Shown one piece after another: positions 1 through 64,000 of a stretch of DNA of 64,000 nt. The position numbers and the translations under genes are program-made. The notes under the pieces are model-generated. The model was given only the letters and a program-made list of their open reading frames with translations. It had not been told where the DNA came from and did no database searches. Within the stretch, counting starts at the first letter, position 1. Each line of letters starts with the position of its first letter. The stretch is from an uncultured virus (IMG/VR IMGVR_UViG_2838022645_000001) (Duplodnaviria > Heunggongvirae > Uroviricota > Caudoviricetes): IMG/VR virus record IMGVR_UViG_2838022645_000001; one strand, 5' to 3'.

Positions 1-327
1 TTACTCGACGATTATTAGCGGCTGTTCTAGCGCCGTCTTTGGATCCATGTTTGGTTCGACGCGACCACTTCGCGCCAGGCGCTCATCGTTCGTGAACTTG
101 ATGATCGGATCGACTAGTTTCATTTTCTCATCGATCTTTGCCTTGAGGGTCGGCACGTCCCATGCGCCGACTTCGAACTCGATTGATGGCGCCTCCAGGA
201 ACTGATCCCAATGAGTTTTATTCTTGATTGTGGCTTTGTATCGAACTCCGCGCGTGCCGTTGAACGACGCGTCGAGTTTGATGGTCATGCCATTGGCTGT
301 TATTTCTGAAATAAGCTCTTCAAGCAT
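1..327 (-). CDS. Hypothetical protein
   Basis: ATG at 327 preceded by GAAGGAG SD and CACCAC tract; TAA at 1-3. Confidence 0.7.
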   Translation of the reverse strand: MLEELISEITANGMTIKLDASFNGTRGVRYKATIKNKTHWDQFLEAPSIEFEVGAWDVPTLKAKIDEKMKLVDPIIKFTNDERLARSGRVEPNMDPKTALEQPLIIVE

Positions 328-388
328 TTCTGTCTCCTTCTGTGGTGGTTGGTGGTGGTTATTTGCAAAAGAAACCAGACGAACCTGG

Positions 389-1288
389 CTACTCCTTCGC
401 GGGGTGAAGCTCTGGGTGTGCAGGACAGCATGAAATCTCGTGCCCAATCTCTCCGCATGCATCGCACGAAACCATTCGCGCTCGTCGCTGCCTTCCTCTT
501 TCAATCAAATCTTGCATGGCTTCTGGTGGCAGCATTAACAGTGTGACTTGTCGCCGTGGCGGCGCGTCTACCATACGAACTACGCATCCTTCTGTGGGTT
601 TGCTCGTAAATGTACGGAATGGCATTCCGCTATCAGTGGTCCCGGCCAAGACTGTGCAGACATCGCTCTCGCCTCCATCATTGTCGTTCGCTGGCGACTT
701 TCTTTTTGTACGCAACTGCACTCCATAATGGGATTCGTAGAATGCGTTATTGACAAAGTCCTGCACCTCATAAGCGCAGGACATAGCGTCGCGATATATT
801 TCTCGACCTGAGAATCTTAGGATGTGAAACCCTCTTGACTGAATTGCACGATCACGAACTTTGTCTCGCTCGACTTGTTCCTTTGTGGCGTGGTGGAATT
901 CATGCCCATCGCATTCTATCACGAGCCTGAGGTTTTGCGCTTCCTTGGAAAGTACGACAAAGTCGGCGCGGTACTTTCCTATCGAAAATTGCGGTATGAT
1001 CGCCGCGCCGGCTTCAGGTAAGTCGTCCTCCGAAGATGTTCGCTTTAACACCTTAAGAGGAATGGTGTCGTACAACTTAAACTGAAGTCCGACGGCGACA
1101 AGGAGTTGCGCCTCAATCGGGCTGTCGGTGGAAGTTATGGCGCCATCGTCGCAAAGCTCCCCATCCTGAAGTGCTCCATGAACCCAGTTGAACAAAAACG
1201 ATTGAGCGCCATCAAGTATAGGTGCGGCTAGATCACACGTATCCGCCCTCCACGTATCGTCTATCTTTCTGCCCAGCCTAGCCATCAT
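389..1288 (-). CDS. DUF559/Vsr-like endonuclease domain protein
   Basis: QFSIGKYRADF...IECDGHEFH...RDRAIQSRGFHILRFSG motif; start overlaps the integrase stop. Confidence 0.8.
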   Translation of the reverse strand: MMARLGRKIDDTWRADTCDLAAPILDGAQSFLFNWVHGALQDGELCDDGAITSTDSPIEAQLLVAVGLQFKLYDTIPLKVLKRTSSEDDLPEAGAAIIPQFSIGKYRADFVVLSKEAQNLRLVIECDGHEFHHATKEQVERDKVRDRAIQSRGFHILRFSGREIYRDAMSCAYEVQDFVNNAFYESHYGVQLRTKRKSPANDNDGGESDVCTVLAGTTDSGMPFRTFTSKPTEGCVVRMVDAPPRRQVTLLMLPPEAMQDLIERGRQRRARMVSCDACGEIGHEISCCPAHPELHPAKE

Positions 1289-2454
1289 CCTTCCCTCCTC
1301 TTCCTGTCCAGATCAGTCCGCTTGCCCATGCCCTCGGCGAACCTGCCTGACCACGCCAACGGATCATCAAGCCACGGAAGCCGAGCCCACGTCTCTGGCA
1401 CGGGCAGTTTATTGATGGCCTCGATCAGCGGCGCCTGCGGCACGTTGGTGTAATGGCGGCTCATGTCGTCCGCAGCGTGGCCCAGGATCTGATCCTTGAT
1501 ATGCGGGTGAACGCCGGCAACTACCAATCCAGTCGAGCAAGAGTGGCGCCCAGTGTACGGCGCTATATCCCTAATGCCAGACCTTCTGCGAGCTCCGTTG
1601 ATTGCCGTCTTCAGTCCGCCGCCGCCCTCGCCATCTATGTCTGTCACGATCGTGCCGTATGGCTCGCCCTTCGGCGTGCGGAAGAGGCGCGCGTCTTCGG
1701 CAAGCGAATTACGCTTGAGCAAGGCTTCGAGGATGGGCGCTATGAATTCATGGATAGGTATACCACGCGGCTCGCCGGTCTTTGTCTTCGTCAGCGTGAT
1801 CCATCGGCCAGCAATGTTCACCTCCTGCGCTTCGAGTGCAAAAATCTCGATCGGCCGCATACCGGTGTAGAAGAGCGTCGTCATGAGCATGGCGGGGCCA
1901 GGAGACATGGCCGCGATGAACTTTGCTGCGTGCTCGTAGTCGACCGGGAACGTGCCTGCGCGGCGCTTGGCAATGCGGACGACATTGGTGCCCTTGACCT
2001 TCTTCGGTCGCGACCACAGCCGCATTTCCGCCCATCCGTTCTTTACGGCGTGGTTCCAGACCGCAATGAACGGCGTGTAGCATTGCCGGTTGCGCGTCTC
2101 TGGCAGTGCGGTCGGGTAAAGGGCGCGCGCCGCCTCATCGAGATCGTTCTGCTGGATGTCCTTGAGGGGCTTCTTTTCGAAGTGGGCAAAGAGGCCGGAT
2201 GGCGGCTTGCCATATCGAATTCCGAGATACTTAGTCTCGCCGCCGGCTTTTATGTACGACTTGACTGCATCGCCGAATGTACGCGTGGCTTTCGGCCCGA
2301 ATACCTTGTCGCTGGTTATGCTCGCGATCGTTTTTGCGAGGATGGCTTCGGCGACTTCTTTTTCACTAGTTCCTGTAGTTCGGCGTACAGATTGTTTGAG
2401 ATGGGAGCCGCTGATCCACCAGACGTCACCACGCTTGTAGAGCTTGAGGGGCAT
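1285..2454 (-). CDS. int: Tyrosine integrase
   Basis: TGMRPIE (Arg), YTGRH, LGH and RHY catalytic motifs; 389 aa. Confidence 0.93.
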   Translation of the reverse strand: MPLKLYKRGDVWWISGSHLKQSVRRTTGTSEKEVAEAILAKTIASITSDKVFGPKATRTFGDAVKSYIKAGGETKYLGIRYGKPPSGLFAHFEKKPLKDIQQNDLDEAARALYPTALPETRNRQCYTPFIAVWNHAVKNGWAEMRLWSRPKKVKGTNVVRIAKRRAGTFPVDYEHAAKFIAAMSPGPAMLMTTLFYTGMRPIEIFALEAQEVNIAGRWITLTKTKTGEPRGIPIHEFIAPILEALLKRNSLAEDARLFRTPKGEPYGTIVTDIDGEGGGGLKTAINGARRRSGIRDIAPYTGRHSCSTGLVVAGVHPHIKDQILGHAADDMSRHYTNVPQAPLIEAINKLPVPETWARLPWLDDPLAWSGRFAEGMGKRTDLDRKRREG

Positions 2455-2648
2455 CGTAGAATGTCCTTTATAGACTCGATATCGCTATCGGTTAACAGAA
2501 TATCCCTGCCGCGCACCATGCAGAAGCCGTGTTGCTTGGCAATCTTGGCAACGCCACGGTTGGTCAGGCGAAGGTGGTCCGCGGCCTCGGCAAGGGTGTA
2601 TACCTTGCCGAGCGGGCTGTTGTCGTTTGCCGGTTGGCGGGTGCTCAC
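2316..2648 (-). CDS. xis: Excisionase-like HTH protein overlapping the int 5' end
   Basis: YTLAEAADHLRLTNRGV HTH_17-like motif; GTG start at 2648 with GGAGGT SD. Confidence 0.7.
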   Translation of the reverse strand: MSTRQPANDNSPLGKVYTLAEAADHLRLTNRGVAKIAKQHGFCMVRGRDILLTDSDIESIKDILRCPSSSTSVVTSGGSAAPISNNLYAELQELVKKKSPKPSSQKRSRA

Positions 2649-2806
2649 CGCAACACCTCCCGAACGCCACCTTCCAAGCCGCCGGCGGGCGGCTGGTACG
2701 ACTGACAGCCAGCCAGCGAGACAGCTGCCAAAGCCAGCAGCCCCCAAATCAACAGCGTGAGCGGCAGGCCAATGAACATACCTCTGGCGAATTTGTCATC
2801 AGTCAT
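2645..2806 (-). CDS. Small predicted lipoprotein (53 aa, absent from ORF track)
   Basis: Manual translation MTDDKFARGMFIGLPLTLLIWGLLALAAVSLAGC-QSYQPPAGG...; LAGC lipobox; stop overlaps xis start. Confidence 0.65.
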   Translation of the reverse strand: MTDDKFARGMFIGLPLTLLIWGLLALAAVSLAGCQSYQPPAGGLEGGVREVLR

Positions 2807-2820
2807 GACGCGGCCGCCCA

Positions 2821-3087
2821 TCACGCAGCCCGCCCGTTATCATTCGCCACCTGCCGCAGGCGCGCAGCGATCTTCTCGTGCCGGCCCTGGCGCTCGCGGC
2901 CGAACCGGTCGCGCTCATGCCAACGGGCAACGGCGATAAGGCGCTCGGCGGGTGCGCCATGCGTCACGGTGAGGCCGTCGACGACTTCCGTGCCGGAGCC
3001 GGTGTACGGCGGCTTGGGAGAGGGCGCGTAGGCGGGGGTGGTTGTTGCTGTCTGGGAGCGGGGCGCGGTGGTTTGTCTTCTGGTCAT
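2821..3087 (-). CDS. Hypothetical protein ending ANDNGRAA
   Basis: ATG at 3087 with GAAGGAG SD and CACCAC. Confidence 0.7.
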   Translation of the reverse strand: MTRRQTTAPRSQTATTTPAYAPSPKPPYTGSGTEVVDGLTVTHGAPAERLIAVARWHERDRFGRERQGRHEKIAARLRQVANDNGRAA

Positions 3088-3187
3088 GGGTGTCTCCTTC
3101 TCGTGGTGGTGGAATTGGTAAGAGCGCGGCACGGAAACGAATAGTTGCAGCCATCATCACCGGCCGCGCCCTATTGCCCTTTGGCAA

Positions 3188-4226
3188 TTAGTAATTCTCG
3201 GCCTCGATGCGGCTGATAAAGAAGTGAATGCCAGGCGCGCACTCCTCCATCCAGTTTTCGTCGAAGCTATCCGGCGTCTCACGCTGGCCGACGCGGTATT
3301 CAGTTTTGTAGTCGTGCTGGCTGATGGCGACATCTGCGCCAATGATCTCGATGACATCTGCGAATTCGGCGCGGCACTTGCGGCCAAAGGCGTGAGACCG
3401 TTTTGCCTCCTCGGGAATGCGCAACTTGACGATGACGCCATTCTGGCACTTCTTCCAGCCAATGATGCTGCCTTCCGGCAAGATGCGAGTTTGCGCGATC
3501 GGTAGCTCAGCGTTTTTCGCCTCGCCCAGGTTGNNNNNNNNNNNNNNNNNNNNNNNNNNNNNNNNNNNNNNNNNNNNNNNNNNNNNNNNNNNNNNNNNNN
3601 NNNNNNNNNNNNNNNNNNNNNNNNGACAGGTTGGCGCTGCGCAGGTCGGCGCTGCGCAGGTCGGCGCCGTACAGGTTGGCGCCGTACAGGTTGGCGCTGC
3701 GCAGGTTGGCGCTGCCCAGGTTGGCGCTGCGCAGGTCGGCGCTGCCCAGGTTGGCGCTGCCCAGGTTGGCGCTGCGCAGGTCGGCGCTGCGCAGGTCGGC
3801 GCCGTACAGGTTGGCGCCGTACAGGTTGGCGCTGCGCAGGTTGGCGCTGCCCAGGTCGGCGCTGCGCAGGTCGGCGCTGCGCAGGTCGGCGCCGTACAGG
3901 TTGGCGCCGTACAGGTTGGCGCTGCGCAGGTCGGCGCCGTACAGGTTGGCGCCGTACAGGTCGGCGCTGCGCAGGTCGGCGCCGTACAGGTTGGCGCTGC
4001 GCAGGTCGGCGCTGCGCAGGTTGGCGCCGTACAGGTTGGCGCCGTACAGGTCGGCGCTGCGCAGGTCGGCGCCGTACAGGTTGGCGCTGCGCAGGTCTTT
4101 CTTTTCCTTGATCGCCCACTTCACCGCAAGGCCAAGCTTGACAGAAGGAATGGTGGTTGCGTCACAGTCGATTTCAGCCGTCACCTGCACTTCGCCGGTG
4201 AATCTGTTCAGGATATCGAAATTCAT
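3188..4226 (-). CDS. Pentapeptide-repeat protein with C-terminal DUF5758-like domain, interrupted by an assembly gap
   Basis: A[DN]L[RYG][SG] repeats; C-terminal IGWKKC...IVKLRIP...RKCRAEFA; N run at 3534-3624. Confidence 0.85.
3625..4096 (-). repeat. 15-bp tandem repeat array encoding pentapeptides
   Basis: About 31 units of (T/C)GGCGC(T/C)G(C/T)(G/A/C)CAGGT, continuing into the gap. Confidence 0.95.
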
Positions 4227-4258
4227 TGGTGGTCTCCTCTTGGTATGGTGGTGGTTGG

Positions 4259-4363
4259 TCAGTGATGCTGCACGATATACGGCAGCCAGATGGATACGGC
4301 GGCGACGAAGGCGCCGGCCGACGCTGCGCCGATCAGATCCTTGATGAAATCGCGGAGGGTCAT
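4259..4363 (-). CDS. Small membrane peptide (34 aa)
   Basis: Manual translation MTLRDFIKDLIGAASAGAFVAAVSIWLPYIVQHH; ATGA coupling to upstream gene. Confidence 0.5.
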   Translation of the reverse strand: MTLRDFIKDLIGAASAGAFVAAVSIWLPYIVQHH

Positions 4364-4683
4364 TGGCCGCCTCCGTGCTTGGCTAGGAGGGCCACGGCCG
4401 CATTAAGGAACTGGAGGTCGGGACGCTTGCCGTCCACTGATAAGATGAGACCTGCATCGACGCCAGACTGGACAGTCTCAACCAGATCGCGCAGACCGGC
4501 AAGCAACTCGTCGGTTGCCGCCAGCGCTTCCTGCATCCTTTTGAATGGGGCAAGGTCTGTTGGGTCGTATTCAACCCATCGGCGCTGGTCGTCGTCAGAT
4601 ATTCGTTCCAGGTCCTTGTAGCCAGCGCCCTCGAAAAAGGCGTGTCGCAAGCAGGACGAGAAGGTCAATAGCGGCGATTTCAT
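4360..4683 (-). CDS. Hypothetical protein
   Basis: ATGA-coupled ORF in the leftward operon. Confidence 0.65.
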   Translation of the reverse strand: MKSPLLTFSSCLRHAFFEGAGYKDLERISDDDQRRWVEYDPTDLAPFKRMQEALAATDELLAGLRDLVETVQSGVDAGLILSVDGKRPDLQFLNAAVALLAKHGGGQ

Positions 4684-4877
4684 TCCTCACCGCCAATCTC
4701 AGCCAGCACACGGCCCGGCTTCTGGCGGCGCAACGCAAAACGGCCGCGGCAATCTACATTGCGCGGCTTCGGGTGGCGTTTGGCTTTATGGTCAGGCTTG
4801 CGGAAGGGCTCGACACTGCCGGCAGCGAATGCCAGCGGCACGTGGTCTTCCTGTTCGATAAATCTTCTGCCTTGCAT
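4680..4877 (-). CDS. Hypothetical protein, first gene of the leftward operon
   Basis: CACCACTGAGGAG SD before ATG at 4877. Confidence 0.65.
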   Translation of the reverse strand: MQGRRFIEQEDHVPLAFAAGSVEPFRKPDHKAKRHPKPRNVDCRGRFALRRQKPGRVLAEIGGEE

Positions 4878-4922
4878 TGTCGTCTCCTCAGTGGTGACAG
4901 CCAAGGTGCGGCTGTGAGGAGA

Positions 4923-4961
4923 CTTATAAGCACTTATAGCAAGCGTGTCAACTGTGATTGT
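4923..4961 (-). promoter_or_regulatory. PL-like promoter with putative CI operator
   Basis: Minus strand TTGACA-17-TATAAG, overlapped by ACAA-N6-TTGA (4948-4961). Confidence 0.65.
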
Positions 4962-4964
4962 GAA

Positions 4965-5714
4965 TTAAGCATATTTTCCAGAAAGTATGATCGGATGCAC
5001 GCTTATGACCTTGCCTCGATCGAATTCGATTCGCTTCTGCGGGTTGTGCTGCTGCAGTACAAGCTTATTGCCGGTCCAGCCGACGAACTCCTTAATGAAG
5101 CCGTGGGGAGCCGCGCCTTCCTCGCCCGGCTTGATCTGCACGATCACGTCATCGCCTCGGCGGGGCGGCTTGTTCGGGTGGACATAGACCGTCTCGCCGG
5201 GCCGATACCGCGGCGACATCGACTCGCCGTCGACATAGACGCTATAGGCGCCATTGACGTTCACGAGCAAGGGCGGGCAGGCGACCCAGTCCTGCACCTG
5301 GCCGTTAAAAATGTACTCGCCGTCATCACCTCCGACGACCTCGCCGAGAACCGGAATCATCTTGCCGGGCCGCGTAAATGGTACGACTTCCACCATCTTG
5401 GCGTTCGGCACCGGCGAGTCGTCATCCGTGATCACGCCGGGAGGAAATGCCGAACTCGGCGTCAGCGGCGATAGCGGCGGCAGTTTCGTCTTGCGGTCCG
5501 GATCGCGACCAGCCTCGATCATCATCTCGCGCATCTCGTCTTCGTCGATCAGCAGCATGCGCGCGATCTCGCGCCAATAGCTGGATGACTTGGCCCTACC
5601 GTTGAAGAGGTTGTTGACCGCCTGCTGCGTGATTTGCAGCTCGCGAGAAATGTCGGCCTGAGTGACGCCGGTCTTCTTGGACTGCTCATGTAACTTTTCT
5701 GTCAATCGAGACAT
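4965..5714 (-). CDS. cI: CI-like repressor (HTH + S24 autopeptidase)
   Basis: QADISRELQITQQAVNNLF HTH; GESMSP serine and FIKEF lysine present. Confidence 0.92.
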   Translation of the reverse strand: MSRLTEKLHEQSKKTGVTQADISRELQITQQAVNNLFNGRAKSSSYWREIARMLLIDEDEMREMMIEAGRDPDRKTKLPPLSPLTPSSAFPPGVITDDDSPVPNAKMVEVVPFTRPGKMIPVLGEVVGGDDGEYIFNGQVQDWVACPPLLVNVNGAYSVYVDGESMSPRYRPGETVYVHPNKPPRRGDDVIVQIKPGEEGAAPHGFIKEFVGWTGNKLVLQQHNPQKRIEFDRGKVISVHPIILSGKYA

Positions 5715-5777
5715 TAAAAATTGCTCCTATTTATCAATTGCTTATCACAATCATAATCAAAACACAACAGAAAGCAC

Positions 5778-5810
5778 TTGCACAATCAATTGAGTCGTGG
5801 CATTCATATG
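5778..5810 (+). promoter_or_regulatory. PR-like promoter with putative CI operator
   Basis: TTGCAC -35 overlapped by ACAA-TCAA-TTGA (5782-5793), divergent from cI. Confidence 0.5.
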
Positions 5811-6045
5811 CTCATCAACCAGGCGCCGAACGGGTCAGACAAGGAGGTCTCCGATGCTGGCATTTCTCGACGACAGAAGAGTTTAGTGTAGCTGCGTTTC
5901 AACCGGTGGTATACCCACCATATTTTCACAGGGCATCATTTTCAGATACCGCCATTTCAGGGAGTGCATCATGCGGCAAACCAAGAAAGAAACCACCGTC
6001 AGAAGAGTTTTAGCGCCGAAGGGGCGCGCACCGCCGAGAAGAAGA

Positions 6046-6075
6046 GGGCCGCCATGAGGGCGGCCTTTCCTTTTT
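6046..6075 (+). terminator. Intrinsic terminator
   Basis: GGCCGCC-atgag-GGCGGCC followed by TTTCCTTTTT. Confidence 0.75.
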
Positions 6076-6332
6076 ATAGAAGCACCTGATGGAGGGGAAT
6101 TTGAGAAAGATCCACAACAAGCCGACATAAAAATAGCGCCGCTGGCTTATGCCTGCAGGCGCTTTTCTGTGTTTCCGGTTCGGGCCGCTTCCGCGAGCCA
6201 ACCCGAAGGCCAGCACCACCTGCTAAGGCTCGCAGAAAGCAGCTCGTACTATCTCGGGGGAGGAGACTTGCGGTCAAACCCCGGAGTTCCATATCGCCAC
6301 CACAGCGACGTGGGATGTCTACCAAACATCTC

Positions 6333-6342
6333 ACAAATTTGT
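6333..6342. promoter_or_regulatory. ACAAATTTGT box 1 (leftward TTGACA)
   Basis: Exact palindrome, one of nine copies. Confidence 0.75.
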
Positions 6343-6386
6343 CAAGCGCATTCTTGCCGCTCTCGCGACCGCGTCACGCGCCAGCG

Positions 6387-7007
6387 TCAGCCGGCAGGAA
6401 TCCGCTCAGAAAGGACAATGGCATGCACGGCTTCGACATCGCGAACATTCACCGGCTGCCCAGCGTCGCGCGTCAGGCTAGCCGTGCCATTGCCCAGCGA
6501 CTGCAGCCGGCCGAGCCATGCCGATCCCCCCTTGGCATGCACCAGCACTTCATGGCCTGGCTTCGGCCAGACGCCTGGATCCACCCACGCGCGGGTGCCG
6601 ACGGGCAGCGCCGGCTCCATGACCTTCGTATCGATGTCGATCCAGTATCGGCCTTCCGGAATGCGCTTGCGGCCGTTGTTGAAAGCTTCGAACGCATATT
6701 TGCCGTCTTTTCGATCGCTGACGCGACCATAAGTCTTGGCCGTATTGAAGACGCCGGTTCTCGGCACCGGCGAGGCAGCTGCTTGCCGCGCCTCGATCAC
6801 CAGCGCCTCGAGCTCGTCGTGCGTCACGCCGAGGAATTCGGCAAGCGAGGCATACATATCGGGCCGCGGCGTGCCGCCGTTCTTCCATCTGTTGTAGGTC
6901 TGCTGCAGCCAGCCGTGGCGCTCGGCGACTTCGCGATCGGAATCGCCGCCCTGCTTTTCAATAATCAATCGCGCCAGGCGAGTTCTTTGTTTTTGCTGAC
7001 GCGGCAT
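6387..7007 (-). CDS. Second repressor-like protein (XRE HTH + degenerate S24-like domain)
   Basis: DREVAERHGWLQQTYNRWKNG HTH; TKVMEP and WLGRL in place of the catalytic SM and K motifs. Confidence 0.8.
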   Translation of the reverse strand: MPRQQKQRTRLARLIIEKQGGDSDREVAERHGWLQQTYNRWKNGGTPRPDMYASLAEFLGVTHDELEALVIEARQAAASPVPRTGVFNTAKTYGRVSDRKDGKYAFEAFNNGRKRIPEGRYWIDIDTKVMEPALPVGTRAWVDPGVWPKPGHEVLVHAKGGSAWLGRLQSLGNGTASLTRDAGQPVNVRDVEAVHAIVLSERIPAG

Positions 7008-7056
7008 ATTACACCTTGCGCATAAGGAGATGTTTACACTACACCTAAACTCACTA

Positions 7057-7066
7057 ACAAATTTGT
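7057..7066. promoter_or_regulatory. ACAAATTTGT box 2, between second repressor and cro-like gene
   Basis: Exact palindrome in a divergent intergenic region. Confidence 0.8.
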
Positions 7067-7105
7067 CAAGCAACCAGCTTGGCAGATTCACCACAGAGGA
7101 GACAC

Positions 7106-7438
7106 ATGGAACCGACAGAAATGATGCGCTCGCTGAGAGCGCAAAAGCTCTCGCTGCGCGAAATCGCAGACAGATTGGGCGTCAGCCACCAGACCGTTTT
7201 CTACGCCCTCGGCGGCAAGCGTAGCAAAACACCGAAACGCACCGCAGCCAATGACAACAGTACGGCCGGCCGTGTAGTCCGCCTGTCTCCATGGAACGGC
7301 GGCTGCTCGACGACGAGCGGCATGGCGCCGGTCACCGTGCCGCATATTCCCACCCTGGACACGGCCGAAGTCGAGCCGTCGGACCGTGAGCTGCTGCTGG
7401 CAGGCCTGCAGGTGGCATCGCAGCAGGTGGCGGCATGA
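7106..7438 (+). CDS. Cro-like HTH protein
   Basis: LSLREIADRLGVSHQTVFYAL; divergent from the repressor; CACCACAGAGGAG SD. Confidence 0.75.
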   Translation: MEPTEMMRSLRAQKLSLREIADRLGVSHQTVFYALGGKRSKTPKRTAANDNSTAGRVVRLSPWNGGCSTTSGMAPVTVPHIPTLDTAEVEPSDRELLLAGLQVASQQVAA

Positions 7439-7728
7439 CGGAGCAGTGCGAATGCGAATACTTCAACTTCGGCGACTTCGTGCGGTCGCGCCAAAACCCG
7501 CACCTGACCGGCCAGATCATCGGCGAGCGCAGCTGGGGTGAGGAATACCAGGTTCGCCTTGCCGACGGCGCCAGCATCATCTGGTGGTTCGCCGCCGAGA
7601 TCGAGCACGATCCTGGCTACGAGCCCACACCGGCCAAGTCCGAAGAGCAGCCCAGCAACGTGATCGCCGTGGACTTCACCAAGCCGCGCGCGCTCAAGAA
7701 ATCCACCAAGACAGCAGGGGAGGCATGA
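7435..7728 (+). CDS. Hypothetical protein (SH3-like FNFGDFVR start)
   Basis: ATGA-coupled ORF. Confidence 0.7.
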   Translation: MTEQCECEYFNFGDFVRSRQNPHLTGQIIGERSWGEEYQVRLADGASIIWWFAAEIEHDPGYEPTPAKSEEQPSNVIAVDFTKPRALKKSTKTAGEA

Positions 7729-8858
7729 GCATGGCGAAGTTTAAAGTTGGCGATCGGGTGCGGTTCGTCGAGAAGTATGGACGCGCAAACAATGGCGACG
7801 AAGCCACCATTACGGGCTTCTGGGCGGAAGATGGCGTGAGGGTCAATGTCGACGGCGACAAGGGTTCACACAGTTGCCTCATGAGCCGCGTCGAACTCGT
7901 GCCGGCATGGCAGCCGAAGGTCGGGGACCGGGTGGTGTGGCTGGAGCCATTCAAGGCGTCCATGTACACCAAGGGCAAGGAGTACCTGATCCACAAGGAG
8001 GAGTACGGCACGCTGTTAATCACCGATGACACCGACAACCTGCATCATTCGTGGAACCGCGAAAACATTCCAGCATCGTTCTCGCTCGTCGCGCCGCTCA
8101 CCATCGAGGCCGGCAAGTTCTACAAGACGCGCGACGGCCGCAAGGTCGGGCCGATGGGCGGCGATGTTCATTTCGCGTACGACACCAATGAGCCTTGCTT
8201 GTCAGCCCGCGTGGAAGACAAAACCAGGCTCTTCCGCCAATCATCGGGCATTCACCTTTTTGGCGACGAGAACATCGACCTCATCGCCGAATGGGTCGAC
8301 GAACCCGTTGCGGTTGCGGCAAGCAACGACAACCGCGCCGATGCAGGTGGCGGATTCAAGGTAGGTGACCGCTTGCGGCTGATTGACTCTCCGCTGCAAA
8401 ACATGCCGCTGGGCACGGAAGTAATCGCCGTTGCTCGGACGGGCGGAGTCCCGTCATCAGTTCATTTCGAACAGGACGGCAGGACTACTTGGCGCCCAGG
8501 TTCATATTTCGAACTGGTCACCACACCGGCCCCCACCGCCATCGTCGCCCTGATCGAAGACGGCCAGCCGAAACCACCCGTTCTGCCGCACGTCCACGCC
8601 ACCGAAGCAGCTGCGGCCAAGGAAGCGGCGCGCCTTGCGTCCGTTCACAAGGGCCAGCAATTCGGCGTCTACGTCCTGACAACCACCAGCCAGGAAGCGG
8701 CGCCGACCTACGCCCACGAATGGCAGCGGCTTGCTGTCGCCGGTCGCAAGATCGACGCCATCAAGGAACTGCGTTCTGTTACGGGGATGCAGCTGAAGCC
8801 GGCCAAGGACGTTGTCGAGCATTTCGTCGACAACCCGTACGGTCAGCTCGCCGCCTAA
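7725..8858 (+). CDS. Multi-domain protein with three KVGDR SH3-like modules and a C-terminal L7/L12-CTD-like domain
   Basis: FKVGDRV, PKVGDRV, FKVGDRL; KIDAIKELRSVTGMQLKPAKDVVE. Confidence 0.7.
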   Translation: MSMAKFKVGDRVRFVEKYGRANNGDEATITGFWAEDGVRVNVDGDKGSHSCLMSRVELVPAWQPKVGDRVVWLEPFKASMYTKGKEYLIHKEEYGTLLITDDTDNLHHSWNRENIPASFSLVAPLTIEAGKFYKTRDGRKVGPMGGDVHFAYDTNEPCLSARVEDKTRLFRQSSGIHLFGDENIDLIAEWVDEPVAVAASNDNRADAGGGFKVGDRLRLIDSPLQNMPLGTEVIAVARTGGVPSSVHFEQDGRTTWRPGSYFELVTTPAPTAIVALIEDGQPKPPVLPHVHATEAAAAKEAARLASVHKGQQFGVYVLTTTSQEAAPTYAHEWQRLAVAGRKIDAIKELRSVTGMQLKPAKDVVEHFVDNPYGQLAA

Positions 8859-8923
8859 CGCCACCACCAAACCCACCACAGCAACGCCGTGCGCCGACCA
8901 AGCGCACGGCTGAGAGGAGATTT

Positions 8924-9103
8924 ATGACCAGACAGATGAGGCGGGCCGCCGCCCGCCGACAGGCGAAGATCGATCGCGCCAACGCGCGCCAACCCGGCAG
9001 CTACCCCGCCAGCCACTACGTGCCGTTCGTAGCAAGCGGCAAGACCTACGGCCCGAATGGCGCGCGTGAAGTAGCGCGCCGCCGGGCGAGGGCCGCAGCA
9101 TGA
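8924..9103 (+). CDS. Small arginine-rich protein (59 aa)
   Basis: GAGAGGAG SD; MTRQMRRAAARRQAK...ARRRARAAA. Confidence 0.7.
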   Translation: MTRQMRRAAARRQAKIDRANARQPGSYPASHYVPFVASGKTYGPNGAREVARRRARAAA

Positions 9104-9375
9104 CTATCCTCCCACCACTCACCGGCACGCCGCTTGACTACGTGCCGATCGACGCGCCAGTCGGCAAGCGGTCTGCAAATGACCAGCCCACCCGCTTCAA
9201 GGCGCCCGCACTCCGCCGAGCAGCCATCGCGGCAATCGTCGCGGGCGTATCCGTCGCGCTCTTCATCCTAACGCCGGCCGTGTTCATCGGCGCGGTTTCC
9301 ATTGCCTTCATCAGCGTCTGCGTCTGGGGAACCGACAAGCTCATCAAGGCGATCGACAGCCATGACCAAACCTGA
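9100..9375 (+). CDS. Membrane protein
   Basis: Two hydrophobic segments; ATGA coupling. Confidence 0.65.
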   Translation: MTILPPLTGTPLDYVPIDAPVGKRSANDQPTRFKAPALRRAAIAAIVAGVSVALFILTPAVFIGAVSIAFISVCVWGTDKLIKAIDSHDQT

Positions 9376-9474
9376 CGCGGCCGGCATGTGGCCGCCCAAT
9401 CCGTTCAGCTGGTGGCCGGTCATCGTGATCGTCTGCCTCTTCGTCGCAATCTGCTTTTTTCCAGGAGGAAATGA

Positions 9475-10284
9475 ATGTCTGTATTTGACAGGCTGAAGTC
9501 CAGCAAGCGCACAACGCCACCTGCGATTGCCATCTATGGAACGCCGGGCGTCGGCAAGACGTCTCTTGCATCTGAATTCCCCGACCCGCTCTATCTGTTC
9601 GTCGACGGCGAGGAAACGCCGGATGGAATCGATCTTCCGTCCGACCAGATCACGTCGTTCGGCGGCCTGCTCGACACCTTCGCCGACCTCCTTGAGACTG
9701 AGCACGACTTCAAAACCGTGATCATCGATAGCGTCGACAAGGTCGAGCCCATGGTATGGGCCGCCACATGTGCCCGAAACGGCTGGGACACAATCGACAG
9801 CAACGACAAGGGATCTCCGACGGCGTTTGGTAAGGGCTACCTTGCGGCAGATGTCGAGTGGGGTGAATACCACGAGGCGATCGGCGCACTGACGCGCGCC
9901 GGCATGTACGTGGTGCAAATCCTTCACAGCGAGACGAAGCGCCACGACGACCCTCTCGTCGACGCCTATGACCGTTACCGGCCCAAGCTCCAGAAAAGAG
10001 CACTGGAATTGGTCGTGGAGAACTGCAAGGCGCTGCTTTTCATCAACCGTCGCACGTCGGTGAAACAGGTCGAGGCAGCATTCGGCGGCAAGAAGACCAG
10101 CAAGCCGGAAGGCATGTCTGGCGCCGAGCGTGTCATCTACACCGATGAGAGGGCTGGCTTCTACGCCAAAAACCGTTTCAACGGCGCGCCGGCTCAGATC
10201 CCGTTCAAGCCCGGGCAGGGATTTGCTGAGCTATCGAAATATCTGCTGACGACCGCAACCACGACGTCGGCAGACGCAGCCTAA
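9475..10284 (+). CDS. Sak4-like AAA_24 ATPase (single-strand annealing)
   Basis: IYGTPGVGKT Walker A; VIIDSVD Walker B; AKNR motif. Confidence 0.88.
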   Translation: MSVFDRLKSSKRTTPPAIAIYGTPGVGKTSLASEFPDPLYLFVDGEETPDGIDLPSDQITSFGGLLDTFADLLETEHDFKTVIIDSVDKVEPMVWAATCARNGWDTIDSNDKGSPTAFGKGYLAADVEWGEYHEAIGALTRAGMYVVQILHSETKRHDDPLVDAYDRYRPKLQKRALELVVENCKALLFINRRTSVKQVEAAFGGKKTSKPEGMSGAERVIYTDERAGFYAKNRFNGAPAQIPFKPGQGFAELSKYLLTTATTTSADAA

Positions 10285-10314
10285 CCACCAACACCACCAC
10301 AGAAGGAGACTTGA

Positions 10315-10887
10315 ATGGCCAAGATTGGCGTAAGAGTAGAAGCGACCGAAGAGAACACGCAGCAGCGTGATTTCACCAACTTGCCGAACGGCGACTATGC
10401 GTTGGAAATCAGCGCATCCGACATCAAGGAAAAGAACGAGGGAACTCGAGACCACGCGATCAATCTCAGCGTCACGATCGATGTTCTGGCGCCGGAAGAG
10501 CTGAAGGGTCGCAAATTCTTCGGCAACTACAATCTCCAGCATCCGAATTCGCAGGTGCAGGAAATCGGCCAGCGGCAGTTTGCGTGCTTGCTGCGTGCCC
10601 TCGGCATGAATGAGGCGCCAGAAGATTCGGACGAGCTTCAATTCATCACATTCCACGCTCGCGTCGGCATGGGGAAGGACAGCAAGGACAAGAACGCCGA
10701 CGGCACACCGAAGTATGCCGCCCGCAACGAGATCAAAAAGTACTACTATCCCGACGAGGGCAACGTGCCGGAGCCGAAGGTCGACGCGGCACCTGTCGCA
10801 GCCAACGACAACCGCCAGGCTTCGCGGGCGCCGGCGCAGCAGCAGGAAAGCAAGCCTGCCGGTCGCCGGCCGTGGGGCAGCAAGTGA
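10315..10887 (+). CDS. DUF669 ssDNA-binding protein
   Basis: LPNGDY...GRKFF..YNL..ARNEIKKY pattern; follows the Sak4-like gene. Confidence 0.8.
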   Translation: MAKIGVRVEATEENTQQRDFTNLPNGDYALEISASDIKEKNEGTRDHAINLSVTIDVLAPEELKGRKFFGNYNLQHPNSQVQEIGQRQFACLLRALGMNEAPEDSDELQFITFHARVGMGKDSKDKNADGTPKYAARNEIKKYYYPDEGNVPEPKVDAAPVAANDNRQASRAPAQQQESKPAGRRPWGSK

Positions 10888-11051
10888 TGGGCTGGCCGCA
10901 GATTACCATCATTTCTCTTTCGGCAATCGGCGTTGGCATCAACGCTGCGAAACATGGTCAGCGGCGTGAGGGAAAGCATAACCTCTGGATCGCTTTGGCT
11001 GTGGTTGCGGCAGAAATGTACGTCCTGCACGCCGGCGGCTTCTTCAACTAA
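10887..11051 (+). CDS. Small membrane protein (54 aa)
   Basis: Manual translation MGWPQITIISLSAIGVGINAAKHGQ...AGGFFN; TGATG coupling. Confidence 0.6.
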   Translation: MGWPQITIISLSAIGVGINAAKHGQRREGKHNLWIALAVVAAEMYVLHAGGFFN

Positions 11052-11104
11052 CCAGCGCGGGCCGATGGTGACGGCCCGCTATCCACCACAAGAGGAGATG
11101 AAAC

Positions 11105-11491
11105 ATGGGTGACAAAAACTTCAAATGGTACGTCGCCGATAGCATCGACGCTGAACTGTTCCACAGCAAGCACGACACCCGCGACGAGGCGCTGGCCGAA
11201 GGGCGGGGCGTTTTTGCCAATGATCCATTCGTCCTCATCGAGGCCGACCGCTCCGTCGTGAAGCCGAATTTCCACGCCGATTGGCTGATCGAGACGCTAC
11301 TTGAGCAACTGGAAGAGGGCAATCCGGAATGCTGGGGCGAAGACGGCGCGGACGGAGCATGGCAGGATATCCCGGCTCTCGAGCGACTTTTGCAAGAGGC
11401 GGTAGCCAAGTGGCTCGTCGAGCATCCACCGAAAACGTTCTGCGTCGATGAATTCCGCACCACGGAATTCTTCAACGGCGCGACCGCCTAA
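11105..11491 (+). CDS. Hypothetical acidic protein
   Basis: Strong SD, 128 aa. Confidence 0.7.
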   Translation: MGDKNFKWYVADSIDAELFHSKHDTRDEALAEGRGVFANDPFVLIEADRSVVKPNFHADWLIETLLEQLEEGNPECWGEDGADGAWQDIPALERLLQEAVAKWLVEHPPKTFCVDEFRTTEFFNGATA

Positions 11492-11546
11492 ACACACCTG
11501 CCGCATGGCCACCACCATGCGGCACCCACCACAAGAGGAGATTACC

Positions 11547-12608
11547 ATGCAACTGACAATCAGCCGCACTGAACTCGCGCGCGTCGTCGGCGCCGTGGGC
11601 AAGGTCGTAGAAGCCAGAACCACTATCCCGATCCTGTCGAACATCCTGCTGGCAGCAGAAGGCGAACGACTGCACATCACCGGCACTGATCTTGATATCC
11701 AGGCGACGGCGTCGGCGGAAGCCACCATCGTCAAGCCCGGCAGCCTCACGGTCAGCGCCAAACTGCTCGGCGACATAGCGCGCAAGGCCGGAAACGACAC
11801 TATGGAGCTGTCACTTGACGGCGACAAGCTAAGCGTCAAGAGCGGCCGGTCGAAGTTCGCGCTCAACACTCTGCCGGCGTCGGATTTCCCCGATCTCAAG
11901 GACGGCAAGTATGACGCGAGCTTCGAAGTTGATCTTGCTGCGCTGGTCGCGCCGACGGCATTTGCGATCTCCACCGAGGAGACGCGCTATTACCTGAATG
12001 GCGTCTTCCTGCACCTTCATGAAGACGAATTGCGCGCCGTGGCGACGGACGGTCACCGCCTTTCGCGGCACCAGGTCGACTATCCCGGCGAAGGCAGATT
12101 CAATGGCGTGATCGTGCCGCGCAAGACCGTCGGCATGCTTCCTAAGGGAAAGGTCAATGTGTCCGTCGGCGAGGCGAAAATCCGCATCGCCAGCGGCGAC
12201 TTCGTTCTCACCAGCAAGCTCATCGACGGCACATTCCCCGATTATGAGCGCGTCATTCCGCGTAGCAACGAAAACCGCGTGGTCGTCGATCGTGATGCCT
12301 TCATGAAGGCTGCTGACCGCGTAGCGACGGTCAGCAGCGAGCGAGGCCGTGCCATCAAGTTGAGCATCGCGCCCGGCTCGGTGGGCTTCACGGTCAATAA
12401 TGCTGACGCGATCGCAACCGACGAAATCGAGGCCGGATACAGCGGCGAGCCGATCGAGATCGGATTCAATGCTCTCTACCTGCGCGAGATCCTTTCTGTC
12501 TTACCGGCCGGAGACGTCGTGCTCAAGCTGCGCGATGGCGGGTCGCCGGCCGTGATCACGGGCACAGCCGATGGCTGGGACGGCGTGCTTATGCCGATGC
12601 GCGTCTAA
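11547..12608 (+). CDS. dnaN: DNA polymerase III beta sliding clamp
   Basis: TIPILSNIL, TRYYLNGV, VATDGHRL, IDGTFPDY, LMPMRV motifs. Confidence 0.95.
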   Translation: MQLTISRTELARVVGAVGKVVEARTTIPILSNILLAAEGERLHITGTDLDIQATASAEATIVKPGSLTVSAKLLGDIARKAGNDTMELSLDGDKLSVKSGRSKFALNTLPASDFPDLKDGKYDASFEVDLAALVAPTAFAISTEETRYYLNGVFLHLHEDELRAVATDGHRLSRHQVDYPGEGRFNGVIVPRKTVGMLPKGKVNVSVGEAKIRIASGDFVLTSKLIDGTFPDYERVIPRSNENRVVVDRDAFMKAADRVATVSSERGRAIKLSIAPGSVGFTVNNADAIATDEIEAGYSGEPIEIGFNALYLREILSVLPAGDVVLKLRDGGSPAVITGTADGWDGVLMPMRV

Positions 12609-12898
12609 TGGCGATCGACGAGCTGGAAGGCGGGCCATGGCGGCCCGCCAATGGCACCGACGGTATGGATTTCGAATTCCATTGGTGCAGCCACTGCCTG
12701 AACCGGAACGGCGATGGGCCATGGGAAGACGAATTCGGCAATGACATCGATGGATGCTGCCCGATCCTTGAGGACGCTGCGTGGTGCGAGCAGCCGCGCG
12801 AGCTGATCATCCGCAACGGCATGCCATGGTGCAAGGCGTTCCGCGAGGATCCTGCGGAGCCGGCGCGCTGCTTTTTCACGAAGGAGATGGGTTTATGA
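12608..12898 (+). CDS. Hypothetical Cys-rich protein
   Basis: PANGTDG..F...WCSHC; coupled ORF. Confidence 0.7.
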   Translation: MAIDELEGGPWRPANGTDGMDFEFHWCSHCLNRNGDGPWEDEFGNDIDGCCPILEDAAWCEQPRELIIRNGMPWCKAFREDPAEPARCFFTKEMGL

Positions 12899-13422
12899 GG
12901 CAATATGCCATCACGCAAGAAGATGCCAGAAAAGCCTTCATCTACGATCCTTCTTCTGGCGTTCTAACTTGGCGTACCAGAGATGATGTCGGCCGTTCGT
13001 GGAATGCTCGCTTCGCAGGAAAGTCTGCAGGATGCGCGACAAAGGACGGCTATTTGCGCGTTAAGCTGAAGGGTGTCCGCTTACTCGTTCATCAGATGAT
13101 ATGGCTTCTTCTCTTTGGCTATGTGCCGGATGAGATAGATCACCAAGATCAAAATAAGTCCAACAATAGGCTGGCAAATCTCAGGGATGTCACTCGCCTA
13201 GAGAACGCCCGCAATCACACGATGCAGCGAAATAACTCAAGCGGCCATACTGGAGTGTATTGGGACGTTTCGCGAGGTCTGTGGCGGGTATTCATCTACG
13301 TCGGCAAACGCCAGAAGCATCTTGGTCACTTTTCGGACTTTGAGAAAGCCGTCTCCGTGCGCGTGGCGGCCAATGACCATCTTGATTTTCACCAAAATCA
13401 CGGACGCAGGAAGGCAGCATAA
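12895..13422 (+). CDS. HNH homing endonuclease with AP2-like C-terminus
   Basis: EIDHQDQNKSNNRLANLR; NNSSGHTGVYW. Confidence 0.9.
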   Translation: MRQYAITQEDARKAFIYDPSSGVLTWRTRDDVGRSWNARFAGKSAGCATKDGYLRVKLKGVRLLVHQMIWLLLFGYVPDEIDHQDQNKSNNRLANLRDVTRLENARNHTMQRNNSSGHTGVYWDVSRGLWRVFIYVGKRQKHLGHFSDFEKAVSVRVAANDHLDFHQNHGRRKAA

Positions 13423-14360
13423 TGGCGCCAATCCCTAAGCCAAAGCCCAGTACCATCGCCGCGATCGACAAGCACTATGTCGACGAAGCGAGGGACTGGG
13501 ATTCTCTCGGCATCTCAGTGTCGCTAGCCGGCGCTGAGTGCGCGAGAGCGCTGTTTTACGAGTTCCGCTGGGCGTCGAAGCCGGAGCCAGCAACTGGCAA
13601 GCGTCAGCGCCTGTTTGAGCGCGGCCAGGATGACGAAGAGAAGATGCTGCGCGACCTGCGCGCGATCGGCGTGGAAGTATGGGGCGAGCAAGAAAGGGCT
13701 CGTGCCGTTCACGGATTCGTTCGCGGAAAGCTCGATGGCATCGCTCTTGGCCTGCTTGAAGCGCCGAAGACAATCCATGTCGTCGAGTGCAAAAGTCTGA
13801 ATACAAAAGGCTTCAAGGCAGTAATTAAGGATGGCGTGAAGAAGGCAAAACCGCTACATCACGCGCAAATTCAAATATATATGCACGTTCTGGGTTATGA
13901 TCGCGGCTATTACTACATCAAGTGCGCCGACACCCAAGAATATCATTCGGAGCGCGTAGAGTACGATGTGGAGTTCTGCCTGCGCTTACTGGCGAATCTT
14001 GAGCGCATCATTTTTACAGACGTTCCGCCGCCGAAGATTTCGGAAGATCCGGAATTCTATCTCTGCCGATTCTGCAAGCACAACTCAGTTTGCCATAACG
14101 GTCTGCTGCCGCGCGTGACCTGCCGAACATGCATCCATTTTCAGCCGGAGCGCGGTGGTGATTGCCACGTCAGCTGCGCCAGATGGGCAAAGCCACTTTC
14201 GATAGACGAGCAGCGGGCGGCGTGCCCGGCCATGCTCTTCAACCCGGCGTTCGTTCCTTATGAGCAAGTCGACGTCGACGAGGAAGCGGAAACAATAACC
14301 TACCGCAAGCCTGACGGCAGCATCTGGATCGACGGCGCGACCCGAGAGGAGGCTGCATGA
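13422..14360 (+). CDS. Cas4-like/PD-(D/E)XK exonuclease
   Basis: GKLDG...VVECKS...AQIQIYM; C-terminal CRFC cluster. Confidence 0.85.
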   Translation: MAPIPKPKPSTIAAIDKHYVDEARDWDSLGISVSLAGAECARALFYEFRWASKPEPATGKRQRLFERGQDDEEKMLRDLRAIGVEVWGEQERARAVHGFVRGKLDGIALGLLEAPKTIHVVECKSLNTKGFKAVIKDGVKKAKPLHHAQIQIYMHVLGYDRGYYYIKCADTQEYHSERVEYDVEFCLRLLANLERIIFTDVPPPKISEDPEFYLCRFCKHNSVCHNGLLPRVTCRTCIHFQPERGGDCHVSCARWAKPLSIDEQRAACPAMLFNPAFVPYEQVDVDEEAETITYRKPDGSIWIDGATREEAA

Positions 14361-14872
14361 CCTACGCCCAAAGGCCCGCCGGCTTCGACGCCGCCCTGCT
14401 TGCCTATCTGCCCGCGCTGCGTCGCCAAGCCAAGTACATGGCCGGCGCGCACCACGAGGATCTGCTGCAGGACACGATCGCCATGATGCTCAGTCTTGCC
14501 GAAAAGTGCCGCGTCGAGACGTTCCGCACCTGGGCGCAAATCATCATGCGGCGGGCGGCCAGCAACCACAAACGAGCAATGCGGGCCGAGAAGCGGGCCG
14601 CGCCTACTGTAGATCTCGCTGCGGCTGGCCGCGTCGGTACGCCACCGGCGCAAGAACACGCCGCCGATCTCGCGATCGTCACCGAGGTGCTGGCCGGCAT
14701 ACGGCACGGCGACATCGTGCTGCGACGCGCAGATGACGAGCTCTTGCGCGAGATCGGCGATGAGCGCGGCGTCGGCCGTGAGGCGGTGCGACAGCTTGAG
14801 GCCAAGGCCCGGGCAAGACTTTTAGACGTTCTCAGTATGAAGGAGGCCAACAATGGAAGCAGCAAACGATAA
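14357..14872 (+). CDS. ECF sigma-factor-like protein 1
   Basis: EDLLQDT region 2; LREIGDERGVGREAVRQLEAKA region 4. Confidence 0.8.
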   Translation: MTYAQRPAGFDAALLAYLPALRRQAKYMAGAHHEDLLQDTIAMMLSLAEKCRVETFRTWAQIIMRRAASNHKRAMRAEKRAAPTVDLAAAGRVGTPPAQEHAADLAIVTEVLAGIRHGDIVLRRADDELLREIGDERGVGREAVRQLEAKARARLLDVLSMKEANNGSSKR

Positions 14873-15347
14873 TCGGCCGGCAGAGTTTGACGCGCGGGTG
14901 ATGGCATATGTTCCGGGCCTCAAAAGGTTGGCGGGCCGGCGAGTGCCAAGAGAGTACCGCGACGACCTCGTGACCGACACGATCATGTATGCCTTGGCTC
15001 ACTGGAAGAATTTCCGTGAGGACGGAGGCATGTGGAATTGGCTTGAGTGGTCGATGCGCGGCATCCTCAAAAACGCAGCCACGAAGGCAGCCAACCGCAA
15101 AAAGAACCTGAAATTCGTTCCAATCGAAGACCACATGAACCTCTCAACGCCAGCAACCCAACTGGCCCATGCAGATCTCTCGAAAGCCCTGGACGGCATG
15201 ACCGGGCGGGGCGGCAAGATCGTTGTGCGCCGCGCGCTTGGCCATTCGTTGCGGGAAATCGGCGACGAGATGGGGATGACAAGCGAGCGGGTGCGTCAAC
15301 TTGAGGCGCGAGAGATGAAGCGGCTCAAAGCGGTGAGGGCGGGTTGA
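14853..15347 (+). CDS. ECF sigma-factor-like protein 2
   Basis: DDLVTDT; SLREIGDEMGMTSERVRQLEAR. Confidence 0.8.
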   Translation: MEAANDNRPAEFDARVMAYVPGLKRLAGRRVPREYRDDLVTDTIMYALAHWKNFREDGGMWNWLEWSMRGILKNAATKAANRKKNLKFVPIEDHMNLSTPATQLAHADLSKALDGMTGRGGKIVVRRALGHSLREIGDEMGMTSERVRQLEAREMKRLKAVRAG

Positions 15348-16015
15348 TGAAGTTTGGCCCATGGTTGCCGAGCCGGAGCTTAGCAATGGCGGCCGGAGCA
15401 AAGTCGTATTTCACGGGAAAGTCATGCAAGAGCGGTCACGTTGCATTCAGGTTCACGTCCAGCGGTCATTGCAGCGAGTGCGAGAAGGCATGGGATAGGC
15501 GCCGTAATGAAAAGCCCGGCCGGAAGGAAGCCAAAAAGACAGCGTCTCGTCTTTCACAGCGAAAGCGCAGGGCATCCGACGCATCTCTAGTGGCCCGCGA
15601 GCGTGAATACCACCAGGCAAGAAAAGCCCGACCTGAAGTAAAGGAGAAAGAGCGTGAGCGCATGCGCTTGAAGCGCCTTGATCCAGATTTTGTTGCCAGA
15701 GAAAGGCAGTACAAGCGAGACCATCCTGAGCAAGTGGCGGTGCAAAACAGTCGCCGACGGGCAAGGATAAATCAGGCAGAGGGGAGCCACACCCCGGCCG
15801 ACATCCTTCGAATATTCCTATCGCAAGGTAGAAAATGCGGTGAATGCGGCGCACGCGTCAACAAGTCCACATGGCACATCGATCACATTACACCTCTCTC
15901 GAAGGGCGGATCGAACTGGCCGACCAACATCCAAATCCTATGCCGGCCGTGCAACCTAGAAAAGCACGCTTCGGATCCCATTGATTTCGCGCGTCGAAAG
16001 GGGAGGCTCATCTGA
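15344..16015 (+). CDS. HNH endonuclease
   Basis: CGECG...HIDHITPLSKGGSNWPTNIQILCRPCN. Confidence 0.9.
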   Translation: MMKFGPWLPSRSLAMAAGAKSYFTGKSCKSGHVAFRFTSSGHCSECEKAWDRRRNEKPGRKEAKKTASRLSQRKRRASDASLVAREREYHQARKARPEVKEKERERMRLKRLDPDFVARERQYKRDHPEQVAVQNSRRRARINQAEGSHTPADILRIFLSQGRKCGECGARVNKSTWHIDHITPLSKGGSNWPTNIQILCRPCNLEKHASDPIDFARRKGRLI

Positions 16016-17742
16016 TGCTAGAACTCCGCCACTACCAGCGCGCCGCACTCGACGCGCTCTATGCCTATTGGGCCGACGACGGCGGCAACGGGCTGATCGT
16101 GCTGCCGACGGGCGCCGGTAAGGCTCTGGTCATCGCCAAGCTGATCGAGGAACTGCTGGCAGATTATCCAGACATGCGCATCCTCAATGTTACGCATTCC
16201 GCGCCCCTGGTCGGCCAGAACTACCAAGAGTTCCTCGGCTTGTTGCCGTTCGCGCCTGCCGGCATCTATTCGGCGGGTCTGAACCGGCGCGATGCTCGCG
16301 CGCAGGTGCTGTTCTGCGGCATCCAATCGGTCTGGAACAAGGTCGACCAGATCGGCGATATCGATCTGGTCATCGTCGACGAGGCCCACGCCATCTCGCG
16401 AAACGCCAACACGCAATATGGCAAGTTCTTCAAGGCCGTGCGCCAGCGCAATCCGGACAGCCGGACCTGCGGCACGACGGCGACCGACTACCGCATGGAT
16501 TCCGGCCGTCTGACCGACGATCTGGACGATGACGAGGCCGTGGATCCGATCACAGGCGCGCCGCTCAAGTTCAAGCTCTTCGATGATGTCGTCTACGAGA
16601 TCGGCATTGGCGAACTGATCGATCAGGGGTTCCTGACTCGCCTGACCAGTCAGAAAACCACCAGCAAGATCGACCTGAAAGGTGTAGGCACGCGGGGCGG
16701 CGAATACATCCCGGGCCAGGTATCGGAGGCTGCTGAGCGAATTATCGAAGCGGCCGTCGCCGAAGACATGGTTTTGTCAGAAGGCAGGCGAGCTGGCTTG
16801 TTCTTCAGCACCAGCAAGGAGAACGCGGCCCACGTCGCCGAAGCGGTACGCCGCCATGGCCGGACGTGCGCCGTGCTGACGAGCGACAACTCGCACGAGA
16901 CCGACAAGATATTCAAGGCTTTCCGTGCCGGCGAGGTGTGGGCCATCTCCTCGGTAAGCATGATCACGACCGGCACGAATTTTCCGTTCGTCGACTTCAT
17001 CAGCCTGATCTTGTCCACCAAGTCTCCCGGCAAGCTGGTGCAGATCCTCGGCCGCGGTACGCGCAACTCGCCAGGCAAGACCGATTGCCTCATTGCCGAC
17101 CATGGCAAGAACCTCGCCTATCATGGGCCGATCGATCAGATCAGGCCGCGCGAGCCCGGCAAGGGCTTAGGAGAGCAGCCGAAAAAGCTCTGCCCGCAGG
17201 ACCAGATGGACGTCAACGGCAACTGCGGCTGCGGCGAACTCATCCCGATCTCTATCATGACTTGCCAGTGCTGCGGTTATGTCTTTCCGCCCAACGAGGA
17301 GGAGAAGATCACGGCGCAGGCGGACAACACTCCGGTGCTGTCGACGGAAAAGCCTTGGTCTGTTGTTTCGTCGAGGACGTTCCGCCATCACCCTGGGAAG
17401 GACGGCAAGCCAGACTCGGTGAAGTGCACGTACATGGTCGGCATGAAGGCGGTAAACGAATGGCACTGCTGCGGCCACAAGGGGTATCCAAAAAGCAAAG
17501 CCGATAGGTGGTGGATTCTTCACGGCGGCTCCAGGCCGTTCCCTTCGTCTGTTCTCGAATTCCTTGAGCGACAGCATGAGCTGATGGACACGACCGAGGT
17601 GCAACTGGATTATGCACGCAATCCGAAATACCCAGATGTCGTGGCCCATCGCGTTGGACCGCGTGCCGATAACGACAACGCACCAGCACCGGCGAACGAC
17701 AATCGCAGCATCGCCGAGGATTGGGAGGACATTCCGTTCTGA
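16015..17742 (+). CDS. SF2 DEAH helicase (RadD/YejH-like) with Zn finger
   Basis: LPTGAGK, DEAH, TAT, QILGRGTR motifs. Confidence 0.92.
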   Translation: MLELRHYQRAALDALYAYWADDGGNGLIVLPTGAGKALVIAKLIEELLADYPDMRILNVTHSAPLVGQNYQEFLGLLPFAPAGIYSAGLNRRDARAQVLFCGIQSVWNKVDQIGDIDLVIVDEAHAISRNANTQYGKFFKAVRQRNPDSRTCGTTATDYRMDSGRLTDDLDDDEAVDPITGAPLKFKLFDDVVYEIGIGELIDQGFLTRLTSQKTTSKIDLKGVGTRGGEYIPGQVSEAAERIIEAAVAEDMVLSEGRRAGLFFSTSKENAAHVAEAVRRHGRTCAVLTSDNSHETDKIFKAFRAGEVWAISSVSMITTGTNFPFVDFISLILSTKSPGKLVQILGRGTRNSPGKTDCLIADHGKNLAYHGPIDQIRPREPGKGLGEQPKKLCPQDQMDVNGNCGCGELIPISIMTCQCCGYVFPPNEEEKITAQADNTPVLSTEKPWSVVSSRTFRHHPGKDGKPDSVKCTYMVGMKAVNEWHCCGHKGYPKSKADRWWILHGGSRPFPSSVLEFLERQHELMDTTEVQLDYARNPKYPDVVAHRVGPRADNDNAPAPANDNRSIAEDWEDIPF

Positions 17743-17750
17743 GGTAGTTG

Positions 17751-17760
17751 ACAAATTTGT
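17751..17760. promoter_or_regulatory. ACAAATTTGT box 3
   Basis: TTGACAAATTTGTATGTTTACA, intergenic. Confidence 0.8.
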
Positions 17761-17809
17761 ATGTTTACACCAGCGTAACAATACCAGACCACCACAAGAG
17801 GAGACGATA

Positions 17810-18157
17810 ATGAGCGAGAGAAGACCGATCTATCTGCACGATTGGAGCGAAAGCGGCGAAGCTGGAATGCTGTCCGACTTTCAGGCTTCGCCGGATGTGC
17901 TGTCTGGCGCGACAGTCATCGTCGCCAGCTACACCTATGAGAACTACAGCGGCGATGCATACGTGCTGTTTGAGCGTGACGGCAAGCTGTTTGAAGTCCA
18001 TGGCGGGCACTGCTCGTGCTACGGACTTGAAGGCCAATGGGAGCCAGAGGAAGCCGACCGCGACGCCATCATCCATCGCATTACCAAAGGCACATGGCAT
18101 GCTGACGCGGTAGCCGTAAAGGGCGCCGTTCTTGCCGCGTTGCAGGCCGCAGCATGA
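17810..18157 (+). CDS. Hypothetical phage protein
   Basis: HGGHCSCYGLEGQW motif; strong SD. Confidence 0.75.
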   Translation: MSERRPIYLHDWSESGEAGMLSDFQASPDVLSGATVIVASYTYENYSGDAYVLFERDGKLFEVHGGHCSCYGLEGQWEPEEADRDAIIHRITKGTWHADAVAVKGAVLAALQAAA

Positions 18158-18675
18158 CCAAAAACGACAACACCAGATTCCTCGCCGGAGACGTCGCCAA
18201 TCTCGAGGCCGAGATCGACGCGCTGCTCGCAGCGTTCCCCGATCTCCAGGAAGACGAAACACTCCGCGCCGACATGCTGGAAGGCGAGACTAACCTCGGC
18301 GCCGTGCTCGCCCGCCTGCTCGGTCACGAGCGCGAAGCGGCCAGCATGGTCAATGCCATCAAGAAGCGCGCCGACGAACTCGACGCCCGCAAGAGGCGTC
18401 AGGAGCGCCGGCAGGCCGCGATGCGTGCGCTCATGCTGCGCCTGATGAAGGCGGCTGGTCTTCCGAAGGCGCCACTTACCGAGGCAACGATCTCGGTGAC
18501 GAAGGGCCGCGACAGCGTCGAAATCGTGGATGAGACGGCCGTGCCCGCGCGGTTCCTCAAGGTCGTGAAGTCGCCGGACAAGACCGCGATTAAGGCGGCG
18601 CTGGACGCTGGCAAGAAGGTCAAGGGCGCGGCGATCAAAACCGGCGATGATGTGCTCACCGTCCGCGCCGCATGA
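18154..18675 (+). CDS. Siphovirus Gp157-family protein
   Basis: Coiled coil followed by VEIVDE..VP....PDKTAIKAALDAG..VKGA. Confidence 0.85.
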   Translation: MTKNDNTRFLAGDVANLEAEIDALLAAFPDLQEDETLRADMLEGETNLGAVLARLLGHEREAASMVNAIKKRADELDARKRRQERRQAAMRALMLRLMKAAGLPKAPLTEATISVTKGRDSVEIVDETAVPARFLKVVKSPDKTAIKAALDAGKKVKGAAIKTGDDVLTVRAA

Positions 18676-18965
18676 CCGCCATCTACGACAAGACCGGCCG
18701 CGCAATCGCGGTCGGAGACGTGCTCAAGGTCTATCACTTCACGGCGGCTTTGAGGCGCAAAAAGCACTTTATGTACAAGCAGGTCGCAATTGCCGACAGG
18801 TTTCGCGATGGAACGCCGATCCTTCGTGTTGTCCACCTTGATCTGACCGACGATTTTTACACGTTGATCTGCGATGGCCGCCATCTGCCCGACTACGAGA
18901 TTGTCCAGAGCGTCAAGTGCGACCACCACGACCGGCCACGCCACCGCCACACTGCCGCGCCCTAG
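18672..18965 (+). CDS. Hypothetical protein (YopX-like DKTG..I..GDVL start)
   Basis: Coupled ORF. Confidence 0.65.
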   Translation: MTAIYDKTGRAIAVGDVLKVYHFTAALRRKKHFMYKQVAIADRFRDGTPILRVVHLDLTDDFYTLICDGRHLPDYEIVQSVKCDHHDRPRHRHTAAP

Positions 18966-19075
18966 CGCGCAGTCGGCGTTCAATTATTTGCGCATAAAGC
19001 GGCATAACGTACAGCCAAACATACAACACCCCGCTCGCCACCAACGCGCGGGACTGCACCACAGAGGAGAGAATA

Positions 19076-19711
19076 ATGGCAATGGTTGCCGGAGTTGGCA
19101 TGCACAGTCATGCCGACAGACAACACGACTTCTACGCAACGCCACCAGAAGCCACGCGTGCTCTGCTCGCCATCGAAGACAAGTGGCTGCCTGCCGGTAC
19201 GATCTGGGAGCCCGCGTGTGGCGACGGCGCTATCGCCCAGGTGCTGACAAGCGCTGGCCGCGCCGTTATCTGCACTGACATCGTCGACAGAGGCTTCCCA
19301 GGAACCAAGGTCATGAGCATCTTTGATGCGGACTGGCGTTATCGGTTCCCGGCAATCATCACCAACCCGCCGTTCAAGCTCGCTCGCGAGTTCGTCGACA
19401 AGGCGCTGGAGCGCGCGCCCTACGTCGCCATGTTGCTGCGCCTAGCCTTCCTCGAGGGCGGGGCGCGTAAGCCGTGGTTCGCCAGCGTGCCGTTGGCTCG
19501 CGTCCATGTGGCTTCCCGCCGCCTACCAATGATGCACCGTGACGGATGGACCGGGCCGAAGGCTGGATCCGCCGTATGTCATGCGTGGTTCGTCTTCGAC
19601 AAGCGGCATGAGGGTAGGCCGCAGGTTCAGTGGTTTGACTGGAAAGACTACGCGCCCATGGCGGTGGCGAACGATAACTCACCGGTCGGTGACATGGCGA
19701 GGGCCGCTTAA
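19076..19711 (+). CDS. Amino (N6A/N4C) DNA methyltransferase 1
   Basis: DFYATP, WEPACGDG, ITNPPF. Confidence 0.85.
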   Translation: MAMVAGVGMHSHADRQHDFYATPPEATRALLAIEDKWLPAGTIWEPACGDGAIAQVLTSAGRAVICTDIVDRGFPGTKVMSIFDADWRYRFPAIITNPPFKLAREFVDKALERAPYVAMLLRLAFLEGGARKPWFASVPLARVHVASRRLPMMHRDGWTGPKAGSAVCHAWFVFDKRHEGRPQVQWFDWKDYAPMAVANDNSPVGDMARAA

Positions 19712-20550
19712 TGGCCAAACTCACCAAAGCCCAGGCCAAGGCGCACGCGCAGGCCTGCGATCTGCTCACGAAAGACGCCCTGACCGAAGACGACAAGGAC
19801 TTCGTTCTGAAGAACTGGAACGAGAGCGCCAACCACGTCAATGGCGCGGCTGGTGCGTTCTTCACGCCATACGACATGGCTTTCGACTTCACGATCGACG
19901 CAATCGGACAGGGCGGCTATGGCGGTCGCATCATCGATCTCTGCGCCGGCATCGGCATGCTTTCCTATGCCTGCTGGCACCGCAGCGGCCGCAGGGCGAA
20001 AATCACCTGCGTTGAACGCAATCCTGACTATCTAGCCGTTGGACAGAAGATCCTGCCGGAGGCGGAGTGGATTCTTGCCGATGTGCTGGATGTGCTCGAC
20101 ATGGGGCTGGGCCGGTTTGATGTCGCCATCAGCAACCCTCCGTTCGGCGCGATCAAGCGCGACCGCAACAGCCCGCGCTATACCGGCAAGGATTTCGAAT
20201 TCCATGTCATCGACATCGCTGCGCATCTAGCGAACAGCGGCGCGTTCATCGTGCCGCAGATGTCAGCTGGCTTCAACTACAGTGGCAAGCCTTGCTACGA
20301 GCGCCAGAAAGACGGCAAGGCGGTCAAGTTCCAGGAGTTGACCGGGCTGCACTTCGAGGCTGGCTGCGGCATCGACACGAACTTCTACATCAACGATTGG
20401 AAAGGCGTCTCGCCGATGTGTGAGATCGTCTGCGTCGAATTCGCGAAGGCCGTCGCACCGGCGCCCGAAGTTATTGCGCCAGCAATAACCGCTGTGCCGG
20501 CAAACGATAACAAGCCTTTCCAGACAGACCTTTTCGGAGAAGCAGCATGA
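19711..20550 (+). CDS. Amino (N6A-type) methyltransferase 2
   Basis: GAFFTP, DLCAGIG, ISNPPF. Confidence 0.85.
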   Translation: MAKLTKAQAKAHAQACDLLTKDALTEDDKDFVLKNWNESANHVNGAAGAFFTPYDMAFDFTIDAIGQGGYGGRIIDLCAGIGMLSYACWHRSGRRAKITCVERNPDYLAVGQKILPEAEWILADVLDVLDMGLGRFDVAISNPPFGAIKRDRNSPRYTGKDFEFHVIDIAAHLANSGAFIVPQMSAGFNYSGKPCYERQKDGKAVKFQELTGLHFEAGCGIDTNFYINDWKGVSPMCEIVCVEFAKAVAPAPEVIAPAITAVPANDNKPFQTDLFGEAA

Positions 20551-20903
20551 CCTTCACGCCAACCGCAACAGCGGACGGCCAGCCGACGACGTGCCGCTGC
20601 TGCGGGCGGCACGCGACCGGCATTGGCATCAGCCGCATGAACAAGCCGACGGACGATCCTGGCTATCTCTGCGGCGAGTGCAACCTGCGGATCGAAGAGA
20701 TCAAGCGCGTGCGCCGCATGGATCCTTACGAGCTGGCAGCCAGGCAAGGCGGCATGGACGCAGCCGGCCCGCTGGTCGAGGAGTTCGGCAGCGACCTGGC
20801 GGAGTGGAGCGAAGAGCAGGTGCTCATCTTCTGCGGCACGATTTGGCAGGGCTGCGCAGATCGGCTGCGGGAGTTGATCCGGAAGGGGGATATACCGTTT
20901 TGA
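20547..20903 (+). CDS. Zn-ribbon hypothetical protein (DUF6511-like) ending GDIPF
   Basis: CRCC..CGEC; LAEWSEEQV. Confidence 0.65.
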   Translation: MTFTPTATADGQPTTCRCCGRHATGIGISRMNKPTDDPGYLCGECNLRIEEIKRVRRMDPYELAARQGGMDAAGPLVEEFGSDLAEWSEEQVLIFCGTIWQGCADRLRELIRKGDIPF

Positions 20904-22567
20904 AGCACGCAAACGATAACACGCCTGTTGCTGGCGCAACCGGCATCCGCTTCCTCAGTGTTTGTTCGGGAATAGAAGCAGCCAGCGCCGCCTGGCGCTC
21001 ACTCAACTGGCAGGCTGTGGCCTTCTCGGAAATCGAGAAGTTCCCATCGGCCGTGCTCAAGCACCACTATCCAGACGTGCCGAACCTCGGCGACTTCACC
21101 AAGATCGATCCGCGCCGCCTTGGGCGCGTGGATATCCTCTGCGGCGGTACGCCCTGCCAGGCATTCAGCGTGGCCGGCCTTCGCCAATCACTCGCCGACG
21201 CGCGCGGCAATCTTTCACTCGAATTCGTGAGGCTGGCCCATGAGCTTGCAGATGGCAATAGACTTCGGAACGTCGTCTGGGAAAACGTCGTCGGCGTCCT
21301 CAGCACAAAAGACAACGCCTTCGGCTGCTTCCTCGCTGGACTTGTGGGCGCAGATGCCGCCATCGAGCCGCCGGCAAGAGGAAAGTGGCCCGGTGCTGGT
21401 ATGGTCTCTGGACCAAAAGGACGTGCCGCGTGGCGTGTCCTCGACGCTCAATACTTCGGAGTGGCCCAACGACGCCGTCGTGTCATCGTTGTCGCAGATT
21501 TTGCAAACGGGGCAGATCCCGCCGCGGTTCTTTTTGAGCAAGACGGCTTGCGCCGGCATTCTCCGCCGAGCCGAGAAGCGGGGAAAGACGTTGCCCCCAC
21601 AATTAGCGCACGCACTAAGGGCGGTGGCGGACTCGGAACCGACTTCGATCTAGATGGCGGCCTCGTCGAGGCCGCGATTGATGGTCCGGTTGCCTCCGTA
21701 GGCAACCGGACATCTGGGCCTTTGGACGTCTCAACCGCTGTTAATGCCCATGGTGGACCGCACGGCAGGCTTGACTTTGAAAGCGAGACTTTTGTCCATC
21801 ATGTAGCGTCCACCATCGATGCGTCGTTCGGCCGTCTGTATGGTGCTTCCGGCCAGGATGCAAACCACGGTCACAGCCATCTGGTGGCAACTGGAACCGC
21901 ATATTCCATCGCTCGTGATGCGCTGGACAGATCAGGAGAGGGCGCGAATGGGACGCCGGGTGAGCGATCTGGCCTTGGCATCCTGGAGGAAGTCACGCAG
22001 ACAATAAAGGCAAAAGGTCCTAATGCCGTCTGCGTCACCGGTGAAGTCTCGCACGCTCTCACAGCCGAAGGCCATGATGCCAGTGAGGAGGGATCGGGGC
22101 GCGGTGCCCCGATTATCGCCTTCGATACCACGCAGATCACGATTCCGCTCAATAGGAGCGTGCCGAAGGCAGGTGATCCTTGCCATCCGCTTTCGGCGGG
22201 CGCGCATCCTCCGGCTATAACTGTCGCAATCCGTGGCCGCGAAGGCGGTGCAACTGCTGAGTTGGGCGGCGATGTCGCCACCGCACTTAGAGCCAGCCAG
22301 GGCGGCGGTGACAAGAAGCCCCACGTTCTCACATCCGCAGTCCGCCGCCTGACGCCACGCGAATGCGAGCGCCTGCAGGGCTTTCCAGACGACTACACGC
22401 TGATTCCGTGGCGCGGCAAACCTGCCGATCAGTGCCCAGACGGCCCACGCTACAAGGCGCTCGGCAACAGCTGGGCCGTTCCGAAATTCGCATGGCTTGG
22501 TGAGCGCATCCAACGGCTTATGCCAGCAAACGACAACAACCAGGAGGCCAGCATTGCAGCCGCCTAA
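20900..22567 (+). CDS. C5 cytosine DNA methyltransferase (alpha chain)
   Basis: SVCSGIEA, GGTPCQ, WENV, QRRRR, RRLTPRECERLQGFP, YKALGNS; TTG start at 20900. Confidence 0.93.
   Translation: MKHANDNTPVAGATGIRFLSVCSGIEAASAAWRSLNWQAVAFSEIEKFPSAVLKHHYPDVPNLGDFTKIDPRRLGRVDILCGGTPCQAFSVAGLRQSLADARGNLSLEFVRLAHELADGNRLRNVVWENVVGVLSTKDNAFGCFLAGLVGADAAIEPPARGKWPGAGMVSGPKGRAAWRVLDAQYFGVAQRRRRVIVVADFANGADPAAVLFEQDGLRRHSPPSREAGKDVAPTISARTKGGGGLGTDFDLDGGLVEAAIDGPVASVGNRTSGPLDVSTAVNAHGGPHGRLDFESETFVHHVASTIDASFGRLYGASGQDANHGHSHLVATGTAYSIARDALDRSGEGANGTPGERSGLGILEEVTQTIKAKGPNAVCVTGEVSHALTAEGHDASEEGSGRGAPIIAFDTTQITIPLNRSVPKAGDPCHPLSAGAHPPAITVAIRGREGGATAELGGDVATALRASQGGGDKKPHVLTSAVRRLTPRECERLQGFPDDYTLIPWRGKPADQCPDGPRYKALGNSWAVPKFAWLGERIQRLMPANDNNQEASIAAA
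21240..21653 (+). CDS. Nested alternative-frame ORF, M.EcoHK31I-beta-like subunit
   Basis: SSLSQIL...FFLSKTACAGILRRAEKRGKTLP, fully inside the MTase gene in the +1 frame. Confidence 0.75.
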   Translation: MSLQMAIDFGTSSGKTSSASSAQKTTPSAASSLDLWAQMPPSSRRQEESGPVLVWSLDQKDVPRGVSSTLNTSEWPNDAVVSSLSQILQTGQIPPRFFLSKTACAGILRRAEKRGKTLPPQLAHALRAVADSEPTSI

Positions 22568-23177
22568 AGAGCCGATACTAACAGTGCACATCGTAAGCGC
22601 AGATCTCGTTAACGATAACGGTGAGAGCAATTTGATTCTGGTCGCAGATGACGCGGGTCAGATCCTGCGCATGCAGATCACAGTAGAAAGCGCCAATATG
22701 GACACCCAAGAGCGAGGTCAAAGCGCGCTATGGTATCTGCTGGGCGAGCTTGGCATTCATGATCCACCTGACGCTGATGCGATTGTATCTAAGCGCCTGC
22801 CGCGCTGGGCATGGGATAAGGTCGCCTCAATAGCATCACCTAAACAGCTGGCAGCACCACCAAAACCTCATGTGTCTCCACGCGGTGACAAGATTGAATT
22901 CGGCCGCTTTGTCTACGTCATATCCGCACAAGACACCAATCCACCACTCTGCAAGATCGGGATCGCCAACTCTCCAGAAAAGCGATTGGCGCAACTATCC
23001 ACCGGCAGCCCACACGCACTGCGGCTGGAATTGACGCGCTTCGCCAACAATGCGCGCGCCGTCGAGCGATCTGCGCATTCATATTTCTCCGGCGCTAGGC
23101 AAAACGGTGAGTGGTTCGCAATCAGCGCCGATAAGGCAATCACATACATCATCGAGGCGACGAGGAGCGCAGCGTAA
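22554..23177 (+). CDS. GIY-YIG (T5orf172-like) domain protein
   Basis: FVYVI...CKIGIA..PEKRL.QLSTG...GEWF. Confidence 0.85.
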   Translation: MQPPKEPILTVHIVSADLVNDNGESNLILVADDAGQILRMQITVESANMDTQERGQSALWYLLGELGIHDPPDADAIVSKRLPRWAWDKVASIASPKQLAAPPKPHVSPRGDKIEFGRFVYVISAQDTNPPLCKIGIANSPEKRLAQLSTGSPHALRLELTRFANNARAVERSAHSYFSGARQNGEWFAISADKAITYIIEATRSAA

Positions 23178-25345
23178 TGGCAAAACTCAATCTAAAACAC
23201 CCGTTGCCATCAACGGAAACAAGGCCAGTCGACATAGCCCGCTCATACATTGACGCGGGCATTGCTGTTTTTCCGTGCCGAGAGCAGGCGAGCGAAGAGT
23301 TCGATCCGTCAACCGGTGAGGTTATGGACCGCGCTGAGAAGGCGCCATACACGACCAACGGGCTGAAGGGTGCCACGACGTCGAGGCGCATCATTGACAT
23401 CTGGTTCGGCGAGCGTCATCCGAATGCAGTTATCGGCATTCCAACTGGTGAAAAACTTGGCGGGTGGGTTCTCGACCTAGATCGGCATGGCGACCGCGAC
23501 GGGCACACATGGCTTGCCGAGATGGAGGAGAAGCACGGCTCGCTTCCAGACACGGCCAGAGCCACGACGGCCAATGGCGGAACGCACATATTTTTCAAGC
23601 ATATTCCTGGAGTGCGCAACAGGGCAGCCATAGCCGACGGCGTTGACACTAGAGGAGACGGCGGATACATCGTCGGTCCAGGCAGCGTCATGGCTGATGG
23701 CAGGCGCTATCAGTGGATCGACTGGGACGGCGATGGAATTCCGGAATTCGCTGATGCTCCTGCATGGCTCATTGACCTTGTCATCACCAAGACGCCGGCG
23801 CCGATCGAGACGAAGCCGCGCGAATATGTCTATCATCCAGAGAACAACGACGGCAAGGAGCGGTATGCTGCCAAAGCATTCACCATGGAGCTCGAGCAGC
23901 TTTCGTCACTCCCAAAGGGGCAGCGCGGACAGCAGCTCTTCGCCAGCGCATGCCGTGTCGGTGAGTTGGTAGCCGGTGGATGGATATCCCGTGGTGAGGC
24001 CGAGGCCGGATTGCTGGATGCGGCTATTTCAAACGGCTTGGCGGCGACTGACGGAGAGCGGTCGTGCCGCGACAAAATTAAGCGCGGCCTAGACAAGACA
24101 GCCAACTCGCCGCGGCAGATCCCGGATAGAGATTACGACAACGACAATACCGTCGTGAACCGTGAGGCAATTAAGCGGATGACGCAAAACGGCCTCAACA
24201 AGAGCGCGGCGGCCACTGTCAATGGCGATGTTGTGGGGGAAGACGCGCCAAAAGACACAGTGCCGGACGAGCAAGCGGCCGCATCGCCACCAAAGAAGCG
24301 CGAGCGGTTTGACCTTACATGGTTCGACGAGATCGAGGAGGGCAAGCCGAAGGAGACGATCCTTAAGGGATGGCTCGGCGTCGGTGAGTTCACCACGATT
24401 TCCGGCCTTCCAGGGACCGGCAAGAGCGTCGTCACGACCGACTTGGCCTGCCACATAGCAGCCGGTATGGAGTGGCATGGCCAGAAGGTGAGGCAAGGCC
24501 TTGTCATCTATGTCGCTGCGGAGCGAAAGAAGCTCACGGAGCGGCGCATGATGGCCTTCCGCAAGCACCACAATGTCAAGGATGTGCCGTTGCTCGTGGT
24601 TGGTGGCATGCTTGATTTTACCCGAGATACCAAGGACGCCGACGACATCATCGCGGTCATTCGCGAGGCAGAGACGATAACCGGCCACAAGTGCGTATGG
24701 GTCATCGTTGACACCCTGACTCGCGTCTTTGGCGCTGGCGACCAGAATGCGTCGAAGGACATGGTGAAGTTTGTTCGATCGTGCGACCACATCCTTACCG
24801 AGACAGGGGCGCACGTCACGGCGATCCACCATAGCGCATGGAGCGGCGAGCGCGGCAAAGGTGCGATCGATTTGGATGGCGCCGTCGACGCTTCCTTCAT
24901 GGTCAAGAAGGATGGCAACAAGCATCGATTGGTCTGCGATGGCACGAACGATGGCGAGGAGGGCGATGTGCTCTGCTTCACCATGCAATCCGTGCAGATT
25001 GGTGCCGACGACGAAGGCAATCCAACGACTGCGCCTGTTGTGGTGCCAGCTGATGGGGCGAGCCCTGGCGAAAGGATGATTGCCGGCTTAGCCAAGAAAG
25101 ACGGCGAAGCGCTGGACATCCTGAAGTCTCTGATAGCCGATTCCGGACAAGAGAGCCCAGGTGGTCAACACTATCCGGAAGACATCCTTGTGGTGAAGGA
25201 GGATGATTGGCGTCAGGCCGTGTACGCGGCAGCGAAGCCGGATACGCCGCAAGGCACGAAGCAGAAGAACTTCACCAGAGCAAAAGCAAGCCTGATAAAG
25301 CAGGGTGTAGTGGGTGAAAGTTACAACTGGGTTTGGATAAATTAG
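23177..25345 (+). CDS. Bifunctional primase-polymerase fused to an AAA_25 helicase
   Basis: VLDLD, TANGGTHIFF, DTRGDGGYIV; GLPGTGKS; IVDTL. Confidence 0.92.
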   Translation: MAKLNLKHPLPSTETRPVDIARSYIDAGIAVFPCREQASEEFDPSTGEVMDRAEKAPYTTNGLKGATTSRRIIDIWFGERHPNAVIGIPTGEKLGGWVLDLDRHGDRDGHTWLAEMEEKHGSLPDTARATTANGGTHIFFKHIPGVRNRAAIADGVDTRGDGGYIVGPGSVMADGRRYQWIDWDGDGIPEFADAPAWLIDLVITKTPAPIETKPREYVYHPENNDGKERYAAKAFTMELEQLSSLPKGQRGQQLFASACRVGELVAGGWISRGEAEAGLLDAAISNGLAATDGERSCRDKIKRGLDKTANSPRQIPDRDYDNDNTVVNREAIKRMTQNGLNKSAAATVNGDVVGEDAPKDTVPDEQAAASPPKKRERFDLTWFDEIEEGKPKETILKGWLGVGEFTTISGLPGTGKSVVTTDLACHIAAGMEWHGQKVRQGLVIYVAAERKKLTERRMMAFRKHHNVKDVPLLVVGGMLDFTRDTKDADDIIAVIREAETITGHKCVWVIVDTLTRVFGAGDQNASKDMVKFVRSCDHILTETGAHVTAIHHSAWSGERGKGAIDLDGAVDASFMVKKDGNKHRLVCDGTNDGEEGDVLCFTMQSVQIGADDEGNPTTAPVVVPADGASPGERMIAGLAKKDGEALDILKSLIADSGQESPGGQHYPEDILVVKEDDWRQAVYAAAKPDTPQGTKQKNFTRAKASLIKQGVVGESYNWVWIN

Positions 25346-25446
25346 CCCGGACATCCCGGACAGACACCGGACAATCCAGACATTTAATCGAGCATCCAAA
25401 CCGGACAGACACGGACACACCCTTTAGGGTGTCCGGATGTCCGGGT
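25346..25446. repeat. CGGACA iteron cluster, putative replication origin
   Basis: Five CGGACA copies plus a CAGACA variant, two inverted TGTCCGG, and ACACCCTTTAGGGTGT near-palindrome. Confidence 0.65.
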
Positions 25447-25466
25447 GCTTGGGGGAGAAATTGAAA

Positions 25467-25982
25467 ATGAAGAAAACCACCCAGACAACCCGCATGAACG
25501 GCCAGCGCGTTCGCATCGTGACCACCACCGGTCCGGCAGGCACCCGCGTACAAGTCACCGAGGCCGAGCCGAAGGAGTGGGAACTGCAGGCGGCCCAGGT
25601 GCGCGCCCTGCGCGCCATGCCGGAGTACGGCAAGCGGTTCCTGTTGGCTGGCGATCAGAATTCAGCGAAGCGCGGCCCGCGTGCCCAGATGGAGGCGATT
25701 GCCGCAGGCATGACACCCGGCGAGGCCGATATGCGGATCTACATCGCCGGCGGTCAACTGCGCATGATCGAGAACAAGGTCGGCCGCGGGCGCTTGTCAC
25801 CGGCCCAGGTCGATCGCCACGCTGCATTGGCTCGCCTCGGGTTCACTGTCGAGGTGCTGCGCTCCGTTACCACGGAAGACGCAGCGCGCCAGGCCGTGGC
25901 TCTTGTGCGCGGATGGCTGGCCGGGAATGATAATCAATCCGGCCAAGGCCAATCGCGATGCTCCAGCACAGCCTCCGCGTGA
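25467..25982 (+). CDS. VRR-NUC nuclease
   Basis: GMTPGEADM...IENKVGRGRLSPAQ. Confidence 0.85.
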   Translation: MKKTTQTTRMNGQRVRIVTTTGPAGTRVQVTEAEPKEWELQAAQVRALRAMPEYGKRFLLAGDQNSAKRGPRAQMEAIAAGMTPGEADMRIYIAGGQLRMIENKVGRGRLSPAQVDRHAALARLGFTVEVLRSVTTEDAARQAVALVRGWLAGNDNQSGQGQSRCSSTASA

Positions 25983-26359
25983 TCGATCGAGTGATCTGGT
26001 ATCAGGCCGCTTAAGGCGCCCTTGATCTGGATCTCGGATGTTTTGTCCACTCGGGCGAGATTATAAAACCGCTCGACAGCATCCGGGAAGTCTTCAGCCC
26101 AAACCGTCCATGGGTTTCCCCATCGGCCGTCATGCGATTTGAAGCGGATCAAGAACAGACGCAGAGGATCATCGCTCTTTGTGCGGTCCTTGATGCGAAT
26201 AACGTAGGCCGCATAGTTGGCGGCCGCCTCATGAACGGGACGAACTGGGTTCTTGCCGGCCTCGATATCCTGATAACTCCGCAGCGGCATGCCCATGGCC
26301 TGGGCCATCTCCTGCTGGGTCAGATTGAGGCCGATGCGGTGGGCCTTTAGATCAAGCAT
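25934..26359 (-). CDS. XRE HTH protein
   Basis: LNLTQQEMAQAMGMPLRSYQDIEAG. Confidence 0.8.
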   Translation of the reverse strand: MLDLKAHRIGLNLTQQEMAQAMGMPLRSYQDIEAGKNPVRPVHEAAANYAAYVIRIKDRTKSDDPLRLFLIRFKSHDGRWGNPWTVWAEDFPDAVERFYNLARVDKTSEIQIKGALSGLIPDHSIDHAEAVLEHRDWPWPD

Positions 26360-26425
26360 TGAAAGTTTTCCGCCTTTTCGCTATATCTTGGGAACCGGAG
26401 AGGTTGCGGCCCCTCCGGCCCCCAG

Positions 26426-26494
26426 TTACCGGCTAATGGAGATTGTCAGCCTCCACTTGCCGAACCGGACTTGGATGCTGAGCTTGATGCTCAT
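26426..26494 (-). CDS. 22-aa peptide upstream of the XRE gene
   Basis: Manual translation MSIKLSIQVRFGKWRLTISISR with AGGAGG SD. Confidence 0.55.
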   Translation of the reverse strand: MSIKLSIQVRFGKWRLTISISR

Positions 26495-26550
26495 GGGTGC
26501 CTCCTAGTCCCCGAAGCGGAATTGCTTCGGTAAGATTGTTATCGCATAAC

Positions 26551-26590
26551 CACGTATTACGTGCAAATGTTATTTGTCACGTAATACGTA
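26551..26590. promoter_or_regulatory. Double palindromic operator over a leftward promoter
   Basis: CACGTATTACGTG and CACGTAATACGTA, together forming a long inverted repeat. Confidence 0.6.
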
Positions 26591-26613
26591 TTTTTTTGTC
26601 GATATGGCGCTTG

Positions 26614-26623
26614 ACAAATTTGT
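26614..26623. promoter_or_regulatory. ACAAATTTGT box 4
   Basis: CTTGACAAATTTGTAG, intergenic. Confidence 0.8.
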
Positions 26624-26680
26624 AGAATGCTGTAAAACCAATATTACCGAAACGCACCACACACCGCCGAGGAGGCCGCC

Positions 26681-26866
26681 ATGAACAACCAGACCATCAT
26701 CAACACCATCACCATCGACGGCTTCAACATTCCGGTCGTGAAGGTTCAGTCTTCTGCTGACGTTCGCTTCCTTTCCCAGAAACAGCTCTTTGCTCTTGCC
26801 ACGCCGGCAGCGCGCGCCGAGCTGGCTGCTCGTGCCGCTATCATCCGCTCTCGCAGGGCTGCGTAA
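26681..26866 (+). CDS. Hypothetical protein
   Basis: GAGGAGG SD; ends RRAA. Confidence 0.7.
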   Translation: MNNQTIINTITIDGFNIPVVKVQSSADVRFLSQKQLFALATPAARAELAARAAIIRSRRAA

Positions 26867-27045
26867 TGCAGCCTGCAAGGTGGGTCGTGATGTCGATGGG
26901 CCTCCACAGAAGACCGGACGACAAGACAACGTTTTCATCTGAGGAAGAAGCAAGAAGATGGCTGCGGCACGAATACCTCGAGAGACTTGGATTTAAGCCG
27001 GGCCAAATAGACTTCACCAAATTCATCATTAAGCCGGCCGCATAG
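26866..27045 (+). CDS. Hypothetical protein (59 aa)
   Basis: Manual translation; TAATG coupling; ends KPAA. Confidence 0.5.
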   Translation: MQPARWVVMSMGLHRRPDDKTTFSSEEEARRWLRHEYLERLGFKPGQIDFTKFIIKPAA

Positions 27046-27071
27046 CGGCTCACCACGAAGAGGAGACTGCC

Positions 27072-27302
27072 ATGAAACGCATCCTTATCGCCACAGCACT
27101 ACTCGCAGCAGCATCAACCGCCAACGCCCAGGCCGTTGTTAGCAACGACTGCCGCCTGTCGCGCTTCATCGAAGCATACGCGTGGCAGGCCGTCGACGAC
27201 GCCGAGCGCAACAACGTGTCGGCGCCGCTCAAGAACGGCCTGCGCGTTTACCTGCGCACCGTCCAGCAGCAGACGAAGAAGGTTTGCCGCTCCGCCGTGT
27301 AG
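27072..27302 (+). CDS. Small secreted protein
   Basis: MKRILIATALLAAASTANA signal peptide; two Cys. Confidence 0.75.
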   Translation: MKRILIATALLAAASTANAQAVVSNDCRLSRFIEAYAWQAVDDAERNNVSAPLKNGLRVYLRTVQQQTKKVCRSAV

Positions 27303-27321
27303 CCGGCACGGCAGTTGCTTG

Positions 27322-27331
27322 ACAAATTTGT
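27322..27331. promoter_or_regulatory. ACAAATTTGT box 5
   Basis: CTTGACAAATTTGTCA, intergenic. Confidence 0.8.
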
Positions 27332-27398
27332 CATTTGCATCTGAAAACCTTATATATCCTGCAATCACCATCAACCACCACGATTGCAGGAGACGGAA

Positions 27399-28073
27399 GT
27401 GGCATTTGTCTTTGACGATACAGGCGCAAAAGTTGAAATCCACCACAATACAAAGGGTGCGATCAATGAGCATGTCGCAACAGCTTGGCTGATGAAGCAG
27501 GGCTATGACGTGTTCCGCAACTCCTCTCCGCGAGGCAGGGCGGACTTGGTGGCGAACAATTGGGAAGGCTCTGGCTGGGTGCCGATTGACGTAAAGTCGG
27601 AGGGCTTCGACCTAGACGGATTTGCACCCATGAACGAAGGCCAGCGAGACCAAGCGAAGAGGTATGAGGGAGATGACCTGAAGTACCTAGTGGTGATGGA
27701 CAACGGAAACTGCGTTTGGTGGAATGACATCGCAAAAGCGAACCGCCAAGAAGTTGTTGAGACGCATTGGTTCGACCCAACAACTGGGCAGCGCTTCCTT
27801 CACCCACGTAACGATATGTCTAGAAATGAGTGGTCGTTCTTCGGCCACTGGATGATCAAGCATCACAAGGACAAGCTGACTGCGTCGCAGATAGATTTTC
27901 TTTACGGCGTGGCCATAAAGCCGGTCAATAAGGGCGGCGCCCTACTGAAGAGAGAAAAGGAGATGCTGCGCAAGATCCACAGGTTCATCTATCGCAAGAT
28001 AACAGGCATGGATCCAAACACTGGATTGGCTATTGCGGCGAACGATAATACTCCGAAGCAGGAGGCCGCGTGA
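27399..28073 (+). CDS. PD-(D/E)XK nuclease-like protein
   Basis: KGAINE....WLMKQGYDVF...ADLV...IDVKS. Confidence 0.7.
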   Translation: MAFVFDDTGAKVEIHHNTKGAINEHVATAWLMKQGYDVFRNSSPRGRADLVANNWEGSGWVPIDVKSEGFDLDGFAPMNEGQRDQAKRYEGDDLKYLVVMDNGNCVWWNDIAKANRQEVVETHWFDPTTGQRFLHPRNDMSRNEWSFFGHWMIKHHKDKLTASQIDFLYGVAIKPVNKGGALLKREKEMLRKIHRFIYRKITGMDPNTGLAIAANDNTPKQEAA

Positions 28074-28999
28074 TGGCAAGGCACGCTTCACTTGCAGAGC
28101 AGCTTAGCGCTCTGCGCCAGTTCGTACAGCAACCAGAGACTGCCGAGCCTGTACAAACAAATTGGACGACGGTTGCCGCCAACGATAACAAGCCTCCAAA
28201 AGACGCGCACGGAGAGCGCCGTTGGCGAATTAAGCCGACGCTTGACGCCATGGAAGAGGAGATCGCAGGCGAAATCGTTCGCGGTCCAGATGTCTACAGT
28301 GAATTCTTTGGGCGAATGATTCCTGGGCCAATCATCCAGATCGGCAAACTTCGGTTCAGTGATGGCGCTCAGACTGAACGCTGCACCATGGCTGGTATAG
28401 ACGGCAAGCCAGTCGCTGGCGACTATAGAATGCCGCGCGGCGCAATGCTAGGCACAACCGATGGACAAGAGGAGAACCTTGGCGGCGGATCTTCGGCCAA
28501 GGGCTTCAACAACGCAACCATGGCCGAGATATTCAAGGTCGACCACAGGTCGTTCGTACCTCGCGGCAAGCGAAAGAAGCCAGATGTTATCTTTGATGGT
28601 GATGCCTCCAAGGAGTTGGCTAAGGCGATTGCCAACACAGAGGTAATGCCGGATGTAAAAAAATGCCCAGACGGACTCTCGCTAGGTGCGTCAAGAATAT
28701 CAGACAACTTTATCGGACTGAAGCGTATGCCCAGTGGAAAGGGAGGATCCGAGGCATGGCAGGATGTTTATGAGAAGATGGAAGAAAAGCAGGCATTCCT
28801 GGCGGCGGAGCGTGACTTGAGCGAGAAGGACAGGGCGGCAATCGCTTCGGTTAGGTCGGCAAAGACGCTGGAAGATATTGGCGTCGCGCTTGGTCAGTCA
28901 AGAAAGTACGCAAAATTCAGAGGCGGCGGCAAGAGGGCGCTTTTAGCGGCAAACGAAAATCTCCGCGCCGCAATAAATAAATATGTCAGCGGTGTTTAA
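28070..28999 (+). CDS. Hypothetical protein, candidate late regulator (C-terminal HTH)
   Basis: Last early gene before the late leader; KTLEDIGVALGQSRKYAK. Confidence 0.6.
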   Translation: MMARHASLAEQLSALRQFVQQPETAEPVQTNWTTVAANDNKPPKDAHGERRWRIKPTLDAMEEEIAGEIVRGPDVYSEFFGRMIPGPIIQIGKLRFSDGAQTERCTMAGIDGKPVAGDYRMPRGAMLGTTDGQEENLGGGSSAKGFNNATMAEIFKVDHRSFVPRGKRKKPDVIFDGDASKELAKAIANTEVMPDVKKCPDGLSLGASRISDNFIGLKRMPSGKGGSEAWQDVYEKMEEKQAFLAAERDLSEKDRAAIASVRSAKTLEDIGVALGQSRKYAKFRGGGKRALLAANENLRAAINKYVSGV

Positions 29000-29022
29000 T
29001 AAACGGGGTCATACTCGGGAAC

Positions 29023-29431
29023 GAGTGAAGGGATGCGATTGCATCCCACACTCTTCCGGCGATGTTCCGGACCCATCGCCATACTGCAGTTGGTTGCAGT
29101 CTCTGAGCTTTGGGTAACTCCAACGCGGCCTTATGGGCTGCAATTCAAGGGCCGCGCCAATGCGGCTTCTATGAGCATCCTAGTCCTCTGTGGTTGTCTT
29201 CGCACCGGGCATTGTACCGTGGCGCTGGTGGCTACATGCCTAACATCCTGAAGCAACAGGAGGGCGCTGCTGACGAGCAGTGGCTGGATGCACCTATTGC
29301 CCACTTACGGCACGATGCTTGTGGCTTGGACGCAGCATTCCGTTGGGCATTACCCATTACCATGCGCGCCTCCTCTCGCTGCGTGGTAATCCTGCGGCTG
29401 CTCCACTGCGATTGCGGTGTCGAGCGGCCGC
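29023..29431 (+). ncRNA. Candidate large structured RNA / late leader
   Basis: Back-to-back hairpins with G-U pairs and no convincing CDS; abuts the tRNA. Confidence 0.55.
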
Positions 29432-29440
29432 TTTCGTTTC

Positions 29441-29518
29441 TGCGGGATAGAGCAGTCTGGTAGCTCGTCAGCCTCATAAGCTGAAGGTCTCTGGTTCAAA
29501 TCCAGATCTCCGCAACCA
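29441..29518 (+). tRNA. tRNA-Met (CAT), atypical initiator-like
   Basis: Cloverleaf, GAGC/GCTC D stem, CAT at 29475-29477, TTCAAAT T loop, encoded CCA. Confidence 0.9.
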
Positions 29519-29532
29519 ATCACGGTGATTGC

Positions 29533-29817
29533 GTGGCAAACAACAGCGCATGGCATCACCTATACAAGACGGCAGCATGGCGTCGCCTGCGTGAGGCGCA
29601 GCTAAGCGCTGAGCCGCTATGCCGCTTCTGCCTTGAGGCTGAGGACGTAACGGCCGCAACCATATGCGACCACATCACCCCCCACAAAGGGAACGAGGAA
29701 CTGTTTTGGTCTGGCCCATTCCAGTCTCTTTGCAAAGCGCATCACGATGGGGTGAAGCAGCGCATCGACAAAGGGCAGAACGTCATCCGATATGGTGCCG
29801 ATGGGTGGCCGCTTTAG
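29533..29817 (+). CDS. Packaging-associated HNH endonuclease (HK97 gp74-like)
   Basis: PLCRFC...DHITPHKG...QSLCKAHH, upstream of terminase. Confidence 0.9.
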   Translation: MANNSAWHHLYKTAAWRRLREAQLSAEPLCRFCLEAEDVTAATICDHITPHKGNEELFWSGPFQSLCKAHHDGVKQRIDKGQNVIRYGADGWPL

Positions 29818-29899
29818 AAAATAGATGAAAATAGTTCGATAAATAGATGATTTTATTGTATTTAATGCTTGACGATCGCATCGAAGAATGATATGATGG

Positions 29900-30000
29900 A
29901 GGGTTGCCCTGGGGAGGGGTGGGTCAGATCTCTAGGGCCTGCCGCCCTGGGTACCGGCGCGGGTCATTCGTACACAACGCCACAATTCAAAAGTTGAGGG
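29900..30000. other. Probable cos region
   Basis: Position between HNH and terS; G-rich GGGGAGGGGTGGGTC tract; exact cut site not determinable. Confidence 0.4.
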
Positions 30001-30063
30001 TGATGGGGAGCGCGGCGGAGCAATGGCTCGACGCCTTTTGATTTCTCCACGATAAAGTAATCA

Positions 30064-30073
30064 ACAAATTTGT
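30064..30073. promoter_or_regulatory. ACAAATTTGT box 6 (leftward TTGACA), just upstream of terS
   Basis: Exact palindrome. Confidence 0.75.
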
Positions 30074-30088
30074 CAAGGATAAAGTTTC

Positions 30089-30469
30089 ATGGCGAGGCCG
30101 CGAACGCCAAAGGCGAAGGCTACCGTCACTGGTGCTGACAAAAAGAATAAAGGCCGGTTCGAAGAGCGCGTCGAGCCGACCGTCAGCGATGATCTCGGCG
30201 AGCCACCGGCATGGATGCCGGAAGGCCAGCAGCTGGCGTGGCGCACCATCGCCAAAGAAATTCCATGGCTCAATGCATCGCATAGGGCGCTCGTTGAAAT
30301 CGCAAGTTATGTGCGCGGAAGGCTTATGGCCAACGAGGACGTTGGCGTGCAGGCGCTCAACCTGCTGAGGCAGTGCCTCGGGCAGATGGGGGCGACACCC
30401 GCGGACGCATCGAAGGCGGGAGCTAAGCCAGGTGGCGAAGAAGAAGACCCCGCCGACAAGTATTTCTGA
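30089..30469 (+). CDS. terS: Terminase small subunit
   Basis: MARPRTP, EPPAWM, MGATPADASK; position. Confidence 0.85.
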   Translation: MARPRTPKAKATVTGADKKNKGRFEERVEPTVSDDLGEPPAWMPEGQQLAWRTIAKEIPWLNASHRALVEIASYVRGRLMANEDVGVQALNLLRQCLGQMGATPADASKAGAKPGGEEEDPADKYF

Positions 30470-32330
30470 CCCTACCACGGCATATGCGAAGGCGGTTGTC
30501 TCGGGCGAGATTGTTGCTGGCCCGCACGTGCGCAATGCCTGCCGCCGTCACCTCGACGATCTGCGCGACGGTAAGAAGCGCGGCCTGATATGGGATCCCG
30601 CCGGCGCGGCGCGTTTCATCGGCTACTGTCGCGACGTGCTCCGCCTCAATGGCGGCCAGTTCGAAGGCAAGCCATTCATCCTGCAGCCCAGCCAGGCGTT
30701 CATCGCCGGCTCACTGTTCGGATGGAAGCGCACCAACGAGAACGGCAAGGTGGTCCGGCGCTTCCGGCGCGCGTACATCGAGCAGGCAAAGGGGCAGGGC
30801 AAGTCGCCATTCGCTGGAGCTGTCGGCCTCTACTGCATGACCGCAGACGGCGAGGCCGCGGCGGAGATTTACGCGGCCGGCAAGGACAAGGCGCAGGCAT
30901 TCGTTCTATTTCGCGACTCGGTCGCGATGTATGAGCAGTCGCCGAAGCTGAAGCGGGAATTGACGCCGTCGGGCGGCAACCCGGTCTGGAACCTAGCGCA
31001 CATCAAGTCGCGATCGTTCTTTCGGCCTATCTCTCGCGAGCAGGCGCACAGCGGACCTCGTCCATATGTCGCACTCTGCGACGAGATCCACGAACACCCT
31101 AACGGCCATACGCTTGAAATGCTCGAGCGCGGCTTCAAGTTTCGCGACCAGCCGCTGCTGCTGATGATCACGAACTCCGGAAGCGACCGCAACAGCGTTT
31201 GCTGGGCGGAGCATCAGTGGGCCGTAAAGGTTGCGGCTGGCACCGAGACGCCGGACGACGACTTCCATTATGTGGGCGAGGTGTTTGGCACCAGCGACGA
31301 GTGCTTTTCATACGTCTGTGCCCTAGACAAAGACGATGATCCGTTCACGGACCCGTCGTGCTGGGTGAAGGCCAATCCGCTCCTCGGCGTCACGCTGAAA
31401 TACGAATACATCGAGGGCGTCGTGGCTCAGGCCCGCGACATCCCGTCGAAGCGCAACAACATTTTGCGCCTGCACTTCTGCGTCTGGACAGAATCCGACA
31501 CTGCCTGGATCCCTCGGCCGATACTCGAAAGGGTCATGGTCGACTTCGACCCATACGAGGAACACGCCGGCAAGCCGATTGCGGCGGCAGGCCTGGACTT
31601 GTCCGGCGCCAAGGATCTGACCGCGGCGGCATTCGTCGTCGAGACCGGCACGAAGCGCATCACTCGGGCAGACGGCACTGAGGCGGACCTTCCGACATTC
31701 GACTTGTGGATCGAGGCGTTCACGCCGCGCGACACAATGGATGAGCGGTCGAAGGTCGATCACGTCCCTTACCGGCTCTGGCTCGATCAGGGCTACATCA
31801 ATGCGCCGGAGGGCTCACGTGTACGATATGATCATGTTGCTGCTCTATTCGCTCGCCTCAACACCGAGCATGGCATTGGTGTCCTGGCGTACGACAATTA
31901 CGCATTTGACAAGTTCGCTGAAGAACTTGACGCGTACGGCGCCGGAATCCAGACGGTAAATCACCCGCAGGGCGGCAAGAAACGCGCCGCTCCATCTCCG
32001 GAGAAGGTAGCGGCGGCTGAGGCGGCCGGTCTGCCGAAGCCTCTTGGCCTCTGGATGCCGGGCAGCGTTGCGGCGCTCGAGGAGCTCATCCTTGAGGAGC
32101 GCATCAGGCTACGGCGTTCGCCGGTGCTTTTGGGCGCCCTGATGGGTGTGGCGATCGAAACTGACCCGCTCATGGGCAATCAGTGGTTCTCAAAGAAGAA
32201 ATCCACGGTTCGCATCGACCCTGCCGTTGCTGCGGCGATGGCTGTTGGCGCTGCGGTGGATGGCGTTGTCGAGCTCAAGCCGGCGATATCACCTTGGGAA
32301 AATCCAGACTTCAAGATTGCCGTCGTGTGA
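30432..32330 (+). CDS. terL: Terminase large subunit
   Basis: AKGQGKS, LCDEIHEH, GLDLS..KDLTA, RIDPAVA. Confidence 0.96.
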   Translation: MAKKKTPPTSISDPTTAYAKAVVSGEIVAGPHVRNACRRHLDDLRDGKKRGLIWDPAGAARFIGYCRDVLRLNGGQFEGKPFILQPSQAFIAGSLFGWKRTNENGKVVRRFRRAYIEQAKGQGKSPFAGAVGLYCMTADGEAAAEIYAAGKDKAQAFVLFRDSVAMYEQSPKLKRELTPSGGNPVWNLAHIKSRSFFRPISREQAHSGPRPYVALCDEIHEHPNGHTLEMLERGFKFRDQPLLLMITNSGSDRNSVCWAEHQWAVKVAAGTETPDDDFHYVGEVFGTSDECFSYVCALDKDDDPFTDPSCWVKANPLLGVTLKYEYIEGVVAQARDIPSKRNNILRLHFCVWTESDTAWIPRPILERVMVDFDPYEEHAGKPIAAAGLDLSGAKDLTAAAFVVETGTKRITRADGTEADLPTFDLWIEAFTPRDTMDERSKVDHVPYRLWLDQGYINAPEGSRVRYDHVAALFARLNTEHGIGVLAYDNYAFDKFAEELDAYGAGIQTVNHPQGGKKRAAPSPEKVAAAEAAGLPKPLGLWMPGSVAALEELILEERIRLRRSPVLLGALMGVAIETDPLMGNQWFSKKKSTVRIDPAVAAAMAVGAAVDGVVELKPAISPWENPDFKIAVV

Positions 32331-32348
32331 CGGCGGCAAGGAATATGA

Positions 32349-33620
32349 ATGTGGCCTTTTAAGGATAGGGTGGCGGCGGAGACGCGCGCCACCATTGAAA
32401 GCCCTAGCGTTTCGCTTTCAGACCCAAACGCATGGCGCACATTGTTCAATGAATGGCATAGCGTCGCAGGCGTTGTCGTCAACTATGAGACAGCGCTTGA
32501 GGTACCAGCCGTCTGGTGCGCCATCAATTTTATCGCAGGCACGATCGCCAGTCTGCCGCTCCAGGTCTTTCGCAAAGGCGAAAAAGGCCGCGAGACGGTC
32601 GAAAACGATCCGCTTTATGGCATCCTTCATGACGCTCCAAACGACGAACTGACGTCGTTCATGTGGCGCAAGGCCATGATGGTGAGCGTTCTTCTGCGCG
32701 GCCGCGGCGTCTCGTTTATTGAGCGCAATAAGGCCGGCAGGGTCATGAACATCTGGCCGCTTGACGTCGACAAACTGACCATAGAGCGAAATAACGGCCG
32801 CAAGTCGTACCGCTATAGGGACGGTGAACGCACCGTCGTCTACGCGGCCAGCGAAGTCATCGATCTTACATTCATGCTGAAGCCTGACGGCATCACGCAT
32901 ATCGACCCGGTGAGCAAGCTCAAGGGCGCGGTCGGCTTGGCGCTGGCCCTTGACGAATACGCCCGCAAGTTCTTCGCCAATGGCGGAGTGCCTCCGCTTG
33001 CGCTTTATGGGCCAATGCCGTCGCCGGCAGCTGCAACGAGGGCCGCCCAAGACGTCGAGAAGGCGGTTAAAGACGCCAACGCCGAGCGTCGAAACGTCAT
33101 GATCATGCCTGCAGGGCATGAATTGAAGCCGGTAGGCGTTGATCCGCAGAAATCCCAGATGGAAGAGGCTCGCCGCTTCCAGATTGAGGAAATCGCGAGG
33201 ATTTTCGATATCCCGCCTGTCTTTTTGCAGGATCTGACGCACGGCACGTTTTCGAACACCGAGCAACAGGATCTGCACTTCGTCAAGCACACGCTGACGC
33301 AGTGGATCAAGGCGTGGGAGCAGGAGCTAAACCTCAAGCTGTTCACAGCGCGCAACAAGTCGAAGTTCGTAGAGTTCAATGTCGACGGTCTCCTTCGCGG
33401 CGATTTCAAGACCCGCATGGACGGCTACGCGACTGCGATCCAGAACGCCATCAACACGCCCGACGAAGTGCGCGGCATGGAGAATTGGCCAGCACAGGGC
33501 GGCGAGGCGGCAAAGCTGCATATCCAGGGTGCGACTGTCCCCTTGGGAATGCAGAGCACCGTCAATGCGCCTAAGCCAGCCAACGACAACAATCAGAACG
33601 ACGGGGCGCAGGCCGCATGA
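32349..33620 (+). CDS. HK97-family portal protein
   Basis: TIASLPL, PNDELT, EIARIFDIPP, TFSNTEQQ. Confidence 0.96.
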   Translation: MWPFKDRVAAETRATIESPSVSLSDPNAWRTLFNEWHSVAGVVVNYETALEVPAVWCAINFIAGTIASLPLQVFRKGEKGRETVENDPLYGILHDAPNDELTSFMWRKAMMVSVLLRGRGVSFIERNKAGRVMNIWPLDVDKLTIERNNGRKSYRYRDGERTVVYAASEVIDLTFMLKPDGITHIDPVSKLKGAVGLALALDEYARKFFANGGVPPLALYGPMPSPAAATRAAQDVEKAVKDANAERRNVMIMPAGHELKPVGVDPQKSQMEEARRFQIEEIARIFDIPPVFLQDLTHGTFSNTEQQDLHFVKHTLTQWIKAWEQELNLKLFTARNKSKFVEFNVDGLLRGDFKTRMDGYATAIQNAINTPDEVRGMENWPAQGGEAAKLHIQGATVPLGMQSTVNAPKPANDNNQNDGAQAA

Positions 33621-34246
33621 CCACAAACATTGAGAAGCGCGCGGCCGGCCTCGGGGTTGAGACGCGAGCCGAAGACGACAAGCGGACGCTGGTAGGTTAC
33701 GCGGCTGTCTTTGAGCGGCTCGCCATGATTGGCGGGTACTTCCAGGAGAAGATCGCTCCTGGTGCGTTTGCGACAGCCATTAAAGGCGACATCCGAGCGC
33801 TCGTCGACCACGACCCGGGCAGGGTCATCGGACGAACGAAGAGCGGCACGCTGCGGCTGGCCGAGGATGGCACCGGACTCAAGGTCGAGATCGATGTGCC
33901 GAACACCACGGACGGCAACGATATATGGGAGCTCGTAGAGCGCGGCGATATCAGCGGCATGAGCTTCGGCTTCCGCGTCACCAAGGAAACTTGGGACGAG
34001 ACCGGCGAGGTGCCGGTGCGCACCATCCAAGCTTTGGAGCTTATGGAGGTGTCGGCAGTTGCCTTCCCGGCCTACGAAGACACCACGATTGGTGTTCGAT
34101 CGCTCGAGGAATGGCGATCGGCGAATCCGTCAGAAATCACGCCCGTAGAGGGCGAAGAAGATCCGGCGGCAGCGCCGGTAAGCAAGGCCGCTCACCGCGC
34201 GCGCCTGAAGATGGACCTGGAACTCAAGGTCCGCAGCATGCGCTGA
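33617..34246 (+). CDS. HK97 prohead protease
   Basis: GYAAVF, LVDHD, GMSFGF, EVSAVAFPAY. Confidence 0.95.
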   Translation: MTTNIEKRAAGLGVETRAEDDKRTLVGYAAVFERLAMIGGYFQEKIAPGAFATAIKGDIRALVDHDPGRVIGRTKSGTLRLAEDGTGLKVEIDVPNTTDGNDIWELVERGDISGMSFGFRVTKETWDETGEVPVRTIQALELMEVSAVAFPAYEDTTIGVRSLEEWRSANPSEITPVEGEEDPAAAPVSKAAHRARLKMDLELKVRSMR

Positions 34247-34282
34247 CCAAAGCGCTGTCACCGCCAAGCACCACCACAACGG

Positions 34283-34304
34283 GCCCGCTCCCATGCGGGC
34301 TTTT
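34283..34304 (+). terminator. Terminator-like hairpin before the capsid gene
   Basis: GCCCGC-tcccat-GCGGGC-TTTT preceded by CACCACCAC. Confidence 0.45.
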
Positions 34305-34319
34305 CTATGGGAAAAGCAC

Positions 34320-35558
34320 ATGAAAATCTCTGAAATGCGCGAGAAGCAGCAGCGTCTCGTCGCCGAAGCCCGCTCGCTCCGTGACGAAATCAAGGACGAC
34401 ACTGCCGAAGCTCGCGTTGCCGAAATCGACGCTGCGCACGACAAGGCAATGGCCGAGTACGACAAGCTCGAAGAGCGCATCAAGCGCGAAGAGGCTCTTG
34501 AAGCCCGCGAGCGCGACCTCAATGCTGCTGACGAGCGCCGCCCGAATGGCGAATCCCGCACCGTCAAGCCGGGTCAGGTCGAAAAGACCGCCGACGAACT
34601 CTATGCAGAAGCTTTCCGCGGATTCCTTCGCGGCGGCCGTGCCAGCCTTTCGCCTGAGCAGCGCAGCATCCTGAAGGCAGTCGAAGAGCGCGGGCAGTCC
34701 GTCGGCACCCAGACCCAGGGCGGCTATCTCGTCCCCGGCCAGTTCCTGGCGGAGCTCATCAAGTCGCTGAAGGCTTGGGGTCCGATGATGGATCCTGGCG
34801 TGACCCGCATGCTGAATACCGCTACCGGCGCCACGATCACGATGCCGTCGATGAACGACACCGGCAACGAAGGCGCGCTTATCGGTGAAAACCAGCAGGT
34901 TTCCGTTTCGGAAATCGCCTTCGGCACCAAGTCGCTCGACGCCTACAAATACACCTCCGGCGTCGTTCTCATCTCCGATGAGCTTCTGCAGGACGCTGTC
35001 ATGGACGTCGAGGGCATCGTTCGCGATGCAATGTCTGAGCGTATCGGCCGCATTGCCAACCGGCACCTGACGACCGGCGACGGCGCCTCCAAGCCGAACG
35101 GTATCGTTTCCGCTGCCGGCACCACAGCTGCGGCTGGCGCATCTGCCATCACCTTCGACGACCTGTTCAACCTCGAGCACTCGGTCGATCCGGCCTACCG
35201 CTCTGACCCGTCGGTTGGTTGGCAGTTCAACGACAGCACGCTGAAGGCGCTGCGCAAGCTCAAGGATCTGAACGGCAACTACATCTGGCAGCCGGCAGAC
35301 GTCAAGGGTGGCGCACCTGCGAGCATCAGCGACTATCGCTACTCGATCAACCAGGCGATCGCCGACATCGGCACCGGCAACAAGTCCGTGCTGTTCGGCG
35401 CGATGAACAAGTATGCCGTCCGCGTTGTCAGCGAGTTCGCAATGAAGCGTCTAGTTGAGCGCTATGCCGACTTTGGTCAGGTTGGTCTGATCGGCTTCAT
35501 GCGCCTCGATGGTGAGCTGCTCGATAGCGCGGCTGTCAAGACCCTGCTGCATCCGTAA
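34320..35558 (+). CDS. HK97-fold major capsid protein
   Basis: Coiled-coil delta domain, GGYLVP, ISDELLQD, KLKDLNGNYIW. Confidence 0.96.
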   Translation: MKISEMREKQQRLVAEARSLRDEIKDDTAEARVAEIDAAHDKAMAEYDKLEERIKREEALEARERDLNAADERRPNGESRTVKPGQVEKTADELYAEAFRGFLRGGRASLSPEQRSILKAVEERGQSVGTQTQGGYLVPGQFLAELIKSLKAWGPMMDPGVTRMLNTATGATITMPSMNDTGNEGALIGENQQVSVSEIAFGTKSLDAYKYTSGVVLISDELLQDAVMDVEGIVRDAMSERIGRIANRHLTTGDGASKPNGIVSAAGTTAAAGASAITFDDLFNLEHSVDPAYRSDPSVGWQFNDSTLKALRKLKDLNGNYIWQPADVKGGAPASISDYRYSINQAIADIGTGNKSVLFGAMNKYAVRVVSEFAMKRLVERYADFGQVGLIGFMRLDGELLDSAAVKTLLHP

Positions 35559-35608
35559 TCAAAGCGGCGCCGTCAGAAAATGGCGGCGCCCACCACATGG
35601 AGGGCGGC

Positions 35609-35842
35609 ATGCTCGTCAAGGTAAATACAAGTTTGGTCGGCGCCGACTTTTCGTACAATTTCGGCGATGAAGTGGATTCTGAGGAGTTCGCCGCGCGCGT
35701 CGGCAACGGCTGGGAAAATCTTTGCGACGCGATCGCTGAAAAGGCAGTCGCCGCGGCTCCAGCCGAAGTGGCTGTTGCGGCCACCGAGATCGAGACTGCC
35801 GTTGTCGCGCCCACCCAGGAACGCCGAGGCCGCCGCAAATGA
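35609..35842 (+). CDS. Small head-region protein
   Basis: Position after capsid; GGAGG SD. Confidence 0.65.
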   Translation: MLVKVNTSLVGADFSYNFGDEVDSEEFAARVGNGWENLCDAIAEKAVAAAPAEVAVAATEIETAVVAPTQERRGRRK

Positions 35843-36414
35843 ACGAATGGACGCGACTGGTCAGGACGGTAGCGCCAGCCTCTCCGGTTGTGTCCGTCGA
35901 CGAGGCCAAACGTCATCTGCGTGTTTTCCACGATGACGATAACGCCGATATCACGGCAATGGTGGCTGCTGCGACGGCCGCCATTGAAGGGCCTAACGGC
36001 ATAGGCATAGCGCTTTCTCCGCAGACGTGGCGCATGTCTCTTGACCACTTTCCGTGCGAGATAGTTGTGCCGCTTGGCCCGGTCACATCGGTCACATCGG
36101 TGGCCTACACGGATGCCAGCGGATCGCCAGCGACTGTCTCTGGCTTGAGATTTGATCTCGACACAAGCCCATTGCGTATTTGGCCAGCACGAGACACGGC
36201 ATGGCCGGAAATCTACTGCGAGCCTGGCGCCGTCAAGGTCACTTTCGCTTGCGGATATGCGACGTTGCCGCCCGATCTTCGCGCTGCGATCCTTCTCCTT
36301 GTCGGTCACTTCTACGAACACCGCGAGGCCGTCACCACAGACCTAAAGGCAGTCGATCTGCCGATGGGCGTATCATCAATTCTTGAAAGATATCGGGTCG
36401 GCCGCTTCGCCTGA
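35839..36414 (+). CDS. Head-tail connector (gp6-like)
   Basis: SVDEAKRHLRV, AILLLVGHFYEHRE. Confidence 0.92.
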   Translation: MNEWTRLVRTVAPASPVVSVDEAKRHLRVFHDDDNADITAMVAAATAAIEGPNGIGIALSPQTWRMSLDHFPCEIVVPLGPVTSVTSVAYTDASGSPATVSGLRFDLDTSPLRIWPARDTAWPEIYCEPGAVKVTFACGYATLPPDLRAAILLLVGHFYEHREAVTTDLKAVDLPMGVSSILERYRVGRFA

Positions 36415-36429
36415 CCGAAAGGAACCACC

Positions 36430-36864
36430 ATGCCAAATCGTGAAATTCACAACACCCTGCACGTCGTGCCGCTGATCGTTCCGATTGCCGCACGCACCGA
36501 CAACACTGCCATCGTTTCCGCCATCATCGACACGGCCGGCTACAATGCCGCCGAGTTCGTTATCGTGACCGGCACCAACACCGACACGAACGCCACGTTC
36601 GCAGTCACGGTCGACGCCGGCGATGTCGCCAACCTGTCCGATGCTGCGGCGGTTCCCGCAAGCCAGCTCGTCGGCACGCTGACGCAGGCTTCGTTCGACT
36701 TCGGTGATGACAACGAGTGCCGCAAGATCGGCTATATCGGCACCAAGCGCTATGTGCGCGTGACCGTTACGCCGTCCGGCAATGACTCCGGCAACATCTT
36801 CATCTCTGGCGTTGCTGTTCTTGGCTACCCGGCCACCGGCCCGACTGCCAACCCGCCGCAATAA
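36430..36864 (+). CDS. Putative head accessory protein
   Basis: IDTAGY...GTKRYVRVTVT; beta-rich. Confidence 0.65.
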   Translation: MPNREIHNTLHVVPLIVPIAARTDNTAIVSAIIDTAGYNAAEFVIVTGTNTDTNATFAVTVDAGDVANLSDAAAVPASQLVGTLTQASFDFGDDNECRKIGYIGTKRYVRVTVTPSGNDSGNIFISGVAVLGYPATGPTANPPQ

Positions 36865-36899
36865 CGGCTGGATAATATAGGCGCAAAACCCTATATTGT

Positions 36900-36966
36900 G
36901 TTGTTCGGCTAGGGTAGCTCCCGAAAAGCGTCTGTCCAGGCGCCTGCCGAATACAACAACTGGACG
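36900..36966 (+). ncRNA. Candidate three-way-junction cis-regulatory RNA
   Basis: TTCGGC/GCCGAA, GGG-TAGCT-CCC, GAAAA, GCGTCTG/CAGGCGC; upstream of the GIY-YIG gene. Confidence 0.5.
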
Positions 36967-36984
36967 CAGGATTGGACACCTTGC

Positions 36985-37857
36985 ATGGAAATTTACGACA
37001 GGCGCAATGCGCCTCGGCGCGCCGATACATGGTTTGTTTATGGCCTAGTCGATAGCCGCGCACTAGAAGAAATTCGCTACATTGGCATCACCAATAATCC
37101 ATATTCAAGGCTTTCCCTCCATCTGAGCCAGGCTCCAAAGGAGGGGTGGAAGAAGTCGCGCTGGATTGGATCTGTCGTCGACGCAGGCGCGGAAGTGATG
37201 ATGTGTGTTTTGGCATCAGGGATGACGCAGGAAGATTCCATGATGATGGAAGTCGCGCTCATCGCTGAATATCGCGCTAAAGGTGCACCATTGATGAACC
37301 TCACTGATGGCGGCGAGGGTGTCAAGGGGCAAGTTCAGAGCGCCGAGACGCGGGCCAAGAGAAGTGCCGCACTTAAGGGGAAGTCTAAATCACCTGAGGC
37401 CGTGTCCCGCCAAGCAGAGGCGGTGCGAGGTCGCAAGGCGACTGATGAGCAACGAGCAAATCTGCGCAGAGCTCACCTAAAAAGATATGCGGAGAATCCG
37501 GGAATTCGAGATCGCATCAGTATCTCACTGAAAAGCAGGTACGAGGATTCGTCGGAGCGCGCAAAAATATCAGACGCAAACATACGGCGCTACTCTGATC
37601 CCGATGAGCGAAAAAGGACCGGTGAAATAACGGCAAAGATTAAGATAGCCGGCCCACCGCCAAAAAACAACTCATCAGGATTCAAGGGCGTTTCGTTAAA
37701 CAAAACAAATGGAAAGTGGATGTCTTACATCAATGTAAATGGTGTTCGTCTTCATCTCGGACATCACCAAACTGCACTTCAGGCCGCCGAGGCTTACGAC
37801 AAGGCAGCAATTGAGCATTATGGAGACGCCTGCTTCTTGAACCTTAAGCGCATGTGA
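36985..37857 (+). CDS. GIY-YIG homing endonuclease with NUMOD3-like and AP2 domains
   Basis: VYGL...RYIGIT; NLTDGGEG; SAETRAKRS; SGFKGVS...AAEAYDKAA. Confidence 0.9.
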   Translation: MEIYDRRNAPRRADTWFVYGLVDSRALEEIRYIGITNNPYSRLSLHLSQAPKEGWKKSRWIGSVVDAGAEVMMCVLASGMTQEDSMMMEVALIAEYRAKGAPLMNLTDGGEGVKGQVQSAETRAKRSAALKGKSKSPEAVSRQAEAVRGRKATDEQRANLRRAHLKRYAENPGIRDRISISLKSRYEDSSERAKISDANIRRYSDPDERKRTGEITAKIKIAGPPPKNNSSGFKGVSLNKTNGKWMSYINVNGVRLHLGHHQTALQAAEAYDKAAIEHYGDACFLNLKRM

Positions 37858-37869
37858 CGGAGACTTCTT

Positions 37870-38295
37870 ATGGCAGACATCGTAATTACGGCATCGAGCG
37901 TCGTGGCGAGCGCAGGCGTGCCGACAAAGACCGGCATCGCTGGCGCTGCCATTGCGGCAGGCGACATTGTCTATCTCGATACGGCCACGACCGGCAAATG
38001 GCAACTGGCCGATAGCGATGCGGCAACCGCCGAAGCTCGCGGCCAGACCGGCAATATCGGCGTGGCGCTCAACAGCGCGGCCGCAAATCAGCCGATCGTT
38101 GTGCAGACAGAGGGTCCGGTGACGCTCGGCGCCGTTCTGACGGCTGGCGTTGCTTATTACCTCTCCGACACACCAGGCAAGCTTTGCCCGGTAGCAGACA
38201 TCACGGGTGGCGACTATTACACGCTCGTCGGCCTCGCGGCATCGACGACCGTGCTCAATGTCGACTTCCAGTACAGCGGCGTTGCGAGCCCGTAA
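37870..38295 (+). CDS. Putative head decoration/cement protein
   Basis: AGAAIAAGDIVY, GVALNSA, YYLSDTPG. Confidence 0.7.
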   Translation: MADIVITASSVVASAGVPTKTGIAGAAIAAGDIVYLDTATTGKWQLADSDAATAEARGQTGNIGVALNSAAANQPIVVQTEGPVTLGAVLTAGVAYYLSDTPGKLCPVADITGGDYYTLVGLAASTTVLNVDFQYSGVASP

Positions 38296-38630
38296 TGACG
38301 GCAGGCGCGCTGAAAGAGCGCGTCTCCTTCGCTGTTCGCAATGAGCAAGATGACGGCTATGGCAACACCGTAGCCGGCTGGATCGAGCAGTTCCAAGATG
38401 CTGCCGAATTCATCCATATGCGTGGCGGCGAGGCGGTCATTTCCGCAAGGCTTGAGAACCGCCATCCGCAAGTCATCCGCGTAAGGGCGAGCGCTGCAAC
38501 GAGGCGCGTGACGGCCGATTGGCGCATCACGGACACGCGAACAGGCACGGAATACGCGATCCGCGACGTGACGCGCTCCACCGAAAACAAATCGATCGAC
38601 TTCCTCTGCGAGCGCGGCGTTGTCGCGTAG
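38295..38630 (+). CDS. Head closure/head-tail adaptor
   Basis: AGALKERV...DDGYGN...GGEAV...WRI. Confidence 0.85.
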   Translation: MTAGALKERVSFAVRNEQDDGYGNTVAGWIEQFQDAAEFIHMRGGEAVISARLENRHPQVIRVRASAATRRVTADWRITDTRTGTEYAIRDVTRSTENKSIDFLCERGVVA

Positions 38631-38648
38631 TAGAGGCCGGAGCAGCAC

Positions 38649-39140
38649 ATGGTGCAGGGAATAAGCGACCTGAATAAAAGGTTTGCCATGATCCCTAAGC
38701 GCATCGAGCTGGCCGCTCGTGGCGCAATGGAGCAAGGCGCCGATGAATTGGTCGCCATGATGAAGCGACTGGTCCCAAAGGACACCGGCGACCTGCGCGA
38801 TAGCATCGGCTGGACCTGGGGCAATGCTCCGGCGGGATCAAAGGTCATCGCGCAGAGCGACCCTAACGAGCGCGGCCTGCGCATCACCGTCTACGCTGGG
38901 AGCGAGAAGGCTTTCTATGCTGCCTGGGTGGAGTTCGGTACGGCGCCGCACAACGTGGCGCAGGGCGGCGGAAACAAGAGTTTCAGCGGTGACGCAACCG
39001 GGCACCCTGGAGCGCATGCACAGCCATTCTTCTTTCCATCATACCGATCGCTGCGAAAGCGCATTCAGGGCCGCATCAAGCGCCAGACTCGAGCCGCGAT
39101 GAGATTGCAAGGGCCGCCTATCGCGGCGGAGGCTGACTGA
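38649..39140 (+). CDS. HK97 gp10-family tail component
   Basis: VPKDTGDLRDSI, VEFGT, AQPFFFP. Confidence 0.9.
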   Translation: MVQGISDLNKRFAMIPKRIELAARGAMEQGADELVAMMKRLVPKDTGDLRDSIGWTWGNAPAGSKVIAQSDPNERGLRITVYAGSEKAFYAAWVEFGTAPHNVAQGGGNKSFSGDATGHPGAHAQPFFFPSYRSLRKRIQGRIKRQTRAAMRLQGPPIAAEAD

Positions 39141-39556
39141 TGGCTGAAGCGCCGCAGGCTGAACTGCAGAAGCTCGTCTATGACACGCTTCGACTGAATA
39201 CCGACATCACGGCTCTGGCCGGTGGCGTTTATGACAAGGTGCCGGCCGATCCTTTCAAGACGAAGACGGCATACATCAGCTTCGGGCCTTCTGACACGGT
39301 CGAGGATGGCGCCGATTGCGTCACCAGCGGCGTGCACACATTCCAGATCGATATCTGGAGCAAGGCTGTCGGGCAGGTGGAGGCCAAGAGGCTTGTTCAT
39401 CTCGTTACGAAGGCTCTGCATTTGCAGGAGCTAGACCTTACTGACAATGCACTGGCCGAGATCATGGTCGAATTCAGCCGGGTCTTCACCGATGCAGACG
39501 GCCTGACGACACACGGCATTGTCAGCGTCACGGCTAGCATCCAGGAGCCGGATTGA
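39140..39556 (+). CDS. Tail completion protein (DUF3168)
   Basis: VYDKVP, YISFG, QIDIWS, THGIV. Confidence 0.88.
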   Translation: MAEAPQAELQKLVYDTLRLNTDITALAGGVYDKVPADPFKTKTAYISFGPSDTVEDGADCVTSGVHTFQIDIWSKAVGQVEAKRLVHLVTKALHLQELDLTDNALAEIMVEFSRVFTDADGLTTHGIVSVTASIQEPD

Positions 39557-39750
39557 TGGCCTGGGCCGTATTCCATGAAGAGGTTCACTGGAGCCGTCCT
39601 GGCAGCCGTTTAGGCTTCCACGCAAGGGCAAAGCCAGAACCTCAAAGCTTCCCGCATGATTTCGTCGACTACGCCGTTTCTATCGGACGAGCGACGAAGA
39701 CAAAGCCGCCACGGCGGCAAATTCTTGACAAATTTGTTGAAAAATCCTAG
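39553..39750 (+). CDS. Hypothetical protein
   Basis: Coupled ORF; contains box 7 at its 3' end. Confidence 0.6.
   Translation: MMAWAVFHEEVHWSRPGSRLGFHARAKPEPQSFPHDFVDYAVSIGRATKTKPPRRQILDKFVEKS
39728..39737. promoter_or_regulatory. ACAAATTTGT box 7 (TTGACA-17-TAGATA), ahead of an HNH gene
   Basis: Exact palindrome. Confidence 0.75.
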
Positions 39751-39777
39751 ATAGTCATTGGCTTTGGGGATTATCGC

Positions 39778-40596
39778 ATGGATGAAGTCAAGAAGCGCGC
39801 TCCGATGAGCGTTCTCAGTATCAATTGCGCCGATTGTGATGCGGTGGTCGAGACGCGTAGTCGAAGGCGCCTATATTGCGATAGCTGCAAGAATGCACGC
39901 AAGATGGCCTCTGACGCAGCTTATCGTGCTGATAACAAGAGCCCACCTCGCCGGTATCTTTGTGAGCGATGCGGTGTTGAGGGCGAGTGCAATGGCAGAG
40001 CCACTCACAAATTTTGCGAAGAGTGCAAGGTAATCGTTCGCCGTGAGCGCGGTCGCCATCAGGACGCCACCCGTAGACCGCGCACGATCATTGGATTCAT
40101 TGTATCCTGTGAAGGGTGCGGAGATGGTTTTGAGCGCAAGCACGCAAGCCAGGTGTTGTGCAAGCCCTGCGCCAAAAAGGCTGGAGCGGAGCGCTCAAAG
40201 ACGTGGGTAGTCGATAACCGCGACAAAGTGCGAGCCTCCGCAAAACGATATAACGACGCCAAAAGGTCAACCCCAAAAGGACACCTTGAGTGGACTATGC
40301 GGGCAGCGGTTCGTCGGGCGATAGGCGGAAGCCTAAAGGCCGGAAAGAGGACTTTCGACATCCTTGGCTATACCGTCGATGAGCTCAAGGATCACCTTGA
40401 GCGGCAATTCACTGAAGGTATGTCTTGGGACAATTACGGTGATTGGCATATCGATCACATTCGTCCTCTGGCATCATTTGAGTACAGCACACCAGAGTGC
40501 CTCCAGTTTAAGATGGCGTGGTGCTTGAGCAACCTGCAGCCACTGTGGGGCTCTGAAAACATGAGCAAGGGCGCCAAATTCCAACTGGTGGCTTGA
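39778..40596 (+). CDS. HNH endonuclease with multiple CxxC fingers
   Basis: GMSWDNYGDWHIDHIRPL...NLQPLW..EN. Confidence 0.88.
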   Translation: MDEVKKRAPMSVLSINCADCDAVVETRSRRRLYCDSCKNARKMASDAAYRADNKSPPRRYLCERCGVEGECNGRATHKFCEECKVIVRRERGRHQDATRRPRTIIGFIVSCEGCGDGFERKHASQVLCKPCAKKAGAERSKTWVVDNRDKVRASAKRYNDAKRSTPKGHLEWTMRAAVRRAIGGSLKAGKRTFDILGYTVDELKDHLERQFTEGMSWDNYGDWHIDHIRPLASFEYSTPECLQFKMAWCLSNLQPLWGSENMSKGAKFQLVA

Positions 40597-40625
40597 TGCT
40601 CTCGATCCAAACAAACGCACTAGCG

Positions 40626-40654
40626 AACCGCCGCACCACCGGCGGTTTTTCTTT
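40626..40654 (+). terminator. Intrinsic terminator-like hairpin with CACCAC loop
   Basis: AACCGCCG-CACCAC-CGGCGGTT-TTTCTTT. Confidence 0.7.
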
Positions 40655-40673
40655 GCCATGAAAGGAAAACCAA

Positions 40674-41120
40674 ATGGCGTATGCGACAACTGCTAACTTC
40701 CATCAGATGGTCCTCGAAGTGGAGACGACCAACGGCAGCGGCGTCTATTCGCGAATCTGCGGCCTCACTTCTAGAGGCATCAATCGCCAGCACAACATGG
40801 CGACTTCTGAAGTCCCATCGTGTGACGACGAGTCCTTGCCCGCCCAGGTAGGGCGCGCGGTTCAGTCGTCCGAAGCGACGATCTCCGCCTCCGGCGTTTG
40901 GGCTGCACAGAGCCACGAGATCCTGCTTGACTGGTGGGAGTCGGGCCAGACCAAGAGTATCCGCATCCATCATGTGAACGCTGCCGTTGGCGACACCGAA
41001 TACGAGACCGGCAATGCCTATCTCGTCTCGATCAACAACCAGGCGGAGCGCGGCACGAAGGTTACGGCTGAACTGTCGATCGAATTTGACGGCATCCCCA
41101 CACGGACGATGAAGCCCTAA
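40674..41120 (+). CDS. Major tail tube protein (GTA-like)
   Basis: ICGLTSR, ISASGV, position. Confidence 0.85.
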   Translation: MAYATTANFHQMVLEVETTNGSGVYSRICGLTSRGINRQHNMATSEVPSCDDESLPAQVGRAVQSSEATISASGVWAAQSHEILLDWWESGQTKSIRIHHVNAAVGDTEYETGNAYLVSINNQAERGTKVTAELSIEFDGIPTRTMKP

Positions 41121-41455
41121 TGCGCGGAGCAGAACAGATCGTATGGCCGGGCGGAGAGCATTCTTTCCGCCTCGGCATCGGCGAGCTGCGCGCCATCGAG
41201 CAGCGCAGCGACGCAGGATGCGCCGTTGTGCTGATGCGGTTGCTGTCTTCGCAGTTCAAGATCGATGATGTTATCCAGCCGATCCGCCTTGGCCTTATCG
41301 GCGGCGGCATGCAGGAGCGTGACGCCCAGAAGGTTCTGGACTCGGCGCTCGATATTGCCAGCCCGTATGCGCTCGCTGTTCCGGCCGCAGACATCCTGCG
41401 CCGGTTCATCATGTGGGAAACTGACGACCAGCCAAGCGGTGAGCCGGGGGAGTAG
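41120..41455 (+). CDS. Tail assembly chaperone G (GTA gp10-like)
   Basis: FRLGIGELRAIE, IRLGLIGGGM. Confidence 0.85.
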   Translation: MRGAEQIVWPGGEHSFRLGIGELRAIEQRSDAGCAVVLMRLLSSQFKIDDVIQPIRLGLIGGGMQERDAQKVLDSALDIASPYALAVPAADILRRFIMWETDDQPSGEPGE

Positions 41456-41697
41456 GAAGCGGGGCAGGTGACGGCAAGACCGATCCTAACCCGCTGCCAA
41501 ATGGCAAAACCAAGTGGTCGTCTTACTATGCCGCTGGCGCCGTAATCGGCTTCACGCCGCGCGATGTCGACGACTGCACGCTCTGGGAGTTCGCCGCCTG
41601 CACCGAAGGCTATCGCAAGGCGCACCAGACTGAAGAGGCGCTGCCGCCCGCGATGGGTGACGAGCAGTTGGCAAACCTTGGCATTGAAGGATTTTAG
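41446..41697 (+). CDS. Tail assembly chaperone T segment via -1 frameshift
   Basis: G GGG GAG before TAG; -1 frame stays open and encodes GFTPRDVDDCTLWEF. Confidence 0.75.
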   Translation, partial: GGVGSGAGDGKTDPNPLPNGKTKWSSYYAAGAVIGFTPRDVDDCTLWEFAACTEGYRKAHQTEEALPPAMGDEQLANLGIEGF

Positions 41698-41870
41698 CGA
41701 CCAAAGGCGTTGTCGAACCGCTGCCTTGTTTCTTGGTTCCGTTCGATGAGCGCCTTTGTTTGCGCGCCGCTGGAATATTTCGACCGGTATTCTCCGATCG
41801 CAAGATATCCAACGGCGGCCAACATCACCAAGCATGTAGCGATCACAAGTGATCTTGCTGCGGCATCCAT
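41694..41870 (-). CDS. Small antisense-oriented membrane protein (moron)
   Basis: N-terminal TM segment; GAGGGG SD. Confidence 0.6.
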   Translation of the reverse strand: MDAAARSLVIATCLVMLAAVGYLAIGEYRSKYSSGAQTKALIERNQETRQRFDNAFGR

Positions 41871-41896
41871 ATTTCCCCTCATAAATTGGAGCCAAG

Positions 41897-44476
41897 ATGG
41901 CGGCAACCACTGAAGATCTCGCGCGGCTGCTCGTCTCCATCGAATTCACGCAGAAGCAGTCAGAGAAGCAGCTCGCGGCGATCGCAAAGCGTGCTGGCCA
42001 AACTGCAACAGAGATCGAGACGAAATTCAAGAGGGCAAACGACAACGCTGCCAACAGCTTCGTTGGATCCGGCAAGAGGGTAGAGGCATCGCTCGGCGCC
42101 CAGCGCGCCGCGGTGCAGAACCTGTCATTCCAGCTCAACGATATCGCGACCTCGCTTGCCGGCGGTGCGTCACCTTTCCAGGTTATGATGCAGCAGGGCA
42201 GCCAGGTGTCGCAGGCGCTGTCGTCTACCGGCGGCGGTCTTGGCAGCATCGTGAAGACGCTCGGCGGCGCGTTCTCAGCGATGGTCAGCCCGATCTCGCT
42301 GGCATCGTTTGCGCTTATCGGCCTCGCCGGCGCAGCGGTGCAGTATTTCTCGACGCTGAAATCTGATGTGCCGGACGCTGAAAAGCTGTTGAAGGCGCAC
42401 GCCGAGCTCATCCAGTCTTTCGACAAGGCATGGGGCGTCGCCAAGGCCAGCGTCGAGGGTTATTCGGCGTCGGTGCAGAAGATTGAGCTGCAGAAGCTCA
42501 AGGATGAATTTGGCAGCCTGCAAAAGGCCATCGCCGCGGCCAGCAAGGATCTCGCCGGCGATCTTCTGAGCGTGCCGATCGACGACTTCCATGGCGCGAC
42601 GCAGACCGTTCGCGACTTTCAGAGGGCGCTGTCGCTGCTCAAGAAAGACGTTCCTGATTTCCGCGAATTTTCGCTGGAGATGGAGCGCATCGAGGGTATG
42701 AAAGGCATCCCTGAGAATATCAGGGAACTGGCTAAGCAGCTGCGTTTGTCGGCGAACGAATCTCTGCCTCTGCAGGATGCTCTTGAGGAAACGCAGAAGC
42801 GCCTGAAGACTCTTAACCTCACCGGGCAGCAAGCGAAGGAAGCATTTGCCACACTTACTTCGCAGGCTCTAGGCCTCGGCGCGCAGGGTGGAGACGCAAT
42901 CTCGACGATTGCCGGCAAGATCAAAACCGATCTTATCCCGGCGATGGCGGAGGCGACGAACCAGGTTCTTGAATATGCCAAGAACTATCAGACGCTCCAA
43001 AATCAGATCAACAAAAGCCCGTTGGGCACTGTTCCTCCTGTGTATTCCGGCGGCGGCCGGTTCATGAACAGAGAAGAGGCGCGCCAGTACGACATCGATG
43101 AGGCTCAGCTCGACGAAGTCGGAAAGTCAGCCGCCGCGCGGATGATCCGTTCTTTTGAGGGCTTCATCACCAACGCGAAATGGGACACGAACCATTACCG
43201 CGTCGGATTCGGCTCGGACACGGCCACACGCGCCAACGGCCAGATCGAAGAAGTAACCAAGGATACGGTCGTCACGCTTGATGACGCGCAGCGAGACCTT
43301 TCTCGCCGCATCATGGAGTTCCAAGACGGCATTCAGAAGGCCATCGGCATCGACACCTGGAAGAGCCTTTCCGAGGCTCAGCAGGCGGCGCTGACGTCGA
43401 TTGCCTACAATTACGGTTCGCTGCCCGATGCGGTCGTTAAGGCCATCCAGGATGGCGGCGGGCCGGAGAAGGTGGCGAAGGCCATTGCGGCGCTGAGTTC
43501 AAACCCGGGCCGTCGCAAGGAGGAGGCTGAGGCTTACCTCTCGGGCACCGGCATCTCGATGAACGATGCTGGTCTCGGCAGTAAGAAAACGCCGGATCAG
43601 ATTTTTCAGGGCAGCGTTGACGACATTCAGAAGCGCATCGACGTCCTGAATGCCGAGTACGCGGCTCAGGCGCGGCTCAATCCGCTGATCAACGATTATG
43701 GCTTCGCGGTCGAGAAGGCGAAGATCCAGCAGCAGCTCCTCTCTGAGGCGCAGCAGGCCGGCATCACGATCACACCAGAGCTAGCCGCGAGCATCGACAC
43801 GCTGTCAACGAACTATGCTAAAGCGTCTTCGGCCAGCGAAGGTCTGAAGGTTTCTCAGGAGCGGCTGAAAAAATCGGCAGAAGAGTTCCGCGACCTGGGC
43901 CGGGACGTCGTCGGCGGCTTCATCAGCGATCTGCGCAGCGGCAAGTCTGCGGCGGAAGCGCTGGCGGGCGCCCTCGACAAGGTCGTCGACAAGCTGATCG
44001 ATGTTTCGCTCAACGCCATCTTTGGTGGGGCGGGCGGCGGTGGATTGTTTGGCGGCGGCGGTGGCGGCCTCCTCGGCGGCATGATTATTCCCGGCATCCT
44101 CCATTCCGGCGGCGTCGCCGGTTCGGATGGATATGGCCACGGGCGCGCCGTGTCGCCTTCTACGTTCGCTGGTGCCAAGCGCTACCACACCGGTGGCGTC
44201 GCGGGCCTGCAGCCTGGCGAAGTGCCTGCCATCCTTCAGCGTGGCGAGGTTGTCCTGCCGCGCGGCACGAAAACAAGCGGTGGAGGCAAGACGCAGATCC
44301 AGGTCGGCGTTTCCGTCGACGACACCGGCGGCCTGCGAGCCTACGTGAAGAGCGTCAGCCAAGACACGGTGACCGCGGCCAGCCCGCGCATCTTGAGCGC
44401 CGCTAACCAGCAGGTGGTTCCGACCATGGCGAAATATCAGAACGACAGCGCTGGCGGAGATTACAGAAATGGTTGA
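41897..44476 (+). CDS. Tape measure protein with an internal lysozyme-like domain
   Basis: NLSFQLNDI...QQGSQ; FEGF...YRVGFG...ALTSIAYNYG; HSGGVAG. Confidence 0.92.
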   Translation: MAATTEDLARLLVSIEFTQKQSEKQLAAIAKRAGQTATEIETKFKRANDNAANSFVGSGKRVEASLGAQRAAVQNLSFQLNDIATSLAGGASPFQVMMQQGSQVSQALSSTGGGLGSIVKTLGGAFSAMVSPISLASFALIGLAGAAVQYFSTLKSDVPDAEKLLKAHAELIQSFDKAWGVAKASVEGYSASVQKIELQKLKDEFGSLQKAIAAASKDLAGDLLSVPIDDFHGATQTVRDFQRALSLLKKDVPDFREFSLEMERIEGMKGIPENIRELAKQLRLSANESLPLQDALEETQKRLKTLNLTGQQAKEAFATLTSQALGLGAQGGDAISTIAGKIKTDLIPAMAEATNQVLEYAKNYQTLQNQINKSPLGTVPPVYSGGGRFMNREEARQYDIDEAQLDEVGKSAAARMIRSFEGFITNAKWDTNHYRVGFGSDTATRANGQIEEVTKDTVVTLDDAQRDLSRRIMEFQDGIQKAIGIDTWKSLSEAQQAALTSIAYNYGSLPDAVVKAIQDGGGPEKVAKAIAALSSNPGRRKEEAEAYLSGTGISMNDAGLGSKKTPDQIFQGSVDDIQKRIDVLNAEYAAQARLNPLINDYGFAVEKAKIQQQLLSEAQQAGITITPELAASIDTLSTNYAKASSASEGLKVSQERLKKSAEEFRDLGRDVVGGFISDLRSGKSAAEALAGALDKVVDKLIDVSLNAIFGGAGGGGLFGGGGGGLLGGMIIPGILHSGGVAGSDGYGHGRAVSPSTFAGAKRYHTGGVAGLQPGEVPAILQRGEVVLPRGTKTSGGGKTQIQVGVSVDDTGGLRAYVKSVSQDTVTAASPRILSAANQQVVPTMAKYQNDSAGGDYRNG

Positions 44477-45179
44477 TGTCGTCGAATGGCCATTCTGCCT
44501 GCTGACACCGCAGCAGGTGCAGGCCAATGTCGTCGCTTTCACGAGAAGCGGCGGCAGATCCCTTGGCGGCGTCGAGCCGGTCATCCGCACGGATCTGGGT
44601 TATTGGGCGATAGATTATACCGGTGTCGTCGTTCAGAACCGCTATCGCGATCAGTGGAAGACCTGGCAGGCGATCCGGCAGAAGCTGGGCGGACGTTCCG
44701 GACTGGTTGTCGTGCGCGTCCCATCATCGCTATCGGCGCCTTACGCTTCCGGCCATTTCGAGCCGACGACAGAGGCGACGCATAGCGACGACACGACATT
44801 TGGCGATGACACCGAATACGAGCAGAACGCTATTTCGGTTGTGTCCGTCGGCGTGACGCCACTGGCCGCCACATCGATCAAGCTACGCATCATCAAGGCT
44901 GAGGCCGATCTGGTCGGCGTGCGCTTCAGCTACAACAACGCGCTCTACGAGACCGGCCCCGTTACCGAGATCGACGGCGATACATGGACTGTGTCGATCT
45001 CGCCAAGCGTGCGGGAGCTCATTCCGGATGGCGCCGATCTGAATTTCGACCGGCCGACCTGCCTTTGCCATCTGGCCGAAGACCGCGGCATGGACATCAC
45101 GCAGGATGCGATCACCAAGGGCACGCGGCCAAACGTCAGCTTCGTCGAGGCGACTGATTACTGGAATTCGCTGATTTAG
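44469..45179 (+). CDS. Distal tail-like protein
   Basis: Position directly after the tape measure gene. Confidence 0.65.
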   Translation: MVDVVEWPFCLLTPQQVQANVVAFTRSGGRSLGGVEPVIRTDLGYWAIDYTGVVVQNRYRDQWKTWQAIRQKLGGRSGLVVVRVPSSLSAPYASGHFEPTTEATHSDDTTFGDDTEYEQNAISVVSVGVTPLAATSIKLRIIKAEADLVGVRFSYNNALYETGPVTEIDGDTWTVSISPSVRELIPDGADLNFDRPTCLCHLAEDRGMDITQDAITKGTRPNVSFVEATDYWNSLI

Positions 45180-45188
45180 CATCATTGA

Positions 45189-45770
45189 TTGGAGGACGGT
45201 TTGGCCAGTCTTCGTGTTTTGTGCCAGGTGGAGCTTCCATCTGGCACGCTTCGTTTTTGGGATGGCTCCGGCGGCCCGCTAATCGATTCCAACGGTGATG
45301 TCTATCGCGCCTGCGTGCTTACGGAGGACGCGCTGGCGCAGATCGAGGCGGCAATCAATGCCGAGGCGTTCACGTTGTCGCTGGTGCTTTCTGGCATCAG
45401 GGAGGCGGAGAGCAACGCGATTTGGGCCGACTATCAGGCCGGTAGCATCGTTGGCTCACGGTTTCGCATCTTGCTTCAGAAATGCGACGACTACGACCAA
45501 CCAACCGGCTCGCCCATCGTTAAATTCACCGGCACCATTTCCAACCTCAACTTCGTTGATAGCGCCAGCGATAAGGGGATCAATTCGACGATCCAGGTGG
45601 ATATCGCGAACCGATTTACGCTGCGCTCGGTGACCAACGGCGCCGTGCTGTCGGATGTCGACCAGCGCGCCAGGGCGAAGATTCTGAACCCATCCGCGGC
45701 TGATGATAAATTCTGCGAGCGCATCCCTGGCCTGAAGGACAAAACAGTCAGATGGCCGCAGTGGGGCTAG
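45189..45770 (+). CDS. Minor tail protein
   Basis: LRFWDGSG, SDVDQR...DKFCE. Confidence 0.7.
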   Translation: MEDGLASLRVLCQVELPSGTLRFWDGSGGPLIDSNGDVYRACVLTEDALAQIEAAINAEAFTLSLVLSGIREAESNAIWADYQAGSIVGSRFRILLQKCDDYDQPTGSPIVKFTGTISNLNFVDSASDKGINSTIQVDIANRFTLRSVTNGAVLSDVDQRARAKILNPSAADDKFCERIPGLKDKTVRWPQWG

Positions 45771-46162
45771 ATTCGGCGCTCTTGTCGTTTTTGGCCGCCC
45801 AGGAACGAAAGAACTGGGATCCGGCGACGCTGAACTGCATGCTGTTTCCGGCCGCTTGGGCGATCTGGCTTGGTCATCGCGATCCGGTCGAAAACTGGCG
45901 CGGGGCGTTCGCCAGCGAGGCCGAATACCTAGCCATTGTCAGGGCCGCCGGCGGCTGTGTGCCGCTAATGGAAGCCGCGGCAGCACGTATCAACGCTCGC
46001 GCTCTGGCGGTGCCTGTGTGTGGCGCTGTCGGCGTCATCGGTTCTCCAAATAATCCGGAACGGCAGTTCGGCGCCATTTTCGACGGCAGCCGCTGGCTGG
46101 TGCGCTTCACCAATCGCATCGGCAGCATGGCGGCGAGGCCTCTGGCGATCTGGTCCATTTAG
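45752..46162 (+). CDS. NlpC/P60-like tail protein (DUF6950-like)
   Basis: NC.LFPAAW...DP...WRG; position. Confidence 0.65.
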   Translation: MAAVGLDSALLSFLAAQERKNWDPATLNCMLFPAAWAIWLGHRDPVENWRGAFASEAEYLAIVRAAGGCVPLMEAAAARINARALAVPVCGAVGVIGSPNNPERQFGAIFDGSRWLVRFTNRIGSMAARPLAIWSI

Positions 46163-46170
46163 GAATTTTC

Positions 46171-48219
46171 ATGACTGGTCTTGAGCTGATCCCGCTGATC
46201 GTATCGTCGGCGGCAACGACGGTTGCTGCCGCGAATGTGCTTTACCTCGGCACTGCGGCGCTTCTTTACGGCGGCCTTGCGGCAGGTGCCACACTTCTGT
46301 CTCGAGCGCTCACTCCCAGGCCGTCCGTACCCAAGCCAGAAGACGGCACATACAATCTCAAACAGTCGGTTCCATCGCTACCCATAGTGCTGGGTCGCGT
46401 CAAGAAGGCCGGCGACTACGTGTTCCTTGAGGAAAAGAACGGAATTGCGTACCACATTCTCGTCCACGCAGGCCATCGAATCCAGGGATATGTAAAGCAT
46501 TATCTGCATGATGAGGCGGTGACGCTGGATGGCTCCGGCAATGTCGTGTCTCCAGGGCATTTCAATGATGATGGCAATGCATACGTACAAATCACATCCA
46601 GGATTGGTCTCCCTGCCGAGACTGCATATTCTGATATAGCCTCGACATTTTCGACGATATGGAGCTCAAATCATCGCGGAGATGGTTTGGCGTCTGTGCG
46701 GCTGCGCTGCTACACCGCGCCGTCCAAGGATTACCTGAAGGTATACCCAAACCAGATGCCGGAGCATTCGGCCGTTATGGACGGAATGCTGCTGTACGAT
46801 CCCCGCACCGGCACGACTGCATTCACAAAAAATCTTGCCATCATGCGCCTTTGGCACCTGACCAGTCCATATGGTGGCAAGTTGTCGCTCGACGACATGT
46901 ATCTTCCCGACTGGATCAACGCGGCCAATGTTTGCGACCAAACCGTAACAAACAAGAGCGGCGGCACAGAGAGCCGGTATTACGGCGGCATGTGGTTTCG
47001 TGCCAACAGCGACCCTATCGAAGTAGGCAAGACGCTAGATCAGGCCGCAGAACTTGTCGTCTATGAGCGTGCCGATGGCCTGATTGGCGTTCACGCTGGC
47101 GAATATGTGGCGCCGTCAATTACATTGACGCGAGACGAGATCATCTCATTTGGTCTTAACGCCAATGTGGATCCTGCGACGACTGTTCTGGCTGTCCGTG
47201 GTCGGTTTACTGACCCGAGCGACCTCTACAACACCAACGACGCTGCGATCTATGGCAATCCATATGTCGGCGAAGACACAGAAAGAACAGCGACAGTCGA
47301 TAATGTCGCGGTGCAAACACACAACCATATCCAGCGCCTGCAGAAACTCGCATACATTCGCCGCAATGGCGCACGGGTCAGTATCACCGCTCACTATGAC
47401 CCAGATAACGATGTTGCCTATCATCGGTTCGTGCGCATCCAATACGCGCCAAAACTTTCCGACGCCGTAATCGAGATCACGTCGAAGGTGACGGTTTCTC
47501 TTCGGGATATGACTGTGACCTTTAGTGGTATTGTTGTGCCATCGGGGCTGTATGATTTCAACGCCGCGACAGAAGAGGGTGACCCTGGCTCATCCATTAT
47601 CATCATTCCACCATCAAGTGCACCGGTTCCCGTTAATTTCGATGTTGTAATCCAGACGGAAGTAGTCTCCGGCGGATCGTCTGCCGCATATGCCTTGGCC
47701 ACCTGGGATTTTGTCTCTGCGTCGCTTACATACGAGCTCGAGTGGGAAAAAACGTCTGGATCCACCGGACCTCAGTCAGTCGTATCCACGGCCGGCGAGA
47801 CACAGGTTCGCTCTGGGTATCTCGCCGATGGTGTGCAGTATAAGTTCAGGTTGAGAACGTGGTCAGGCGGCGCAAGTTCTGATTGGACTGATTATGAAAT
47901 CAGAACATCCACGGCAGATTCAAACCCGCCTGGCGTCGTCACCGGTGCATCCGCTACCGGCGGTGCAGGGCAGGTTACGTTCAATTGGACGGCGCCGAAT
48001 AGCGCCAACTATGCAGCGGCTCGTTGCTATTGGAACACAAGCAACACGTTCGTCGGAGCGACCTACGTGGCTCCCCCTGAATACGGATCGCCTAGTTCCG
48101 CGGACAGTCGCGTCATCACCGGCCTAACGGCGGGAATCAAATATGGCTTCATTGAGGCCATAAACGCATCCGGTGTAGCGGCTACCCCGCAAGCAACTGG
48201 CGCATTTACCGTCACCTGA
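46171..48219 (+). CDS. Central tail/tip protein with FN3 domains
   Basis: PIVLGRV, LYDPR, two C-terminal FN3-like repeats. Confidence 0.85.
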   Translation: MTGLELIPLIVSSAATTVAAANVLYLGTAALLYGGLAAGATLLSRALTPRPSVPKPEDGTYNLKQSVPSLPIVLGRVKKAGDYVFLEEKNGIAYHILVHAGHRIQGYVKHYLHDEAVTLDGSGNVVSPGHFNDDGNAYVQITSRIGLPAETAYSDIASTFSTIWSSNHRGDGLASVRLRCYTAPSKDYLKVYPNQMPEHSAVMDGMLLYDPRTGTTAFTKNLAIMRLWHLTSPYGGKLSLDDMYLPDWINAANVCDQTVTNKSGGTESRYYGGMWFRANSDPIEVGKTLDQAAELVVYERADGLIGVHAGEYVAPSITLTRDEIISFGLNANVDPATTVLAVRGRFTDPSDLYNTNDAAIYGNPYVGEDTERTATVDNVAVQTHNHIQRLQKLAYIRRNGARVSITAHYDPDNDVAYHRFVRIQYAPKLSDAVIEITSKVTVSLRDMTVTFSGIVVPSGLYDFNAATEEGDPGSSIIIIPPSSAPVPVNFDVVIQTEVVSGGSSAAYALATWDFVSASLTYELEWEKTSGSTGPQSVVSTAGETQVRSGYLADGVQYKFRLRTWSGGASSDWTDYEIRTSTADSNPPGVVTGASATGGAGQVTFNWTAPNSANYAAARCYWNTSNTFVGATYVAPPEYGSPSSADSRVITGLTAGIKYGFIEAINASGVAATPQATGAFTVT

Positions 48220-48280
48220 CAATAAAAGCCGTGATGCGTTAAGTCGCCTTGCGCGAACACTTCCACACATGGAGAATTGA

Positions 48281-50386
48281 ATGCCAGCACCTACAGCCGC
48301 AGTAGTCTTCGATGATTACAACACCTCTGGCGTTCCATCATCTGGGGCCAAAAAGGTAAAGAAGTCAGAAGCTCGCGCCTGGGGCTCCTGGCTTGAGTCG
48401 TTCATTACCGCGATCTCCGCCAATGCTGGCGCGATATACGCTACGAAGGCTGAGCTAGACGCCGACCTAAGCAAGGCCGCCAATACCATGGCTTGGGTCA
48501 TGAGCGACGCGACCGCGGCAAATAATGGTGTATACCGCAAGAGCGGCGCATCCGGCACTGGCAGTTGGACTCGAATAGGCGATCTCCCATATTCGTTCAT
48601 CGAGGCGCTCGACACCGGAGCCGGCACGCCCAACGCGATCCAGGCGACAAGCGATCTTCCGATTTCGGAAAGCGCCTTGGTTATCGTCAATGTATTCGAG
48701 GCCAACACCGGCTCGCCAGTTACGATCGCCTTTAATGGCGGATCTGCCCTGACGATCAAGACTAACTCCGGCAACAATGTCGTCTCGGGCGGCTTAGTCG
48801 CCGGCATGAGGTTGTTCGGATATGTCTCCGGTTCCGTCTTTCAGCTAATCAGCGACCAAGTGTCCGCATCTATCGTTGCAGCGGCCGAGGCGGCTGCGGC
48901 TGATGCAGAGGCGGCCCAAGCTGCGGCCGAAGCCGCAGCGGCTTCGGTCACCTTGCCGACGCCCGTTGCGCTGAACTACATCCGCGTAAAGGCGGACCTC
49001 ACCGGCTACGAGACTAGGACGCCGACGCAGGTTCTTTCCGACATTGGCGGCGCGGCGGCAGGAAGCCTGGACCGAAGGGTAAAAGATTTCGGCGCCAAGG
49101 GTGATGCCGTCATCATCCGCGCTGCCGTGACGATCGCGTCAGGATCTGCAGCACTCACCGTGACCGGTGCGAACTTCCAGACAACGGATGTCGGCAAGTC
49201 AATCGCGGTCGAAGGAGCTGGCACCAGCGGCGCGACGCTCTATTCAACGATCCTGTCCCGCACCAGCGCGACGCAGATCACGCTCGCAGCCAACGCATCG
49301 ACGGCCATCTCCGCCGTCACTAAGACCGTCACCTATGGCACGGACGACACGGCAGCCTTCAACGCGGCAATCGCCGATATCGTCAGGCAGACGGCAAGCA
49401 ATGACAACGCCATCTTCGGCGGCTCGCTCACCGTGGATGCGAAGGGCCGGTATTATCTGGCCAGCCCGATCGCCATCAACAAGCATGGCATCAAGATTAA
49501 GGGCGGCGGCTCGCACACCGATACCTGCATCATCGTTGCCCACGAGGGCTATGGCTTCTCATTCGAGAACAGTGATAGTAGCACAGCGCTGATGCGGTCC
49601 AACCGCGTCGAAGGCCTGCGCTTCCTCTCGACCGCAAGCACGAGAGCGGCAAACAGCGGTGCGATCTTCATGAACCGCGCGCTGCAGTTCGTCGTTCAGG
49701 ATTGCTGGTTTGCTGGACGTCAGCAGTTCGCCGTCCATCTTCAGGACTGCCTGGATGGCATCATCCGTGTGAACCGGATCGATGGTCCAGTGGAAGCTTC
49801 GATCAACGGCTTCACATACGGATTCTGGCTTGACAGTAACAATACCCTTTCCGGCCCGAACCAGATTACCATCGAGAACAACTGGATCGAGAACTGCGCG
49901 ACGGCGGGAATTCGAGTCACCGGCAACACTTCGTTCTCGGGCAACCAGGTCAATATCCGCGAAAACCTCATCCAAGGCGGCAGCGGCAACGGCATCATGT
50001 ACGACAAGCAGAATGGTCTTAACATCCTGCGTAACTGGTTTGAGGACAACGGCCGTGACGCCGTGTCTGGCCGCGCCGCGATCCTAGATATCGGCGACAA
50101 TGTCAGCCACCTCGTCACCTTCAAGGAGAATGTTTTCGGCGGCAACAACAACGCCAACGCCGATTTTCGCCAGTTCAGCATTCAGAAGGTCAACGGGTTG
50201 AAAGTGCTCGAGAACTTCTTCACCGGCGGCAGCCACATCCGCTGCACGACGTCAACCACATACAAGGTCTATATCGCCGACAACTGGTCATCCGGGACAA
50301 CGCCGACAGTGGATGCGATGACGACCGATGTCACCTATGCACGGAACACCTACGGCGATACTGGTACGGCCTGGACGACCGGCTAA
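48281..50386 (+). CDS. Tail fibre/tailspike with pectate-lyase-like beta helix
   Basis: VKDFGAKGD, TDDTAAFNAAI, repeated IxxNxI/F rungs. Confidence 0.88.
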   Translation: MPAPTAAVVFDDYNTSGVPSSGAKKVKKSEARAWGSWLESFITAISANAGAIYATKAELDADLSKAANTMAWVMSDATAANNGVYRKSGASGTGSWTRIGDLPYSFIEALDTGAGTPNAIQATSDLPISESALVIVNVFEANTGSPVTIAFNGGSALTIKTNSGNNVVSGGLVAGMRLFGYVSGSVFQLISDQVSASIVAAAEAAAADAEAAQAAAEAAAASVTLPTPVALNYIRVKADLTGYETRTPTQVLSDIGGAAAGSLDRRVKDFGAKGDAVIIRAAVTIASGSAALTVTGANFQTTDVGKSIAVEGAGTSGATLYSTILSRTSATQITLAANASTAISAVTKTVTYGTDDTAAFNAAIADIVRQTASNDNAIFGGSLTVDAKGRYYLASPIAINKHGIKIKGGGSHTDTCIIVAHEGYGFSFENSDSSTALMRSNRVEGLRFLSTASTRAANSGAIFMNRALQFVVQDCWFAGRQQFAVHLQDCLDGIIRVNRIDGPVEASINGFTYGFWLDSNNTLSGPNQITIENNWIENCATAGIRVTGNTSFSGNQVNIRENLIQGGSGNGIMYDKQNGLNILRNWFEDNGRDAVSGRAAILDIGDNVSHLVTFKENVFGGNNNANADFRQFSIQKVNGLKVLENFFTGGSHIRCTTSTTYKVYIADNWSSGTTPTVDAMTTDVTYARNTYGDTGTAWTTG

Positions 50387-50580
50387 GGGCTGCGGCGTTC
50401 GAAGTCGGACAGGCCAGCCTGGGCGGCATGGATGCAGACTGCGAGAAGCACGATTATGCAGCCTCCCATCGTCTCAAAGGCGTACAAGAACTTGTGTTCT
50501 GTCAGTTCAAACATCTCGGCGTTGGCGATAATGCCTAAGCCGGCCGCGCCAATGAGCGGGGCCAATAGTTTGCGTTTCAT
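50383..50580 (-). CDS. Small two-TM membrane protein (moron)
   Basis: AAGGA SD; opposite strand between fibre and lysis genes. Confidence 0.55.
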   Translation of the reverse strand: MKRKLLAPLIGAAGLGIIANAEMFELTEHKFLYAFETMGGCIIVLLAVCIHAAQAGLSDFERRSP

Positions 50581-50674
50581 CGCGCTCTTCTATCCTTGTA
50601 GTTAGGGTTGATAGTAGACGCAAAAACGTTCAACGGCAAGGCGTAATAAACCCCAAACACCACCGGAGCCAACC

Positions 50675-50926
50675 ATGCTTCGCACGCTTTTCTCAGGCGC
50701 GCGTGACGCTGTCGCGCGCGTGCTCATCCCCGATGCGGCCGCGGTCTACAAAAAGGCCTGGTCGCTCCGCCTTATCGAGCTCGCCGCCGCGGCCGACGTC
50801 ATCCTCAATGTCGTGCCGGTCGTCTCTGACTACCTGCCGTGGTGGCTGACGCTCGCGTTGCTCGGCGGCGCATGGGTCGCGCGCCTGCTCATCCAAAACA
50901 AGGAGGCACCAGTTGCCGATCAATAA
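50675..50926 (+). CDS. Holin-like protein
   Basis: KAWSLRL, two TM segments, ARLLIQ; precedes endolysin. Confidence 0.7.
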   Translation: MLRTLFSGARDAVARVLIPDAAAVYKKAWSLRLIELAAAADVILNVVPVVSDYLPWWLTLALLGGAWVARLLIQNKEAPVADQ

Positions 50927-51509
50927 GATTGTCGCGACGAAGCGCGGCAAGGCTGCCATTGCTGCTGCCATGTTCGCGGCCGTGCTGGCCGCCGGCCAGT
51001 CGTATTTCGCCGAGCCGGCGCGGCCGGCCGCCGTCATCCTAGCAACGGAAACGCTGATCAAGCCGTGGGAAGGCCTGGTGCTGAAATCACACTGGGATCC
51101 TTACGCCAAGATCTGGGACATCTGCCACGGCGAGACGCAGATCGACGGCAAGCCGGTCAAGCCCGGCATGACCTTCACGACCGACGAGTGCGAGGCCATC
51201 CTCGAGGCGCGCGTGAAGCGCGACTATTACGAGCCGCTGACGAAGCAGATCAAGGGCTTCACCCGGTTCCCGATCGGCGTGCAGGCCGCGATGATCTCCG
51301 GCGCCTTTAACTTCGGTGTGTCAGGCATGGTCAATTCGACAGCCGCGCGCCTGGCGGTGCAGGGCCGCTATCGCGAGGCATGCGAGGCGCAGACGGCTTG
51401 GAACAAGGCCGGCGGCCGTGTCGTGCAGGGCCTCGTAAAGCGGCGCGAGATGGGTGACGCCCAGCGTGCCGGCGAGGCTGAGATCTGCGTGTCGGGGCTG
51501 TCGCAATGA
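50913..51509 (+). CDS. GH24 endolysin with N-terminal signal/SAR segment
   Basis: WEG......D....WDICHGET; FNFG; GLVKRR. Confidence 0.92.
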   Translation: MPINKIVATKRGKAAIAAAMFAAVLAAGQSYFAEPARPAAVILATETLIKPWEGLVLKSHWDPYAKIWDICHGETQIDGKPVKPGMTFTTDECEAILEARVKRDYYEPLTKQIKGFTRFPIGVQAAMISGAFNFGVSGMVNSTAARLAVQGRYREACEAQTAWNKAGGRVVQGLVKRREMGDAQRAGEAEICVSGLSQ

Positions 51510-51877
51510 TCGGGGCGCTCGCAAATAAATGGGTTGGCTACGGCATTGCCGTGGTCCTGCTCGCGCTCGCCGTCTGGTGGGGAGTCTCGACCATCTACAA
51601 CAACGGCTATGACGCGGCCAGCCTGAAATACAAGGCCGAAATCGCCGAGCTCAAGCAGGCCGCATCTGACGCAGCCAACGCCGAGACCGAGCGGCAGGTG
51701 GCCGCCAACAATGCCGCCAAGGCACGTGAGGCGGAACGCATCGCCGAGATGCAGGCCGCCAACGAAGACCTTCAATCTCAAATCGAGGAATTGCAGCGTG
51801 AAGCTAGCCAAGATCCTGATGCTGGCCGCACTGCTCTCGGTGCTCCCGGCGTGCAGCGCATTAACAAGGTCCGATAG
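51506..51877 (+). CDS. i-spanin (Rz-like)
   Basis: N-terminal TM plus coiled coil. Confidence 0.8.
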   Translation: MIGALANKWVGYGIAVVLLALAVWWGVSTIYNNGYDAASLKYKAEIAELKQAASDAANAETERQVAANNAAKAREAERIAEMQAANEDLQSQIEELQREASQDPDAGRTALGAPGVQRINKVR

Positions 51878-52100
51878 ACTGGTAGTGCCTCCGGCTCCGC
51901 CGGTGCTGCGGAAGCCAGACAGCATGTTGATCGAGCGTTGCAAAGGCCCGGTGGATCTGGGTGACAAGGCGTTGACGCAGGCCCAGCTGGAGCGCCTGTG
52001 GACCGCCGATCGCGAGCGGCTTCTGTCGTGCTTGCGGCGCCACCTGGCGCTGCGCGATTTCTATGCCGACCGCGACGCGCGCCTGGAGGCAAAGCCATGA
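51819..52100 (+). CDS. o-spanin (Rz1-like lipoprotein)
   Basis: MLAALLSVLPAC lipobox; Pro-rich; overlaps i-spanin. Confidence 0.75.
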   Translation: MLAALLSVLPACSALTRSDRLVVPPAPPVLRKPDSMLIERCKGPVDLGDKALTQAQLERLWTADRERLLSCLRRHLALRDFYADRDARLEAKP

Positions 52101-52405
52101 CCGGAGCAGAAATCATGGCCGTCGTCGGCTTCTTCGTCATGCTCACCGGCGCCGGCTGGCGCGTGTGGGCGCGCGTCGAGGCCAAGGTGAAGGTCGCCGA
52201 GGACAAGGCCGACAAAGTCGGCGCGGACTTGGCGGCCCATCGGCTGCACAGCGCGGAAATATTTGCGACAAAGACCAGTCAAGCCGAGCAGACCGCACAA
52301 TTGCTGCGTGCCATCGAAGGCGTCGGCAACAGGATCGACGGCGTTCACGAGCGCCTCGATCGTCTCTACGAAAACCCACCACAGCGGCGCGCCACGCGCG
52401 GCTAA
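52097..52405 (+). CDS. Membrane-anchored coiled-coil protein of the lysis region
   Basis: One TM segment then coiled coil. Confidence 0.7.
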   Translation: MTGAEIMAVVGFFVMLTGAGWRVWARVEAKVKVAEDKADKVGADLAAHRLHSAEIFATKTSQAEQTAQLLRAIEGVGNRIDGVHERLDRLYENPPQRRATRG

Positions 52406-52450
52406 TCACGGCGAACCAGCCGACCAACACCACATTTCAGGAGACTACCC

Positions 52451-52765
52451 ATGGCTTTTTCAGGCCTTCATGTCGTTTGCGGTTATCCCGGCTCTCTGTT
52501 CGCTCGAGACAAATCCCAGGCCATCCTCGGCAAGATCGCATGGAGCGAGGCACCGACCAGCGGCGTGACGTCCACCAACGTCGCTCCGACCGAAAGCGCC
52601 GGCTCCGGTCAGGCAATGTTCCGCATCCGCGCCGCCGCCGATTCCTGGGTATCGGTCGGCCCGACGCCGGACGCGACGACCGGCAAGCGCTTCCTTGTTC
52701 CGGCCGCGACTGACTACGACGTCTACGCCGAGCCGGGCGACAAATTCCAGTGGGTGGAGGCATAA
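52451..52765 (+). CDS. Hypothetical protein
   Basis: AGGAG SD; 104 aa. Confidence 0.75.
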   Translation: MAFSGLHVVCGYPGSLFARDKSQAILGKIAWSEAPTSGVTSTNVAPTESAGSGQAMFRIRAAADSWVSVGPTPDATTGKRFLVPAATDYDVYAEPGDKFQWVEA

Positions 52766-52769
52766 CCAT

Positions 52770-54164
52770 ATGTCGACTCTGCAACTTGGTAGGGTGCCAA
52801 ATCAGGCGCCCATTTCCATACCGGCGCGAGGTTACCGGCTTGGCGTCATCGGCACGTCCCTCGTGCAGCATAATGAGAACGGCACATTTAGCCCGAAGAT
52901 CTCCCACTGGTCACGCGGCTGGTTGTCTTGGGCGCGCTTCTATGCTGGCCGCCTATTCTCCTGCCCGATTTGGTGGGATAGCACTGTTTATGTCGGTTGG
53001 GAGCCTTCAGGAGTAGGTGGCGCGACGCGCTATTTTCAGGGCCTCAATGCAGGTGTCAGCGGCCAGACCTATGCGCAGATCGAAGCGCGCAAAGCGTATC
53101 TCGCTACCAAAGTTGATTGCGACATCATCATTATCGATGACGGCACCAATGACATGGGGCCCCAAACGAAAGAAAGCATCCAAGCCGCTCGCGAGGCGCT
53201 TGCAAGCTACTACCTGTCTTTCGGAAAAATCGTCATCCTCATGCCCATACTTGCGCGCGGCGTGGGTTCATGGACTGGGGGCGGTCCAGAAAGGGCGAAG
53301 GCACATTGGATTAATCGCAAGACGCGCGAGTTTTGCCGCACCAAGAAGAATTGTTATTTCTTTGACTGGAACCTGTATTGGGCTGATTTAGCCTCAACCT
53401 ACGGTGAACCGAAGAGCGGCTATTCCCCAGACTCCATCCACTTTAACCCGAAGGGTGGGGAATCGGTCGGATATGGTTTGGTCCAGTTTCTCGCTACGAT
53501 TTTGCCAGCCGCACAGAACTTCACGGCATATCCTGATGACTTGTTCGACGCCACGAACAACCCGCTGGGCAACGTGTTGACGAATCCGCTCTGCCTCGGC
53601 ACGACCGGGACGCTCGGTACTGGCGCTACAGGTTCAGTTGCGAATGGAATGCGGGTCGAGCGCTCATCAGGAGGATCGTCGGTCGTTGCATCAAAGGAAG
53701 CGAGATCGGATGGTCTCGGTGAATATGAGGTCATGACATTCACGCCGGCGGGTACGGCGGAAGACCTATTTTACTTCCGCACCAACGCAGCTAACACGGC
53801 CCTGACGGGTGCCGTGGCTGGCGAGTGGTTCCAAGCCCGCTGCAAGGTTGAGACGAACAACTATGCAGGATTTACCGGGGTTTCGTTGCTTCTGAATGAT
53901 CAGGGCTCAACCTCGATGTCGGCTTACGCGATGGAGCCGTTTAACAGCGGTTCAGCCAACGAAAAATGGGCCGCACTCGCGCGCGCTGGTTATCTCGAAA
54001 CGCCTGCGTTCCAAATCGCTGACGCTGCTCCTAACGTTCGTTGGCGGTTGGAAATTCGCTTTGACGCCAATGTGGCCGGTACGCCGATCGTCAAGTGCGG
54101 CGAAGTCGAGTTGCGTAAGGTGTCCGATCCGCGCACTCTCTTGCACTGGTCCGCGCCAGCGTAA
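52770..54164 (+). CDS. SGNH/GDSL hydrolase with a C-terminal beta-sandwich
   Basis: IGTSL, NAGVSG, GTND, DSIHFN blocks. Confidence 0.88.
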   Translation: MSTLQLGRVPNQAPISIPARGYRLGVIGTSLVQHNENGTFSPKISHWSRGWLSWARFYAGRLFSCPIWWDSTVYVGWEPSGVGGATRYFQGLNAGVSGQTYAQIEARKAYLATKVDCDIIIIDDGTNDMGPQTKESIQAAREALASYYLSFGKIVILMPILARGVGSWTGGGPERAKAHWINRKTREFCRTKKNCYFFDWNLYWADLASTYGEPKSGYSPDSIHFNPKGGESVGYGLVQFLATILPAAQNFTAYPDDLFDATNNPLGNVLTNPLCLGTTGTLGTGATGSVANGMRVERSSGGSSVVASKEARSDGLGEYEVMTFTPAGTAEDLFYFRTNAANTALTGAVAGEWFQARCKVETNNYAGFTGVSLLLNDQGSTSMSAYAMEPFNSGSANEKWAALARAGYLETPAFQIADAAPNVRWRLEIRFDANVAGTPIVKCGEVELRKVSDPRTLLHWSAPA

Positions 54165-54176
54165 CGCCCATCATCC

Positions 54177-54211
54177 AGCCGCCTCGCCTTAACCGGTGAG
54201 GCGGCTTTTTT
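54177..54211 (+). terminator. Intrinsic terminator
   Basis: AGCCGCCTCGCC-ttaacc-GGTGAGGCGGCT-TTTTT. Confidence 0.85.
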
Positions 54212-54215
54212 CATT

Positions 54216-54461
54216 TCAGGATTCCAGATAACTGCCGAACCGTAGGCGGCCAGCCTTGGCGCCGCACGCCGTGCACTTCAGTCGCGCCTCAATCTCGGGG
54301 ATAAGTGCGAAATCTAACCTCGCAGGCACACTCTGCCGATCGAACTCGCGCTCTGCTCCGCAAGCATCGCACCTTGCCAAGATCGTCACGTGGTGCGGAG
54401 CCACATAGAGATAGCCGGGCGACCATCCATTTATTTCCAGAAATCTGCGCAAGGCCGTCAT
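54216..54461 (-). CDS. Small Zn-ribbon protein
   Basis: CDACG and CTACG; LexA box at its start. Confidence 0.75.
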   Translation of the reverse strand: MTALRRFLEINGWSPGYLYVAPHHVTILARCDACGAEREFDRQSVPARLDFALIPEIEARLKCTACGAKAGRLRFGSYLES

Positions 54462-54469
54462 CCAGTTAT

Positions 54470-54484
54470 GTTCTCTTTATGTTC
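54470..54484. promoter_or_regulatory. Alphaproteobacterial LexA (SOS) box
   Basis: GTTC-TCTTTAT-GTTC matches GTTC-N7-GTTC. Confidence 0.8.
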
Positions 54485-54554
54485 CTGTCTGTCGATTAGT
54501 CAATAATCATTCTGGGTCAATTGCTTTTTAAGGTGTTGCTGATGTCATGGCGGC

Positions 54555-55570
54555 ATGACAAAGCCGCCTCGCAAGCCTTCCCAGCACTTGCTGGGTGACG
54601 CGGATGCACCACTCCGCCGCCGGCGCCGCCGGCGGCGCGATCCCGCCCAATCTCAACTGCTTCTCGACCCCATGCCGGCGCGCGTCGCTCCTTGTCTCGC
54701 GCTCCTCAAGCCGCGGCCGCCGAAAGGTCCGCAATGGGCATATGAAGTAAAATGGGACGGCTACCGCCTGGCCATCCACATTGAACCTGGCGGCGTCCGC
54801 ATTCTGACGCGCGGCGGCCATAACTGGACGGACCGTTTTCCCGCCATCGCCGCCCAGGCAAAGCGTCTTCCTGTTTCGACGGCGATACTGGACGGTGAGG
54901 CCGTCGTGTTTGACGAACTGGGCCGGTCGGATTTCGGCAAGCTTCAGCAGTCGCTCGGTGGCAAGGGCGGAAAGCGGATATCGTTGGAGTCGGTCTTAAT
55001 GGTCTTCGATGTCCTCTATCTCGCCGGCGCCATCTCCTCGAGGGGATAGTGCCGCCCGGCGGGGAGGAAGCTATTCGCCTCTCCGAGGAGATCGAAGCGG
55101 ACGGTGAAACGCTTCTGCGCATCGCCTGCGAGCATGGGCTTGAAGGCATCATCGCCAAGGATCGGAACAGCACCTATCGCGGCGGTAGGTACGGCGACTG
55201 GCTGAAGATCAAATGCATCCAGAGCGACGGCTTTGCCATCATTGGCTATCAGAAATCTAGCTCGGCGTTCGGAAATATCGGCGCGCTGCTGCTTGCGGCG
55301 CGAAAGGACGGGAAATTGGTCTACGTCGGATCGGTCGGGACGGGCTTTAAGGCAGACCAGGCAATGCAGCTGCGTGCAACCATGGACAAGATGAAGGTGT
55401 CAGCGCCAGCGGTTAGGTACACTGGCCGGCGCAAGAACCTGATATGGATTAAGCCCACTCTGGTCGCCGAGATCGAGTATCGATCCTGGACGCATGACGG
55501 CAAGCTACGGCATCCGTCATATAAGGGTCTGCGGGATCCAGCGGATAATTCTGCCATCTATGAATTTTAG
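54555..55570 (+). pseudogene. ATP-dependent DNA ligase (LigD ligase domain), frameshifted
   Basis: EVKWDGYR, LDGEAV, FDVLYL in the first part; EGIIAK, WLKIK, LRHPSYKGLR in the second; frame change near 55020. Confidence 0.85.
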
Positions 55571-55591
55571 GTTCCTGCGCCACATTCGTTG

Positions 55592-55601
55592 ACAAATTTG
55601 T
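55592..55601. promoter_or_regulatory. ACAAATTTGT box 8
   Basis: GTTGACAAATTTGTATGTTTACA, identical over 23 nt to box 3. Confidence 0.8.
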
Positions 55602-55673
55602 ATGTTTACATGAAAGTGATCTTGCTGAGGTCCACCAAGCCTCTGCTTCCCATTCACCACAGAGGAGGCGCAG

Positions 55674-56384
55674 ATGAGATTCTACAGATATGCGGCCGTA
55701 GCCGTTCTGACATTCGCAATCACCATGTTCGGTGTCGTCGCGCTCGCCGTGCCGAGCCAGCCGGTCTATACCACGGTCACCAATACGATCGTCCAGGCGC
55801 CGGCGACCACATCCGAAGATTCGTCCATCAAGATTTCCGTCGGCAATGGCCTCGGCTCCGGCGTCCACATCGGCGGCGGCAATATCGTGACGGCGGCACA
55901 CGTCATCGACGACGCCAAGACGGTCAAGATCAAGACCAATGCCGGCATCGAGAGCGATGCGACAGTGCTCTGGGTCAACAAAGACTACGACATCGCGCTG
56001 ATCCACACCGACGGCAACGTCGCCGGTTCCAGCGAGCTTGATTGCCGTGAGCCGCGATTCGGCGAGCAGATCCAGGCCGTCGGCAATCCGCTTGGCATGG
56101 AGTTCATCGCGTCGTTCGGCAGAGTTGCCGGTGCTGGCCGCCAGCTAGGCAACTGGAAGAGCGTTGTCGTAACTGACATGACCACGGTCATGGGACAATC
56201 AGGTGGCGGCATCTTTGCAAATGACGGCCGCGTGGTCGGCATCAATGTCGGCGTTACTCTTGCGCCGCTCAAGTCCGGCAAGGATGCAGCCGGCGCCGAC
56301 ACCTACACGCCGACCATGACCGGCTTCGGCTTCGTGGTTCCGGCTTCGGTTGTTTGCGATCTGCTGGCGCGGAGGGCTTCGTGA
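55674..56384 (+). CDS. Exported trypsin-like (S1) serine protease
   Basis: Signal/TM segment; TAAHV, DIALI, GQSGG triad. Confidence 0.9.
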   Translation: MRFYRYAAVAVLTFAITMFGVVALAVPSQPVYTTVTNTIVQAPATTSEDSSIKISVGNGLGSGVHIGGGNIVTAAHVIDDAKTVKIKTNAGIESDATVLWVNKDYDIALIHTDGNVAGSSELDCREPRFGEQIQAVGNPLGMEFIASFGRVAGAGRQLGNWKSVVVTDMTTVMGQSGGGIFANDGRVVGINVGVTLAPLKSGKDAAGADTYTPTMTGFGFVVPASVVCDLLARRAS

Positions 56385-56524
56385 TGCGGGCGCTCTTCAC
56401 CTTTTTCACTGTAACGTGCGGGCTTCTATCTGTTGCGTTTTCAAATGCCGACATGCGCGGCGGAACATTGTTCATGGTGTTCTTTTGCGCGCTGTTCGCG
56501 TCAATGAGGGAGGCAACCATATGA
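56384..56524 (+). CDS. Small hydrophobic protein (46 aa)
   Basis: Manual translation; coupled at both ends. Confidence 0.45.
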   Translation: MRALFTFFTVTCGLLSVAFSNADMRGGTLFMVFFCALFASMREATI

Positions 56525-57063
56525 CGGCCCTCTCGAGATACATTGTCGCCAATGTCTGCTGGATTTCGGTCATGGTGTGGGCGGCGGTCCTGGGCTTCGT
56601 CCAGATGGCATTCCTCGCCGACGCAGCGCACATAAGCTACGTCATCACGGCATTGTTCATCTTCGGCCTGTATTCGACAACAGCGCGCATCATCGAAGTC
56701 GATAGGCTTTCGACGGCGCTCTCCAAGAAGAGAATTTGGGTCGCCGGCGAGCGGCGCGCCTTGGCCAAGGGCGCAAGGTTGCTTGCTATCCGCATCGAAC
56801 ATGTTGTCGACGTCATCGAGGGCCTCGTCCTCATCGGCCTGATCGGCAACGCCATAGGGTTTTTCATGGCCTTCAGGCATGTCGACATATCTGCGATGAA
56901 GTCCAGTGACGGAGTTATGGCGAATGCTGCTCATCTCATGGCTGGGACGGGCACAGCGTTCGGTGCAACCATTGTCGGATGCGTTCTCGCTCTCTGGACG
57001 ATCCAGAATGGCCGAATGCTGAAGACGGCTGCCGCGATATACGCCGAGGATATCGCGGAATGA
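56521..57063 (+). CDS. MotA/TolQ/ExbB-like membrane protein
   Basis: IGLIGNAIGFFMAF and AGTGTAFGATIVG helices. Confidence 0.75.
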   Translation: MTALSRYIVANVCWISVMVWAAVLGFVQMAFLADAAHISYVITALFIFGLYSTTARIIEVDRLSTALSKKRIWVAGERRALAKGARLLAIRIEHVVDVIEGLVLIGLIGNAIGFFMAFRHVDISAMKSSDGVMANAAHLMAGTGTAFGATIVGCVLALWTIQNGRMLKTAAAIYAEDIAE

Positions 57064-57617
57064 GCAGCGGCAAGGCAACTTCAATAGGCTTCAGAGACGT
57101 TCTTCTGTGCCTAAATGCTGTCCTCGGTGCGCTTGTTCTCATCGTTCTTTCGGCAATCAATCCGGCGGCCAAAGATGATCCCGCCCAGCTGCCCGGCAAC
57201 CTCGTCGCCAGCATCGCCTGGCCAGCTGGCAGCACTGACGTCGACTTGTGGGTCCAGTATGGCGATGATCTAGCCGTCGGCTACAGCCATCGCTCCGATC
57301 GCGTTTGGAGTCTTCTTCGCGACGATCTGGGCACCGCGAATGACGATACACCTTTGAACGCGGAATCCGCCTTCACACGCGGCCTGCCTGATGGCGAGTA
57401 TGCCATCAACGTTCGCTGCTTCGGCTGCGCAAAGGTGCCGGTGCCAGTGTCCGTCGAGGTGCGGCTGGCCGAAGGTGGCGTCGTATGGCGCGCCACGGTC
57501 GACCTACTCAAGGACAAGCAGGAGCGGACGGCGATCCGGTTTCGTATGGCTGGCGGGCAGGTCGTGCCTGGTTCGGCGTCGAGTGTGTTCAAGCAGATGA
57601 AGAGAGGAGAGGGGTGA
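57060..57617 (+). CDS. Membrane-anchored partner (MotB/ExbD-like TM Asp + DUF2135/YfaP-like domain)
   Basis: FRDVLL TM; DVDLWV, LLRDD, PDGEYAINV. Confidence 0.65.
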   Translation: MSSGKATSIGFRDVLLCLNAVLGALVLIVLSAINPAAKDDPAQLPGNLVASIAWPAGSTDVDLWVQYGDDLAVGYSHRSDRVWSLLRDDLGTANDDTPLNAESAFTRGLPDGEYAINVRCFGCAKVPVPVSVEVRLAEGGVVWRATVDLLKDKQERTAIRFRMAGGQVVPGSASSVFKQMKRGEG

Positions 57618-57877
57618 TGGAAATAGTGATCGCAGTAGCAATTTGGCTTGGCATTGGCGCGGCTGGCTCCGCACTTAGTGTCGAGTTCTTCTGGCGTCGT
57701 GGGTCATTCCCTATGGACGTCGATCTGACAGACGTCGGATTCTTCTCGGTGATGGCGATACTCGGGCCAATCAACCTGATCATCGGATTTCTTTTCGCAC
57801 TCGGATGGCTATTTCGGAAAGCTCTCAAGTCGTCTGGAATCGACCCGCAAGCAAAAATCCTCAAGGCGCGCCGCTAA
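57617..57877 (+). CDS. Membrane protein
   Basis: Two TM segments; coupled. Confidence 0.65.
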   Translation: MEIVIAVAIWLGIGAAGSALSVEFFWRRGSFPMDVDLTDVGFFSVMAILGPINLIIGFLFALGWLFRKALKSSGIDPQAKILKARR

Positions 57878-58314
57878 TGACCCCCGCCATCACCCTATGG
57901 CTAGCCTTCGTGCTGGCCGCCGGCATTATTTGCTGGACAGCAAATAACAAGCGGCAAGCCGTCGCCTTCCTGCTTGTCGCACTGGCAACCGCACCCGCAG
58001 CATTCATCACGCTCGGCCACGCTGCGCCATGGCAGCCCGCCAAAGGCCACTACACCGTGCTTGGCGCGCGCATCGATGTCGACGAGGCAATCTATGTCCT
58101 ACTCGACGGCAAGCCGGAGCCGCGCTTCTACAAGCTGCCGTATTCCGCCCAGCAGGCGAACAGTCTGCAGAACGCGCTTGACACCGCCGAGGCCAACGGC
58201 ACTGGCGTCGGCATGACAATGGACGGCGATGCGGCAGGCTTTGCCGAAGAGGGCGGCCAGCGAGGCGGATCCGAAGTGAAGCAGGCTGAGCCGCAAGCGA
58301 TTATTGGAGGGTAG
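57877..58314 (+). CDS. Membrane protein
   Basis: Two TM segments; EAIYVLL..EPRFYKLPYS. Confidence 0.7.
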   Translation: MTPAITLWLAFVLAAGIICWTANNKRQAVAFLLVALATAPAAFITLGHAAPWQPAKGHYTVLGARIDVDEAIYVLLDGKPEPRFYKLPYSAQQANSLQNALDTAEANGTGVGMTMDGDAAGFAEEGGQRGGSEVKQAEPQAIIGG

Positions 58315-58315
58315 G

Positions 58316-58642
58316 ATGGATGTGATGATAACAGTCAGAGAGTATGGCTACGGCGAGGACGCAGTTGGCTATCCGCCTCACGGCCTCGCAGAAGTGATCC
58401 AAATTCTCCAAGAGACTTTGATGGAAATTCCTCCGGAATTCCGGTCGAGCGCGGAGGTGGACTACTCGCCTCGCTACGAATACGGCGAATCGTATGATCG
58501 CCTGCGCATCATTTACGAACGTCCAGAAACGGCGGAGGAGCAGACGGCACGCATAACTGCGGAGCGCGCGACCATGATGAAATGGATTGAGGAACAAGAA
58601 GCGCTCATCCGCCGCCGTAAAGCAGAATTGGAGATCGCATAA
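58316..58642 (+). CDS. Hypothetical protein
   Basis: YERPETAEE motif; GGAGG SD. Confidence 0.7.
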   Translation: MDVMITVREYGYGEDAVGYPPHGLAEVIQILQETLMEIPPEFRSSAEVDYSPRYEYGESYDRLRIIYERPETAEEQTARITAERATMMKWIEEQEALIRRRKAELEIA

Positions 58643-58643
58643 C

Positions 58644-59894
58644 ATGCCCACACCTCGCCTCAGTGACGAACTCGCCAAGGAAGCCGCCGACGCGTTCGAA
58701 GCGCTCGGCAACAAATCGCAGGCCGCCGAACTGCTCGGCCTGCCGCGCAACACGTTCAATTCGCGCCTGAAGATCGCCGCCGAGCGCGGCATGTGCGGCA
58801 CGAAGCCGGTTCTGCCGGGGTTCCGCATCGCGCAGATCAGCAACACGCCGAACGGCGACTATATCAAGCAGCGGCCGGAAGCTGGCGCCGAATTCGACAT
58901 CCCAGCCGGGCATACCATCAAGGGCGTCTCTGCGCTCGTCGACGCGGACGGCCGGACTATCCAGCAATGGATCAAGACCCGCAACGAATACGCGCCGCAA
59001 GACGTCGCCGCCATTCTCAAGGAAGCGTTCGTCGATGTGCCGCCGGCTGAGCCTAGAGCACTCAATACCGTCCCGACCGACGACCTTCTGACGCTCACGC
59101 CCCTTGCGGATTTCCACGTCGGTTTGTTCGCATGGCATCGCGAGACAGGCGCCAATTGGGATCTATCGATCGCCGAACGGGTAATCGGCGGGGCGCTCGA
59201 CGAGTTGATCGCCAGAACGCCACCGAGCGGCCATGCCATCGTATTGGGTGGCGGCGACCTGCTCCACTCGGATAGCAATGAGAACAAGACGGCAAAGTCT
59301 GGCAACGTCCTGCAGGTCGACGGGCGTTACCAGAAGGTGCTGATGACGGCGTGCCGACTGGTCGTCCGCGCGATCGACGCCAACCTCGCTAGGCACGGCC
59401 ATGTTACTGTCCGCATCTTGCCGGGCAATCATGACGAACACGCCTCGGTGGCCGTCGCCTACTTCCTGCTGGCCTGGTATCGCAATGAGCCGCGCGTCAC
59501 CGTCGACGTGGATCCGTCGCTGTTCTTCTGGTTCCGCTTCGGGCGCGTCTTATTGGGGGCAACGCACGGCCACACGGTCAAGCTCAAGGATATGGCCAGC
59601 ATCATGGCCCACCGCCGCGCCGAGGACTGGGGCGCTACCGTGCATCGATTCATTCACGGCTTCCACATCCACCACTCGAGCAAGTATGCGACGGAGGGCA
59701 ACGGCGTGATTTCGGAATCGCACCAGACACCGACGCCGCAGGATGCGTGGCATTGGGGCGCAGGCTTCCTGTCTGGCCGCTCGATGCAGTCGATTAGCTA
59801 CCATCGCGAGTTTGGTGAAGTCTCGCGTGTGCGGGTCGCCATGATGGATGCGGCAAACGATAACGAGCCGGCAGAGCAGAGGAGGGCGGCGTGA
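58644..59894 (+). CDS. HTH + calcineurin-like metallophosphoesterase
   Basis: ADFHVG, GGDLLH, PGNHD, THGH, FHIHH. Confidence 0.88.
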   Translation: MPTPRLSDELAKEAADAFEALGNKSQAAELLGLPRNTFNSRLKIAAERGMCGTKPVLPGFRIAQISNTPNGDYIKQRPEAGAEFDIPAGHTIKGVSALVDADGRTIQQWIKTRNEYAPQDVAAILKEAFVDVPPAEPRALNTVPTDDLLTLTPLADFHVGLFAWHRETGANWDLSIAERVIGGALDELIARTPPSGHAIVLGGGDLLHSDSNENKTAKSGNVLQVDGRYQKVLMTACRLVVRAIDANLARHGHVTVRILPGNHDEHASVAVAYFLLAWYRNEPRVTVDVDPSLFFWFRFGRVLLGATHGHTVKLKDMASIMAHRRAEDWGATVHRFIHGFHIHHSSKYATEGNGVISESHQTPTPQDAWHWGAGFLSGRSMQSISYHREFGEVSRVRVAMMDAANDNEPAEQRRAA

Positions 59895-60124
59895 GCAAAG
59901 CGAAGTTTGCGGCACTTGATGCGGATGGTTGGCTTGAGTTCACGGCCAACAAATCACCCAAATGCCCTCACTGCGGCGATGACTTCCACATTGCCGACAA
60001 CGAGGCTTGGTTTCTGTACGACGAAAACGACACCCACGAGGTCGAGTGTCCATCGTGCGAAGAGACCTTCCAAGTGAGCAGCAGCGCTTCTTGGTGCTTT
60101 AGCACCGACGAGCAGGAACGATAA
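59891..60124 (+). CDS. Zn-ribbon protein
   Basis: CPHCG and CPSCE. Confidence 0.75.
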   Translation: MSKAKFAALDADGWLEFTANKSPKCPHCGDDFHIADNEAWFLYDENDTHEVECPSCEETFQVSSSASWCFSTDEQER

Positions 60125-60183
60125 CCACCCCTGCCGCCGACCACCAATCGGCGGCAACCAATACCACCACAGAGGAGACTGAA

Positions 60184-60633
60184 ATGCTGAACAGAAGCGC
60201 AAACGCTAAAGCGTATCATGACGCGGGCCTCGTGCCCGCCAACGACAACTATTCCCACGCATCCGCCATCAACCTGTTTGCGGCCGACTGCCACGCAGCA
60301 AGCCGCAAAGCCGGCTGGTGCACGAACCTCGCGACTGGGCGTGCATTGGACAGAAACGTGCCAGAAATGATGATGCTGATCGTGAGCGAAATCAGCGAAG
60401 CCATGGAGGGCTATCGCAAATCTACCGGCGGCAAGGTCAAGATGGACGACAAGCTGCCGCACAGGCCAAACGCTGAAGTCGAACTGGCCGATGCCATGAT
60501 CCGCATCGGCGATCTGGCAACTTTCCTTGGCTTCGACCTGGGCGGCGCGATCGTCGAGAAGATGGCATTCAACGCCAACCGCGAAGATCACAAGATCGAG
60601 AACCGCAAGGCCGCTGGCGGGAAGGCGTTTTGA
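60184..60633 (+). CDS. MazG-like NTP pyrophosphohydrolase
   Basis: LIVSEISEAMEG...EVELADAMIRIGD...KMAFN..R. Confidence 0.85.
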   Translation: MLNRSANAKAYHDAGLVPANDNYSHASAINLFAADCHAASRKAGWCTNLATGRALDRNVPEMMMLIVSEISEAMEGYRKSTGGKVKMDDKLPHRPNAEVELADAMIRIGDLATFLGFDLGGAIVEKMAFNANREDHKIENRKAAGGKAF

Positions 60634-61559
60634 TGACCATGAACACGGCAAGAGAAGCGGCGATGCTGGCCGCTATACCGAATCCGCCAGAACAGTATAA
60701 CCCCGAACCGCTCATGGTCGAAGGCCTTGGCGCCGTTCCTGTGGTGCTGCCGAAGTACTCGCCGGCGAATGACAACGTCGAGGGTGGCAAGCGTTACCAC
60801 AGCGGCGGTCTTGTTGGCGGGCCTGGCGGTGATGTGGCGCCAATCATGAAGATCGACCACGTCATCCCGCGCGCGCAGTACGAGGCCATCATGGAGCGCG
60901 GCCAGTACGTCGGATTGCGTCGACACACAGACATTGGCGCGCGAGTCGTGGCGGCTGTCGAAAAGGAGATTGCCGCCAGCCGTCCCTTGTCCTCGGACAG
61001 CGGACATCCCGCCCGAACCGGCGACTTCATGCAGACGGCGACCGGCCGCAAGTTTTGGCCCCTCGACCCGCGGAGCGAAGAAGTCTTCATCGAGGACATC
61101 GCGCACTCACTGAGCCTGCAATGCCGCTACGCCGGCCACTGCCTGCGCTTCTACAGCGTCGCCGAGCATTGCGTACTCATGGCCCGCAAGCTTCGCTGGG
61201 AAGGCGTGGACGTGGCTCTGTGGGCGCTGCTGCACGATGCGGCGGAAGCCTACACCGTTGACGTTCCGCGCCCGCTCAAGCGCCACCTAGTTGGCTACAA
61301 GGAAGCCGAGGCGAAAGTCATGGCTGCGATCGCCGATCGGTTCGGCCTGGCGGCGGAAATGCCTGCCGTTGTGCATGATGCCGACAACCGCATCATTGCC
61401 GACGAGCTCGTCAACCTCGTGCCGATGGAGTGGCACGCGCGCTATGCGGGCCAGGAACTGGGCGTGACGCTGCGCTACTGGTCGCCGGAGAAGGCGCGGG
61501 AAGAGTTCATGGCGACGTTTGACGCGCTGATGGATTGCAGGGCGAGGGGGATGGCGTGA
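60630..61559 (+). CDS. HD-domain 5'-deoxynucleotidase (YfdR-like) with N-terminal extension
   Basis: DIAHSLS..CRY.GH..FYSVAEH, LLHDAAEAY. Confidence 0.88.
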   Translation: MMTMNTAREAAMLAAIPNPPEQYNPEPLMVEGLGAVPVVLPKYSPANDNVEGGKRYHSGGLVGGPGGDVAPIMKIDHVIPRAQYEAIMERGQYVGLRRHTDIGARVVAAVEKEIAASRPLSSDSGHPARTGDFMQTATGRKFWPLDPRSEEVFIEDIAHSLSLQCRYAGHCLRFYSVAEHCVLMARKLRWEGVDVALWALLHDAAEAYTVDVPRPLKRHLVGYKEAEAKVMAAIADRFGLAAEMPAVVHDADNRIIADELVNLVPMEWHARYAGQELGVTLRYWSPEKAREEFMATFDALMDCRARGMA

Positions 61560-61756
61560 TGCTGCACTACTATATGTTTAGTTTCGCCATGGAGAGAGGC
61601 GGCTTCGCCCGCGTCACGATCGGATGGCCTGACGCGATAGTCACGGAAAGCCGCGTGGCATTTGCCAGAGAAAAGGCTATCGGCGCGCAACCAAACGCCT
61701 GCCCAATTGCCGTTAGTTATCTTGGGCACATGATGCCGGAGGTTGCGATCGCATGA
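61559..61756 (+). CDS. Hypothetical protein
   Basis: Coupled ORF. Confidence 0.6.
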   Translation: MLHYYMFSFAMERGGFARVTIGWPDAIVTESRVAFAREKAIGAQPNACPIAVSYLGHMMPEVAIA

Positions 61757-61983
61757 CCAACACCACAGGCTGGAACATCTGGCGCGGCGATGGTGATTGC
61801 CCCGTCAACAAAGAGGCGATCGTCGACATCCGCCTGCGCAACGGGCGGATTATAGAAGGGGCAACGGCTGGCCGCTATCTGTGGGCGCGTCCGCAGCGCG
61901 AAGTGGAGGGCAACTGGAGCCCGCAGAGAACTGAGAACGGCGGCATTATCGTCGCGTATCGCGAAGTGGGGGAAGTGGCGTGA
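61753..61983 (+). CDS. Hypothetical phage protein
   Basis: W.G.G.CPV...VDIRLRNG...IVAYR. Confidence 0.75.
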   Translation: MTNTTGWNIWRGDGDCPVNKEAIVDIRLRNGRIIEGATAGRYLWARPQREVEGNWSPQRTENGGIIVAYREVGEVA

Positions 61984-62225
61984 TGGACGATATAGCAGTT
62001 TGCGAGCTTTGCGGACACCCGATGGCACCCGGCGAGGAGATGTTCAAATTCCACGGATACAGCGGGCCGTGCCCAGAAGAACCATCGGAGGAGCACCTCA
62101 AGGCGGTAGCGGAGAAGCGCTTTTCGGAGTGGCTAAACGAAGGCCATGAGTTGGCGAAAGCCGCAGGGTGCGGTGTTATCATAAATGTCTCTCCATCATC
62201 AGATGCCGAAGGCGGTGCAGCATGA
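61980..62225 (+). CDS. Hypothetical protein
   Basis: CELCG.PM..GEEMFKFHGYSGPCP. Confidence 0.7.
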   Translation: MMDDIAVCELCGHPMAPGEEMFKFHGYSGPCPEEPSEEHLKAVAEKRFSEWLNEGHELAKAAGCGVIINVSPSSDAEGGAA

Positions 62226-62238
62226 GATCGGCAGTTGA

Positions 62239-62610
62239 ATGGATAATCTGCTTACTCGCAGTTGGCGGCATGGTTTCGGCCATGTGGGTGATGCTGTGAC
62301 CCCAACGCCAAAATACATCGAAACCGTCAAGCGTCGCGTATGGGAAATCCACATTCGCGACCACGACAAGCATATCCGCCGCGAAGATCTGAACGCCGTT
62401 CTCGGCGGAGTCGATTTCGTTCTCGACTACTACAGCAATAAAGTAGCGGAGCTGGAGGCGGTCATCGCAGCAGAGAGGACCACCAACCAAATTGAATGTA
62501 GTCGGTATGCGTACGAGCGTGACGTGGCGCGCCGAGAGCGGGATGACCTTATAGCGCAACAGTCATCCCCCACGCCCACTTCAATCACCGGGGAGACCTT
62601 AGCATCATGA
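62239..62610 (+). CDS. Hypothetical protein
   Basis: ORF within operon. Confidence 0.6.
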   Translation: MDNLLTRSWRHGFGHVGDAVTPTPKYIETVKRRVWEIHIRDHDKHIRREDLNAVLGGVDFVLDYYSNKVAELEAVIAAERTTNQIECSRYAYERDVARRERDDLIAQQSSPTPTSITGETLAS

Positions 62611-62897
62611 CAACAATGATCGAGCGGGTGGCGCGGGCCATAGCAAAAGAAAACAATACGGACGCTGCATTTGATCTCCCTTGGGAGTTCTTTATTGGAC
62701 AAGCCCGCGCCGTCCTTGAAGAGATACGCGAGCCGTCGGCGGCGCAACTGGCCGCCGCTGAGGAGATTGTCGTCGGCTATGACGACTTCGCATGCGGCGA
62801 TGGCAATGTCTATCTCGCCTACCCAGAGTACTACGACAAGGCCAAGCACGTTTGGCAGTCGCTGATAGACGCAGCACTCAAGGAGGAAACACCATGA
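62607..62897 (+). CDS. Hypothetical phage protein
   Basis: MIERVARAI...ARAVLEEIREP...WQSLIDAAL. Confidence 0.75.
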   Translation: MTTMIERVARAIAKENNTDAAFDLPWEFFIGQARAVLEEIREPSAAQLAAAEEIVVGYDDFACGDGNVYLAYPEYYDKAKHVWQSLIDAALKEETP

Positions 62898-63586
62898 CCG
62901 AGAACCAAGTACCAGCCTGGACGCCCGCCGGCGAGCTCACCGCAGTGCCGGCCTCCAATGACAACGTTCCTTCCGAATTGCGCGCGCTTGGCGCGGCAAT
63001 AGGGAAGCATGAAAGTAGCGACAGCCCACAACAGAATATTAGTGCGGCCAACGATAACTTCCCGCCCGTCGTCGCATTCACCGGCCAGGCTGGCGCCGGC
63101 AAGTCTACGGCCACCCGCTACCTCGTCGAGCAGCACGACTATACACTCGTCAAGTTCGCCGGGCCGCTCAAGGATATGATGCGGGCTATTGGTTTGGCGG
63201 AGGATCAGATCGAAGGCGACCTGAAAGAAACGCCGACGCGGCTACTGCAAGGAAAAACACCGCGGCACGCGATGCAGGCCCTTGGTACGGAGTGGGGCAG
63301 GGATCTGATCGGCAAGGATTTCTGGACATTCTTGTGGGAGCATCGCGCTCTTCAGGTCATTGACGCCGGCGGCCGCGTCGTTACAGACGACTGCCGCTTT
63401 CCGAACGAAGCGCAGCTTATCCGCCGACTGGGCGGAGACATCTACAAGATCGCTGGCCGTGGCGGCATTGCTGGTGACCACGTCAGCGAGCGCGGCTGCG
63501 GTGATCAGGATCTGGTGATTGCGAACGCTGGCGCGGTCGCAGAGTTGCACGGCAAGATCGAGGAGGCGCTGCGGCGGTATGGGTGA
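62894..63586 (+). CDS. Deoxynucleoside monophosphate kinase
   Basis: TGQAGAGKST, FAGPLK, TPRHAMQALGTEWGR, DDCRFPNE. Confidence 0.92.
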   Translation: MTENQVPAWTPAGELTAVPASNDNVPSELRALGAAIGKHESSDSPQQNISAANDNFPPVVAFTGQAGAGKSTATRYLVEQHDYTLVKFAGPLKDMMRAIGLAEDQIEGDLKETPTRLLQGKTPRHAMQALGTEWGRDLIGKDFWTFLWEHRALQVIDAGGRVVTDDCRFPNEAQLIRRLGGDIYKIAGRGGIAGDHVSERGCGDQDLVIANAGAVAELHGKIEEALRRYG

Positions 63587-63595
63587 TCCATCTTG

Positions 63596-63605
63596 ACAAA
63601 TTTGT
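63596..63605. promoter_or_regulatory. ACAAATTTGT box 9
   Basis: TCTTGACAAATTTGTTGAA, intergenic. Confidence 0.8.
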
Positions 63606-63654
63606 TGAATGAAGTTAGGAGTGTCGTACCGTACACCACCAAGAGGAGCTTAAA

Positions 63655-63849
63655 GTGGAGTGTGAAGTTAGAGAGGGCGACCTTCTCATGGGCGCCAACG
63701 CAATCGCCAAGTTTCTTGGCGTAACATCGCGGCAAGTCTACCGGCTCACCTACGGAGATTTGATGCCGCATTTCAAACTAGGCGGTAGCGTTGCGGCTCG
63801 CCGTTCGTCGCTCACAAAATGGATGGCTGAACAAGAGGCGGCATCCTGA
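63655..63849 (+). CDS. Excisionase-like winged HTH protein
   Basis: GANAIAKFLGVTSRQVY...PHFKLGG. Confidence 0.8.
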   Translation: MECEVREGDLLMGANAIAKFLGVTSRQVYRLTYGDLMPHFKLGGSVAARRSSLTKWMAEQEAAS

Positions 63850-64000
63850 TGGCGTACTTTGTATATGCGGTGGGTGGGAAGGACGACGCTGGCCCTCTAT
63901 CTGGCATGCTAAAAATAGGTCGCGCGCGGGATCCGCATAACAGGCTTGTCGAGCTTCAGATCGGATGCCCGTTTCAGGTTGAACTAAAGCGGATATGGCG
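63849..64000 (+). CDS. GIY-YIG (T5orf172-like) protein, truncated by the window end
   Basis: Manual translation MAYFVYAVG...LKIGRARDPHNRLVELQIGCP. Confidence 0.75.
   Translation, partial: MAYFVYAVGGKDDAGPLSGMLKIGRARDPHNRLVELQIGCPFQVELKRIW

Follow-up and report, generated by a model that had tools for sequence, protein, structure and literature searches.

SspB-alpha reads the Asn-Asp-Asn of the tmRNA tag, the first Ala of which is not tmRNA-encoded, and in the Escherichia coli protein RseA the SspB site is separate from the C-terminal AA degron and is not known to copy the head of the tag. The Caulobacter tmRNA tag is given in the cited passage as AANDNFAEEFAVAA (PMC9393093), and RseA(1-108) is described in the cited text as a natural SspB-dependent ClpXP substrate of E. 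coli (PMC8138137). The engineered DAS+4 and tandem AANDENY degrons, which combine an SspB head with a weak or absent ClpX end, undergo adaptor-dependent degradation in the passages cited (PMC9382460, PMC8512704), including a tandem SspB site without ALAA that is degraded with SspB in E. coli (PMC8512704); there, according to the excerpt cited, terminal AA by itself is insufficient as a degron (PMC10862746). The temperate mycobacteriophage BPs carries hard-coded ssrA-like C-terminal tags and uses host proteolysis in its lysis-lysogeny decision, the cited portion describing a ClpX tag end in two lysogeny proteins, the repressor and the integrase (PMC4557955). A literature search found no earlier description of the phage-encoded ANDN tag mimicry presented here.

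The window (the whole stretch of 64,000 nucleotides analysed) is contained in a ~66-kb 16-3-like prophage of a Rhizobium genome, integrated in tRNA-Thr(GGT) and flanked by 57-bp attL/attR repeats that overlap this tRNA gene (C9:268-324 and 66212-66268). Synteny, homology with Rhizobium phage 16-3 (NC_011103) and the att repeats place it among the 16-3-like temperate siphophages. Its helicase is 82% identical to that of 16-3, gene order is common to both, and 16-3 holds 18 six-frame ANDN copies, several at sites matching the prophage's, its xis likewise having an N-terminal ANDN; the prophage differs in its own integrase, its tRNA-Thr(GGT) site and, in part, its motif sites. The working set of 94 genes (19,167 aa) was curated with the motif already known, nine genes being added and 12 calls discarded as shadow, truncated or edge ORFs. 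The automatic gene caller alone placed 17 of the 19 ANDN copies; two of the added genes bear ANDN, namely 389-1288 (Pfam DUF559 match) and an ORF ending at 2316 (no family match). The features concerned are as follows.

680..691, minus strand: PANDN at residue 200 of 299 in gene 389-1288, past a DUF559/MTES_1575 nuclease-like domain
1285..2454, minus strand: tyrosine integrase, no ANDN and no AA end; ANDN in 0/7 homologues
2619..2630, minus strand: PANDN near the N-terminus of a probable excisionase, so named from its position before int (no family match)
2836..2847, minus strand: tail ANDNGRAA of small hypothetical protein 2821-3087
4965..5714, minus strand: CI-like S24 repressor, no ANDN; 0/10 homologues
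6387..7094, minus strand: second repressor-like HTH protein, no ANDN; 0/11 homologues
7247..7258, plus strand: first rightward gene, 7106-7438, with AANDN beyond its HTH and a product ending VAA (split type); ANDN in 9/9 homologues
8322..8333, plus strand: SNDN in the linker of tandem KOW/SH3 and L12-like protein 7731-8858, which ends LAA
10801..10812, plus strand: AANDN in the tail of a DUF669 SSB-like protein, no AA end; 12/12 homologues
14862..14873, plus strand: N-terminal AANDN (residue 4) of an ECF-like sigma factor
17668..17703, plus strand: helicase tail ending DIPF, with DNDN and PANDN in tandem at a distance of 8 residues
18160..18171, plus strand: KNDN at the N-terminus of a Gam-like protein ending RAA; ANDN in its 3 homologues
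19667..19678, plus strand: tail ANDN..RAA of DNA methyltransferase 19082-19711
20500..20511, plus strand: tail ANDN..QTDLF..EAA of DNA methyltransferase 19711-20550, with a nested clamp-binding-like motif
20909..20920, plus strand: N-terminal HANDN (residue 4) of C5 methyltransferase 20900-22567
22526..22537, plus strand: tail PANDN..AAA, second copy in the same C5 methyltransferase
28038..28049, plus strand: tail AANDN..EAA of gene 27399-28073, phrog_5018
28178..28189, plus strand: AANDN at residue 37 of gene 28070-28999, 7/7 homologues; ANEN near the C-terminus at 28949
33579..33590, plus strand: tail PANDN..QAA of the portal protein; 9/17 homologues
42035..42046, plus strand: RANDN at residue 47 of the tape measure protein; 5/11 homologues
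59853..59864, plus strand: tail AANDN..RAA of a phosphoesterase/exonuclease-like protein; 11/13 homologues
60238..60249, plus strand: PANDN at residue 19 of a pyrophosphatase
60765..60776, plus strand: PANDN at residue 45 of an HD-domain nucleotidase; 9/12 homologues
62954..63058, plus strand: SNDN (62954) and AANDN (63047) in the N-terminal extension of a dNMP kinase; ANDN in 10/10 homologues

As components of the virion, portal and tape measure fit poorly with a pure destruction signal.

The 19 copies fall in 18 genes, whose products are unrelated to each other, against an expectation of 0.19 (Poisson P 2e-31), in keeping with the earlier note's estimate of well under one chance copy. All 19 positions reported there were recovered (the minus-strand copies spanning 680-691, 2619-2630 and 2836-2847), all are in frame, and a six-frame scan of the window gave no others. 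Shuffling each protein 2000 times yielded a mean of 0.22 and a maximum of 3. ANDN is the top 4-mer of the window proteome, ahead by 19 orders of magnitude, while its permutations total 4; NDN is enriched 17x and the remaining seven N/D triplets stand at 0.6-1.5x. The host proteome outside the prophage is at chance level (6135 called genes with 14 ANDN against an expected 10.3), and 19 of the 49 six-frame copies in the 6.49-Mb genome lie within this 1%. The near-variants listed previously were also found: SNDN at 8322, 49397 and 62954, ANDH at 13369, ANEN at 28949, DNDN at 17668 and 24137, KNDN at 18160, VNDN at 22608 and GNDN at 25923.

Codons vary synonymously throughout the motif, as had been claimed (GCA 7, GCG 6, GCC 6; AAC 16/AAT 3; GAC 10/GAT 9; AAC 15/AAT 4), with 3-9 spellings per family. 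Selection is acting on the peptide: ANDN is invariant, its synonymous codons are free, and the flanks around it are only 15-37% identical. Among 223 distinct contexts pooled from 21 genomes, which include mutually dependent homologues so that P values are overstated, ANDN is enriched 81x, DNDN 15x, SNDN 7x, ANDE 2.3x and ANDD 1.6x. Ala occupies position -1 in 112/223 (7/19 in the window), with no GTT-Val excess; Pro is frequent at -1 (70/223) and at +2 after the motif (91/223), and ANDN is not followed by an aromatic residue as it is in the host tag. The motif is written mostly into loose termini and linkers. In the one protein modelled, on its own, 7731-8858, SNDN falls in the sole internal low-confidence linker of the predicted structure; its homologues carry NDN in 100/120 and an AA end in 118/120. 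Helicase homologues mostly bear two ANDN copies, at a spacing of 8 in 55/60 pairs.

The earlier note's description of the element needs one correction: it is a prophage, and complete tail tags make up only 7 of the 19 copies. The seven quoted tails match the sequence letter for letter; of the others, nine lie within the N-terminal 52 residues, two in non-AA tails and one internally. The seven tails, which lie outside matched domains, end RAA, RAA, EAA, AAA, EAA, QAA and RAA, without Leu before AA, and in five the head is 10-15 residues from the end. AA at an unstructured end occurs in 8/18 ANDN proteins and 11/24 NDN proteins vs 9/70 others in the window, leaving 10/18 carriers without it. By protein family the ends appear in 33/67 with ANDN vs 35/219 neighbours (OR 5.1), and in 20/45 non-tail ANDN families vs 38/224 neighbours, the remaining non-tail families showing no evident degron. 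Gene coupling, raised previously as a possible source of terminal AA, does not account for the association, which holds in uncoupled genes (15/41 vs 14/109). Head-to-AA spacing is 11-14 in 31/38 contexts and 11/14 families; in the host tag it is 12.

That host tag, ANDNYAEARLAA, starts ANDN and ends AA, as tag mimicry had anticipated. It is encoded by a single-copy tmRNA gene on C32, where sspB adjoins ssrA; the window contains no tmRNA, and the phage copies are gene-encoded, not added by trans-translation. The host encodes sspB and clpX, i.e. the cognate SspB and ClpX are present, and its SspB matches the SspB-alpha structures PDB 2NYS, 2QAS and 2QAZ. ANDN..AA-stop occurs in 90/97 alphaproteobacterial genomes, almost always as a single, tag-like copy with a variable middle and, in these 97 genomes, never with Pro at -1; the phage copies the tag's two fixed parts. 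SspB was present in 49/49 genomes examined, which thus offer no natural SspB-less control.

ANDN was found in 64/72 homology-picked loci, making it clade-wide among related phages, and 230/250 copies from the 21 genomes lie in called genes, most of the other 20 being in uncalled open frames. None of the integrase, CI or second repressor homologues examined carries it. Phage RHph_X2_26, the one lytic contrast, its lifestyle inferred from gene content, has 20 genes in common with the prophage, no integrase or repressor match, and neither half of the signal (NDN 1 vs 1.1 expected; AA ends 5/132). The lysogeny safety catch suggested in the earlier note gains support because the integrase, the repressors and RHph_X2_26 are all without the motif, as far as sequence comparison can indicate. 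Provirus L679/G321 has both repressors, identical gene order and AA ends in 8/40 genes, without NDN, and ANDN is, on this genomic comparison, dispensable and not obligatory for temperate kin. In the eight ANDN-free loci AA ends are found in 36/265 genes, so such ends also occur without ANDN. ANDN also appears in unrelated prophage-like regions of other families (L590, L591). Gamma- and betaproteobacteria, though they possess SspB, yielded no multi-copy ANDE/ANDD counterpart.

Like the alphaproteobacterial tmRNA tag/SspB/ClpXP system, the prophage has an identical (A)ANDN head, AA at 11-14 in most tail copies, and a host with tmRNA, SspB and ClpX; unlike the tag, its copies are genome-encoded and spread over 18 unrelated proteins; many are N-terminal, in tandem or separated from AA, Pro is frequent at -1, the aromatic after the head is lacking and LAA ends are rare. 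It resembles BPs in being temperate with a hard-coded tag, but what it duplicates is the adaptor-binding head of the tag, in many proteins of the lytic cycle, with the repressors and integrase spared. The split carriers recall RseA in having a putative SspB site apart from a C-terminal AA, although RseA is a single host protein exposed by cleavage. The tandem helicase tails resemble tandem AANDENY degrons, which are synthetic and of E. coli specificity; phage tails would be natural equivalents of these and of DAS+4. Methylases of enterobacterial F-like plasmids terminate in AAND[D/E]..AA in 25/25 among the matches listed, and AANDN..AA in others, likely representing an E. coli version of tag mimicry in which the fifth residue is free, whereas it is fixed in alphaproteobacterial phages.

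Enrichment, peptide-level selection, the host-tag match, the AA link, the distribution over gene classes and the presence of sspB and clpX are directly supported. We consider it reasonably probable that [A/P]-A-N-D-N is an SspB-alpha docking motif that makes lytic-cycle proteins adaptor-dependent ClpXP substrates, and host SspB-ClpXP probably controls the lifetime of the 18 carriers. The motif would be a short linear copy of the unvarying start of the mature tmRNA tag of alphaproteobacteria, on which SspB-alpha would dock and tether the carrier to ClpXP; ClpX would then engage either a loose tail or a C-terminal AA, whether at tag distance or far off along the chain. Tails mostly ending E/Q/R-A-A, not L-A-A, are probably weak, adaptor-reliant degrons. 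We infer SspB binding, faster degradation and a lysogeny or timing role, such that early and middle lytic proteins (excisionase, first rightward regulator, SSB, helicase, sigma factor, methyltransferases, nucleotide enzymes) would be short-lived, along with a few assembly proteins (portal, tape measure), repressors and integrase being spared.

An unlikely alternative retains SspB as the partner, bound mainly for titration or recruitment: abundant SSB, helicase and tape measure would sequester it, protect proteins against ClpAP, or deliver ClpX for the remodelling of replication or assembly complexes. The ten carriers without an AA end speak for this, as do SSB (12/12) and helicase (98/120), which keep ANDN yet end RPW../[IV]PF; the cited passages give an SspB pool of just 176-356 dimers per E. 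coli cell (PMC9382460) and describe SspB as blocking ClpAP recognition (PMC9963277). One abundant decoy would suffice for titration, however, and the motif occurs in 67 families, while AA at native spacing and spared repressors fit degradation better. We regard as improbable that the reader is instead a phage peptide-binding protein or protease, or host Lon/ClpA, with convergent likeness to the tag, even though the motif is restricted to a single phage group, with no copies in X2_26, L679 and 7 loci further removed, and its Pro-biased flanks are unlike the tag. One candidate, KOW/SH3 protein 7731-8858, is present in 12/12 ANDN-rich genomes and absent from X2_26, and fold neighbours of its predicted structure include peptide-binding tandem barrels; but its gene has no match in nine ANDN-bearing loci that include 9 kb or more of upstream sequence, ANDN-free L679 has a shorter homologue, the protein carries SNDN..AA itself, like a client, and no SspB chain is among its listed fold matches. 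A phage trypsin-like protease with a hydrophobic N-terminus is absent from ANDN-rich G003, G005 and G016, and ANDN marks unrelated prophage-like regions too.

Readings with no protein partner seem very improbable to us, whether the 12-15 bases promote the exchange of modules through microhomology, go back to copied tmRNA DNA, or affect the ribosome as a run of codons or through the nascent peptide. Copies do lie at gene and domain edges, GCA is mildly overused (65/223 vs 243/1226 for other Ala-Asn), and the host tmRNA 12-mer is identical in 27/223; on the other side, 0/19 copies are out of frame in the window and called genes hold nearly all of those in the 21 genomes, third positions are all free, flanks are unlike tmRNA, and none of these readings predicts Ala-Ala at the protein's far end. 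Chance, composition or trinucleotide slippage, suggested by the near-repeat codons (AAC GAC AAC), is refuted for practical purposes by the Poisson probability, the scarcity of ANDN permutations, the NDN excess over other triplets and the chance-level host.

Building on the docking reading, we tentatively raise a broader and rather doubtful possibility: a phage-wide, adaptor-gated switch, with SspB sites and weak ClpX ends on about a quarter of non-virion genes and none on repressors or integrase. Leaky lytic proteins would be cleared in the lysogen via the small SspB pool; induction would flood SspB with ANDN, including the tandem sites on SSB and helicase, and stabilise the clients together, setting a threshold for commitment to lysis, with an E. 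coli-type version in the F-like plasmid methylase. If true, this switch would make tag mimicry a general means for mobile elements to render their proteins transient.

Six-frame translation of the window confirmed all 19 copies of ANDN (Ala-Asn-Asp-Asn) that the earlier note had listed, every one in the coding frame and spread over 18 of 94 genes, against a computed expectation of 0.19, in keeping with that note's estimate of well under one by chance. The 94-gene list was curated with the motif known; an automatic caller by itself placed 17 of the 19. The supposed excess also held against controls: shuffled window proteins yielded at most three copies, the eleven permutations of ANDN sum to four in the window, and the count in host genes is 14 where 10.3 are expected, a rate 130-fold below that of the prophage. 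Asn-Asp-Asn (NDN) is 17-fold enriched with the remaining N/D triplets near 1, which excludes slippage, and chance and composition were likewise rejected as sources of the motif given the count against expectation and shuffles. The earlier note placed most copies in tails or linkers; matched domains exclude every copy but one borderline case, and seven copies lie in tails ending Ala-Ala (AA), two in tails without this end (SSB, helicase), nine within 52 residues of the N-terminus and one after a nuclease domain. Carriers comprise 16 of the 64 non-structural genes, compared with two (portal and tape measure) among 30 genes of the structural and lysis block.

The window (G000:C9:458-64457, inside a 6.49-Mb genome whose SspB is closest, among named relatives, to Rhizobium by sequence comparison) is flanked by a 57-bp direct repeat overlapping tRNA-Thr(GGT) (C9:268-324 and 66212-66268), and therefore lies wholly within a prophage of ~66 kb. 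PHROG matches include an integrase, two repressors, a replication block (Sak4, DUF669 SSB, beta clamp, Cas4-like exonuclease, two sigma factors, helicase, three methyltransferases and primase), an HK97-type head, a siphophage tail, lysis genes and nucleotide enzymes. Phage 16-3, a classical Rhizobium phage, shares the gene order, and the helicases are 82% identical. Also present are a phage-encoded tRNA-Met(CAT) ahead of the terminase genes (29441-29518, + strand); a borderline Rfam int-alpA match (36902-36966, + strand; 35.9 bits against a cut-off of 35.8) that lies in the head-tail block directly ahead of an HNH gene; a pentapeptide-repeat gene (3507-4226) of uncertain end, containing a run of 91 N at 3534-3624; and two ORFs (54555-55570) that together form a split ATP-dependent DNA ligase-like sequence.

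Related phages carry the motif in similar form. Six-frame translation gave 18 copies in 16-3, 18 in RHph_TM3_3_14B and 20 in NV1.1.1, and eight of eight GTDB prophage loci hold 5-11 per ~21 kb. In a set picked by exonuclease homology and not by the motif (of 160 loci retrieved, 89 measured 12 kb or more, and 72 of these remained once duplicates were dropped), ANDN occurs in 64 of 72 loci and three or more times in 62, totalling 379 copies against 13 of ANDD/ANDE. Pooling 21 genomes (the window, 16-3, five helicase relatives, and 14 IMG/VR records selected for holding the motif) produced 223 distinct contexts with the consensus [A/P]-A-N-D-N-x-(P), enriched 81-fold for ANDN, 15-fold for DNDN, 7-fold for SNDN and 2.3-fold for ANDE. 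The proposal that selection acts on the peptide was borne out in nine families, where the motif is invariant, each family uses 3-9 codon spellings and flanks are 15-37% identical. Sporadic copies in other families (HNH nucleases, primase, terminase) point to repeated gain. A different Rhizobiales family has clusters as well, in prophage-like regions (L590 and L591) with few homologues to the 16-3-like group; in L591 (genome G304) the N-terminal region of the major capsid protein holds two copies. A single tape measure protein in locus L287 (G009) has four.

The motif is matched by the host's tagging machinery. The single host tmRNA encodes the tag ANDNYAEARLAA, with the ANDN head that the earlier note had anticipated; sspB follows the tmRNA gene immediately, its product matching PDB 2NYS, 2QAS and 2QAZ, and clpX is present. 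A pattern of ANDN followed by AA-stop occurs in 90 of 97 genomes of alphaproteobacteria versus 22 of 203 of other Pseudomonadota, counted by pattern and not by tmRNA identity case by case; the alphaproteobacterial matches are nearly all single, tag-like and 10-15 residues long. Their middle varies while head and end are fixed, so the phage copies the tag's two invariant parts. SspB-alpha is said to read Asn-Asp-Asn specifically (Chien et al., 2007). One genome has a second coding stretch for a tmRNA-like tag (G286:C110:74490-74534), and another a second, partial sspB-like match (G304:C1:4957318-4957527). The E. coli tag is bound by SspB at its head and by ClpX at its end (PMC9963277, PMC8512704); the Caulobacter tag is AANDNFAEEFAVAA, and a tagged protein is degraded more slowly once sspB is deleted (PMC9393093).

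ANDN is also associated with AA ends. Families mostly ending AA make up 33 of 67 with ANDN, compared with 76 of 720 among the remaining families and 35 of 219 among direct neighbours, and 20 of 45 against 38 of 224 where ANDN lies outside tails; because kin are not independent, P values for such comparisons overstate. Translational coupling, raised earlier as a caveat, was rejected as the only source of these ends, as the association persists by family among uncoupled genes (15/41 versus 14/109). Within AA tails, ANDN lies 11-14 from the end in 31 of 38 contexts. The motif is a peptide-level one: it has the same sequence as the host tag's fixed head and is statistically coupled to the tag's end. 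By sequence and structural model, the clearest case of NDN split from the AA end is the KOW/SH3-L12 protein (window 7731-8858), whose SNDN occupies the model's only internal low-confidence linker and whose homologues have NDN in 100 of 120 and an AA end in 118 of 120. Phage tails end E/Q/R/A-A-A; in E. coli, an AA terminus is necessary but not sufficient and an upstream Leu matters (PMC10862746), so these are putatively weak ends needing an adaptor, and would resemble DAS+4 tags (PMC9382460).

Of 120 helicase homologues, 98 have ANDN in the tail and 59 have it twice or more, with pairs 8 apart in 55 of 60 and a C-terminus of [IV]PF; in E. coli, a tandem SspB site that lacks ALAA is degraded in the presence of SspB (PMC8512704). 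DIPF C-termini are seen on the helicase and a DUF6511 protein (gene ends at window 17742 and 20903), are retained in ANDN-free X2_26 and L679, and recur on an SSB of plasmid locus L604. This end resembles the bacterial SSB C-terminal tip. Methyltransferase tails hold, between ANDN and AA, the motifs QTDLF, QLSLF or QADLF, which resemble the clamp-binding consensus:

Window 20500-20550, also loci L006, L008 and L010 and phage TM3_3_14B: methyltransferase tails with a nested clamp-binding-like motif

A beta clamp is among the phage's own genes (11547-12608), and clamp binding may compete with degradation at these tails.

ANDN is, in our assessment, probably a docking site for SspB, and we lean towards adaptor-dependent ClpXP turnover of docked carriers as its main purpose. 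It would work like the ssrA tag, yet is encoded and often non-terminal or split. Titration or remodelling through SspB instead of turnover appears unlikely. Another factor reading ANDN is rather improbable; the phage's trypsin-like protease and the KOW/SH3-L12 protein are disfavoured as readers. SspB was present in 45 of 45 alphaproteobacterial genomes, and a search among them for an SspB-less control found none. Action at the level of nucleic acid or ribosome is very improbable, and a DNA-level element or tmRNA-derived insertion is disfavoured by coding-frame placement and the pooled contexts. The KOW/SH3-L12 protein combines tandem KOW/SH3-like barrels, structurally nearest to Spt5 KOW arrays, with a ribosomal L7/L12-like C-terminal domain; it may be a phage transcription or translation factor, and is widely misnamed 'ribosomal protein L7/L12'.

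The proteins that carry ANDN in their loose regions belong to the lytic cycle, and lysogeny proteins do not have it. Homologues of the integrase (0/7), CI-like repressor (0/10) and second repressor (0/11) lack it; it is kept in SSB (12/12), helicase (11/12), dNMP kinase (10/10), the first rightward HTH protein (9/9) and phosphoesterase (11/13), and virion families are without it save portal (9/17), tape measure (5/11) and single cases. RHph_X2_26, with 20 genes shared in the same order and 131 of its 132 genes on a single strand, has no match to integrase or repressors among its genes, NDN at chance and AA ends on 5 of 132; a search for its lytic relatives returned two short fragments only. 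A simple rule is opposed by L679 (G321), a complete provirus whose immunity and replication genes are 16-3-like and which has both repressors, AA ends on 8 of 40 and no NDN; seven more distant loci likewise lack ANDN. With many AA ends and no NDN, L679 is a candidate natural control.

A multi-copy ANDE/ANDD counterpart was not found in the samples searched. Among the matches listed, none of 160 IMG/VR loci seeded with AANDE 15-mers held at least three ANDE, compared with AANDN-seeded loci at 5 of 80 for 3 kb and 6 of 80 for up to 20 kb; 60 gamma/beta genomes gave 9 in-frame and 22 off-frame non-tag ANDE/ANDD matches by hand count, and seven gammaproteobacterial phages sharing the helicase gave 0-3 against 1-5 for the reversed control. 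On enterobacterial plasmids, an N6/N4 DNA methylase encoded near antirestriction genes has the tail P/G-A-A-N-D-[D/E/N]..A-A in 25 of 25 cluster members among the matches listed:

L597:10001-10678, - strand: N6/N4 DNA methylase with AAND[D/E/N]..AA tail, F-like plasmids and similar elements
L598:9353-10033, + strand: the same methylase and tail, F-like plasmids and similar elements
L604:12001-12684, + strand: the same methylase and tail, F-like plasmids and similar elements

The PLSDB records that encode the methylase number at least 5000, a count of protein presence and not of tail sequence. Judged by its residues, this tail is a putative E. coli-type ssrA mimic, a single-protein counterpart; its fifth residue varies where the alphaproteobacterial phages have a fixed Asn, a difference to be expected if each is fitted to the adaptor of its own host. 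In literature that covered subscription papers thinly, we found nothing on this tail, on ANDN in phage proteins or on proteome-wide copying of an adaptor-binding head.

Encoded ssrA-like degrons are known in phages for single proteins, as in mycobacteriophage BPs (PMC4557955), and RseA is the sole natural non-ssrA SspB substrate to appear in one review table (PMC8138137). If our reading is true, one common group of rhizobial temperate phages, 16-3 among them, would provide dozens of natural SspB clients, and one four-residue motif would let a virus connect a large share of its proteins to an adaptor of host quality control. This would offer tunable degrons for use in alphaproteobacteria, as a ready-made natural library, and a direct way to ask whether prophage stability is set by host proteolysis.
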